Notes: generated by a model not told the origin, from the letters alone. A stretch of DNA of 58,911 nucleotides, filler included, from Jimgerdemannia flammicorona (GCA_003990765.1; 3 parts of 3 records of this genome joined end to end with filler, not necessarily neighbours in it), one strand, 5' to 3'. Positions 1-58,911 are shown, numbered from the whole stretch's first letter. Made by a program: numbers and translations.

Positions 1-272
1 CACTCGCTATACCACCTGGGCATTATGGACAATTGGCCTCAAGATCCTCATTGGCAACCAAAGGAGTCACAGTAGAAGGAGGAGTCATCGATCAGGACTA
101 CTGAGGTCCCTTGAAGGTCATTATCCACAATTCTAGTAGAACCAGCTGATTCTTCAGTCCTATGGAAGCCATCTGCCAAATCCTGTTTATCAAGACATCA
201 CAGCCAACCATCCAAGAGGTAGACCAACTAGAAGATACCAACAGAGGACAAGGAGGCTTTGGAAGCACCAAT
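1..272 (+). pseudogene. dut: dUTPase domain, C-terminal part (element A)
   Basis: Translates LASRSSLATKGVTVEGGVIDQDY*GPL...EAICQIL...RGQGGFGSTN, matching trimeric dUTPase motifs 2-5. One TGA, probably from CGA. Confidence 0.92.
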
Positions 273-640
273 AGAAATCTACGGACACCACCTATCAAGA
301 TTCATTTGGCAACAGTTGCTCAATTCCGACAAATGAGACCCCACATCTGCCGCCCAATCCGAGCAAGAGAAGACATTCTCCTGCATCCCTACCAGAAAAA
401 AGGCCTAGATGTGCACCTACCAGTAGAAGCAAACAACTTGATATTCGCACCATCACTGGAGCTTCAAAAGGAATATCACATCCTCCTGGCTGAAGAATGA
501 ATTCATGACCAGATGTCACCAATCCACATCTCTATCAGAAACTTGGGCTTCAAAGTGATAACTATCTCCAAGAGAACAACACTGGGATATTTCGAACCAC
601 TGATAGACACCTACAAGGAAGAAGTCTTCGAATTCTTAGG

Positions 641-3600
641 AAATGGCAAGCCCTCTCCGGTGAGACTGACAGTACCAGGGAGGAAGACTCAGCAAATTCA
701 GCAATCAAAGCCATCGACATCAAGACAACTCTAACCAAGGACCAGCAACAACAAATACAGGAGTTGATAGAGGAGTACAAAGATATATTTAACACCACAT
801 ATGATAACTTCCCACCATATCAATACAGAGAACACCCTATACATACTGGAGATGTAAGATCAATCCGACAATGACCCTACCGAATACCACATCATCTGAT
901 TGAATTTGAACAATAACACATAGATGAAATGCTATGAAATGGAGTCATCAGACCATCATCAAGCCCCTGGGCTTCACCAGCAATCATAGTACCAAAGAAA
1001 GGAGGATGGAGATTAGTCGTGGATTTCAGAAAACTCAACAAAGTCACTACAGAAGATACCTACCTACTGCCAAGAATTGATGACCTCATCAATGCCCTCG
1101 GAAAAGCCAAATACATGACCACTACTGACCAGTTCCAAGGATTCCAAGTAATACCCATTGCCAAAGAAGATATCTGCAAGACAGCCTTCATCACCAGATG
1201 AGGAAAGTACAAATACCTACGAATGCCCTTTGGACTCTGCAATGCACCTGCCTCATTCCAATGAATGATGAACCATATCTACCAGGACCTCATTGGAAGA
1301 AATGTACTAGTGTACATAGATGATATAATCATCTACTCTGAGACATTCAAGCAGCATTTGCAAGACCTCCGTGAAGTATTCAATACTATTTGAAATTCAG
1401 GACTCAGACTCAATGCCAAGAAGTGCTTCTTCAGAAAACATCAAGTTAAATATCTGGGATATATTGTCTCAGCTCAAGGAACACATGCCGACCCCCGCAA
1501 GGTGGAGAAAGTCAAGAACTACCCAACCCCGACCTCAGCAAAGGAGACCCTATCCTTCCTTATGCTGGCATCCTACTATCGACGATTCATCCCAAGGTTT
1601 TCAGATAAGGCAGCACCTCTCTGAGATATCTCCAAGAAGGACCAACTATTCTACTGGAAAGAAGAACAACAAAAGTCATTTGACCTACTCAAGAAGGCCC
1701 TTACTGAAGCCCCTGTCCTGGTGCGACCAGACTTTGGCAAACCATTCATTCTGGCAACTGATGCCTCAGCCTTAGGACTTGGATCAATTCTGTCTCAGCA
1801 AGATGACCAGAAGAGGGAGCATGTTATCGAATATGCTAGCAAGGCCATGAATGAAACACAAGTGAACTATGGAGCCACTAAGTTGGAATGCCTAGCAGTA
1901 GTTTGGGCTATGGACCACTTCTGACACTATCTCTTAGGAAAGAGATTTGCCCTCATCACTGATCATCAAGCTCTACAATGGTTGTTCAACAAGCCGGAGC
2001 CCTCAGGAATCTTCACTAGATAGATCATGTCTCTGCAAGAATATCAGTTCACTATTGTCTACAAGAAAGGTGCTAAGAATTCCAATGTCGATACCCTGTC
2101 AAGAATCCCACGAAACCAACAAGAAGGGAAGGAGCCCCCATAAGAGAAGGCTACTTCCCGCTCACCCAAATGAACCAAGAATTGCACCTTGCCCTCACCT
2201 GGAGTCTGTACCATAGAAGCTTCAAGAAAGGAATCCAACCAGCCCACAAGTTGTTTATCCAAAGGAATTTCAAGAAATTCCAAGAAGGCGATGGCGAACT
2301 TTAGAGAGTAGAAGGAGAGCAGTACACTCGAGTTCCAAGAGAAGAAGAAATATTGAAGATCCTGACAACAAATCATGACCAAAATGCACACCGAGGAATT
2401 GGTGCCACAATTGCAAGAATCAAGAAGCGATACTGGTGGCCCAAGATGAGAAAACAAATTTCAACCCACATTCAACAATGTGATACCTGCCAAAGATACC
2501 GACAAAAGCCTACCGACAGAGCACCATTAATACCGATTGCAGCACCAGCTGGAGCCTTTCAAAGACTGGGAATAGACATTATTGAACCCCTACCAGTAAC
2601 CAGCCAAGGAAAACGCTACATCCTCACTATCGATGACCATCTGACAAAATGGCCCGAAGCCTTTGCCATCGAGACTGCCAATGCCCAGACAATTATTGGG
2701 ATCCTGTATGATGAAATTTTCAACCACCATAGTGTACCCAAGGAAATCATTATAGACCAAGGCCGAGAATTCGTCAACCAAGCCATGAAGACCTTTGCAA
2801 GCAACTTCAAGATCAAGCTATGACCAACAACAGCCTACCACCCACAGGCAAATGGACTCACTGAATGAATGAACCAGATCATCAAGCGAGGTCTCAGTAG
2901 AACCAGAGATCAACTAAACTGGGATATCTATCTATCGGCAATTCTGTTCAGCATCCGTACCTCTAAGGCAACTGCTACCCAACAGACCCCCTTCTATTTG
3001 GTGTATGGCCGAGAAGTACAAGATCCTACTGAACCAGTCCAGCTAGATCTGTCAAAATGAGTCACAGAAGAGATCACCCGGTTACACGATATATGCCAGC
3101 AAGCACGAGGATTTATCGCCAAGGCACAAGAACGCCAAAAGAGGTACTATGACTGTAAAGCCGACCTCGAACCTCTGCTCATTGGACAAAAGGTTCTGGT
3201 GTACCATACTATCATAGAAGAAAATTAGAGTGCCAAGCTTGAACCAAAATAGGAAGGCCCCTATCTCATACACCAAGTATTCTCAAACCACACTTATCAA
3301 CTCAAGACCTTGGATGGAGTTATACTCAAAACCAAGATACATCGCAACCACATAAGACTCTATTACTCAAGAGAAGCAAAATGCATTTGAACAATCCTGT
3401 TCACTCTGTCTGTGTCATCTCCACTGGAGATATATCGGACGTTTCACTCAGAACTCAAGAAAGCCAACAACGTTGGAACCAGACTCAAGCCCATCCATAT
3501 GACAGACATTGTTACTAAGAAATTGCCTCAGATTACAAGTAATACTATTTCCGATGGGTTCGAACCCCCAGCCACGACTATGGAAGCCCTCGCCCTAGAC

Positions 3601-3654
3601 AAGGATGGCCAGTCCTCACAAATGTGCCAGCATTCCACTCGTCCCTGGAGTTAA
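641..3654 (+). pseudogene. pol: RT-RNase H-integrase (element A), disrupted by stop codons
   Basis: SPWASP, DFRKLN, MPFGL, YIDD, ATDASALGLGSILSQ, H..H..CDTC zinc finger, DQGREF, GPY motif. Confidence 0.95.
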
Positions 3655-3715
3655 GACCACCTAACTCTGTGTAACCCTCACTGCCGAGGACAGCTCTAAT
3701 TTTGCAAGGGGCAGA

Positions 3716-6162
3716 TGTGATGTACACAATTGACAATAGAGTACCAGTGACTGCTAAGATCAGATGACATAATGGCATGACAATCAAACAGACAGCCTGA
3801 CCCATTAGGTGATCATCCCAAAAGAAGACAAGATGATCTGAGCCAAAATGAAGACCATGTTATTTAAGGAACCATACTCCGCCTCAAGGATCAGCACCAA
3901 AGAACCAAGTACCCACCACACAATGCCTCCCATTCGCCGAACCAACCAGACCTCCTGCCGCTCTACCCCTTTGCCTGGCCCAAAGACCCTGATCTTTGAA
4001 GCTATCAAGAAAGCCATCTGGCGCCCAGATACTTCTGAACACTTGAACTTCTATACTGAGGACCTTGGACACTTCATCAACTATCGATACATAATGACCC
4101 AACAGCTCAAAGACACTACCGAACGAATGACCCTCTGGCATGACTATGAAATCGGACACCGCCTTCACAATGAGACTCAAGAAGGTGACCAGGAAGACCT
4201 CATTGCCGAAATGTTAACCACCAGCTGGCTAATCAAGAGAGCCCTCTGTGTCTATTAAATCTTCTGCCATATTCCCTGGGCTATAGTACACTTGCAAGGA
4301 GTAACAGCTGGCAGCCTCTCCCACCTTTCAACTGAAGATGCTAACTGGATAGAATCTGAAGTAGCCAACACTATTGGTAGCAACTGCATCGCCATAGGAA
4401 GCCAATAAACCAAACCTACTCAGCCAGGTTTCCACACTACCCCACTCCGAGACAACCATCAAGGTCACCTAATGAGTCTTATAGAGATATTTGAAGGACC
4501 GCCCATTACTATAGAAGCACCCATTGGAGCTACTCCAACCACCCACTATCTTGTCAGCCACAATTCACATCTCATCATTTGGGAACTGAATCAAGAAGAA
4601 GCTCAAGAAGTTCCTGTCTTTAAGGAGGAGGCCCAAGAACTCCAAGGCCCTGCCCCTGAAGAAACCCCCTCTGATACTGAAACTAACGAGTCTTCAGAAG
4701 AAGAAGAGGAGTAACAGAGAGTCTACCAGTCCTCTGTCCACATTCAAGCTATTCAAGGGTTGGAGAATGTTGTTGAAGATGACTGACCACTTTTCTACCC
4801 CCTCATCTCTTGGCTGGTGCTTCCCCCCTTTGAGGAGAGATATGATGAAGAAGAAATCACAACCCAGCAAGATTTGCCCACCATGGACAAAGGGTACTAT
4901 TTTCTCTAGAGTACCGCCCATCAGCCGTGAGAACCCAGCTTTTGTCAGCAAGTCCATTTCCAGTGTTGCTACCCAGTACCACCATTTTCAGCATTTTGTC
5001 AGCAGGTCTGAATTCAGCATTGCCACCCTCCACAACCATTTCTGGCAACAATCATCATATCATGTCAGCTCATCCAAATCCAGCATTGCTACCCAGTACC
5101 ACCATTTTCAGCATTTTGTCAGCAGGTCCGAATCCAGCATTGCTATCCCCTACAACCCAATCCATAGTAAACAATAGCCTGCACCTCGCATTGTGCAAAC
5201 CAATAGCATAAGTTCGCCACAACGTAGTATACCTTAGCCTTAGTCGCGCCCCCTCCCCCCCATAGCTAGCAAACTTGTATAAATAACCCATATCCTTGGA
5301 GTGAATAAAGCCTCAGTCAGACAGTTTTACAGAGAAAACACACTGCCTCCAAGAGACCAGATAAATTCTGAGAACAAGATAACAACCTAGAGCAACGGAT
5401 TGCTCAGAAGTTTGAGTTAAAGAATTTTCTCTTGCCACGGAAAGAAAGAAAACATTACCCGACTGCTGCCATTCGAGACCCGAGACCCAGCCAAGGATTA
5501 AAGAACCCAAGGAACCCAAGTTACCCAGCCAAAGATTCAAGACCCAGAAACCCAAGGAGACCCAGCCAAGGATTCTAGACCATGACTGCCATGCATTCAG
5601 ACTGCCATTTGGACCTCCCCGCATTCAGACCACCATTCGGACCTCTGCGCATTCAACCGCCATTCGAGATTCAAGACCCGGAAAACCAAGGAACCCAAGG
5701 ATACCCAGTCAAACAAGACCGCAGCCTAAGACCTGCCAAGATACTCGAACGACTGCCAAAGACCCAAGTTATCCTGCTGTTTCAAGCTAAACAAGATGGA
5801 CAAGCAAGTCATCGACCGATTCCCGACCTACTGCACCATGAACCGCTTAAAGTCAAGACCATCGCCCACTTTAATTGACCGCATAAAGAGCAAGCCCATC
5901 ATCACCGCATAAATTCAAGTTTGCCGCTAAGTTAGCCGCTGCCAGGAAACTTAGCCAGCATAATCGCCGCCCTTATCCACTAAACAATTGAGCCATCATC
6001 GAACAAACTCCTGCTATCAATTACCGCACGAATCGAATGAGTCAATCATATGATCAACGACCTGCAAACATCACCAATGCATTCAGTTATCCATCACATG
6101 CTTCACCAGTGGCACACATTGAGCCGCGCAGTCGAAGTTCATTATACATAACCAATGCCACA
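3716..6162 (+). repeat. 3' LTR of element A (~2447 bp)
   Basis: Starts TGTGATGTACAC immediately after the PPT, the same start as the B LTRs at 26555 and 36564. Ends CCACA. TATAAATA at 5278-5285, AATAAA at 5304-5309. Confidence 0.88.
3923..4909 (+). pseudogene. LTR(U3)-encoded accessory ORF, ~328 codons, unknown function
   Basis: One reading frame from MPPIRRTNQTS to KGYYFL*, broken only by point-mutation stops. Homologous to the ORFs in the B and C LTRs. Acidic C-terminus. Confidence 0.85.
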
Positions 6163-7880
6163 ATATATATATATATCTTTCTATTATTAAAAAGTAAAGC
6201 TTTGGACAAATTCAAAGAATTTAAAGCAATTATCAAGAATGAGACAGTATATAGAGTATATATTATATATTTAGAAATAGATATAAATATATTAATAGTA
6301 TATTTAAATTATTTTTAAAAAAAACACAGTATATGCTATCAAATGATAGCTTCCTATATACTCTTACAGAATAATATAACCAAGTAATTTAACTATATAA
6401 CTATAGAAATAATATCTATAATAATTAATATAGCTAGATTATTATATTTTTACTAAGCTGAAGCTATTAATATAGTAATATACATCTGTAATTAATCTAT
6501 TTCTCAGGCTCTAAATAAGGAATCTGGTAATAACAATAAGTAATTCAGAGATAATGATCTTATCTTAGAAGAATTTTAGAGTAAAATAAAGTCTGATATA
6601 TTCCATCTATATATTTAAATATATTATAAAGAGAGGTATTTTTATTCAAATTGTATAGATTATATATTTCACACATTATGATAAATAATATAAAACTAAT
6701 AGAATAGTATAAGTTATATACTAATATATTGAGTTGTTGTCCCAACACTCTCACTCAACAAGATATATAACTCAAAAAGAATACAAACTAGAGTAAAAAG
6801 TAATATAATATATATAAAAACTAAAACTATATATGTATAACCCTATATTTAAGAGATTTTTATAGGTTAAAAACTATTCTGAAATATATCTAAAATATCT
6901 AAAAAATAATATAAATAATTTATATAATCCACTCATAGATAAGGAATATAATTAATATAGATATAAAATGTATTATATAGTAAGAGAGGCTTTTTATAGT
7001 TTGAAAAATATCTCAAAATTATCTGAATATTAGTATATTGCTTATAAGATCCATTCAATTAATATATTGTTCAAACTTCAGCTTTGAAAGGGCTTTTATA
7101 AGTAAATTAGCAATTATATACTCTATAGAGATGTATTCTAAATATATAATATTGTTTTCTATACATTCTTATATAAAATGATATTATATATTGATATATT
7201 TTATTCTATTATGATATATTAGATTCTTGGTAAGTACAATAATAGACTGGTTATTCTGGCATAGTATAGTACTCTATTTTTGAGTAAATTTAAGTTCTTT
7301 TAACAGTTTACAGAGCCAAATGGCTTCTTTTATTACTAATGATAATATCTGGTACTTTGTTTATATTAATGATATTGCTATAGATAATTGCTTATGTATT
7401 TATTATAAGATGACTTCTTTGTAATTTTTGCCAATATAGAAGAGATATCTAGTTATAGATTGGTAGTCATCTAGATTACCTACCCAATTGATATCATATA
7501 TATCAAATAGTTAGATATTATTTCTCTTATTATTGCTTCTACTTAATCTAATATTACTACTATCTAATATAAGCATATAGTATACTGATCTCTTTAAGTA
7601 TTTAAAAACTCTCTTGATGATACTCTAATATAAATTATTATAGTAAGAGAAATACTACATTATCTTATTCATAGTATATGATATATCAGACCTTATTTCT
7701 AGTATAAGATATATAAGAGAACCAACTACTTGGCAATATAGAATATTATTATCTTTAGTACTATTCTTGGTAAGTATATTGTCATCATCCTCAAAAATAG
7801 TATTCAGTTTCTTAACTTTACAAAAATATCTATAGAAGTGCCAACAGACTTGTATTTATTCATATTAAAATATTTGAGAA
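6163..7880 (+). mobile_element. Heavily decayed Ty1/Copia pol relic (integrase core, RT), target of the element A insertion
   Basis: LLKSKALDKFKEFKAIIKNET; KHSICYQMIASYILLQNNITK*FN (resembles GI.HQ.TAPYTP.QNGVAERFN); FY*AEAINIVIYICN*S (resembles FWAEAVNTAVYIRNRS). Right boundary approximate. Confidence 0.8.
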
Positions 7881-8043
7881 TTGTTTGAGTATATATCACT
7901 TATGAGAGATTTATTTTTGTAATGATAACTTTATATATCAATATATGACTTATATCATTCAATCAGATATATATCATTTATCAGTAATATATAAAATATA
8001 TAATCTATATAACTTTAATAAAGTATCTCTCTTTTGGTACAAA

Positions 8044-9807
8044 GGTTATAAGCTCTGCTAGTGCTAAGCAGTAATAGCATATAAATATATTACTTTAAAA
8101 TATACTATGTTAGAAATATCTGATAAATAGCCTAGTAATATATACATATAAGTATACATAGAAATGAATATATCAATCATAAGTATTCCTACAGGTATAA
8201 TCACAATAATAACTATAATAGGTATGAGAAATACAGTCTCAGTTATATATATAAATATAGCCAAGAGGTCCATCCTAATCTTTGATGAGAAAGATTATAT
8301 AATCTGGATATTTTATATAATAAATCTCCTTAATGAATATAGCTTGGTGGAGTATATAAAGCCATAAGTATTGATTTAAGATTATAATAATACAAATAAC
8401 TATTGAATATTACATATGTAAGATCACATTCATACTATCCAACTTCCAAATGAAGCTTATAATATATATAGCAACTGCTCATGAGGTTTAGAAAACTCTA
8501 CATAATCATCATATATAAATATTTATGTTAAATTGATTCTATCTGAAATCTCAGCTATTCAATCTATGAATGAAGTTAAAGGAGACTATCCATAAATATG
8601 TCAGTCACATTAAATCAGGTGAATTTACTAAACATATCAGTATAATATATAAGTGACAAAAATAAGATCTTAGCTCTTATATATAAAGAATATCTCTAAG
8701 GAGTAATATTTATATCATAGTAGTATTTATATAAAAGAGCAGTAAACTTACAGATTATACTTATATCATAATGAGCTTCATGAATGAGGAAATATATCAA
8801 GGAAGTAGTATTATCAATAATAATGAAAATACATTCTATAGGTCATGCAGATATAGTGCCAAATAAGGTCAAAAGTATAGACAATAAGATTAATGAATCT
8901 AAACCCAAAATCAATATAATAGTAACCAATCAACCAAGTATGATAGTTACTTTAAATACTGCAGCAAGTATGGATATAGAAAGTATAACTGTTATTACTA
9001 AGAAAAAATAAAGAGAGTAGTGAAAATAAGTAATAATATAGAAGCAAGTATTGGTAATATAGAGATAGCAAAAAGAGTTATCATAGTAAAGAAAAATATA
9101 ACAATACTAATACTATCAAAACTAATAAAAACCGTAGTACATATATTCTTCATGTAAGCAATACATATAGATAACTATATTTCTACCATCAGATCTGTCA
9201 GTATGAGATCTACATATATGAGCAGTTCTACTACCAAATTCACCAAATTCAGCAATCCATCATTTATAAATTCTGGTCAACAATCAAATACTTTTCACTT
9301 GATAAAAAGTAGTAATAATATGAATACCACTAGCAGTAAAAATACCAACAGAGTGAGTAATCCTAGCTATATATCTAGTAGTAAATATACTACAAATATA
9401 GCTGATGACAATGATGTCTAGCTAATGAATTCTGGAGCTATGTAATATACATATGATACTATACAGAAAATAATTCTCTATATATGAGTCTTTTGAATAT
9501 CCTGTACTTATCAAATTAGGAGATAACAATATTATTTATGCTCAAAAAAAGGGAAATGTAGAGATATATCTCTATAGTAATGTTACAGAATTAGCTGGCA
9601 CTTTCCTAGACATACTATATACTTTAGAAATTAGTAAGAACCTTTTTTTGATGAGAAAAATAATATCTAACAGTAATAAAGAAATACATATATATGTAAA
9701 GAGTGCAATCATATATGATTTATATAATAATGAGCTAATGACAGTCTCAAAATATAGCAATCTTTATACAATTAACAAGATGCTAAATAGTGTAAAAGTC
9801 TCTATAT
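8044..9807 (+). mobile_element. Decayed Ty1/Copia gag-protease relic, cut by element C
   Basis: PBS-like GGTTATAAGCTC at 8044 (resembles fungal Copia GGTTATGAGCCC); *LMNSGAM (resembles WLMDSGAT) at ~9420; IKLGDNNIIYAQKKGNVEI and DILYTLEISKNLF (Copia pol beta-barrel domain). Confidence 0.75.
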
Positions 9808-11406
9808 TGTTGCGTAGTAGTTGCTGAGTCTTTTAAATATGCCAGATTCTCTTCAAGGTATATCTCTTAGACTAACTCAAGCTTGTTATAAGTAAGTTCT
9901 TATTGGAGTGCCTTCCTAAGGTCTTATAGTCCTCAAACTTCTTATCTTTAAACTGTCTTGTTATCTCTTAGATTTCTTATAAGGAAGTGTGTGTATTATA
10001 CTGAGAAGACTGACTTTATTTCAGAGGAAATAAGAAGGGTATTTATACAAAATATATTTCAATGGTTGCTAAGATATAAAGCTAAATATAAATTTCAATA
10101 ACTAAAATAAAATACCAGGACAGAAAAAACTGCTAAGTTCCAGGGTTGGCACTGATGGTTGTACAGGTTCAGAATGCTGGTATAATTCAGTGTTACATCA
10201 AAATGCCAGTACTGGCATTATTCAGTATTACATCAAAATGCTGGTACTGGTATTATTCAGTATTATATCAAAATGCTGGTGCTGACATTATTCAGTGTAA
10301 CCAAGGGACTTAGAGCAGAATGTTCAAGACTATAGAGGCTTCATCACCAGAGGTCAGAATGTCTTCAAAGGAGATGAGGTCCACAAATGTCTCATTTATC
10401 TCATCATTGTTATTGTGTAGATTGTGTATCTCGTGTATGTCACATATTTCATGTACTTCGATATCATGTGGGATGATATCATTGCCAATGATATTATCAC
10501 ATTTGATGGTGAGAAGGAGGTCTGGAGCTCTCCAGTCTATAAGGTTCTCTTCTACAAAATAGAGAACAAATGTTGGGTCTTGGGGAGATCTAATCTAGAT
10601 GCTTGGGCTTTAGAATACTGAGATCAACCCTTGCAGGAATTGGTCTGAGTTGTCCTGGAGAATAGGATACCAGAAGTCTTCTACTTTATCACTATTGAGA
10701 GTGATAGTGGACTGGGCTTCTGTAGCCACTCTGGCTTCTAGTGTATTGATATAGTGGGATGACAGATCTCTGAAATCTGAGACTCTAACATACTCCAAGT
10801 TGGGGATCAACCATAGTGCATGCCTGAAGATCTGATAGATCTTCTTAGCTGTCCTTGTTTTACATATATCCATGAGAGTGGCATCTTGTAGCTCTTGAGT
10901 GCTGGTCTGTGGGAACTCCTGGTAGAGGAGGTTTCCTATTTCATATTTCTGCCACATTTGGAGGCATTCAGTAGCAATGGTAATCCTGGTTTCCATTTCA
11001 CAGTGGTAGAGGATATAGTGATAAGGGTTACCTGTACCCAGGTTGATACTAGGAGTTCTACTTGAGTGGGTTCTCATAGCTCTTCTGATGTCTTGGAATA
11101 TTCTTTCTTCAACTAAGGTATCTTGGTGGTTCCTTGACCTTGAGGTTTGGTGGGCAGCAGGAATTTCAATTATAGTGAGTCTTTGAGCTATTTTGGGATT
11201 AGTGGGTCTTATTGGTTGCTGTTACTGCAGTTCTTTGATTCTTCTTTTATATTCCTCAAGATGCTTGTACTGTGGTCACAATGACTCACAGTTGGTCATA
11301 ATTGCTCATCTCATATGCCATATAATCTTCTTGTGCTCTGATCTAGTGGCTTATAAGGAAAGACTGTCTCATATGCTGATGTCATCATTCTGGAGTCACT
11401 GTTACA
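9808..11406 (-). repeat. 3' LTR of element C (1599 bp)
   Basis: Direct repeat of 17092-18690, preceded on the minus strand by PPT AGAAGGAAGA. Confidence 0.93.
10310..11164 (-). pseudogene. LTR-encoded accessory ORF (C, 3' LTR copy; start codon mutated)
   Basis: Includes ORF-track entry 10610-11077 (…MWQKYEIGNLL…KKIYQIFRH…). Colinear with 17594-18448. Confidence 0.85.
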
Positions 11407-11789
11407 TCTTCCTTCTGAATAAGGATCTTCTTGAGCATTCTTATTCATTGGTCCAGCTCTGAAAAATTTGCTGATCCCATAACCTCTGGCAAGGGGATGA
11501 AAAGTGGTGTTTATGGGCTGGTATCTTTCCTTTGTATTTTGGCATAATGGTGAAGGGTCACTCCCTTCATATAGAGCAAGGGCCTGATTCTGATCTTGAC
11601 CAATCAGTTGATGATTCGAACTTCTCTGGCTTCAAAAGTCTCATGGATGAGTAGTTGCTAGTGTCATATCTCTTAGAGAATGGTCCAGACAGATAGTCTG
11701 CTAGTCACAAGATATGCTGTTATGATTCACAGACTAGAATCTCATGGGCAGTCATCACATTTTGCTTCTCTTATATAGGTTCATGGTAC

Positions 11790-14700
11790 TCCTTGAGTCT
11801 GTTCTTATATACCATGGTAGGTAGTATGGTCCCTGAGATTTTTCTAAGCCAGAAGGTAGTTCCCTTGATATCTTGCACATAGAAGAGTTCTTCCCATTTG
11901 GGCTCTAGTTTTCGTAACTATGAGGCTTCTATCATATTGTGATACAGTAGGAAATTTTCTCCAATTTGGATGGGTTCTAGGGTCTTGTAATTCTTTTCCA
12001 CATTCTTCCTTATTAGTGCTGGTGACTTGATAATGTAATCTTCAGCCTTCTTCCTGATTTAGTATAGCCTCTGGATTTCTGCATCAACCTATCTCCAAGT
12101 AAGGTCTAGATTTGTGGCTAAGATTCCATCAGAATCTTCTTCTCTGAAGAGCAGCTCTCTTGGGGTAAAGTATGTACTCTGTGACCATATGTCTCATAGA
12201 ACAGAGAGGGCAGTTGGGAGATAGTTATCCCAATTCTCATATATCTCTGAGATCTTCACTAGGATGTTCTTGAGGGTCTTATTGGTTCTCTCTATCTGTC
12301 CATTTTCTTGAGAGTGGTATATGGTGGTCTTGATGTGCTAGATATTATATTTCTGATACATTATCTTATAGAATTTATTGACAAATTCTGTGCCATGGTC
12401 TGTTGTGATTTGCTTTGGTTTCTTGTAGTAGCAGATGATTTCTTGATACAGGAAGTCAGCTATAGAGAGGACATTGGCTTCTTGTAATGCTCCTACTTCT
12501 ACCCATTTGGTGAAGAGGTCTACAATAACTATAATATAGCAGTTCCCTGATAGTATTACTGGTAGTGGCCCAATGATATCTATAGCAATATGGTGGAAGG
12601 GGATAGGCTCAATTCTTGATGACCCAGGTGCCTGATCTTGCTGATCTTATTTCTGGTTTTGGTACTTATCACACCCTTTGACAAATTGGTGCAGGTCTTC
12701 TTCCATCTTGGGCCATCACATGGTTCTTCTTGCCTTGTCATATATGTTGGTTCCTTCTAGGTGTCCTTGCTCATATACTTTCTTCATTACTTGATACTTC
12801 TTGTATTCAGGTATTACTAGCTTTCCTCCTTTTCTGAGTGTAGTGTTGTCTAGTTCAAACTGTTTTCAAGTCCAGTTGATGATGGTGATTTTCCAGGGTT
12901 TGAGGTGGTTGGACATCTTCCACTGTCCAAGATAGCTGATTAATCCATAGTATAGCTTCTTATTCATATTAAATAGTCTTGATGGGGGTGTTTTGGAGTA
13001 TCCTTGAGAGTGCATCAGCATTGGTGTTGGTTCTTTCTGAGCAGTGCTTGACAGTACAGTCATACTCTTGCAGCCTGTAGATCTATTTAGCATATATTCC
13101 TTTGAGGTTCAGAGTGAGGAATAGCCAGGCAAGAGCAGAATGGTCTGTTTGAATAGTGAAGTGTTTCCCAGCTAGGTAGTAGTGAAACTTATCTACTGCC
13201 CAAACTACTGCTAAGCATTCAAGCTTGCATGATATATAGTTCTGTTCTACTCTATGAGTACCTTAGCTTGCATAGGAGATGACATATTCATGTCCATCTT
13301 TCTTCTAAGCTAGGACTGCTCTAAGTCCTATAGCACTTGCATCTGTCTGCAGGATGAATTCTAGGTTTCAATCTGGTCTTCTGAGGATAGGTACTTGGGT
13401 CAATCTGGTCTTGAGTTCATTGAAAGTTTCTTGGCACTCCTTGGTCCATTCAAATTTGGTTTCCTTCTTCAGTAGCTCGTAGATAGGTGCTGTAATGTTG
13501 GAATATCCTTTGATAAATCTTCTGTAGTAGCTGGCCAGTCCAAGGAAGACATGGACTTCTGTGGTTGTTCTAGGTCTCAGGTAGGCTACAACAGCCTCAA
13601 TCTTTATAGGGTCTGTATGGATACCAGTCTGGTCGATAAGGTGTCCTAGGTAGGCGATTTCTTGAGCTGCAAACTTGCATTTCTTGGGCTTGATGTAGAG
13701 GCCATGCTCCTTGAGCTTCTTGAGGGCTAGCTGTATGTAATTGATATATTCTCATACAGTGTTGCTGAAGATAATCATGTCATCAATATAGATAAAGAGC
13801 CATTTTTCAATCTCATTACTAAAGACTCTATTCATCATTTGCTGAAAACTTGCAGGGGCATTGTATATTCCAAACAGTATTTGCAAGTAAATATAGGTGG
13901 TATCAGGTGTAATAGAAGCTGATTTCTCACTGGCATCTTGAGTGAGACCAATTTGATGGAAGTCTGAGAACAGATCCAAGGTGGTGTAGTATTTAGCTTT
14001 GCTTCCAAGGGTAGTAAGGATTTCTTGAATATTTGGCAAGGGCTGCCTATCATTCTTGGTGATGGCATTGAGCTTTCTGTAGTTAATGCAGAGTCTTGGT
14101 GCAAACTCTCCAGGCTTGCTTCCTTTCTTTGGGGCAAGGACAATGGGTGAAGCCCAGGGACTGATAGCTTGCTTAATGATTCTGGCTTCTTCCATTTCCT
14201 TGAGTTCTGCTCACAGCCACTCTCTGTAGACAGGGGGTATGGGTCTGGCTTTCTGGTAGATGGGCTTGGTATCACTAGTGTCAACTTTATGGTAGTACTT
14301 GGGTTCTTGATTGTGGATATCCCTGAAGTCTGTCACAAGTACTCCTTTGTTCTGATACAGAATCTTGAGAGGTTGTTCCTCCAGAGGAAAGTTTTTTCCA
14401 ATGATATATATGTGCTTGTTCTGGTCCTTATCTTTCTTGTATTTAAGTTCAATAATCTTGGTGGCAGCATAGGCTCCTCTTCCAGTAGATCCAAAGCCTT
14501 GTTCTTCTCTCTTGGTCTTGATAAGTTTGATGGCTTCAGTGATCTTGGGTTTCTTGATTTCATGGATCAGTATCTGGCCAATCCTATCATACTTCTTAAC
14601 TTTGAATGGGGTGGTGGGGTTGTGATTCCTGACTATGAGGAAGATCTCACCAGTGTAATTAGGGTCAATTACTCTTCCTTCAACTGAGATTTCGCTTTTG

Positions 14701-16966
14701 GCCAGACTGCTCCTGGTCTTGATAATTCCAGCATAGTTTTCTGGAAGCTTGACTCCAATTCCAGTGCCAAGTAGAGTGGTGGTCTGTGGTTCGAGGATAG
14801 TATCTTAAATACTGGCAAGGTCTATTTCTATGGCTCCTTCAGTCTTATATTCTGGGATCTTGGCTTCGGGGTGAAACTTCTTGACCTTAAGGGTGATGTC
14901 TGATTCATCATCACTGTCAGCCTGAAGCTCTGGGGGCTGGTCATCTTCTTTGGCTTTCCTTTTGCTTTGGTGGCTTCTTGCTCATGTTTCTGTTGGCAGA
15001 TTTTCCTGACTTCACTGATATAAGACCAGCAGTCATTCAGGTGTTCAGAGCAGTACATCCTAGTACCATAGGGGCATCTTCCTTGAGAGACATAGCTATT
15101 GATGATCTTGTGGTACCACTGCTCATCTGTGAGCTTGGGTGTCTTGTTCTTGTTCTTATTCACTGAGTGCATGAAGACCTCTGTGTTCTCTTCATCTCCT
15201 TCTTCCATGTCTGGTAGAACTCCTTTGTGGACATTGATAGAGACTTGTACCTTTCTTCCTCTATAGTTGATCTGCATCTTCTGGGCATTGAGGTCAATGA
15301 TGGCCTTGGCCTTGTAAAGCCATTGGTTGCCAATGAGGATGTCATAGTTGGTGGCACTTATAACAATCACATCTACTGGGATGGTAGCTCCTCCTATCTT
15401 GATGGTGACTTCTTGGATTTTGCCAAGGAGGATAACTCATATACCATCTACTGTGACATAGACCATCTTGGTGGACTCTTCAATATCTCAGCCTAGGCAG
15501 TCAATCGCCTTCTTGCTCATAAGGCATCCTCTAGCACTGGTATCAATGATGGCATCAAAAATATAGTCTTCAATCTGACATAGGGTATAGGCTGATGTCT
15601 TGCACTGGTCTTCAGATTCTTTACCTGAGTTTTCAGATTCTTCCTGTGAATTGTGAGCTTCTACAATCTTGTACTCTTGATTCTTAGTAGTAGTTGTAAG
15701 TCCTACTCTCAACTGCTGTCTGAAGGCAGAGACTTTAGCTAGCTATCCAAAAGTAGCATTGATCTTCTGTTCCTTGAGATCCTTATAGATATCATACTAG
15801 TGGATCTTGTTCTTGCACAGCTACTGTTCCTTCTTGCTTTTGCTTTCTCCTAAGACTAGAGTAGTGCCTTCAATAATTTGACAGACAGCTTCATCTAACT
15901 CCATATCTTGATCAATCTCCTTGAGTTGAGTTTTGCTTTGAATAGTAACAGCTGGGGTCTTCTTTGGTCTTCCAATTGGCTTACTGTTGCTCTTCTTATC
16001 ATAGGGCTTAGACCAGGTTCTGGTACCTTCAGTAGCAGGGTAGAATTCAAGCTTCTCATAGTATTCTTCATCATCAGTGTCACCAATCACCTCAATGATT
16101 ACTGCATTGGTTTGTTCTCTGGTTCTGCTAGCATTACTCAGTTGGGCTTTGTATCTTGTTTCTGTTATGCAATTTTTTGCATAGTGGCCTTCTTCTCCAC
16201 ATCTGAAGTATATGATATTACATTCTTCTGTAGCAACTGCAAATCTCTGTACTGGTCTCCTGTTGGCACTTTGGACTTCTCTAATAACATCGCTAAGGTG
16301 TGCAGTCATCTCAGTGAACTGCTTGTTGAGTTCTTCCACTGAGTCAGCTTTGGCTATCTTGGGGGTAGGTGGGGTTGGTTGTCTGTTTACAACTGTGGCA
16401 GATATGATACTAGTTGGCTTTGATGGCTCCATCTTGATACCAGTTATTTTCTCCATTGAGTGTTTGGCAGGATGTCTGGCAGTCCAATATCTCTGTGCAA
16501 AGACCACTTTCTGGTCAAGGGTCAGTACAGCTGGGGTAGACTAGATTGCTAGAGCAATTTTAGGGTAAACTCTCTTAAGGAAGATTGAATCTGGTATTTG
16601 TTCCTTGAGGGCATCATCATAGCTAGCCAAGACAATCTGGTGGCAGATTCAGATATAGAATGAGTTGGGATCTTCACTAAGTCTCTGGCAGATAGTATTG
16701 AGTTGATCCTTGAGAGCTTGCTTGATCTCTTCAGTATAGTATGTTGTTCTGAGGAAGGCCTTCATGTTGGCAAGTTTGGCTGTACCATTATTGACAATAG
16801 TGGCTACATTGAACTTATCTCTGGTAGGTCCTCTGAAGCTGACTAGTAGAAGGGCCAATTGTGCATCCACACCAAGGGCTCGTACAGTGGTAAATTGTTC
16901 AAAATCTTCAATGAAGGTCAGGATTGACTCTTTAGTAGTATATCCATAGAATGTGTGGGAGCACAT
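11790..16966 (-). pseudogene. pol: gag-pol of element C (gag, zinc knuckle, PR, dUTPase, RT, RNase H, IN)
   Basis: FRCGEEGHYAKNC knuckle, IIDTSA protease, SPWASPIVL, YIDD, LQTDASAIGL, DIIGPLP, DHGTEF. Ends approximate. Confidence 0.92.
14481..14898 (-). pseudogene. dut: dUTPase domain (element C), missing from the ORF track
   Basis: Manual translation: ITLKVKKFHPEAKIPEYKTEGAIEIDLASI*…GTGIGVKLPENYAGIIKTRSSLAKSEISVEGRVIDPNYTGEI…DRIGQIL…REEQGFGSTG. Confidence 0.92.
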
Positions 16967-17070
16967 TTCTATCTTATTTTGAATTCTTGTAGGAGTGACT
17001 CTTGTAATCAGAGTAGTTGTTATGGGGTTGTTCGTTTTTCAGCTTTAAAGTGAGGGATTCGTCTTGAATT

Positions 17071-17088
17071 ACCAGCCAATGGGCACCA
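17071..17088 (-). promoter_or_regulatory. Primer-binding site of element C (tRNA not identified)
   Basis: TGGTGCCCATTGGCTGGT, 3 nt inside the 5' LTR end. Confidence 0.7.
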
Positions 17089-17091
17089 AGT

Positions 17092-18690
17092 TGTCATGTA
17101 GTAGTTGCTGAGTCCTTCAAATATGCCAGATTCTCTTCAAGGTATATCTCTTAGACTAACTCAAGCTTGTTATAAGCAAGTTCTTATTGGAGTGCCTTCC
17201 CAAGGTCTTATAGTCCTCAAACTTCTTATCTTTAAACTGTCTTGTTACCTCTTAGATTGCTTGCAAGGAAGTGTATATATTGCACTGAGAAGACTGACTT
17301 TATTTCAGAGGAAATAAGAGAGGTATTTATACAAAATATATTTCAATGGTTGCTAAGATATAAAGCTAAATATAAATTCCAATAACTAAAATAAAATGCC
17401 AGGACAAGAAAAACTGGTAAGTTCCAGGGTTAGCACTGATGATTGTATAGGTTCAGGATGCTGGTATAATTTGATATTATATCAAAATACTGGTGCTGAC
17501 ATTATTCAGTGTTACATCAAAATACTAGTACCAGTATTATTCAGTGTTATATCAAAATGTCGGTACTGGTATTATTCAGTATAACTAAGAGACTTAGAGC
17601 AGAATGTTTAAGACTATAGGGGCTTCATCATCAGAGGTCAAGATGTCTTCAAAGGAGATGAGGTCCATAAATGTCTCATCTATCTTATCATTGTTATCAC
17701 ATAGATTGTGCATCTCACATATGTCACACATTTTGTGTGCTTTGATATCATGTGGGATGACATCATCACCAATGATATCATCACATTTGGTGGCAGGAAG
17801 GAGGTCTGGAGCTCTTCAGTCTATTAGGTTCTCTTCCACAAAATAGGAAACAAATGTAGAGTCTTGAGGAGGTCTAACCTGGATGCTTGAGTCTTAGAAT
17901 ACTGAGATCAATCCTTGTAGGAATTGGTCTGGGTTGTTCTAGAGGATAGGATGCCAGAAGTCTTCTACTTCATCACTATTGAGGGTGATAGTGGACTGGG
18001 CTTCTGTAGCCACTCTAGCTTCTAGTGCATTGATATGGTGGGATGATAGATCTCTAAAATCTGAGACTCTAACATACTCCAAGTTGGGGATTGACCATGG
18101 TACATGCCTGAAGATCTGATGGATCTTCTTAGCTGTCCTTGTTTCATATATATCCATAAGAGTGGTATCTTGTAGCTCTTGAGTGCTGGCCTGTAGGAAC
18201 TCCTGGCAGAGAAGGTTTCCTATTTCATATTCCTACCACATTTGGAGGTATTCGGTAGCAATAGTGATCCTGGTTTCCATTTTACAGTGGTAGAGAATAT
18301 AGTGATAAGGGTCACCAGTTCCTAGGTTGACACTAGGAGTCCTTCTTGAGTGAGTCCTCATAGCTCTTCTGATGTCTTGGAACATCCTTTCTTCAACTGA
18401 GGTATCTTGGTGGTTCCTTGACCTTGAGGTTTGGCAGGCAGCAGGCATTTTATTTGTAATGAGTCTTTGAGCTATTTTGGGATTAGTGGGTCTTATTGGT
18501 TGCTGTTACTGTAGTTCCTTAATCCTTTTTTTATATTTCTCAAGATGCTTATATTGTGGTCACAATGACTCTCAGTTGGTCATCATTGCTTATCTCATAT
18601 ACCATATAATCTTCTTGTGCTCTGATCTGGTAGCTTGCAAGGAAAGACTATCTTCTATGCTGATGTCATCATTCTGGGATCACCATTACA
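17092..18690 (-). repeat. 5' LTR of element C (1599 bp)
   Basis: Direct repeat of 9808-11406. Minus-strand TATAAATA at 17331-17324, AATAAA at 17304-17299, and ~35-bp tandem repeats in U3. Confidence 0.93.
17594..18448 (-). pseudogene. LTR-encoded accessory ORF (C, 5' LTR copy), 285 codons
   Basis: ATG at 18448 (MPAACQTSRSR…) to TAA at 17594 in one frame with a few point-mutation stops. Confidence 0.85.
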
Positions 18691-19034
18691 TTAGATAATA
18701 ATTTTATTTTATTGGTAAAACAGGATAAGTATTAGATATCCTGAGATATCTATAACTGCATTTCCAGTAAGTGACTTTTGGGTCCATATACTTGTTTTTG
18801 TAATAGTATATTATTGTTTCATTATAACTTAGCTAAGTTTTATAGTAAAAAAATAGCTCTAACTATAGGGTCTTTTTGTTGTATTTTGGAAGAATATTTC
18901 TCACAGATCTGAACTACTACTGTAGGATTCTATATATAATTTTATCTACTGGCTACTATATAACCTTAGATAGCTATATACAGTATTCTAATTTTTAACT
19001 CTTTATAATATAGAAGAATTCTAATACCAATATA

Positions 19035-19315
19035 TAGTACTCTGAATGAGTCAGTTTGAATCAGTTTGAATTCATCATATGATCAATTCAAACTGATCAA
19101 GATCAGTTCAAATTCATCACATGATTAATTTGAATTAGTTTGAATTGTGACTGCTCTGATTCGAATCTCTAAATTAGTGATTTGAATTACTAAATTTGAA
19201 TCACCAAATTTGAATCATCAGATTCGAATTGTCAGATTTAAATCATTAGATTCAAATCACTGAATTTGAATCTCTAAATTTAAATCAGAGTTTGAATCAT
19301 CTGATTTGAATCCCA
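19035..19315. mobile_element. Probable hAT-like DNA transposon end with decayed GATTCGAATC subterminal repeats
   Basis: Starts TAGTACTCTG (compare TAGTGCTCCA at 38702), followed by many TTTGAATC/TTCAAATC/TTCGAAT units. Confidence 0.5.
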
Positions 19316-19448
19316 TGATAAATAAAATTTACTATGTGATTTATTTATATGTATAAACAGAGAAAAATATTCTCAGGCATGTATACATATGAGCACACAT
19401 ACACAAACACAACCACCAACATATATGTATATATATATGTATATACAC

Positions 19449-19575
19449 TGTAACGTGCCGGCTCAATGGAGGCAAATTACAAGGTTGGGGGTTGATGTAG
19501 TTTGGCTTGAGCCCCCAGTTACTTTGTTAAAAGCAACAAAATGTTCTTGGTGTTTAGCGGTATAATAGTCAAGAT
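19449..19575. mobile_element. Possible LTR terminus truncated by the scaffold gap
   Basis: Abrupt TGTAACG start after a TA-rich tract, with a composition shift. Confidence 0.35.
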
Positions 19576-19675
19576 NNNNNNNNNNNNNNNNNNNNNNNNN
19601 NNNNNNNNNNNNNNNNNNNTTAATTAATTAANNNNNNNNNNNNNNNNNNNNNNNNNNNNNNNNNNNNNNNNNNNN
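19576..19675. other. Artificial scaffold gap (N44-TTAATTAATTAA-N44)
   Basis: N run containing a six-frame stop linker. Confidence 0.98.
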
Positions 19676-19689
19676 AAAAAAAAATCCAA

Positions 19690-20670
19690 ACCTAAAGCAA
19701 GGGCCTAAGATAAGGTGTTGGAGTTGGAGGTGAAGCAACATTGGAGGCGAGGCGACGTTGGAGGCAAGACAATGTTGGAGGCGAGGCGACATTGGAGATG
19801 AGGCAATATTGGAGGTGAGGCAATATTGGAGGCAATATTAGAGGCGAAGGTGAGGTGATGTTGAAGGTGAGACAATGTTGGAGGCAAGGCAATGTTGGAG
19901 GTGAGGCGATGTTGGAGGCGAGGCAATGTTAGAGGCAAGGCGACGTTGGAGGCAAGATAACTTTAGGGTGAGGCAACACTGAAGGCAAGGAATTGGAGGC
20001 GAGGTGACGTTGGAGATGAGGCAATGTTGGAGGTGAGGTGACATTGGAGGCAAGGCAACTTTGGGGTGAGGCAACGCTGGAGGCGAGGCGACATTGGAGG
20101 CAAGGCAATGGCAATGTTGGAGATGAGGCAATATTAGAAGCGAGGCAACATTGGAGGCGAGGCAATATTGGAGGTGAGGAATTGGAGGCAAAGTGATGTT
20201 GGAAGTGAGACAACATTGGAGGCGAGGCATTGGAGGTGAGGCAATGTTGGAGGCAATATTGGAGGCAAGGCACAAGGCAACCAACATTGAAGGCAAGGCA
20301 CAAGGCAACCAACATTGGAGGCAAGGCGTTGGACACTGGAGGCAAGACATTGGAGGTGAGGCAACGTTGGAGGTGATATTGGAGGCAAGGTGTGAGGCAA
20401 CCAATATTGGAGGCAAGGCATTGGATGCTGGAGGTGAGGCATTGGAGGTGAGGCAACATTGGAGGCGAGGCAACATTAGAGGTGAGGCGATGTTGGAGGC
20501 AAGACAATGTTGGAGGTGAGAAATTGGAGGCGAAGTGACATTAGAAGTAAGGCAATGTTGGAGGCGAGGTATTGGAGGTGAGGCAATATTGAAGGTGATG
20601 TTAGAGGCAAGGCATGAGGCAACCAATGTTGGAGGTGAGGTGTTGGATGCTGGAGGTGAGACATTGGAGG
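19690..20670. repeat. 17-bp minisatellite, G-rich orientation (consensus TTGGAGGCGAGGCGACG, CpG-decayed)
   Basis: Dozens of variants such as TTGGAGGTGAGGCAATG and TTGGAGGCAAGGCAACA. Confidence 0.95.
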
Positions 20671-20678
20671 CAAGGTCA

Positions 20679-20781
20679 ATGGAGGCAGAACCATCAATGG
20701 AGACAAAACCATCAATAGAGGTAGAACCACTGATAGCAGAACTGTCAATGATGGAGTCAATAGAGGCAGAACCATCGATGG
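20679..20781. repeat. 18-bp tandem repeat (ATGGAGGCAGAACCATCA)
   Basis: About 5 imperfect units. Confidence 0.8.
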
Positions 20782-20806
20782 GTGTATAATATTAAAAAAT
20801 TCAATT

Positions 20807-20842
<36 letters not shown>

Positions 20843-20987
20843 TAAAAAGAAAAATACAATTGGCATAATAAAAATATACAATTGGTATATAATAAAATAT
20901 AAAAGCATATGGCATAATTATAATTTACATACAAATTGTGGCTTAATACACTCACTTTGTGGCTTAGTACACTCCTAAACAACAGTT

Positions 20988-21739
20988 TTACACATGACAC
21001 ATATTTTGAGGAATATGTCATTATTCCTTCAGCACTCCAGCTATATTGTCCACAGACATCCCTTATACTCCAACTACTTGATTTGGAGTTAAACGTGATG
21101 TTATATCATAAATTCTTCTTGCCCGAGTAAGAATCTTATCTTTGTTCCATGAATGTAGTGTAGATAGCTCTTCATAGAATTTCCTTCCAACTGCTATTTC
21201 TTTAGAATGCTGAGTAGCTGAATTATCATCTTGCTCATTAGTTCAAAGTTTTTTTCCAAGCAAATGCTATGCACGTAAAATTTCACCAGTCTGGGAACCA
21301 TTATTGACTTAGTGTACTAGGTCTTGATAATTTCCAATAGAATCTTCTTCTTGCGGCTCAATTTGGTTTTGGGCCTTTTGAAGGGCTGCTTCAACATCTT
21401 GAGGGGCCACCATTACTGTTATAACCTTTTGTTTAGTTGTCTGCTTTCTCTTCTTGATGGCAGCTCAATGAGGTGGTGGTCTCTCTCATGATACAGTAGG
21501 AGAAGAAGAGAATTCAGTAATTCCAGTATAGAACATTGGACCTTTTCATGGAATATGAATTTCAGCTGTGAAGATGTACTTGTACAAGATCTAAGGCAAT
21601 TTTGACCTTGTTTGGAAAGTCAGAGCAGTTGAGTTACTACTCTGTCTACTTCATCATTTTGAGTAATCTCCCACCTTTGTTTATACAGACAGCTACTTTA
21701 AGGCAGTGACTGTCCTTGATTGAAGGCTGCCTGCGCCAT
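20988..21739 (-). pseudogene. Pseudogene of unknown function, probable distant relative of the LTR-encoded ORFs
   Basis: Frame 21536-20988 reads through transition-type stops: …GEILRA*HLLGKKL*…AVGRKFYEEL…KILTRARRIYDITSRL…VVGV*GMSVDNIAGVL. A possible upstream ATG at 21739 needs one frameshift. Confidence 0.6.
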
Positions 21740-22289
21740 CAAGAACAGGTTGAAGATTACAAATAGCCGATATTTTTCTGACTCAATGCTCTTTTCCAAC
21801 TTTCTTCAATGTCTCGCCTCCAACATTGCCTTGCCTCCAACATCTTGCCTCCAACATTGCCTCACCTCCAATGCCTCGCCAGAGGTGAGGCGATGTTGAA
21901 GGCGAGGCGATGTTGGAGGTGAGGCATTGGAGGCGAGGTGATATTGGAGGCAAGGCAACATTGGAGGCGAGGCAATGTTGGAGGCAAGGCGATGTTGGAG
22001 GTGAGGTGATATTACTTATCAACTGCTGTGAAATCTGATATTTTTTAATAGTATTTCAAGCCACTCAAGCTACTCAAGCTACTTATTAACTACTGGTTGA
22101 AATCTTTAAATAAATTTATTTAAATAAGAAATTGGTTAAGTTACAATTTTCTGAGAGACACGATGATGTGAATGATATTTTTTAACAGTATTTTCAGCAT
22201 CAAGAAGTTCCCCATTTAGTTCCAATCCTGAATTGGTAAAAAAACACATGACTAGGTGGTATATATCAAAACATGTAAAAACACACATC

Positions 22290-25200
22290 TTGCCCTCCAA
22301 TGTCGCCTCCAACGTCACCTCGCCTCCAATGTCCAACATCGCCTCTAACATCCAACATCGCCTCCAACCTCGCTACCAACATCGCCTTGTTGCCAATATT
22401 GCCTCACTGCCAACGTTGCCTCGCCGCCAATGGCTCTTGCTCTAGGTTTGAAATTTCTTTTTGTTGGCACTCTATGGAGGGGAGAGCATCTCCTCATCAC
22501 CCATTCTGAAGCCTCAGCTCACTTCGATGCTCTTTTCCAACACCTGTCCATTTTAGTGTACCTCACCTCCAACATTGACTCTAACGTTGCCTCGCCACCA
22601 ATATCGCCTTACCATCAACATCGCCTCACCACCAATATCGCCTCACCACCAATGTCGCCTCACCACCAACATCACCTCACTGCCAACATCGCCTCGCCAC
22701 CAATGCCTTGTCTTGGGCCCTTGCTCTAGGTTTGAAATTTCTTTTTGTTGATGTTCTATAGAGTGGGGAGCCTTGCCTCATCACCCGTTCTGAAGCCTCA
22801 GCTCACTCTGATGCTCTTTTCCAACACCTGTCCATTTTATACCCATCATGATGCCAAAAACTATAAGTGATGCCAAAAACTATAAGTGATGCCAAAAACT
22901 ATAAGTGATGTCAAAAACTATAAATGATGCCAAAACTATAAGTGATGCCAAAAACTATAAGTGATACCAAAAACTATAAGTGATTAAAATACATAAAATG
23001 CATCTCTAACATGCGTCTTACTCTTTTCTAACCTCCAACATTGTCTCCTCCAACATCTCGCCTCCAACATCACCTTGCCTCCAATATCACTTTGCCTCCA
23101 ATGTCACCTTATCTCCAATATCTTGTCTTGGGCCCTTGCCTGCCAACATCTTGTCTTAGGCCCTTGCTCTAGGGGGAAGCCTCGCCTCGTCACCTGTTCT
23201 GAAGCCTCAGCTCACTCTGATGCTCTCTTTTCCAACACCTGTCCATTTTAGTGTACCTCCAACATTGCCTTGCTGCCAACATTGCCTCGCTGCTAATATT
23301 GCCTCACCGCCAGTGTCACCCCTCACTGCTAACATTGCCCCTTGCTGCCAATATCGCCTCATCACCAACATTGCCTCACCGCCAATGCCTTATCTTGGGC
23401 CCTTGCTCTAGGTTTGGAATTTCTTTTTGTTGGCACTCTATGGAGGGGGGAGCCTCGCCTCGTCACCCGTTCTGAAGCCTCAGCTCACTCTGATGCTCTT
23501 TTTCAACACTTGTCCATTTTAGTGTACCTTGCCTCTAATATCTCCTCGCTGCCAACATCGCCTTGCTGCTAATGCCTTGTCTTAGGCCCTTGCTCTAGGT
23601 TTGAAATTTCTTTTTATTGGCGCTCAGGAGCCTCATCTTGTCACCTATTCTGAAGCCTCAGCTCACTCCGATGCTCTTTTCCAACATCTGTCCATAGTGT
23701 ATCTTGCCTCCAACATTGCCTCCAACATCACCTCACCACCAACATTGCCTTGCCGCCAATGCCTTGTCTTGGGCCCTTGCTCTAGGTTTGGAATTTCTTA
23801 TTGGCACTCTATAGAGAGGGGAGCCTTGCCTCATCATCCATTCTGAAGCCTCAGCTCACTCTAATGCTCTTTTCTAACACCTGTCCATTTTAGTGTACCT
23901 TGTCTCCAACATCACCTCCAATGTCGCCTTGCCACTAATGCCTTGTCTTGGGCCCTTGCTCTAGGTTTGGAATTTCTTTTTGTTGGCACTTGGGAGCCTC
24001 GCCTCGTCACCCGTTCTGAAGCCTCAGCTCACTCTGATATTCTTTTCCAATACCTGTCCATAGTGTACCTCACCTCCAACATTGCCTCCAATGTTGTCTT
24101 GCCACAAATGTTGCCTTGCCACCAACACCTTGTCTTGGGCCCTTGCTCTAGGTTTGGAATTTCTTGTTGGCACTCTATGGAGGGGGGAGCCTCGCCTTGT
24201 CACCCATTCTGAAGCCTCAGCTCACTTCAATGCTCTTTTTCAACACCTGTCCATTTTAGTGTACTTTGCCTCCAATATCATCTCCAACATCGCCTTGCTG
24301 CCAACGTTGCCTCACCACTAATGCCTTGTCTTGGGCCCTTGCTCTAGGTTTGGAATTTCTTTTTGTTGGCACTCAGGAGCCTCACCTCGTCACCCGTTCT
24401 GAAGCCTCAGCTCACTCCAATACTCTTTTCCAACACCTGTCCATTTTAGTGTACCTCACCTCCAACATCCCCTCACCACCAACGTCGCCTTGCCACTAAT
24501 GCCTTGTCTTGGGCCCTTGCTCTAGGTTTGGAATTTCTTTTTGTTGGCACTTGGGAGCCTCGCCTTATCACCCATTCTGAAGCCTCAGCTCACTCTGATG
24601 CTCTTTTCCAACACCTGTCTATAGTGTATCTCGCCTCCAACATCACCTCCAATGTTGCCTCGCCACATTGTTGCCTTGCCACCAACACCTTGTCTTGGAC
24701 CCTTGCTCTAGGTTTGGAATTTCTTGTTGGCGCTCTATGGAGGGGGGAGCCTTGCCTCATCACTCATTCTGAAGCCTCAGCTCACTCCAATGCTCTTTTC
24801 CAACACCTGTCCATTTTAGTGTACCTCGCCTCCAACATTGCCTCCAACGTTGCCTCACCTCCAATGTTGCCTTGCCTCCAATGTTACCTCGCCTCCAACA
24901 TTGCCTCGCCTCCAACATTGCCTCACCTCCAACATTATCTCATCTCCAATATTGTCTTACCTCCAATATTGCCTCGCCTCCAATGTCACCTCATCTCCAA
25001 CATTGCCTCACCTCCAATGTTACCTCGCCTCCAATGTCACCTCATCTCCAACATCGCCCTGCTTCAACATTGTCTCACTTTCAACGTCGAATTATAATTC
25101 TTTGAAAAAACCTGATTCTTTACCTTTAGATGAATCTGCATTTACAACAGAACTTGTAGATTATTATATTATATTAAGAGAATGGTGTATGAGGTGTGAA

Positions 25201-25640
25201 CATGTTAAAGATACAATGTCTTATTTTCCTCAATTTTCTTTTATTTTTAAAAAATGTCCTGTAAGAATATAATTAATAAAGAACTGGTACCAAAATTGCA
25301 GCTTAAAGCCTTAAGAACTGCTCGCCTCCAATACCTCCAACATCACCTCACTTCCAATATCACCTTGTCTTCAATGTCACCTCACCTCCAATGTCGCCTT
25401 GCCTCCAATATTGCCTTGTCTCCAATGTTGCCTCACCTCCAATGCCTCACCTCCAATGTCACCTCACCTCCAATGTTGCCTCACCTCCAATGCCTCGCCT
25501 TGCCTCTAATGTTGCCTTGTCTCCAATATTGCCTTGCCTCTAACATCCTCCAATGCCAATGTTGCCTCACCTCCAACATTGCCTCGCCTCCAATATTGCC
25601 TCACCTCCAACATCGCCCCACCTCCAACACCTTGTCTTAA
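22290..25640. repeat. 17-bp minisatellite in C-rich orientation, containing a ~170-300-bp higher-order repeat (11 copies, ~22430-24840)
   Basis: Core CTTGCTCTAGGTTTGGAATTTC…TCTGAAGCCTCAGCTCACT…CTTTTCCAACACCTGTCCAT recurs 11 times, separated by 17-mer units. Confidence 0.93.
22849..22984. repeat. 19-bp tandem repeat TGATGCCAAAAACTATAAG x7
   Basis: Directly visible. Confidence 0.95.
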
Positions 25641-26554
25641 GCTCTTGCTCTAGGTTTGGAATTTTTTTTTTTTTTTTTTTTGAAGGGTAGTGGAGGCGAG
25701 GTGACTTTGGAGATGATGTTAGAGGTGAGGCGATGTTGGACTTTCCATGTTCATTGTAGAAGGAGGTGATGTTGGAGGTGAGGTAATGTTGGAGGTGAGA
25801 TGATGTTGGAGGCGAGGTGACATTGGAGGTGAGGTAACGTCAGTGAACTTGGTTGAAAATTGTATGTGGCTAGCTGGCTTGAGTAGCAGCTTGAGCAACT
25901 TGAAACTGGCTTATAATTCATTACTTTTTAAAGTCAAATTTTGATTTTTTGAAATAGATTTAAGGCCGAAATTGTGACTAGTTTTAGTGCAAATACAAAA
26001 ATGACAATAATTGATATAAAAAACTATTTTACTATAATATTATGAACAATAATAAAAAAATCTCTCTATTTGGTTAAACATGATAGGATTCTATAACAAT
26101 ATATGATTTTTTTAAATTTTTTATTAAGTAGAATATAAAGTTATAAGCAAAAGGTTGAGTATAAGTACTGTGCACTATATTATATTTGATGACTATGACT
26201 GCTATTTGGAAATTCTATTAGAATTTCTATAAAAATTTTCATCAGGATTTTTGTCAGAAATTTCAGTAATATATATATAATAATTCATTATAATAATATT
26301 ATTATTAAATAAATTATAATATAAAGAATATTAAAATAATAATAAGAATAAATAAAAATAAATAATTAATTTAACTTTAAATAATAATAACTATATAATT
26401 ATTTAACCAAATATAGATAAACTATATATCTTCTAAAAGCTATAAGATTAGTTTATTATTAGTTAAAATATAAATTATATCATTTATATTTAAATTATAA
26501 TGAATTTATAGAATAATAATAATATATTATTGATCTCTTTTTATCTCTCTCTAT

Positions 26555-28688
26555 TGTGACGTACACAATTGACAATGGAGTACCAGTGACTGCTAAGATC
26601 AGACAACATAATGGCATGACAATCGAATAGACAGCCTGATCCATTAGGTGATTACCCCAAAAGGAGCAATGATAATCTGAGCCAAAAGGAAGACTACATA
26701 TATTATTTAAAGAACCATACTCTACCTCAGGAATCAGTACCAAAGAACAAGTATCCACCATACAATGCCTCCTATCCACCACCCCAACCAGACCTCCCGC
26801 CACTCTTCCCCCTTGCCTGGCCCAAAGACTCTAATCCTTGAAGCTATCAAGAAGGCTATTTGGCACCCAGACACCTCTGAACATCTGAACTTCTACACCA
26901 AGGATCTTGGATACTTCATCAATTACCAGTACATAATGACCCAATAGCTCAAAGATACCACTGAATGAATGACCCTCTGGTATGATTACGAAATTGGACA
27001 CCACCTTCATAATGAAACCCAAGAAGGCGACTAGGAAGACCTCATTGCCAAAATATTAACCACCAGCCGGCTAATCAAGAGAGCCCTCCGTGTCTACCAA
27101 ATCTTCCACCATATTCCCTAGGCTATAGTACACTTACAAGGAGTGACTGCTGGAAGTCTTACCCGTCTCTCAACTGAAGATACAGACTGGATAGAATCAG
27201 AAGTAGTCGATTCTATTGGTAGTAACCGGGTCATTATAGGAAGCCAACAAACTGAGCCCACTCAACCAGACTTTCACACCACTCCACTCCAAGACAACCA
27301 TCAAGGTCACCTAATGAGTCTCATGAAAATCTTTGAAGGACCACCCATTACCATTACAACACCTGTTGGAGCAACCCCAACTACTCACCACTCTGTCAGC
27401 TACAATTCGTATCTCATCGTTTGGGAACTAAATCAAGAAGTCCCAGAAGTCTCTACCAATATGGAAACTGAAGGATCTGAGGAAGAAGAGGAGGAATAAA
27501 GAATCTACCAATCCTCTGTCTGCCTTCAAGCAGTCCAAGGGTTGGAGAATGTCATCGAAGATGATTGGCCACAATTCTACCCCCTCACCTCCTAGCCAGC
27601 ACTCCCACTCTTTGAAGAATGGGATGAAGAAGTCACAACCCAGCAAGATGATTGGATCACTGACGAAGGGTACTTTATCATTCAGTGATCCAACGTCTGT
27701 TTCCTCAGTCTGGTCAGCCAACATTTGTCAGCAAGTCAGCAACATCCATTTTCAGTGATACTACCTACAACATCCATATCCAGCACTAGTACTTGTCTTA
27801 TCCCAATTCGGCATAAACAATTGTCACACCTGTTTTCAGTGATACCCCCCACAATATCCATATCCAGCACTAGTACTCATCTTATTCCAATTCAGCACAA
27901 ACAATTATCACACCCATATTCAGCAAATAAACTACCACAACATAGTATACCTTAGCCCCCCCCCATAGCTAGCAAATTTGTATAAATAACCCTATATCTT
28001 AGAGTGAATAAACCTCAGTCAGTTTGTGTTTAAAAGTAAAAAGGATTACAGAGAAACCTCACTACCTCCAAGAGACCAGATAAATTCTGAGAACAAGATA
28101 ACTAGAGCAACGATCACTCAAGGTTTGAGTTAAAGAATTTTCTCTTGCCACGGAAAATGTTCAAGATTCGCCACTAAGGAAAGCTGTACGAAAAGCTATT
28201 CAGTTTAGTTTAAAGACCCGCCACTAAAGGAAAGCCACACAAAAAACCACCAACCACTGCCAAGATCCCGCCAGCCCAACTGTCGTACATTCGACCCAAC
28301 TGCCGTGCATTCAGAACCAACCGCCATTCGAGATTCAAGACCATGCATTCGAGACCCGCCATTCAAGTGTTAAGACCCCAGCCAAGGAACCCAAGGATAC
28401 TTAGCTTAGGAAAGCCAGCACCATCATCATTCACCTAACAAGTCAGATGGATGAGTTCCCCTTTTACCCGCTGCGCCATGAACTATGTACGTTCAAGAAG
28501 TAATTCACTGCTAGGAAAATTCATCAACCACTAAACAACCAAGCCTCCACTGTATAAATCGGATGAACTGATCACATGACCATTGACCCACAACCATCAC
28601 AAATGCACTCAGTCATATACCATGCACTCCACCAAGTGGCACATTGAGCCGTGCTTGAAGCAACTAGGGATACAAACTGCACACCACA
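26555..28688 (+). repeat. 5' LTR of element B (2134 bp)
   Basis: TGTGACG…CCACA, followed by the PBS. TATAAATA at 27981-27988, AATAAA at 28007-28012. Confidence 0.93.
26765..27688 (+). pseudogene. LTR-encoded accessory ORF (B, 5' LTR copy), ~307 codons
   Basis: MPPIHHPNQTS… to …EGYFIIQ* in one frame. Confidence 0.85.
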
Positions 28689-28691
28689 TTT

Positions 28692-28709
28692 TGGGGGCTC
28701 AACTGGGAA
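28692..28709 (+). promoter_or_regulatory. Primer-binding site, tRNA-Pro-like
   Basis: TGGGGGCTCAACTGGGAA; restoring two CpGs gives TGGGGGCTCGACCGGGAA, close to the tRNA-Pro PBS of MLV (TGGGGGCTCGTCCGGGAT). Confidence 0.75.
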
Positions 28710-31700
28710 GTTTTCAAAAGACTTGACCATTTGGCTCAAGAACCCAGCTATCTACAGTGGAGAACTTAGCAGGACCAAGTCAGCAACCAAACCAGGGGTA
28801 GCAACAGCCCTCCTCAGCAGAAAAGAAAGCCCACACCCTTGTCAGAACAGTAGCCAGGACCCTATTCAACACCAGTAGCCAGAAAACTGAATCAGAAGAA
28901 AGAAGTGACCCAGATTACAGTTTGACTTTAAGAGAAAGGAGACAACTCAGAGGACAACCAGAACCGCCCCTTCAGATCCAAGACTTAGGCCAAGAAGAAG
29001 AAGAGGATATCCCTGAGGAGTATCAGACCCTTATCTATAGGAAGAACTCAGACAGAAGTGACTACATAACTACTGTTGTTACTCGAGTCACTCTACTAGA
29101 CTGGGTATACTTTGAAACATCAGAAGGAGAAGAGGACTATCATCCATATCAACCAGAGCAAGATGACAATTGGAGATCAGACCATCAAAGAGACGAATTC
29201 AATCTACACTATTATTCAGACAGCAACACAAACCCACAATAAGGCGAACAAGACCTCACTACTTCACAACAGTAAGGGGCAGACAAACTCACTATCAGTT
29301 ATATCAGTCCACTCCCACCATCAGTTGCTTGAACTTCAGTACCCTGGTCACTCACACCTCGTCACTATCACTAGTCAATTAGAAGATCTCCACCACTACC
29401 CAGGACTTCAACCCCAGCATTAATTAGAAGAGCCAGAATACCCTCACCCTCACCAAGACACCGCCCTCTGCCAGCACCACTAGTTCATCAAGTACTAGCA
29501 CCACCACCTTCCCCATCACCCCGAGGATCTGTCAGATCCCCTACCCCTGAACAATACTCAGATAGTGAAGATGAGCCAGACATGAGCTACCTTCAGAAGT
29601 TCCATGGTGCAGACAATGAAGATATTGAGGAATTCTTTAGAGAAATTGAAGTTCAAGCAGCCGCCAAATAATGGGATGCTGCAAGAAAACTCAGAATTGT
29701 GGAGTCACTCTTGAGAGGACCAGTCCTACAGAGGTATAATCAAGCCAAGTAAGCTGGAGGAGGAATCCATGCAGAGGAACTGAATGACAGCCTTCAACCT
29801 GATAGAAACCATGTAGCAAGGTACATGATTCACAAAGCCTGGCTCTGTGCCCAGTTCAATGGATTCAAGCACCAATAAGAAGTACAGGAGGCTTTGACCT
29901 ATATGAGCCAAGCTGCCAATGAAACTCCCAAGAGTTTCTACCATCAGATTCAAGCTCAAATGATCAAGGCAAACCTTCAACCAGCAGTCCAACTGGCTCT
30001 AGCCTCAACTACCTTCCTCAATAGCTTATACCCAGAACTCTGAAGGCAAGTTATTAGGATGGGATATCGAAACATTGAACAGCAAGTTGCTGGAGTACAA
30101 GGATGTTGGGAAGCAGATTATAGACCAGTACAACAAGTACAAGGCTATCATGAGCCAATCCGAGCTGAAACCCCAAGGACCCAAGGAACAATCATGGAGC
30201 AAGAGAATGCCTCCCTCAGAGCCCAGATAGCCAACTATGAGAACAGACCAGCACCCACAAATCCGACTCCATTCAGGCAACCACAGCAGCAGCCACCATC
30301 AAGAGTTCAAGAAGACCCCATGATAATGCTCACCAAGCAAATGAAGGACCTGGCCATCACAGTTGCCCAGCTAAAAAACCAAGGTAGAAGACAATAAGAC
30401 TACCGTCGTGATAACAGACCAGACTACTGGCAACAAGACAACAGAGGTCCTGCCCCTGCACTACCAGCTGCAACTACAGTCTCATCAGTGACTGGTTCCT
30501 ATGGTCCCACCTGCTTCAACTGCGGAAATCAAGGCCACATCCAGAGGAATTGTCCAAGGAACCAATCTACCCAGTCCAATGATAGAAATGTCAACCTCTT
30601 TCAGGTAGATGAGAGACTCAGGAAATGGAAGAAGAAGCAGCCTGGCTCCATGGTCAAGAAGATGACATCTACCCATACTTTAAGGCTTTTCCATCCAAGG
30701 TGACATGGGAAGCTGCCCCCATAGAGACCAGAGGATGAGGAAGACCACGAAGGAACCCCCCACCTCAACTGCCAGTAACAATATCCACAGGTAAGCATCT
30801 GCAACATAGCCATTCTTCTTCAGACACTCCACAAGAATAGAAGAAGTGAGTTAGAAGAGATACTCCTGAACCAGAAGCCGGACCATCTAGGACAACCCCC
30901 AGCTCTACCCTGCCAGACCTTGGAGAAGATGAGCATATGAGCATAGAATCTTCAGCTGATGAAATGCCCATCAGGAATGAGAGACTACACCTCAAGGGAC
31001 TAAGACACTGAAGAAGCAGCAAGCCCCATGCAGCAGCCTCACTTTGGGAACATATCCGCCTACAGAATACTGGTCTTATAGTTGAGCAAGTCCTTAAGAA
31101 TGCACCAGAGGTCAGGCAAAAATTCCTGAAAGAAGCCAAGGAAGATACCAAGAGACTTCCAGTCTAAGGACCACACACTTAAGAACCTAGCACTATCCAC
31201 ACAGCCCATGAGAGCCAGTGACATGAACATCAATCTATAAGACTCGCCAATGGAAAAGTGCATGGTGAAAATGCCAGAATTCTTATCAATACTGGAGCAG
31301 CAGTATGCATCATCACCCAAAGGATGTTGGAGTGAATTGGATGGGGAATAGATGAAGGAATCAAAGCAAGAGTTATCATGGCTGATGGATCAGCTTCCAC
31401 ACCCCTTGGACTTGTCAGAGACATCCCCATTCAAGTCAGAAAGGCCTGCCTCAATGTACCCAAAGCTGTCATGACCCCTGCAACCTTCTATGACCTGATC
31501 CTGGGAACTGACTGGTTAAGCTAAGTTGGAGCTAATGTAGATATCAAGAAACAACTCCTGGTCTTCTCCATTTATGGACAGAAGTACAAGGTGCCCATTG
31601 ACTTGAAAGGATTATCCAAAAGGATGAATCAAGCCTCAGAAACAGAATGGCAAGGACATGGCGACACCCCCACTACTACTGAGGATGAAAGTGAGGCCAA

Positions 31701-32715
31701 TTTCTTGCAAAAACTAGGAAGTAATTTCGATGCCCCAAGGGACCAAGAAAGTGAACAAGAAGACTCTTTCATTGGAGTTATTGGTGTTGAAGGTCTGGAA
31801 GAAAGCATCGATAGAGCCATTAATGCAAGGACAGCACTTGAGTTTGCAGGACCATCTGCTCAACCACCACCACCACTGGTAGAAAATCAGATCATGTGAG
31901 CCTTTCGTTAAGGCATATGTGAACATTTCATCAGCTTCCACTCACCAAGAGATGATTGCAGCAATTGCTGAATCCTGGATCTCAAGAAGGTTCCAATGCC
32001 AGAAATTGATGATAAGGACAAATTGAAGCAAGCACCATCCCACAGTTGAATACAACCTCCAACCCTGAAGACCTTCAAGAAGATCTATAAGGGAGGACAG
32101 AAGATCCTCGCCCACCAAATATTTGAGTCCCTTACCATCAAAGGAGAAAGCAGCAGCTCTTACACTATCACCCGGGCCCTCCAGATCACACAGTCCACCT
32201 ATGACAAGTATCGGAAGAGATTTCCTACCAGTAGAGAAGTCAAACAGCGAAATGAAGACTTTGTCAAGAAGGAACATTGTGATTGTAGAAAGACCTTTAC
32301 CTGCCACTGGTGTGAATATCGAGATGTTCACCTTAGCAAAGATGTCTATAAGAGCCAAGTTAAGAGAAAGGATCTCACCCTGCAAGAACCTCGAATTCGC
32401 TGGGCCTGTTGGAAGTGCAAAGAAATCAACCATGAAGGAGATTGCAAGTTCAAGAGCAAGACCTCTATCTGAGATCTATCATTGGAAGTTCTTGCCATCA
32501 TTCACTGGTACTGCTGCCCTCATCAAGGAAAAGAAGATATCAATCTTGCCTTCATCCTTATGGAAGCTCTAGACCCTCTAGGAAAGACTGGATTCAATTA
32601 CACAAGAAACTCAAAGACAGGAGCTCACTGGCCTTTCTTCAAACTGGAGTGCATAGACTTCTCACCTACAATGGCAACAGCTGAAGCACCATTTCTCAAA
32701 GCTCAACCAATTATC

Positions 32716-33120
32716 CAGGTCAAGCTGCTTTCACCCTGGGCACAGCCACCTCTTGCACAAACAGAAGGATCAGTTGGTTATGACCTCTGTCTCCCCTACC
32801 AAGTAAGAATCTGACCCAGAAGTACTAGGATTTTTGACCTACAGATTGCACTTGCTATACCACCTGGGCATTATGGACAATTGGCCTCAAGATCCTCATT
32901 GGCAACCAAAGGAGTCACAGTAGAAGGAGGAGTCATCAATCAGGACTACTGAGGTCCCTTGAAGGCTATTATCCACAATTCTAGTAGAACCAGCCAATTA
33001 TTCAGTCCTATAGAAGCCATCTGCCAAATCTTGTTTATCAAGACATCACAGCCGACCATCCAAGAGGTAGACCAACTAGAAGATACCAACAGAGGACAAG
33101 GAGGCTTTGGAAGCACCAAT
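32716..33120 (+). pseudogene. dut: dUTPase domain (element B)
   Basis: SVGYDL, SRSSLA, GGVINQDY*G, AICQIL, RGQGGFGST. Confidence 0.93.
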
Positions 33121-33485
33121 AGAAATCTATAGACACCACCTATCGAGGTTCATTTAGCAACAGTTGCTCAATTCTAACAAATGAGACCCCACATCTGCTG
33201 CCCAATCTGAGCAAGAGAAGACATCCTCCTACAGCCCTACCAGCAAAAAGGCCTAGATGTGCACCTACCAGTAGAAGCAAACAACTTGATATTTGCACCA
33301 TCACTGGAGCTTCAAAAGGAATACCACATCCTCCTGGCTGAAGAACGAATTTATGACCAGATGTCACCGATCCATATCCCTATCAGAAACTTGGGCTTCG
33401 AAGTGATAACTATCCCCAAAGGAACAACACTGGGATATTTCAAACCACTGATAGACACCTATGAGGAAGAAGTCTTCGAATTCTT

Positions 33486-33531
33486 GGGAAACAGCAAGCC
33501 CTCTCTGGTGAGACTGATGGTATCAGAGAGG
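33486..33531 (+). promoter_or_regulatory. Putative -1 programmed ribosomal frameshift signal (G_GGA_AAC plus 10-bp stem)
   Basis: Slippery heptamer in the ORF1 frame; CCTCTCTGGT (33500-33509) pairs with ATCAGAGAGG (33522-33531). RT is in the -1 frame in both A and B. Confidence 0.75.
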
Positions 33532-36502
33532 AAGACTCAGCAAATTCAGCAATCAAAGCTGTTGACATCGAGACAACTCTAACCAAGGACCAGCAACAAC
33601 AGATACAGGAGTTGATAGAGGAGTACAAAGATATATTTACTACCACATATGATAACTTCCCACCATATCAATATGGAGAACACCCTATACATACTAGAGA
33701 TGCAAGACCAATCTGACAATGACCCTACTGAACACCACATCATCTGATTGAATTCGAACAACAACACATAGATGAAATGCTATGAAATGGAGTCATCAGA
33801 CCATCATCAAGCCCCTGGGCTTCACCAGCAATCATAGTACCAAAGAAAGGAGGATGGAGATTAGTCATGGATTTCAGAAAACTCAACAAAGTCACCACAG
33901 AAGATGCCTACCCACTGCCAAGAATTGATGACCTCATCAATGCCCTCAGAAAAGCCAAATACATGACCACTACCGACCAGTTCCAAGGATTCCAAGTAAT
34001 ACCTATTGCCAAAGAAGATATCTGCAAGACGGCCTTTATCACTAGATGAGGACAGTACGAATACCTACAAATGCTCTTTGGACTCTGCAATGTACCCGCC
34101 TCATTCTAATGAATGATGAACTATGTCTACTGGGACCTCATTAGAAGAAATGTACTAGTGTACATAGATGATGTAATCATCTACTCTGAGACATTCAAGC
34201 AGCATTTGCAAGACCTCTGCGAAGTATTCAATACTATTCAAAATTCAGGACTCAGACTCAATGCCAAGAAGTGCTTCTTCAGAAAACATCAAGTCGAATA
34301 TCTGGGATATGTTGTCTCAGCTCAAGGAACACATGCCAACCCCCACAAGGTGGAGAAAGTCAAGAACTACCCAACCCCGACCTCAGCAAAGGAGACCCTA
34401 TCTTTCCTTATGCTGGTATCCTACTATTGACGATTCATCCCAAGATTTTCAGATAAGGCAGCACCTCTCCGAGATATCTCCAAGAAGGACCAACCATTCT
34501 ACTGGAAAGAAGAACAACAAAAGTCATTCGACCTACTCAAGAAGGCCCTTACCGAAGCCCCTGTCCTGGTGGGACCAGACTTTGGCAAACCATTCATCCT
34601 GGCAACTGATGCCTCAGCCTTAGGACTTGGATCAATTCTATCTCAGCAAGATGACCAGAAGAGAGAGCATGTTATTGAATATGCTAGCAAGGCCACAAAT
34701 GAAATACAAGCGAACTATGGAGCCACTAAGTTGGAATGCTTAGCAGTAGTTTGGGCTGTGGACCACTTCCAACACTATCTCTTGGGAAAGAGATTTGCCC
34801 TCATCACTGACCATCAAGCTCTATAATGGTTGTTCAACAAGCCAGAGCCCTCAGGAATCTTCGCTAGATAGATCATGTCTCTGCAAGAATATCAGTTCAC
34901 TATTGTCTACAAGAAAGGTACTAAAAATTCCAACATCAATACTCTGTCAAGAATCCCGTGAAACCAACAAGAAGAGAAGGAGCCCCCACAAGAGAAGGCT
35001 GCTTCCCGCTCACCCAAATGAACCAAGAATTGCACCTTGCCCTCACCTGGAGTCTGCACCATAGAAGCTTCAAGAAAGGAATCCAACCAGCCCACAAGTT
35101 GTTTATCTAAAGGAATTTCAAGAAATTCCAAGAAGGCGATGGTGAACTTTGGAGAGTTGAAGGAGAACAGTATACCCAAGTTCCAAGAGAGGAAGAAATA
35201 TTGAAGATCCTGACAACAAATCATAACCAAAATGCACACCGAGGAATTGGTGCCACAATCGCAAGAATCAAGAAGTGATACTGGTGGCCCAAGATGAGAA
35301 AACAAATTTCAATGCACATTCAACAATGTGATATCTGCCAAAGATACTGACAAAAGCCTACCAACAGAGCACCATTAATACCGATTGCAGCACCAGCTAG
35401 AGCCTTTCAAAGACTAGGAATAGACATTATTAGACCCCTACCAGTAACTAGCTAAGGAAGACACTACATCCTTACTATCAAAGACTACCTGACAAAATGG
35501 CCTGAAGCCTTTGCCATTGAGACTGCCGATGCCTAGACAATTATTGGGATCCTGTATGATGAAATTTTCAGCCACCATGATGTGCCCAAGGAAATCATTA
35601 CAGACTAAGGCCGAGAATTCATCAACCAAGCCATGAAGACCTTTGTGAGCAACTTCAAGATCAAGCTACAACCAACAACAGCCTACCACCCATAGGTAAA
35701 TGGACTCACTGAACAAATGAACCAGACCATCAAGCGAGGTCTCAGTAGAACCGGAGATCAACTAAACTGGGATATCTATCTACCGGCAATTCTGTTCAGC
35801 ATCCATACCTCTAAGGCAACCACTACCCAACAGACCCCCTTCTATTTGGTATATGGCTGAGAAGCACAAGATCCTACTGAACCAGTCCAGCTAGATCTGT
35901 CAAAACGAGTCACAGAAGAGATCACCTGGTTACATGACATATGCCAGCAAGCATGAGGATTTATCACCAAGGCACAAGAATGACAAAAGAGGTACTACAA
36001 CCACAAAGCCAACCTCGAACCCCTGCTCATTGGACAAAAGGTTCTGGTGTACCATACTATCATAGAAGGAAATTGGAGTACCAAGCTTGAACCAAAATAG
36101 AAAGGCCCCTATCTCATACACCAAGTATTCTCGAACCACACTTATCAACTCAAGACCTTGGATGGAGTTATACTCAAGACCAAGATACACCACAACTGCA
36201 TAAGACTCTACTACTCAAGAGAAGCAAAACGCATTTGAACAATCCTGTTCACTCTGTCTGTGTCATCTCCACCAGAGATATAATGGACATTTTACTCGGA
36301 ACTCAAGAAAGCCAACAACATTGGAACCAGACTCAAGCCCATCCATGTGACAGACATTGTTACTAAGAAATTGCCTTGAATTACAAGAAATACTATTTCC
36401 AATGGGTTTGAACCCCCAGCCATGACTATGGGAGCCCTCGCCCTAGACAAGGATGGCCAGTCCTCACAAATGTGCCAACATTCTGCTCATCCCTGGAGTT
36501 AA
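33489..36502 (+). pseudogene. pol: RT-RNase H-integrase of element B
   Basis: Same motifs as A (YIDD, ATDASALG, HHCC, GPY). Confidence 0.94.
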
Positions 36503-36563
36503 GACCACCCAACTCTGTGTAATTCTCACTGCCGAGAATGGCTCTAATTTTGCAAGGGGCAGA

Positions 36564-38700
36564 TGTGATGTATGCAATTGACAATGGAGTACCGGTGACT
36601 GCTAAGATCAGACAACATAATGGCATAACAATCGAATAGACAGCCTGACCCATTAGGTGATCACCCCAAAAGGAGCAATGATAATCTGAGCCAAAAGGAA
36701 GACTACATTATTTAAAGAACCATACTCCACCTCAGGAATCAGCACCAAAGAACAAGTACCCACCACACAATGCCTCCTATCTACTGCCCCAACCAGACCT
36801 CCCATCGCTCTTCCCCCTTGCCTGGCCCAAAGACTCTAATCCTTGAACTATCAAGAAGGCTATTTGGCACCCAGACACCTCTGAACATCTGAACTTCTAC
36901 ACCGAGGATCTTGGACACTTTATCAATTACTGGTACATAATGACCCAACAGCTCAAAGATACCACTGAACGAATGACCCTCTGGCATGATTACGAAATTG
37001 GACACCACCTTCATAATGAAACTCAAGAAGGCAACCAGGAAGACCTCATTGCTGAAATATTAACCACCAGCCAGCTAATCAAGAGAGCCCTCTGTGTCCA
37101 CCAAATCTTCTGCTATATTCTCTGGGCTATAGCACACTTACAAGGAGTAACTGCTGGAAGTCTTACCTGTCTCTCAACTGAAGATACAGACTGGATAGAA
37201 TCAGAAGTAGCTGACTCTATTGGTAGTAACCAGGTCGCTGTAGGAAGCCAACAAACCGAGTCCACTCAACCAAGCTTTCACACTACTCTACTCTAAGACA
37301 ACCATCAAGGTCACCTAATGAGTCTCATGGAAATCTTTGAAGGACCACCCATTACCATTACAACACCTGTTGGAGCAACCCCAACTACTCACCACCCTAT
37401 CAGCTATAATTCGCACCTCATCATTTGGGAACCAAATCAAGAAGTCCCAGAAGTCCCTACCAATATGGAAACTGAAGGATCTGAGGAAGAAGAAGAGGAG
37501 GAACAAAGAATCTACCAATCCTCTGTCTGCTTTCAAACAGTCCAAGGGTTGGAGAATGTCATTGAAGATGATTGGCCACAATTCTACCCCCTCACCTCCT
37601 GGCTGGCACTCCCACCCTTTGAAGAATGGGATGAAGAAGTCACAACCCAGCAAGATGATTGGATCACTGACGAAGAGTACTTTACTATTTAGTGATCCAA
37701 CGTCCATTTCCTCAGTCTGGTCAGCCAACATTTGTCAGCAAGTCAGCAACATCCGTTTTCAGTGATACCACCCATAACATCTATATCCAGTACTAGCACT
37801 TGTCTTATCTCAATTCGGTGCAAACAATTGTCACACTCATTTTCAGTGATACCACCCACAACATCCATATCCAGCACTAGCACTCATCTTATCCCAATTC
37901 GGCGCAAACAATTGTTGTACCCATATTCAGCAATTAAACCACCACAACATAGTATACCTTAGCCCCCCCCCCCATAGCTAGCAAATTTGTATAAATAACC
38001 CTATATCTTAGAGAGAATAAACCTCAGTCAGTTTGTGTTTAAAAGTAAAAAGGATTACAGAGAAACCTCACTGCCTCCAAGAGATCAGATAAATTCTGAG
38101 AACAAGATAACTAGAGCAACAATTACTCGAGGTTTGAGTTAAAGAATTTTCTCTTGCCATGGAAAACGTTCAAGATTCACTGCTAAGGAAAGCTGTATGA
38201 AAAGCCATTTAGTTCAGTTTAAAGACCTGCCACTAAGGAAAGACTCATGAAAAGCCATTCAGTTCAGTTTAAAGACCCGCCACTAAAGGAAAGCTGCACA
38301 AAAAACTGCCAACCGCCACCGAGATCCCGCCAGCCCAACTGTCATGCATTCGACCCAACCGTCATGCATTCGACCTGACTGCTGTGCATTCAGAACCAAC
38401 CGCCATTCGAGATTCAAGACCATGTATTCGAGACCCACCATTCAAGTGTTAAGACCCCAGCCAAGGAACTCAAGGATACTTAGCTAGGAAAGCCAGCACC
38501 ATCGTCATTCACCTAACAAGTCTGACAGATGAGTTCCCCTTTTACCCACTGCGCCACAAACTGTGTATGTTCAAAAAGTAATTTGCCCTTAGAAAAATTC
38601 ATCAACCACTAAACAACCAAGCCTCCACTGTACGAATTGGACAAACCGATCATGTGACCATTGACCTGCAACCATCGCAAACATACTCAGTCATATACCA
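36564..38700 (+). repeat. 3' LTR of element B (last ~66 bp displaced by an insertion)
   Basis: Matches the 5' LTR up to AGTCATATACCA at 38700. Confidence 0.9.
36770..37692 (+). pseudogene. LTR-encoded accessory ORF (B, 3' LTR copy)
   Basis: Same ORF with a 1-bp deletion at ~36847. ORF-track pieces 36940-37296 and 37318-37692. Confidence 0.85.
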
Positions 38701-38701
38701 C

Positions 38702-39245
38702 TAGTGCTCCACAAACCCGACCCAATTAACCCAAAACCCAACCTGTAAAACAGCCAACCCGGAATTAGACGTCACCCATCTTTAACCCGACCTGGAATAA
38801 TATGTCACCCATCTTTAACCCGACCTGGAATAATACGTCACCCATCTTTAACCCGACCTGGAATTTTATGTCACCCATCTTTAACCCGACCTGGAAACGT
38901 ACGTCACCTGTCTTTAACCCGACCCGGAATTATACGTAACCCGTCTTTAACCCAACCCAAGAAATATACGTGACCTGACCCGAGAAATATACGTGACCCA
39001 ACCCTGACCTGTATTTAACCCGACACAGACCCGTCTTTAATCCGCCTTTAAGCTACAAGGCACCATAAAAAATATATTGCACATCTAAGATATATATTTA
39101 GAATAAACAAACAGAAACATAATTAGGAATCAGAAATCAAAATGAAATCGGAAATAAATAGGAAGTAAATCAGGAAAATAAAGAACTTACTGGTGTGAAC
39201 AGATCTTACTCTTCATCGCTATAAACCAACTGATCCTCCTCTTCA
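38702..39245. mobile_element. Probable hAT-like DNA transposon end inserted in the B 3' LTR, with a 33-bp subterminal array
   Basis: Starts TAGTGCTCCACAAACCCGACCC. Six 33-bp units GGAATAATACGTCACCCATCTTTAACCCGACCT at 38761-38958. Runs into the gap. Confidence 0.6.
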
Positions 39246-39345
39246 NNNNNNNNNNNNNNNNNNNNNNNNNNNNNNNNNNNNNNNNNNNNTTAATTAATTA
39301 ANNNNNNNNNNNNNNNNNNNNNNNNNNNNNNNNNNNNNNNNNNNN
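39246..39345. other. Artificial scaffold gap (N44-TTAATTAATTAA-N44)
   Basis: N run with linker. Confidence 0.98.
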
Positions 39346-39387
<42 letters not shown>

Positions 39388-42266
39388 GTCACATAGACTT
39401 CCACTTTATTACACTATTATAATGACAATGAACTAGAAACCACTACTGTAACATAATATATAAAGGTAGTTATGTTCAGCCAACTCTTTTCTTCTACCTA
39501 TCCCCATACTCATCTAATACCAGGTACCCTCAACTCTGCTGTACAATGTCCTACACCTTTCTCAAGACCTCTGGTTAAAGCTGCTTCCTCTGATACCACC
39601 ACCTTTGTACTACCTCCCAAAGAAGACACTTCTACCACTCCACCAGCTCACTAATTCCCATCTATGGATCCTGCTCAAATACCAAATACCAATGTACTGC
39701 CATCAGAACTCAGATCTTCAGGACCTGACCTAGGTCTCTCCAGACATCATCAATCTCCCCCACCAGCCAGTGCTTGACCACCAGACTGATGGGATCTCCT
39801 GACCATCAACTCTCAGGGCCTCAGTAATCTTCCAAACTCTGCCAAAATCCTTCAACACCAGGGCAGGCTGCCAGAACATACTCTAGTGTCTGAACCACCC
39901 CTCTATCTACCTCACTACACTACTTGCAGTCTCAATAGCCATCTACCTCCATCCATCCAGTCCAATAGCCTAGCATCACATTTTTTCTCAAGAAACATCA
40001 TCATACTACCCAGTACTTAGGGGGCACCACCTTGAGCAAAGAGGCTCTCTAACTCCAGACTCAGTCTCACTCTCAACCTTCACCCAGTTCTGCCCTCTGC
40101 CAACCTACTGGCCATCTCTCCAGAGGGCCTGATCTGATCCACTCTATTGTCTCAACTAGTGAGTACTCCTACAGATAATGGCCACCAATGCAGAGGTCTC
40201 CCAGTCACCACTACCTCTGTACAGGGTTCTCACCCACCTCTATCTACAGTCCTACCAATCCCATGGCCAGCCAGGCCTCTACAATACCTCATCAGAACCC
40301 CTTAAATTGCAGTTTACATATATTTCTAACCTAAAGCAGACCCTGCATATCCTTCCAAATCTCACCACAGGGATAGAACCAAATCTCCCAATTGTCCATA
40401 GCTAGTCTGCCTCAGCCACCCTCACCTAGTTCAATCAATCAGCACCCCCACTAACCCTGAAGCACTCTTAGCCATCACCTGAAGTCTACTAACTCCAGAC
40501 TACCATCAGCTATCTGTATCACCAATGTGTCCCACCCAATCTGTGGCCGCTTCCCATGCTATAGCCATCCTCCCACAATCTTCTTCAGCTGCTGCACTAC
40601 CCATCCTGGAAAATCCAGGTAATACTCTAAGTATCACAATATGGGCAACCAATATACATTCAATACTACAATCCTGCCCACCAAGGAGAAGCTCCTTCCT
40701 GACCAACCAGTCAGAGTACCCTCTAACTTCTGAACCATACCACTCTACTACTCCTTTAGCAGAACTGTTCCATATACTGAGAACCAAATACCCAGATACT
40801 GAACAGCACTCTCAGTGTCCACTAATTGTCCAAATTGTCCATATTCCTCCAGGCCAGCACCAAGCTCCATTGTCTCACACTTGCCCCAATTCAACTTAGC
40901 TCCTACCAGCCTCTCATACTGTCCAACCCCTTCCTGCAAGAAGTCTACATCCTCCATACTATCTAACCCTACTATTATATCATCCATAAAAGCACCTAGC
41001 TTCCAGACCACATTATCTATCCACAGTCTAGAAAGCCACCTCTTCAGCCATACCAGTAATGGCTCCAGAGAGAGTATATAAAAGAGGGGGGAGAGAGGGT
41101 CCCCTGTGGCACACCTCACCCCAAATCAAACTCCAGGCCACTCCATCTATTCATCATAACTACTGCTCGGTATCCCCATACTAAGCCCATTAATTGCCCT
41201 GCTTCTGCTATACCAAATCCTACCCTCCTCAGGACAGCCTCCAAATAGCTCTACTGCACTCTATCATAGACCTTCTCTTGATCCAGGAAGATCATCTGGC
41301 CATCTCTCTGTCTGCTCCTATAGCCTTCTAAGACATTCTGCACCTAAGCAGTATTATCTCTGATCTGCCTCTCCTTGACAAAGCCTTACTGCTCTTCACT
41401 AATCAGTGTACAAATATACTACTGCATTCTCCCTACCAGAATCTTTGAGACCAGCTTTCTATCCATATTCAGCAGCATAATAGGTTGCCAATTCCACCAC
41501 ACTTACTGATCACCTTTTTTCTTATATAGAAGGGAAACTAATCCCAAAGAACTATTGCCAATCTAGCTACTCTCTTTCAAAATAGAGTTAGTCATTTCCA
41601 TCAACTATCTGACAAACTCTGTCTGGAACTCCTTTCAGAATTCCCAGGGCAGTCCATCCTCTCCTGGCAATGAACCAGTCGGTATCTTCCTCAATACCTC
41701 TAATACTTCATCCAAAGATATCTCATCCATCACCACTCCCCCTATCACAGGTACTGCCATCACTGGCCAATTGTCCACCATATTGTTATTATCCTCCCAA
41801 AGCACCACATTCTCAGCATACTTCCCTCTATTCTACCAGAGAGCCTGCTATTATCCTGAGATCTCTCCTAACATATCAGTAATCTCTGTGACCTCTACTC
41901 TATCTTCATGCAATACTGAGGCCCAGCTATGTCATACCCTTGTGGCCTTCAAAATACCAGACAGATATTTAGTCAGCCTCTCTCCTTCCTCCAACTATCT
42001 AGCCCACAGTCTGGCCAGCAGACTATCTACTGCCCTATTCTCAGCTGTCCTCAAATCTATCTGCAACTTGGCCACCTTCACTGTTAACCAGTGGCATATC
42101 TCCCCAGACAGGTTCCCCCCTTCTATTAGCTTCAATTGCCATTGCAGTCCCTTCTCTACCCTCTTTTCCTTATCCTTCTGCTCCTTCCCAGCCACTTTAC
42201 CAATATTATATCAGTAAGCACCTGCCAAATGTTTGAATTTACTCCACCATTCTGCTATCAACTGCC

Positions 42267-43033
42267 TGTAATAACTCTCACTTCTACCCCTCTCTTATCC
42301 TTTGGATAATTAGGGGAGAAAGACTATTACTTAGGGACTTAGTACACAATATATACCAAGAAGCCTTCAGTTTGAGGAAGCACTTGCTTAAAAGTAGTTG
42401 TAGTAGCAGTGCCTTGTCTTTCAAAGGTCTTTCTCTTTTGCCCTATCTTTCAAGGGTCTTATTCTTTGCTGTGCACAGACTGAATTTGCCTTGGAATTCA
42501 GGTTCAATGGGTTTACTTAAGTCTTTTGTAATTTGTATACCTGTCTCAGTTCTGGCAGAAGTTAGCTAGGCTTCTGGAGTTTAGTCAGAAACACTAAAGT
42601 CACTTAGATGTCATTACTAAGACTCAGGGGAATGTGTGTGTGTGGGGGGGGGACTTGATTCTTGTATCAAGGACTGAACTAAAACTGCTTTATTTCAGAT
42701 GGACACTGGGGGGTATTTATACAAGTTGGTCCACGATTTCTGACTAAGTATGAGTGACTAATTTGGTAACTATGGTGAGGTTTGTGATTGCAACATCTAT
42801 TGATCAGTGTTGCTGCGGCACTGATTGCTGCAGGTGCCAATTTACTGTGGCGCCGATTACTGGGGATAAGCTGGATATCGTTTATTCGCGTTGTTCGCAT
42901 CGTTCGTTACGTTACGTTCGTCGTTCGTTACGTTACGTTCGTCGTTCGTATGTCGCGCTCGATGGTATGATGACGTCATCGCCGAATCACGTGATCGCTC
43001 GTCACGTCTCGTCTGTTCGCTCGTTCTATTACA
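42267..43033 (-). mobile_element. Solo LTR (767 bp) with 5-bp TSD CTGCC
   Basis: TGTAATA…TATTACA inverted termini, CTGCC on both flanks, minus-strand TATAAATA at 42721-42714 and AATAAA at 42694-42689. Confidence 0.93.
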
Positions 43034-43948
43034 CTGCCCATCATTCTGCCATCATGCCACTTCCTGTCTTGCAATGGCCACAAACTATTCCCTCTCCTTT
43101 TTCCTCCTGAGCAAAGCCACATTGAGGCACCAGTGCCCTCCACCACTGCCTGCTGCTTGGAATCTACCATACACCTCTACTCTCCAATGATCTGAATGCA
43201 CCTCTGCAATATCCAGCATATTGCCCCAACACTCAGCTACTAGCACCCAATCAATTTGTGTCCCCACCAATCTGTCACCAACTGGGTGCCACCAAGTGAA
43301 AGGTCCTAACTTATCCCCCTGACACTGATGGACACTAATCTGAAGCCACCAAGACAGTCCAGAGGATACTGCTACTCCTATCCCACCATCTGACCTATCC
43401 AGCATTCAATCATATACTATATTGAAGTCTCCCCCCAGAATGTCCAATACAACCACCTCTCAACCTTCTCAAGCCCACCAGTCCTCAACCCATTGGTTTT
43501 GCCTTCTACCAACTGCAGGAAGGTAAACTGAGTCTACTGCCAAACTATTGCCTACTCCTTCTTTTAGTCTTCCCCACACCAATCTGTCACCATAGATCTC
43601 TACCTCCACCAGCTCACCTTTACTTATACCAACCAAGATGCCCACCTGCTTGTTCCAACCTGCTCCACCATATCATTCCTTACTCCATATCTCATAGTCT
43701 TACTCTCTATAAGCCCAAACATCCTGAAGAAAAACAATATCACATCTTCTGACTTTAAGCTATAAAAATAGCTATCGCCTCTTAACACTATTATGCAATC
43801 TATTGACATTGATCAATAAGATGTGTAAACTGTTCATCATCTTCAAAGAAATTGTTTAATGCTCAGCCGGGACCACTACCACTACTTTCTCAGCCCTTTT
43901 TTTTTTTTTTTTTTTATAATTACTTGGACTTCTCTTTATTACTGCTGT

Positions 43949-46900
43949 CTATAATAATAGTAATACAATATCACTCCATCCCCTCAACCAATACCCCTCA
44001 GATCCACTCCTCCACTTTCTACTCTCTTCTGTCAGAGGATAACCCAGTCTCCCACCACCTGAATCCTCCTGCCACTTTTCTGGGAGATATACTGTATCAA
44101 ACCTCTGCGACTCCCTCCACCTGGCCCCCACCCTCACCACCAGCTGTTCAAAATATCCAGTAGTAACCATTCCCAACATGCCACCCTATCCCCAACTCTA
44201 ACTCACTGGCCCTCCTCAAATACATATACCCAATACCTGGCCATCCTGACCCATATGTCCAGAGCCCAACCAAGAGTCAGCCATTCATCCTCTACCCCTC
44301 CTACCAGCCTTCGGCAGAGCTCTCCCCACCTCCTCCCTTTCCCTCCCTCCAGGGCTCACAGCTCTAACCAGTCTGCGATATAATACCAAAGCACCTCCAA
44401 AACATCACACTCACTAAGCCAATGTTCAGGTATTTGTATCACTCCCCCTTCCTGTCCAACATCTAAGCATTCCTCACACTCAAATGTACTACCAGCCACC
44501 AAGTGCCCAGACTGGTAGTTCAGTATCACATTCTGCCATAGAACTCACCACCATATCACCCAGAACTTGGGAGGTAGCCACTGTATCACCCACTTGCTCC
44601 AAAGCCAGAGACCATTCCAATCCCACTTCTTGCCAATCCCAAACCTCTGCCAGGCTTCAGACCAAAGGTCCCCACCTAGGCCCCATAAATACTTCATTTC
44701 ATCGCTCAGCTGGAAGTCCTTCACCAAGACACTACCCAGCAGTAGCCTGTCCCATCTCTACATCTGCAGTCTCCAATCCTCCTCTCCCTCTACGCCCTGC
44801 CACCAAAGACCAATTTTCTTAGTACTATCTATCACCCCCTACCAAAAGCCCTTATACCATATCCTCCTGCTCCCATCCATGGCCACCATTACAATCAGAT
44901 CACCAGAAGTGCCATGGGGGGAATACTGGGTCTCCCATATCCTCTGCATGAGTGGCACCCACTCCTGACCCCTCAGCTCACTCACCCTCTATAGCCACCA
45001 GGCTCTCAAGCAGTGAAGACATTTAGTAAAGTCCACTAAACCCAGTCCACCTCTTTCCACTAGTAGGGTAAGAACTTCCCATCCTATCTGACTTTGCTGC
45101 CCTACCCAAATCCATGATCTTGCCATCTTCAATAGTCTCCTGACCACCCAAGCTGGGAAGTCCAGATGATACCCCACATACCACAGCTTTAGCAGCCAAT
45201 ATACATTCAGCACCATCACCCTTCCTGCCAAGGACATATATCAACCACTCTATCGCAAAAGCACATTTCCCCACTCCAGGAGTCATTGATCTCACCAAGT
45301 ATGGGGCAGAAGGGACCCAAACACTGAAAAGTAGATCCCCAGGTAATGAACTGGCTCTCCTGCCAGCACCACCATCCTAATCATGTCGCTACCAATGATA
45401 CCACCACCTAGCACCAGAGTCTCACATTTGTACCAATTGAGTTTAGCACCAGAGTGAGCCTCTCTCATACCATTTAACAGATCTTCTTAATTCCTCCATA
45501 TCTGCCACTGAGCCCAGTCTAATCACCATATTATCCACAAAGGCCCCCACCTTCCAATTTATCCCTAGAATATCCAACCTCCCATTTCGACACCAGATCC
45601 TGTCCAGTAGGGGCTCCAGAGAGAGGGCATATAAGATGGGTGACAAAGGATCTCCTTGTGGCACCCCACGACTAAGGGGAAAGATTACACCCCTGTGGCC
45701 ATTGATGACCAATGCAGCCTGACTGTTTTCCAAAAGGCTGATCAATGATCTTTGGAACCCTGGGGGAACACCAACCTGTTTCAACACCCCCTCTAACCAG
45801 ATCCTCCTCACTCTATCATACACCTTCTCCTGATCCAAAAAAACCAATTTGCCATCCACTCCTACAGTCTGGGCCCCTTCAATCATACCATGTACCCAAG
45901 CTGTCCCATCTCAGATCAACTGGCCACTGACAAATCCTTGTTGCTCCACACCAAGTACTTGCTGAGCGATCTCCTACAGCCTGATCACCAATATCTTAGT
46001 CACCAGTTTGCAGTCCATGTCAAGTAGTATGATCAGCCACCAGTTCTTCCAATCTTCCCATCTCTCCTTATATTTGTAGAGCAAAGAGACCAGCCCTAGG
46101 CACTGGCCCCGAATCCAAGTGCCAGACCAAAGAACCTCACCACACATTTCCATGATTTTCTCCAATACCTCTGCCACTCTAGCCATTTTCTTCCAAAAAT
46201 CCCAGAGAAGCCCATCCTCACCCAGAGCCATCTCTTTACTTGTCTCAGCCAAGACCTTGCAAACTTCCTCTCCTCTCACTGGATCCCCCAGAGTCCCCAG
46301 GCCCACTGCAGGGTCCAGATGCCAATCCTCCAGCTGCCTCTCAATGTTCAAAGCATCCTCTCCCCCTTCCTCCTCACTCCATAAATCCTCTCACTGAGTC
46401 CTCAGCAATCCCAGAATCGCTGGAGTCTCCACCACCATCTCCCCATCCACATCCAGGACCCCATCTCACCATTGCTTAGTTCTCCATGCTTGTAACATCT
46501 GCAATAAAAACCTAATAGATCTCTCTCCCTTCTCAAGCCCCTGCCACCTCAGCTGTGCTACCATCTCCTTCAGCCTAACCTCTTCCTCCCTTCGTAACAC
46601 TTCCTTAAGCTCCTCTACTTCCTTCTAGATCCTCACAATATGCTAGTTGGCTGCCTCCCAGTCTTCTAGCACCCCTGCCCATCTCCCCATAAGTGCTGCC
46701 AATTGCTGTGAGGCCCATAGCACCCACTGCCATCGCTGAGCACACTTTCCTTTCCCTGCTTCCCTCCAGTACCCCTGAGCACTTGCTTTCAGCCTCCTCT
46801 AGTAGTCCCCAATCACCAGGCCCTGTTTCTGCCACCTCCCAATTTTCCCAATAACCTCCTTCTCCCAGTCTGCCCATAAAACCCTATCCTCTAATAAAGA

Positions 46901-47649
46901 AGAATTAAGTCACCAATGTCCAGGCCCATCCCCACTTCCCCCAAATCTCCCTCCTCCTAACAGACCTCAGTGATCTGACCATGGACACCAAACCACCTCC
47001 AGCATAGTCCAGACATCCACTCTCCAGCATTCTGCTATCAATATCCAGTCAATCCTAGAGCCCAGCCCTGATACCCAGTGAGTATAAATTTGACAACCAC
47101 CCCAAAACTGTCTCCCTGAATCAACTAAAGAACTCAACCTCTACCTCCAACCAACCATCCAGCCTACCACTCCTGCTCCTCATTCCTCTCCCACCATCTG
47201 TCCTATCCATCACTATATCCCACGCTATATTGAAGTCACCCCCCAGGTAGTCAAACCCAACCTCTCCCAAGACACTGGCCTCTTTCAAACTTTGAATCCA
47301 ATCCACCCATTTCTCTCTCTCTGCTGGGCAGTAACATGACCCAACTGTCAATGGACACCATTTAGACCTCTTCCAAACTCTCTACACCAACTGAGTCCCC
47401 CAATGTCCAATGTCCCCAATATCCCCCATCCCCTTTCAAACTAGGATACCCACCCTCTCTGTCCACACCGCAGCCCCCCCCCCATTCCTTAGTCCAATTA
47501 TATAAGTCCACATCTACCTCATAATGTACATTCTACAGTAAAAAGGGGTCCACATCTAGTCTCTTTAGCCATCCAAATATATACTTCCTCCTAGCAGCCC
47601 CCTATAGTCCATTCATATTCAAAGAGAACATTCTAGTTGTACTGTTCAT
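43949..47649 (-). pseudogene. LINE Y1 ORF2 (APE endonuclease, RT, C-terminal region)
   Basis: MNSTTRMFSLNMNGL, GGDFN, SDH, LDQEKVYDRV, RGVPQGDPLSP, AFVDN (for ADD), YLGI, GGLGL. Confidence 0.9.
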
Positions 47650-49592
47650 ATTGAATAATGTTTGGATTTGAGACCCCAGTCTAGTATTCCATGCTCATCT
47701 CATCCCCAGCCAGATCCAAGTATCACTCTGCTTCCAAGTCACCCTCTGTGACAGCCTGAGCATCCAATGCCTCTAAGATTTCTTGACATTCCACCCCATC
47801 CACCACCTCCATCTCTGACCAATAGTCTGTACAGACCACTCTCCACTTCTCCAATCCCTTCCTCAAGCCCCACAAGTAAGCTGCCTGGTCATTCACAATC
47901 CCTCTAAGTTCCTCCTCTCTCTGATCATCAACTTGGTATTCAACTGATTCCAAGAGGACTGCCAGGATCTCATTCCTCACCTTCCTCAGCACCTCCTCAC
48001 TACAAAGGATTTCCTCCCAATACCTCTCTTCCATAACCCAGAAGTCCTCTCCCCCCAGCTCCTCCACTGTCACCTCTTCCAGAGTCTTCCATAGCCACTT
48101 CTCCTTATCCACCACCTCCACTATACCCTGGGTGACCCAATCACCCCCCACCTCTGGGTCCACCAAAGTGCTCCTCCTCACTGACTTATCCCACTCCTCA
48201 TCCAGTATATCCAGTAACTCCTCCTCACCCGCTGCCCCACTCAGGACACTATACTGAGGGTGAACCCCTTCACTCATTTCTGCATCCACCTCCACACTGC
48301 TCTCCCTCTCCTCCCTTGGTACATCCTGGGCCCCACCTTGAGCTGTCCTACATTCCCTCACTCAGGCACTCTTACTCAAACCCACTCTCCCATCCTCTGT
48401 ACTGCTATCAGCCCCACCGCCACCCAACTTCACCAGCAGTTCCTTCTGGATTCTCCTCCCCTACATCTTCTCTCAGGTCTCCCAATCCATCCTGATCCTC
48501 TTCTCATCGACTACTTCTACTACTAACTTGGCTTTATACTCCTTCCAAGCCAATCTCCTCCTCTCAACCACATCTGCCAGATCTTCCAGAGCCTCAAGCA
48601 AATCTTCCTTCTCTTCCTGAGTCCCCTTCACCCACATGACCTTGTACTCTACCTGTCCCCACTTCAGAGTCACTGGCCAATCCCTTGTCTTCCCTGTGTT
48701 CTCCTTTCCAGCCCGTCTCACCTGAACATCAACATCACTAGTCCAGAGCTCCGTACCCTCCCAGACCTTAAACCCAATATCCACAATCTCACCATACTCC
48801 TTGACTGCCCCCACAATCAACTCTCTGGTCCTCTCCCTTGATACTATAGGAAGATCCAATACTGTCAACTACACCACTTGGGGGTCCCAGCATATGCACC
48901 TGGCCATAGGGACCACAACCCTGCCTACTGTTACTCTCTTCTCCATAGCAGCCAGCAATGCTTCCTCTTCCTCAAACCCCACCTTGATCCCTTCTTTCCC
49001 CTTCAAAAACTTTACCGATACTGCTCCTTTTGCCTCCTGTGCCACCAGCCCCAAGATCATCCTTGCAGTCACTGCCAAGCCCCTGAAGCACATTGTGATG
49101 GTGAATTCTGACCTTGATTTCTTAAGTAACAGTGCTGACACCATGCCCATCACCCCATCTGCTAGGTCCCCGGGCCTTGTGCCCACCCCCTGTCTTGAAC
49201 TATCAACTGCTGTCATATCTGAATTTTTTCCAGATCCCCAGTTACAGCACCATCAACAGTCACATCTCCAGCCCCTACTCCCCCCCCTCCTCTACCACCA
49301 GACACTCCCCTAGGCACTCCTTTCTTTCCCCCAGCAGCAGCTATCAACACCTTCCCCAGGCCCAGCCAACTATCCAGACCAGAGGCCATTCTCCCCATCT
49401 TGACCTTATCAGCAAAGGTCAACCTCTCCCCTCCTCACTACCTCAGGCCACCCCTCCCTCCACCACCAGTGCCTTGGCCAGCCATAGAGGCCCCCAGCAT
49501 CCCCAAACCATCTCCCCTCCTCCCCACCTATTGCCAGCCAAAGGTACCACTGCCCCCCTAGTGAGCACACTTACCAGTGCAATTGTTGCCAT
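47633..49592 (-). pseudogene. LINE Y1 ORF1
   Basis: TFADKVK motif; LTVLDLP…YGEIVDI…WTSDVDV (RRM-like ORF1 region); acidic C-terminus. Confidence 0.75.
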
Positions 49593-50326
49593 CTATGTCA
49601 ATAGTTGTCTATTACCAAAAATATTGTAAAAAGTATTGTCTGAGTCTTGTGTCACCTGAATGGTGGCCAGTAGAACTCTGCTTTCTCAGCCCTTCTTCTA
49701 ATGATCTCTCACTGGTCCTCACAAATTGCCCTCCAGATACAATTACTATTTGTACTGCTGCAGAAGAGGTCCACTCTTTCTGCTGCCACCTTCCTAAAGT
49801 CCACTATCCTGCTCTCATCAATATCATATCCTTCATTATCTAGAAGAGTTGCTACCATTGCCATCACCAGCTTAGGCCCATGCATTGCATTATTGAGAAA
49901 TCCTTCCCATGCCTCCTGACATCTATGAAATACATCCACTTCCTTGATATTCTTCTCTACAAGTTTCTCAAGTACTGTCTAATACCAGTTCTCTGCCATT
50001 ATTGCCAGGGGCCCAGGAGTCAATGGCCTAGGGGTCCTGCTCAACTCTTGCAACTACTCTCTGTCTGCTGAGACATCTGAGGCTACATCCACCAGCTCAT
50101 CCTCTTCTACAACCTTCTCCAAATGTATTATCTCACTGGCCTCAGGGCACTTCTAATGAATATTGGCTGCTCCAGCCATATGGGTGTCCTCTATCAGAGT
50201 CTCTGACACTACTTCAATGTCATCCTCAAAGTTCCCTTCTCCCACCTCCTCCTTATCTACCAACTTTCCTCTCACTGGTGCATGCACTGAGCTCTCCATA
50301 CCACCCAGCTTGGAGAAGGACACCTC

Positions 50327-50743
50327 CGGGGGCAATGGGAGAATTTAAGAGACAGACTGGTGGGGGGGGTGGGGAAGGAATGGCTGATGTTAGGTTGGGC
50401 TTTGGCCATTTGGGTAGGGCTGGCCAGTCACTAGTTATTTGTTTTTGAGGATGGGAGGAAACTTGGCTCCGAGGTCAGGCTGCTGAGGTAGTGGAGCCTT
50501 ATGGAAGACACCTTGACGGGCTGGTGGCTTGGTTGGGGGTTGATGGGAGGTCGCAGGTGTCATTTGGTAGAATAAATCTGTAGGCTGAGTGGGGGGAGGG
50601 TTGGTGTTGTGGGTGAGAAAGTGGTCTTTGTTCATATGGGTAGGGGGAGAGGCACCCCTATGGGGATTGGGTAGTGGGAGGGTGAACTGTAAATTTATTA
50701 ATAGATGGGTAATAAATGGTAGAGTCCAAGTGACTATAAAAAA
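50327..50743 (+). mobile_element. 5'-truncated LINE (third family, 417 bp) inserted in opposite orientation
   Basis: Ends AATAAA…AGTCCAAGTGACTAT-A6; TSD G(A/G)GAAGGACACCTC at 50313-50326 and 50744-50757. Confidence 0.85.
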
Positions 50744-52112
50744 GGGAAGGACACCTCTAATGCTTCTACTCCTTCTATCTGATTCTTGGACACCTCTACT
50801 CTCACCTCCTCTTCCATCACTACCCCCTGAAGAGCTATCTGCAGGTGCTCCCAATTCCCTTTCCTCTACTTCTTCTGCTTGCCATCTGCTTGAATCCAGA
50901 CCCAATTCTTGGCAAACTCATCCCACTTCCTCTTTTGCAACTCCTTAGCAGTCTCTCTTTCCTCTAGAGCAATTGCCAGCTCTTCTTCCTCCTGTTCTAC
51001 TCCTTTCCTCCTCCACACCTTGTACTCTTGTTCTCTAATATAAATCCCTTCAGGTCAATCTCATCCCAGTCCAGTTGCCTCCTTGCCTTCCAGTCACAGC
51101 ATCACCTCATAGTTGCCATTCCTCAATTTGGTGCTCTCCCAAAACATGAACCTGAAATGCCATAGCCACCTAGTGCCTCCACCACTATCTCCTTGGTCTC
51201 CTGTCTGCCCAGAGTTGGCAGACCTTCAACCACCAGCTGAACAGATGTGGGTCCCACCTCAAACACCTCGCCATCTCAATTCAGATACCCTTGACAGCCA
51301 GCCCTTTCTCCAGTGCCTTCATCATTGTATCCTTCTCCACAAATCCAATCTCAACTGCCTCTGCTGATGAGATGAACTTCAAGAACTCCACCCCAGTTAC
51401 TTCCTCTTCCACCAATCTCAGAACCTCTCTTGCTGACATTGCCAATCCCAGGAAGTTTGTCAAAACTGCTCATATTGACACCAACTTGTGAAAGAAGGGC
51501 CTCACCACTAGCTCACCTATCCCAGCTACCAGAGTCACCTTCACTTTAGTCTCAGAAATGCCAGCAGTTACCTCACCAGCCACCACTGTGCCACCAGCAG
51601 TCCTCTCCCCAGCCACTAGCCCAGTCCCAAAAGAACTAGTCTCCAGCATCACACCACCAGACCCCTGCCCCCTGCCAGGCACCTGACCAGCCACCTGACT
51701 CATCACCTGACCCCTCCCTCTGTCAACACTACACCCCCCCTGCTCCACCCCCAAGGGCCTGGCCATGGCCTTTCTGCTCCCCACCACAGTACACCAGGCT
51801 TTGATTCCACCAGACCTCCTCTGACCACCAGCCCTCTCCAGCAGCCATGTCAGCCTCTGCAACAGCCACAAAGCTCTTGGGGAGGCCCAGACCAGGCCTC
51901 CTCCTCTCCAGATACTTAGAGCTAGAGGAACCTTAACTAGCCATATTACCAAAACTTAATGGTTTGTGCTGAAACTTTTTGTACCTTATAGATAGACTCC
52001 TGATGCATGATGTACATCAGTTTGATCGAAATAAAAACTTGAAAACATGTTGTCTTTCACTGAAAGATGTCTGTGTGACTTAGTTTGCTCTAAGTGGTTT
52101 GAGCAAAAGAAG

Positions 52113-52918
52113 TTCTCTACCACTCCTTCAGCAGGACTATCTCATATACTGAGAACCAAATACCCAGATACCAAACAGTACTTCCAGTGACCACCAATTG
52201 TCCAAATTGTCTATAAACTCCCAGACTGGCACCAAGTTCCATTGTCTTGTACTTGCCTCAGTTCAGCTTAGCCCCTACTAGCCCCTCATACTGTCTAACC
52301 CCTTCTTGCAAGAGGTTCACATCCTCCATACTATCTAACCCTACCAAAATGGCATCCATGCAAGTACCTAGCTTCTAGACCACATTACCCATCAGCAGTC
52401 CAGAAAGCCACTCCTTCATCTATACCAGCAATGGCTCCAGAGAGAGTATATAAAGGAGGAGAGAGAGAGGGTCTCCCTGTGGTACACCCATCCATTCATC
52501 ATAACTGCTGCTCAGCATCTCTATACTAAGCCCATCAATCACCCTGCTTCTGCTATACCAAATCCTACTCTCCTCAGAACAGCCTCTAAATAACTCCACT
52601 ATACTCTATCATAGGCCTTCTCTTGATCCAGGAAGACCATCCAGCCATCCACCTGTTGGCTCCTACAGCCTTCCAAGACATTCTGCACCCAAGCAGTATT
52701 ATCTCTGATCTGTCTCCCCTTGACAAAGTCTCACTGTTCTTCACCCACCAGCATGCCAATATACTGCTGCATTCTCCCTACCAGAATCTTTGAGACCAGC
52801 TTTCTATCCACATTTAGTAGCATTAAGGGTTGCCAATTCTGCTATACTCACCAATCACATTTTTCCTTATATAGTAGAGAAACTAATCCCAAGGAACCAT
52901 TGTCAATTCAGCTACCCT

Positions 52919-52958
<40 letters not shown>

Positions 52959-55900
52959 GTCACTTGGACTTCCCTTTATTACTGCCATCTATAATAATAA
53001 TAATACAATACCACCCCATCCCCTCAACCAATACTCCTCGGATCCATTTCTCCATCCTCCACCCCCCCTTGCCAGAGGATGATACAGTCACCTATCACCT
53101 AAATCCTCCCACCACTTTTCTGTGTGATACACTATACTAAACCCCTGCAACTCCCCCCACCGGGCCCCCACCTTTGCCACCAGCCATTCAAAATATCCAG
53201 TAGTAACCATTCCCACCATGCCACCCTATCTCCAATCCTAACCTGCTGACCCTCCTCAAATACATGTATCCAATGCCCAGCCATCCCAACTCATATAGCC
53301 AGAGCCCAACCGAGGGTCAGCCATCATCCTCTACCCCTCCAACCAACCTATGGTAGAGCTCACCCCACCTCCCCCCTTCCCCTCTCTCCAGGGCTTACAA
53401 CCCTAAACAGTCCACAATATGATACCAAAACACCCCCAAAATGTCACACTCATCAAGCCAGTGTTTAGGCATTTGTATCACTCCCCCTTCCTGTCCAACA
53501 TCAAAACAGTCTTTATACTCAAATGTGCTACCTGCTACCAAGTACCCAGACTGATAGTTCAACATCACATTCTGCCATAGAACTTACCACCATACTACTC
53601 AGAACTTGGGGGGTAGCTACTGTATCACCTGCTTGCTCCAAATCCAGAGACCATTTCAGTCCCACTCCTCACCAATTCCAACCCTCTGCCAGGCTTCAGG
53701 CCAAAGGTCCCCACCTAAGCCCCACAAACACTTCATTCTATCACCTAGCTGAAAGTCCTCCACCAGAACACTGCCCAGCAGTAGCCTGTCCCATCTCCAC
53801 ATCTGTAGTCCCCAATTCTCCTCTCTCTCCTCACTCTGCCACTGAAGACCAATTTGCTTAGCACCATCCACCACCCCCCACCAAAAGCCCTTATACCGCA
53901 TCCTCCTCCTCTCATCCATGGTCACTATCGCAAGCAGGTCACTAGAATCTCCACAGGGGGAATACCGGGCCTCCCACACCCTCTGCATGAGTGGCACCCA
54001 CTCCTGACCCCTCAGCTCACTCGCTCTCCTCAGCCACCAGACTCTCAAGCAGCATAGACATTTAGTAAAGTCCACTAAACCCAGCCTACCTCTTTCCACT
54101 GAGAGGGTAAGAACCTTCCAACCTATCTGACTATGCTGCCCTACCCAGATCCATGATCTTGCCATTTTCAACAGTCACCTGATCACCCAGGCTGGGAAGT
54201 TCAGATGATATCCCACATACCACAACTTTGGTATCCAATATACATTCAGCACCATCACCCTTTCTGCCAAGGACATATGCTGACCTCTCCAGTGCAAAAG
54301 CACCATACCCCACTCCAGGAGTCATTGATCCCACCAAGCATGGAGAAGAAGAGACCAAACACCAAAAAGTAGATCCCCAGATACTGAACTGGCTCTTCTG
54401 CTGGCACCACCATCCCGATTACATCACTACCAATGATCTCATCACCTAGCACCAGAGTCTCACATTTGTGCCAATTGAGCTTAGCACCAGAGCCCCTCTC
54501 ATACCACTTCACTGACCTCTAAAATTCCCCCATATCTGCCAATGAGCCCAGTCCAACCACCATGTCATCTGCAAAGGCCCCCATCTTCCAATTTATCCCT
54601 AGAATGTCTAACCCCCCAATTCAATGCTAGATCCTATCCAGTAGGGGCTCTAAAGAGAGGGCATACAAGATGGATGACAAAGGATCTCCTTGTGGCACCC
54701 CACGACCAAGAGGGAAGGTTACACCCCTGTGGCCATTGACAACCAGTGCAGCCTGACTGTTTTCCAAAAGGCTGATCAATGATCTTTGGAACCCCAGGGG
54801 AATGCCAACTCATTTGAGCACCTCCTCTAACCAGACCCTCCTCACTCTATCATATGCCTTCTCCTAATCCAGAAATACCAATCTGCCATCCACCCCTGCA
54901 GCCTGAGCCCCTTCAATCATACTATGTACCCAAGCCATCTCATCATAGATCAACCAGCCACTGACAAATCCTCATTGCTCCACCCCCAGAACTTGCTGAG
55001 CAATTCCCTGCAGCCTCATCACCAATATCTTAGTCACCAGTTTATGGTCCATGTTAAGTAGCATGATCAGCTGCCAGTTCTTCCAATCCTCCTATCTCCT
55101 CTTATCTTTGTAGAGCAAAGAGACCAGCCCTAGACACTAGCCCCCAATCTAAGTTCCATACTGAAGAACCTCACCACACATTTCTGACATTTCCTCCAAT
55201 ACCTCTGCCACTCCAGCAATCTTTTTCCAAAAATCCCAGAGAAGTCCATCCTCCCCCAGAGCCATCCCCTTACTTGTTATAGCCAATATCTTGCAAATTT
55301 CCTCTCCCCTCACTGGATCTCCCAGAGTCCCCAGGCCCATTGCAGGGTCCAGATGCCAATCCTCCAGCTGCCTCTCAATGTTCAAAGCATCCTCCCCTCC
55401 TTCCTCTTTGCTCCACAAATCCTCCCACTGGGTCCTCAGCAATCCCAGAATCACCAGAGTCCCCACCACCATCTCCCCATCCTCATCCAGGACTCTATCC
55501 CACTGCTGCTTAGTTCTCTACACTTGTAACATCCGCAACAAAAACCAAGTGGGTCTCTCTCCCTCCTCAAGCCCCTGCCACCTCAGCTATGCTACCATCT
55601 CCTTCAGCCTAACCTCTTCCTCTCTATGTAACACTTCCTTAAGCTCCTCCACTTCTTTCTGGATCCTTACAATATACCAGTTGGCCACCTCCCTGTCTTC
55701 TAGCACCCCTGCCCATCTCTCCATAAGTGCCACCAATTGCTGCAAGGCCCATAGCACCCTCTGCTGCTGTTGAGTACACCTGCCTCTCCCAGCCTCCCTC
55801 CAGTACCCCTGAGCACTTGCTTTCAGCCTCCTCTAGTGGACCCCAATCACCAGACCCTGGTTCTGCCACCTCCCAATTTTTCCAATAATCTCCTTCTTCC

Positions 55901-58878
55901 AGTTTGCCCATGATGCCCCATCCTCCAATAAAGAAGAATTTAGTTGCCAATGTCCAGGCCCATCCCCACTTCCCCCAAACCTCCCCCTACCTAACAAACC
56001 CCAGTGATCTAACCATGGGCACCAAACCATCTCCAGCACAGTCCAGACATCCACTCCCCAGTATTCTGCCATTAATATCCAGTCTATCCTGGAGCCCAGC
56101 CCAGCTGCTCAGTGAGTATAAATTTGACAATCATCCCAAAACTGTCTCTCAGAATCAACTAGTAAACTCAACCTCTCCATCTCCAACCACTCATCCAACC
56201 CACCATTCCTGCTCCTCATTCCTCTCCCACCATCAGTCCTGTCTATCCCCTTGTCTCACACTATGTTGAAGTCACCCCCCAGGCAGTCAAACCCAACCTC
56301 ACCCAAGACACTGGCTTCTTTCAAACTTCGAATCCAATCCACCCATTCCCCTCTCTCTGCCAGGCAATAACATGACCCAACTGTCAAAGGGCTCCATCCA
56401 GGCCTCTTCCATACTCCCTACACCAATCAAGACCCCCAATGTCCAATGTCCCCAATGCTCCCCATCCCCTTTCGAACAAGGAGACCTACCCTCCCCATCC
56501 ACACCACAGCCCCCCCCCATTCCTTAGTCCAATCCTGTAAGTCTACCTCTACCTCATAATAGACATCCTGTAGTAAAAAGAGATCTGCCTCCAGTCTCTA
56601 TAGCCATCCAAATATGGACTTCCTCCTAGCTGCTCCCCATAACCCATTCACATTCAAAGAGAATATTCTAGTTGTACTATTCATAATGAATAATGTTTGG
56701 ATTTGAGACCCCAGCCAAGTATTCCATGCTCATCTCATTCCCAGCTAGATCTAAGTGCCATTCTGCTTCCAAGTCCCCCTCCATAACAGCCTGAGCATCC
56801 AATGCCTCCAAGATTTCTTGACATTCCACCCCATCCACCACCTCTATCTCTGACTGGTAGTCCATGCAGACCACTCTCCACTTCTCCAATCTCTTTCTCA
56901 AGCTCTACAAGTAAGCTGCCCAATCATTCACAATCCCTCTAAGTTCTTCCTCCCTCTGATCATCAACCTGGTATTCAACTGATTCCAAGAGGACTGCTAG
57001 GATCTCATTCCTCACCTTTCATGGCACCTCCTCACCATGAAGGATTTCCTCCCAATATCTCTCTTCCATCACCCAGAAGTCCTCTCCCCCCAGCTCCTCT
57101 GCTGCCACCCCTTCCAGAGTCTTCCACAGCCACTTCTTCTCATCCACTGCCTCTGCCATACCTTGGGCAACCTGATCACCTCCCATCTCTGGGTCCACCA
57201 AAGTACTCCTCCTTACCAACTCATCTCACTTCTCATTCAGTATATCCAGCAACTCCTCCTCACCCCCTACCCCACTCAGGATACTATACTGAGGGTGAAC
57301 TCCTTTGCTCATTTCCACATCTGCCTCTACATTGCCCTCTCTCTCCTCCCTTGGTCTATCCTGGGCCCCACCTTGGGCCATCCCACATTCCCCTGCCCAG
57401 GCACTTGCACACAATCCTGCTCTCCCATCTCCTTTGCTGCTGCCAGCCCCACCACTGCCCAACTTCACCAGCAGCTCTTTCTGGATTCTCTTTCCCTGCA
57501 TCTTCTCCCAGGTCCCTCAATCCATCCTGATCCTCTTCCTATCGACTACTTCCACCACTATCTTGGCTTCATACTTCTTCTAAGCCAATCTCCTCCTCTT
57601 GACTGCACCTGCCAGATCCTCTAGAGCCTCAAGCAAACCTCCTCCTCTTCCTGGGTCCCCTTCAACTGCATGACCTTACACTCCACTGATCCCCACTTCA
57701 GGGTTGCTGGCCAATCCCTCGCCTTCCCTGTGTTCTTCTTTCCAGCCAGCCTCACCCAAATGTTGACATCTCCAGTCCAGAGCTCTGTACCCTTCCAGAC
57801 CTTGAACCTAATGTCCACAATCTTACCATACTCCTTGACTGCCTCCACAATCAGCTCCCTGGCCCTCTCCCTCAACACCATAGGAAGATCCAGTACCATC
57901 AACTGCACCACTCGGAGGTCCCAGCACATGCATCTGGCCATGGGGACCACAACCCCACCCACTGTCACCCCCTTCTCCATGGTAGCCAGCAATGTTTCCT
58001 CATCCTCGAACCCCATCTTGACCCCTTCTTTTCCCTTCAAAAACTTCACTGATGCTGCTCCTTTCACCTCCTGTACCACCAGTCTCAAGATCATCCTCAC
58101 AGTTACTGCCAAGCCTCTGAAGCACATTGTGATGGCGAATTCTGACCTTGATTTCTTGAGTAACAGTGCCAACACCATACCCATCACCCCATCTGCCAGG
58201 TCCCCAGGCCTCGTGCCCACCCCTTGTCCTGAACCATCAACTGCCATCATATCTGGATTTTATTCCAGATCCCCAGTCACAGCCCCATTAGTAGTCACAT
58301 CTCTAGCCCCTACTCCCCCCCCTCCCCTACCACTGGACACTCCCCTGGGCACTCCTCCCAGTCCCCCAGCAGCAGCCATCAATGCCTTCCCCAGGCCCAG
58401 CCAATCATCCAGACCAGAGGCCATTCTCCCCATCTTAACCTTGTCAGCAAAGGTTGACCTCTCCCCTCCCTGCTACCTCAGGCCACCCCTCCCTCCACCA
58501 CCAGTGTCTTGGCCAGCCATTGAGGCCCCCAGCATACCTAAACCATCTCCTCTCCTCTCCACCTGCTGCCAGCCAAAGGCCCCACTGCCCCCCTGGTCAG
58601 TATACTCACTAGTGCGATCATTGCCATCCATGTATATAGTTATCAATCACCAAAAACATTGTAAAAAGGTGTTGTCTGAGTCTTGTGTCACCTGAATGGT
58701 ACTGGTGAAAGATGTCTACAATTATCATTTAGCTACCCTCCTTTAAAACAAAGTAAGCCATCACCACTAACCAGCTACCAAACTCTGCCTAGAACTCCTT
58801 CCAGAATTCCCAGAGCAACCTATCCTCTTTAGGCAATGAACCAGTCTGTGTCTTCCTTAATACCTCCACTACTTCATC

Positions 58879-58880
<2 letters not shown>
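52113..58880 (-). mobile_element. Family-X LINE RT fragment (52113-52920 and 58728-58880) split by LINE Y2
   Basis: Colinear with ~40742-41720. Confidence 0.8.
52921..58727 (-). mobile_element. Full-length L1/Tx1-like LINE, family Y, copy 2
   Basis: Poly(A) at 52921-52954; TSD TT(C/T)AGCTACCCTCC(TTT); colinear with Y1; ORF2 ~52989-56684, ORF1 ~56668-58627. Target CTTT/AAAA resembles the L1 endonuclease consensus. Confidence 0.93.

Positions 58881-58882
<2 letters not shown>

Positions 58883-58911
<29 letters not shown>
58883..58911 (-). repeat. Poly(T), probably the poly(A) tail of another nested LINE beyond the window
   Basis: T-run interrupting the X fragment, like the other LINE tails. 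Confidence 0.6.

Follow-up and report, generated by a model that had tools for sequence, protein, structure and literature searches.

Two distantly related Gypsy-type families share a conserved gene that sequence comparison places wholly within their long terminal repeats

The long terminal repeats (LTRs) of retrotransposons are seen as non-coding control regions, which annotation pipelines mask, and solo LTRs pass for inert relics. Protein genes in this position have so far been described mainly in complex retroviruses. The first-pass annotation of a 58,911-nucleotide stretch of Jimgerdemannia flammicorona DNA (filler included; hereafter the window) raised the question of whether the LTRs of two divergent dUTPase-bearing Gypsy families hold an accessory gene of their own.

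The elements concerned, A, B and C, are env-less Ty3/Gypsy retrotransposons carrying a dUTPase, and Pfam agrees with their first identification as such. Their parts are as follows:

3716..6096, + strand: LTR of element A, 2.38 kb (self-blastn, end read from the sequence)
26555..28622, + strand: 5' LTR of element B, 2.07 kb, boundaries TGTGAC...ATACCA
28623..36563, + strand: internal region of element B, with gag CCHC, dUTPase, RT, RNase H and integrase (Pfam)
36564..38700, + strand: 3' LTR of element B, 2.14 kb, with a polypurine tract just before it (36552-36563)
17097..18690, - strand: 5' LTR of element C, 1.59 kb, start TGTAAT and end ACTACA
11407..17096, - strand: internal region of element C, with gag CCHC, protease, dUTPase, RT, RNase H and integrase (Pfam)
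9813..11406, - strand: 3' LTR of element C, with the polypurine tract AGAAGGAAGA at 11407-11416, upstream in the sense orientation

The LTR of element A is the 3' LTR for the internal region 1-3715; it begins with TGTGATGTA, abuts the polypurine tract GCAAGGGGCAGA at 3704-3715 and shows a PBS-like leader directly 3' of it. Self-blastn shows 90% identity between 1-4873 and 32849-37656, 88.7% between the two LTRs of B and 89.5% between those of C. The termini are those of Ty3/Gypsy (Metaviridae) elements, TG...CA direct repeats with a polypurine tract abutting the 3' LTR (TGTGA...ACCA preceded by GCAAGGGGCAGA in B, TGTAA...TACA preceded by AGAAGGAAGA in C), and the domain order gag(CCHC)-PR-RT-RNase H-IN is found in B and C, with the dUTPase between PR and RT in C (Pfam). 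Clean target-site duplications were looked for at the elements and not found.

The intervals first annotated as LTRs proved to be those of the gene copies, and the true LTRs, of 1.6-2.4 kb, are the ones given above. Five sense copies of the gene are present at the positions first described, and tblastn with intact relatives as queries gave matches at 3923-4906, 26765-27682 and 36770-37689 on the + strand and at 18448-17597 and 11164-10313 on the - strand, with no sixth copy in the window:

3923..4909, + strand: gene copy A, pseudogene with four in-frame stops
26765..27688, + strand: gene copy B-5', pseudogene with six in-frame stops
36770..37692, + strand: gene copy B-3', pseudogene with two stops and one frameshift near codons 17-30
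17594..18448, - strand: gene copy C-5', pseudogene with four in-frame stops
10310..11164, - strand: gene copy C-3', ATG lost (ATT instead) and two in-frame stops

The copies had been taken for ORFs of 285-330 codons, but none of the five is open, and the peptides quoted for them read through the stops, that is, they had been mentally repaired. Copy A shares 245 of 327 aligned residues with the intact relative P0013 (tblastn E 1.5e-152), and its stops fall at P0013 positions Q112, Q162, Q268 and W292. Copies B-5' and B-3' share 211 of 306 and 205 of 291 residues with the same protein; the stops of B-5' stand at Q, R, R, W, Q and W codons, and the match of B-3' is divided between two frames. Copies C-5' (194 of 269 residues, stops at Q, Q, Q and W codons) and C-3' (184 of 269) match the intact relative P0002, and the stop-to-stop frame of C-3' is open over its initial 203 codons (10613-11221). 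Only one ORF of at least 150 aa (ATG start, standard code) overlaps any copy. Together the copies carry 18 in-frame stops, 17 of which are Q, R or W codons in the intact relatives, one frameshift and one lost start. All 72 private changes of B-5' and B-3' are transitions, and the CpG observed/expected ratio is 0.19. All five window copies are dead, and they decayed by transition mutations.

Within the LTR the gene occupies the 5' two-thirds, beginning ~210-245 nt past the LTR start. A motif census with alignment showed TATA-like boxes, and Tandem Repeats Finder showed repeats, at the following positions:

3861..3867, + strand: TATA-like box TATTTAA in A, 62 nt before the gene ATG
26704-26710 and 36709-36715, + strand: TATTTAA boxes in B
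18529-18535 and 11245-11251, - strand: TATAAAA boxes in C, 87 nt before the ATG
5278..5318, + strand: core block TATAAATA in A, 3' of the gene, with AATAAA at +26/27 and TCAGTC at +34/35
27981-28020 and 37990-38029 (+ strand), 17292-17331 and 10008-10047 (- strand): core block in the other LTRs
4936..5157, + strand: tandem repeat in A, 54 nt x3.9
27742-27923 and 37756-37915: tandem repeats in B, 84 nt x2
17477-17580 and 10177-10296: tandem repeats in C, 35 nt x3

The spacing of the core block is identical in the six LTRs examined (five in the window and that of the metagenome contig L001, described below), and in the census each LTR has no more than one to three TATAWAW motifs on its sense strand. 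In our reading the core block combines the element's poly(A) signal and initiator with its main promoter, and it probably marks the U3/R border. Since the gene stands between the 5' end of the LTR and the block TATAAATA-AATAAA-TCAGTC, the motifs place it probably in U3, upstream of a conserved TATA, as the first-pass annotation had held; that annotation was also right that family-specific tandem repeats adjoin the gene, and these fall just downstream of it, between gene and core TATA. Its location, entirely within the LTR, means that both element ends carry the gene and that solo LTRs would keep it. A C-terminal extension of pol is ruled out by the in-frame stop before the ATG in A (3839-3841), C (11222-11224) and L001, and by the polypurine tract and LTR start that intervene.

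We consider it likely that this is a genuine retrotransposon accessory gene wholly within the LTR, in U3 on the motif reading. Judged from the motifs, the TATA-like box before the ATG may act as a promoter. Each LTR would be a self-contained expression unit in which this box, 62-87 nt before the ATG, would drive a monocistronic mRNA of ~1.2-1.3 kb, polyadenylated at the site within the same LTR, and the product may work in trans for the whole family. In its full form, the proposal is that every LTR could be an autonomous cassette, with its own TATA, a 250-340 codon gene of new fold and its own poly(A), and that full and solo LTRs would supply a trans factor which raises transcription of the family via the U3 repeats or blunts silencing; we put this forward tentatively, as one possible model.

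Expression in the retroviral style, in which the U3 gene has no promoter of its own and is translated from a spliced subgenomic RNA started at the main LTR promoter (donor in the leader, acceptor near the ATG), appears doubtful. MMTV sag and lentiviral nef are expressed mainly from such an RNA, and splicing would be enough because the 3' end of the genomic RNA contains U3; however, the ~200 nt before the ATG are A/C-rich with plain AG dinucleotides only (by eye), and a TATA-like box is present at a suitable distance instead.

It is unlikely that the gene lies in R, with the TATA-like box as promoter of the genomic RNA and TATAAATA-AATAAA as a polyadenylation signal alone. Such an R would measure ~1.2 kb, and the gene would stand as first cistron both in the genomic RNA and in a short, prematurely polyadenylated one. 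In favour of this, A/B, C and L001 all have a TATA-like box at a similar distance ahead of the ATG, with an A at -3 and no other ATG between box and start codon, and the downstream block has TGTA and AATAAA followed by CA, which is sufficient for a poly(A) site. Against it, a perfect TATAAATA stands 34-35 nt ahead of TCAGTC in all six LTRs, which is classic promoter geometry, the tandem repeats lie immediately upstream of the core block like U3 enhancers, and a first cistron of 270-330 codons would prevent gag translation. Moreover, an R of ~1.2 kb, or an R+U5 of 1.4-1.9 kb, would be unusually long among LTR elements.

The case for a genuine accessory gene draws on intact relatives of 247-342 aa in public metagenome data, which comprise the A/B type, the C type and two further lineages:

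P0005 (325 aa), P0009 (324 aa) and P0013 (331 aa): A/B-type intact relatives
P0001 and P0008 (247 aa each) and P0002 (271 aa): C-type intact relatives
P0015 (342 aa): third-type intact relative
L001, metagenome contig: fourth lineage, 323 codons, zero stops

L001 is a 1,345-nt contig without LTR ends and the single match of a metagenome scan with P0008; the scan with the joint alignment as query gave no relative. The other intact relatives are known as proteins alone, and the LTR setting was read for the window copies and L001 only. P0015 comes from a 4,848-nt contig and P0011 from one of 19,434 nt. An exhaustive profile search over 1.84 billion representatives gave just 12 proteins at E<=1e-3, among which there was no longer or domain-bearing host relative, and a word-based protein search with alignment A4 returned two proteins, neither new to the set.

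The A/B and C proteins had been described as colinear without DNA similarity of their LTRs, and both parts were borne out: BLASTP aligned them colinearly over 199 aa (E 1.7e-17, 30% identity), hhalign aligned their profiles over 192 columns (probability 99.1, E 1.1e-18), and blastn of the LTR DNA (word 7, E<=0.01) gave no match. Between elements B and C, identity was 39-43% in RT, 54% in RNase H, 42% in integrase and 26-27% in the LTR gene, and gag gave no match at E<=1e-3. Judged from these alignments, this is a real gene with protein-level conservation across two divergent element families, and two distantly related Gypsy-type families share it wholly within their LTRs. Aligned over the ORF, L001 and the C copies disagree at 39% of positions. 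Under neutral simulation, a divergence of 31% gave a mean of 10 stops and none of 5000 runs remained open, while one of 10.5% gave 3.96 stops, and the real C LTR copies carry two and four. Comparison of L001 with C gave a saturated pS of 0.70-0.74 and a pN of 0.30, for a corrected dN/dS ratio of 0.12-0.19. The LTR pair of one dead element, necessarily neutral, already gives 0.40, however, and changes by codon position follow a pattern no different from that of this neutral pair (chi-square p 0.39 and 0.43). On these comparisons, the evidence for selection is that the ORF was kept open, rather than dN/dS.

These results bear on the highly improbable view that the gene arose as a fragment of a host gene, picked up by transduction in an ancestral LTR and kept as a passenger of no use to the element. 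LTR retrotransposons do carry transduced host sequence, according to the available part of one source (PMC7264820), and the protein has no assigned function. Nevertheless, the frame is open in at least four lineages, the LTR DNA is no longer alignable and RT is ~40% identical (B-C pair), neutral decay in the simulation would have closed the ORF, a longer or domain-bearing host relative is missing from the 12 profile matches, and transduced ORFs are typically present in one or few copies in the same portion of that source (PMC7264820). That no gene exists, only chance open frames in A-rich LTR DNA, agrees with the absence of an open copy among the five of the window, and is refuted by the A/B-C alignments, the intact relatives and the confident AlphaFold2 domain.

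The protein is predicted by AlphaFold2 to be a folded, mostly helical domain of ~200 aa followed by a disordered tail. With 20 sequences, pLDDT ran at 75-98 across roughly residues 15-165 and lay under 50 at residue 232 and beyond; with 13 sequences the mean pLDDT was 44, and the structure searches used the 20-sequence model. The tail is proline-rich and strongly acidic (85-155 aa; in six relatives net charge -16 to -27 and pI ~4.1), and its alignment shows the hydrophobic motifs DLISF and LNF. The first-pass annotation had both proteins end in an acidic tail, but the A/B protein does not stop at the acidic run, since its intact relatives extend ~60 residues past it. The N-terminal domain has a pI of 5.6-6.8; it is not basic, and therefore direct DNA binding is not favoured. 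A folded domain with an acidic, disordered, hydrophobic-studded C-terminus matches the build of transactivators with acidic activation domains, a likeness of make-up only. The most plausible role would be that of a nuclear protein, soluble and working as an adaptor or activator, with the acidic tail bringing host machinery to the U3 repeats; alternatively, the product may counteract host silencing.

No membrane segment was predicted in seven relatives (maximum Kyte-Doolittle(19) value 0.47-1.09, usual cut-off 1.6), and an env-like protein is ruled out by this lack of a hydrophobic segment and by the position of the gene downstream of the polypurine tract. None of four proteins matched Pfam at E<=1, no Pfam family was shared by more than two of 20 members at E<=5, and PDB sequences gave zero matches at E<=10. 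With the whole model, Foldseek gave a best E of 0.43 against PDB and of 0.044 (TM ~0.1) against BFVD, and VIA-align a best Z of 5.1 over 48,161 chains; in the ESM Atlas, the top score was 0.89 with 130 shared features, under lead level. No match to a known family or fold was found, the fold statement covering the whole model only. The first-pass annotation had named closed ORFs, a non-significant alignment and a known domain as signs against the gene; intact ORFs exist, the A/B-C alignment is significant and no known domain matches.

Retroviruses offer the nearest comparisons. MMTV sag is likewise a sense ORF in U3, and hence in both LTRs, and its product is a type II membrane glycoprotein made by a vertebrate retrovirus; the protein described here, in contrast, shows no type II transmembrane segment (Kyte-Doolittle, seven relatives) and no viral sequence or fold match, and its element is an env-less Ty3/Gypsy. 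The spumavirus accessory genes tas and bet, at the 3' end, run into U3 and would be the closest functional analogy to the proposed model, for Tas carries an acidic activation domain at its C-terminus, is active at promoters of its own element and is made from a separate, internal promoter; however, tas begins upstream of the LTR whereas the present gene lies wholly within it, and BFVD gave no sequence or fold likeness to tas/bet. Nef is a soluble adaptor with short linear motifs, N-myristoylated (Met-Gly start) and with partial U3 overlap. Lentiviral nef, as a 3' accessory gene in U3, would be a comparable case, but the LTR gene proteins begin with Met-Pro, as in the intact relatives, and show no fold match to Nef (Foldseek PDB, BFVD). 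At the search values given above (PDB sequences E<=10, Foldseek 0.43, BFVD 0.044, VIA Z 5.1), homology to Sag, Nef or Tas was not detected, a result that a distant kinship could also give. The portion of the literature available on LTR ORFs gave almost only MMTV-type cases and no described equivalent, in line with what had first been supposed.

If the gene is as described, a U3 protein gene kept across families whose RT is ~40% identical (B-C pair) would alter the non-coding view of LTRs. These elements would own a third, regulatory-type gene like complex retroviruses, its dosage would follow the number of LTRs instead of that of intact elements, and solo LTRs might be coding. Were the tentative cassette model true, env-less retrotransposons would have evolved a regulator in the style of complex retroviruses, sited to outlast element loss. 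A small protein family without fold match is added, which is directly testable, and the gene may account for the unusual length of these LTRs.

Extra ORFs are found elsewhere in LTR retrotransposons. Available parts of two sources describe family-wide aORFs, often of unknown function, in plant Ty3/gypsy elements (PMC7264820) and, in bdelloid rotifer elements, an ORF3 and a dUTPase between PR and RT (PMC5408684). Both kinds of ORF lie there in the LTR-gag interval or in the interval from pol to the 3' LTR, whereas here the polypurine tract and LTR start precede the gene; a count of 'within', 'in' or 'inside the LTR' gives zero in the available text of the first (PMC7264820). A dUTPase between PR and RT is reported, in the sources as available, from basidiomycetes and Tuber and also from rotifers and planarians. 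Among fungal Gypsy elements, the accessible portion of PMC2864245 lists Postia placenta PosPlaTy3-5, Phanerochaete and Tuber Tmt1, mentions in its Figure 3 legend, for some fungal element, an 'add. ORF' whose function is given as unknown, and describes the same backbone as that of the window elements, with the dUTPase between protease and RT.

The first 38,700 nt of the window (1-38,700) are a nest of decayed, dUTPase-bearing Ty3/Gypsy elements of two families. According to Pfam, elements A and B, on the plus strand, show a gag zinc knuckle, dUTPase, RT, RNase H and integrase, and element C, on the minus strand, shows a gag zinc knuckle, protease, dUTPase, RT, RNase H and integrase, with the dUTPase located between protease and RT. 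Self-comparison with blastn paired 26555-28622 with 36564-38700 (88.7%, the B LTRs), 9814-11407 with 17098-18691 (89.5%, the C LTRs) and 1-4873 with 32849-37656 (90%). By self-blastn and tblastn, the five intervals which the first-pass annotation had taken as LTRs are instead five copies of an ORF, and the repeats are far longer.

LTRs of elements A, B and C
3716-6096, plus strand: A LTR; start and preceding tract as in B, then a leader resembling the one that follows the B 5' LTR
26555-28622, plus strand: B 5' LTR; ends TGTGAYGTA...ATACCA
36564-38700, plus strand: B 3' LTR; ends as the B 5' LTR, polypurine tract GCAAGGGGCAGA immediately 5'
18690->17097, minus strand: C 5' LTR; ends TGTAAY...ACTACA
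11406->9813, minus strand: C 3' LTR; ends as the C 5' LTR, polypurine tract AGAAGGAAGA immediately 5'

The A LTR closes an internal region (1-3715), and a leader (CACCAGTGGCACACATTGAGCCGCGC) like that after the 5' LTR of B follows at 6097-6150, which points to an LTR shared between elements or to elements in tandem. This leader ends at about 6150, interrupted by AT-rich DNA. The putative primer-binding sites of B (TGGCACATTGAGCC, 28623-28660) and C (TGGTGCCCATTGG, 17050-17096, minus strand) lie 14 and about 10 nt past the LTR, respectively, not immediately adjoining it.

Relatives of the protein encoded within the LTRs were sought by two word-based searches of 5.8 billion proteins, which found four C-type proteins, including P0001 (247 aa) and P0002 (271 aa), and three representative A/B-type proteins. 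The A/B-type cluster members P0005 (325 aa), P0009 (324 aa) and P0013 (331 aa) are stop-free, and extend about 60 residues beyond the acidic stretch previously taken as the end of the A/B protein. The relatives from the word searches all derive from metagenome-type sources, and their records either read 'hypothetical protein' or bear no label. Only 12 proteins at E<=1e-3 were retrieved when 1.84 billion representatives were searched exhaustively with a profile; they include a third type, P0014 and P0015 (342 aa), as well as the weaker relatives P0018, P0019 and P0021-P0023. A fourth type is found in L001, a metagenome contig of 1,345 nt which contains a 323-codon ORF without interruption.

The tblastn search with the intact relatives found the LTR gene at the five places where the first-pass annotation had located ORFs, and no further copies in the window.

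LTR-gene copies, with identity to the intact relative and in-frame lesions
3923-4906, plus strand: copy A; 245/327 identical to P0013; 4 stops
26765-27682, plus strand: copy B-5'; 211/306 identical to P0013; 6 stops
36770-37689, plus strand: copy B-3'; 205/291 identical to P0013; 2 stops and one frameshift
18448-17597, minus strand: copy C-5'; 194/269 identical to P0002; 4 stops
11164-10313, minus strand: copy C-3'; 184/269 identical to P0002; 2 stops, start codon now ATT

These copies had been described as open, but alignment to the intact relatives shows that none of the five is, and only one ORF of at least 150 aa (ATG starts, standard code) overlaps any of them. The 18 in-frame stops stand at codons for Q (10), W (4), R (3) and E (1) in the intact relatives; those at Q, R and W codons are all reachable via C>T or G>A, and the single stop at an E codon adjoins the frameshift. 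A joint alignment of the first 1.1-1.2 kb of the three LTRs A, B-5' and B-3' (3716-4900, 26555-27680 and 36564-37685) shows only transitions among the private changes of B-5' (41/41) and B-3' (31/31). CpG observed/expected is 0.19 in the window and 0.05 in element C. The decay spectrum of the B LTRs suggests methylation-linked and/or RIP-like mutation, and the five copies are ordinary dead insertions. C>T changes in the A/B LTR alignment are found at CpG but often at CpA too.

The similarity between the A/B and C proteins noticed in the first pass is real. BLASTP, with X placed at in-frame stops, aligned C with A at E 1.7e-17 (30% identity over 199 aa) and four other pairs at E 4e-17 to 7e-15, and profile-profile comparison of the A/B-type with the C-type proteins gave an hhalign probability of 99.1 and E 1.1e-18 over 192 columns. 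In line with the lack of obvious DNA similarity noted before, the LTR DNA of A/B and C has no blastn match (word size 7, E<=0.01). Between elements B and C, identities are 39-43% for RT, 54% for RNase H, 42% for integrase and 26-27% for the LTR gene; gag of B and C gave no match at E<=1e-3, so that the LTR gene is kept at least as well as gag.

Maintenance of the reading frame was analyzed by simulation of stops with the observed substitution spectrum. A divergence of 10.5% gave 3.96 stops on average, and the C copies have 2 and 4; a divergence of 31% gave 10 stops and none of 5,000 runs remained open. Of the ORF positions aligned between L001 and the C copies, 39% differ, and L001 carries no stop. 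The L001-C comparison shows a saturated pS of 0.70-0.74, a pN of 0.30 and a Jukes-Cantor ratio of 0.12-0.19, with pN/pS of 0.9-1.55 in shifted reading frames; however, the control pair, the two LTRs of the dead C element, where only drift can have acted, already gives 0.40, and L001-C differences by codon position show no departure from this neutral pair (p 0.39 and 0.43). Frame maintenance, the presence of uninterrupted frames in four or more lineages, and protein similarity that persists where DNA can no longer be aligned together leave long-term purifying selection as the only reasonable reading, one that rests on the frame and not on dN/dS.

None of four LTR-gene proteins had a Pfam match at E<=1, no Pfam family was found on more than two of 20 members at E<=5, and the family profile had no match among PDB sequences at E<=10. 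AlphaFold2 gave a poor model with 13 sequences (pLDDT 44); with 20 sequences, residues ~15-165 of P0015 were modeled at pLDDT 75-98 as a helical domain including one 37-residue helix, followed by two short strands near residues 204-216 and disorder from residue 232 on. Searches with the whole-protein model gave a best E of 0.43 in PDB and of 0.044 (TM about 0.1) in BFVD with Foldseek, and a best Z of 5.1 among 48,161 chains with VIA-align, which is noise for a helical model according to the tool's note; the ESM Atlas gave no lead. The alignment shows the conserved motifs YEIGH and HQIFRHxPW, the stretch LS..N.LEA.VA, and FxGP marking the domain end; the tail motifs DLI(S/N/T)F and P..LNF are shared by three of the four types. 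With a pI of 5.6-6.8, the N-terminal domain is close to neutral, and the tails of the six proteins of the A/B, C, P0015 and L001 types show a net charge of -16 to -27, a pI of 4.1-4.4 and 8-13% proline; the tail of the weak relative P0019 is non-acidic (net charge -4). No hydrophobic segment was found in the LTR-gene proteins. These results show that the product is soluble, consists of two parts and belongs to no known family. From this architecture alone, we guess that the protein may act in trans, as an adaptor or activator that would use its acidic tail to recruit host machinery, or alternatively that it may counteract silencing; the near-neutral charge of the N-terminal domain counts against simple DNA binding.

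Downstream of the gene, alignment of the five LTRs and L001 shows one common block in otherwise unalignable DNA, which consists of TTGTATAAATA, ~18 nt, (G)AATAAA and then CCTCAGTCA. A motif census found TATAAATA, AATAAA at +26/27 and TCAGTC at +34/35 in all six LTRs, and just one to three TATAWAW per LTR on the sense strand. In our reading, this core block is both main promoter and initiator and has a poly(A) signal immediately 5' of the start, an arrangement with a very short R that some retroviruses also show. The family-specific tandem repeats reported in the first pass lie immediately upstream of the core block (54 nt x3.9 in A, 84 nt x2 in B, 35 nt x3 in C), in the manner of U3 enhancers. 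With the core block as promoter, the gene would be located in U3, and R plus U5 would come to some 200 nt in C and some 600 nt in B. The 60-nt core promoter/poly(A) block of L001 (1210-1269) shares 77-78% identity with 27973-28032 and 37982-38041, and is the sole DNA similarity of the C-like L001 to the B LTRs.

A second TATA-like box is found 5' of the gene: TATTTAA in A/B (one per LTR, 62 nt before the ATG) and TATAAAA in C and L001 (87 and 65 nt before the ATG, respectively). No ATG intervenes between box and start codon, and A is at -3 in A/B, C-5' and L001, which suggests that the gene may be driven by a promoter of its own and end at the poly(A) site of the LTR. Should this upstream box be the genomic promoter, the gene would lie within a long R; given the core block shared by all six LTRs, we consider this unlikely. 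With the core block as genomic promoter and the upstream box as that of the gene, expression would be monocistronic from every LTR.

The analyses show a conserved, selected gene inside the LTR, placed relative to the polypurine tract, the tandem repeats and the core block. On this anatomy, which corrects the earlier one, the feature is real and unusual: a probably U3-borne accessory gene of an LTR retrotransposon, encoding a new protein family. Its arrangement matches that of MMTV sag and, less exactly, nef and foamy-virus tas/bet; however, the LTR-gene protein matches none of them. In agreement with the first pass, no equivalent was found in the literature searched for LTR-internal ORFs and by keyword for fungal elements. 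In contrast to the gene described here, the additional ORFs of plant LTR retrotransposons, in the available part of PMC7264820, are outside the LTRs, and ORF3 of rotifer elements, in that of PMC5408684, is downstream of pol. The Figure 3 legend of PMC2864245 lists an 'add. ORF' for some fungal Gypsy element. A dUTPase between PR and RT is described, in the portions available, for basidiomycetes and Tuber (PMC2864245) and also for rotifers (PMC5408684) and planarians.

The stretch between elements A and C (6150-9800) is very AT-rich (GC 0.22-0.26) and contains a Pol_BBD (Pol polyprotein beta-barrel) match at 9474-9824 on the plus strand, probably another, heavily mutated retroelement. A 17-nt unit, TTGGAGGCGAGGCAATA, and its complement form large arrays in both orientations at 19676-25843, with a higher-order repeat of 178/187/366 nt at 23348-24883. 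The filler positions 19576-19675 and 39246-39345 each consist of two 44-base N runs with 12 bases between; one pair adjoins the 17-nt arrays and the other lies ~550 nt past the B 3' LTR. Another repeated element spans 40743-58881 (43897-49664 against 52937-58700, 85.8%); its strand is strongly C-rich, with GC skew down to -0.52, and its sole Pfam match is RVT_1 at 45446-45910 on the minus strand.
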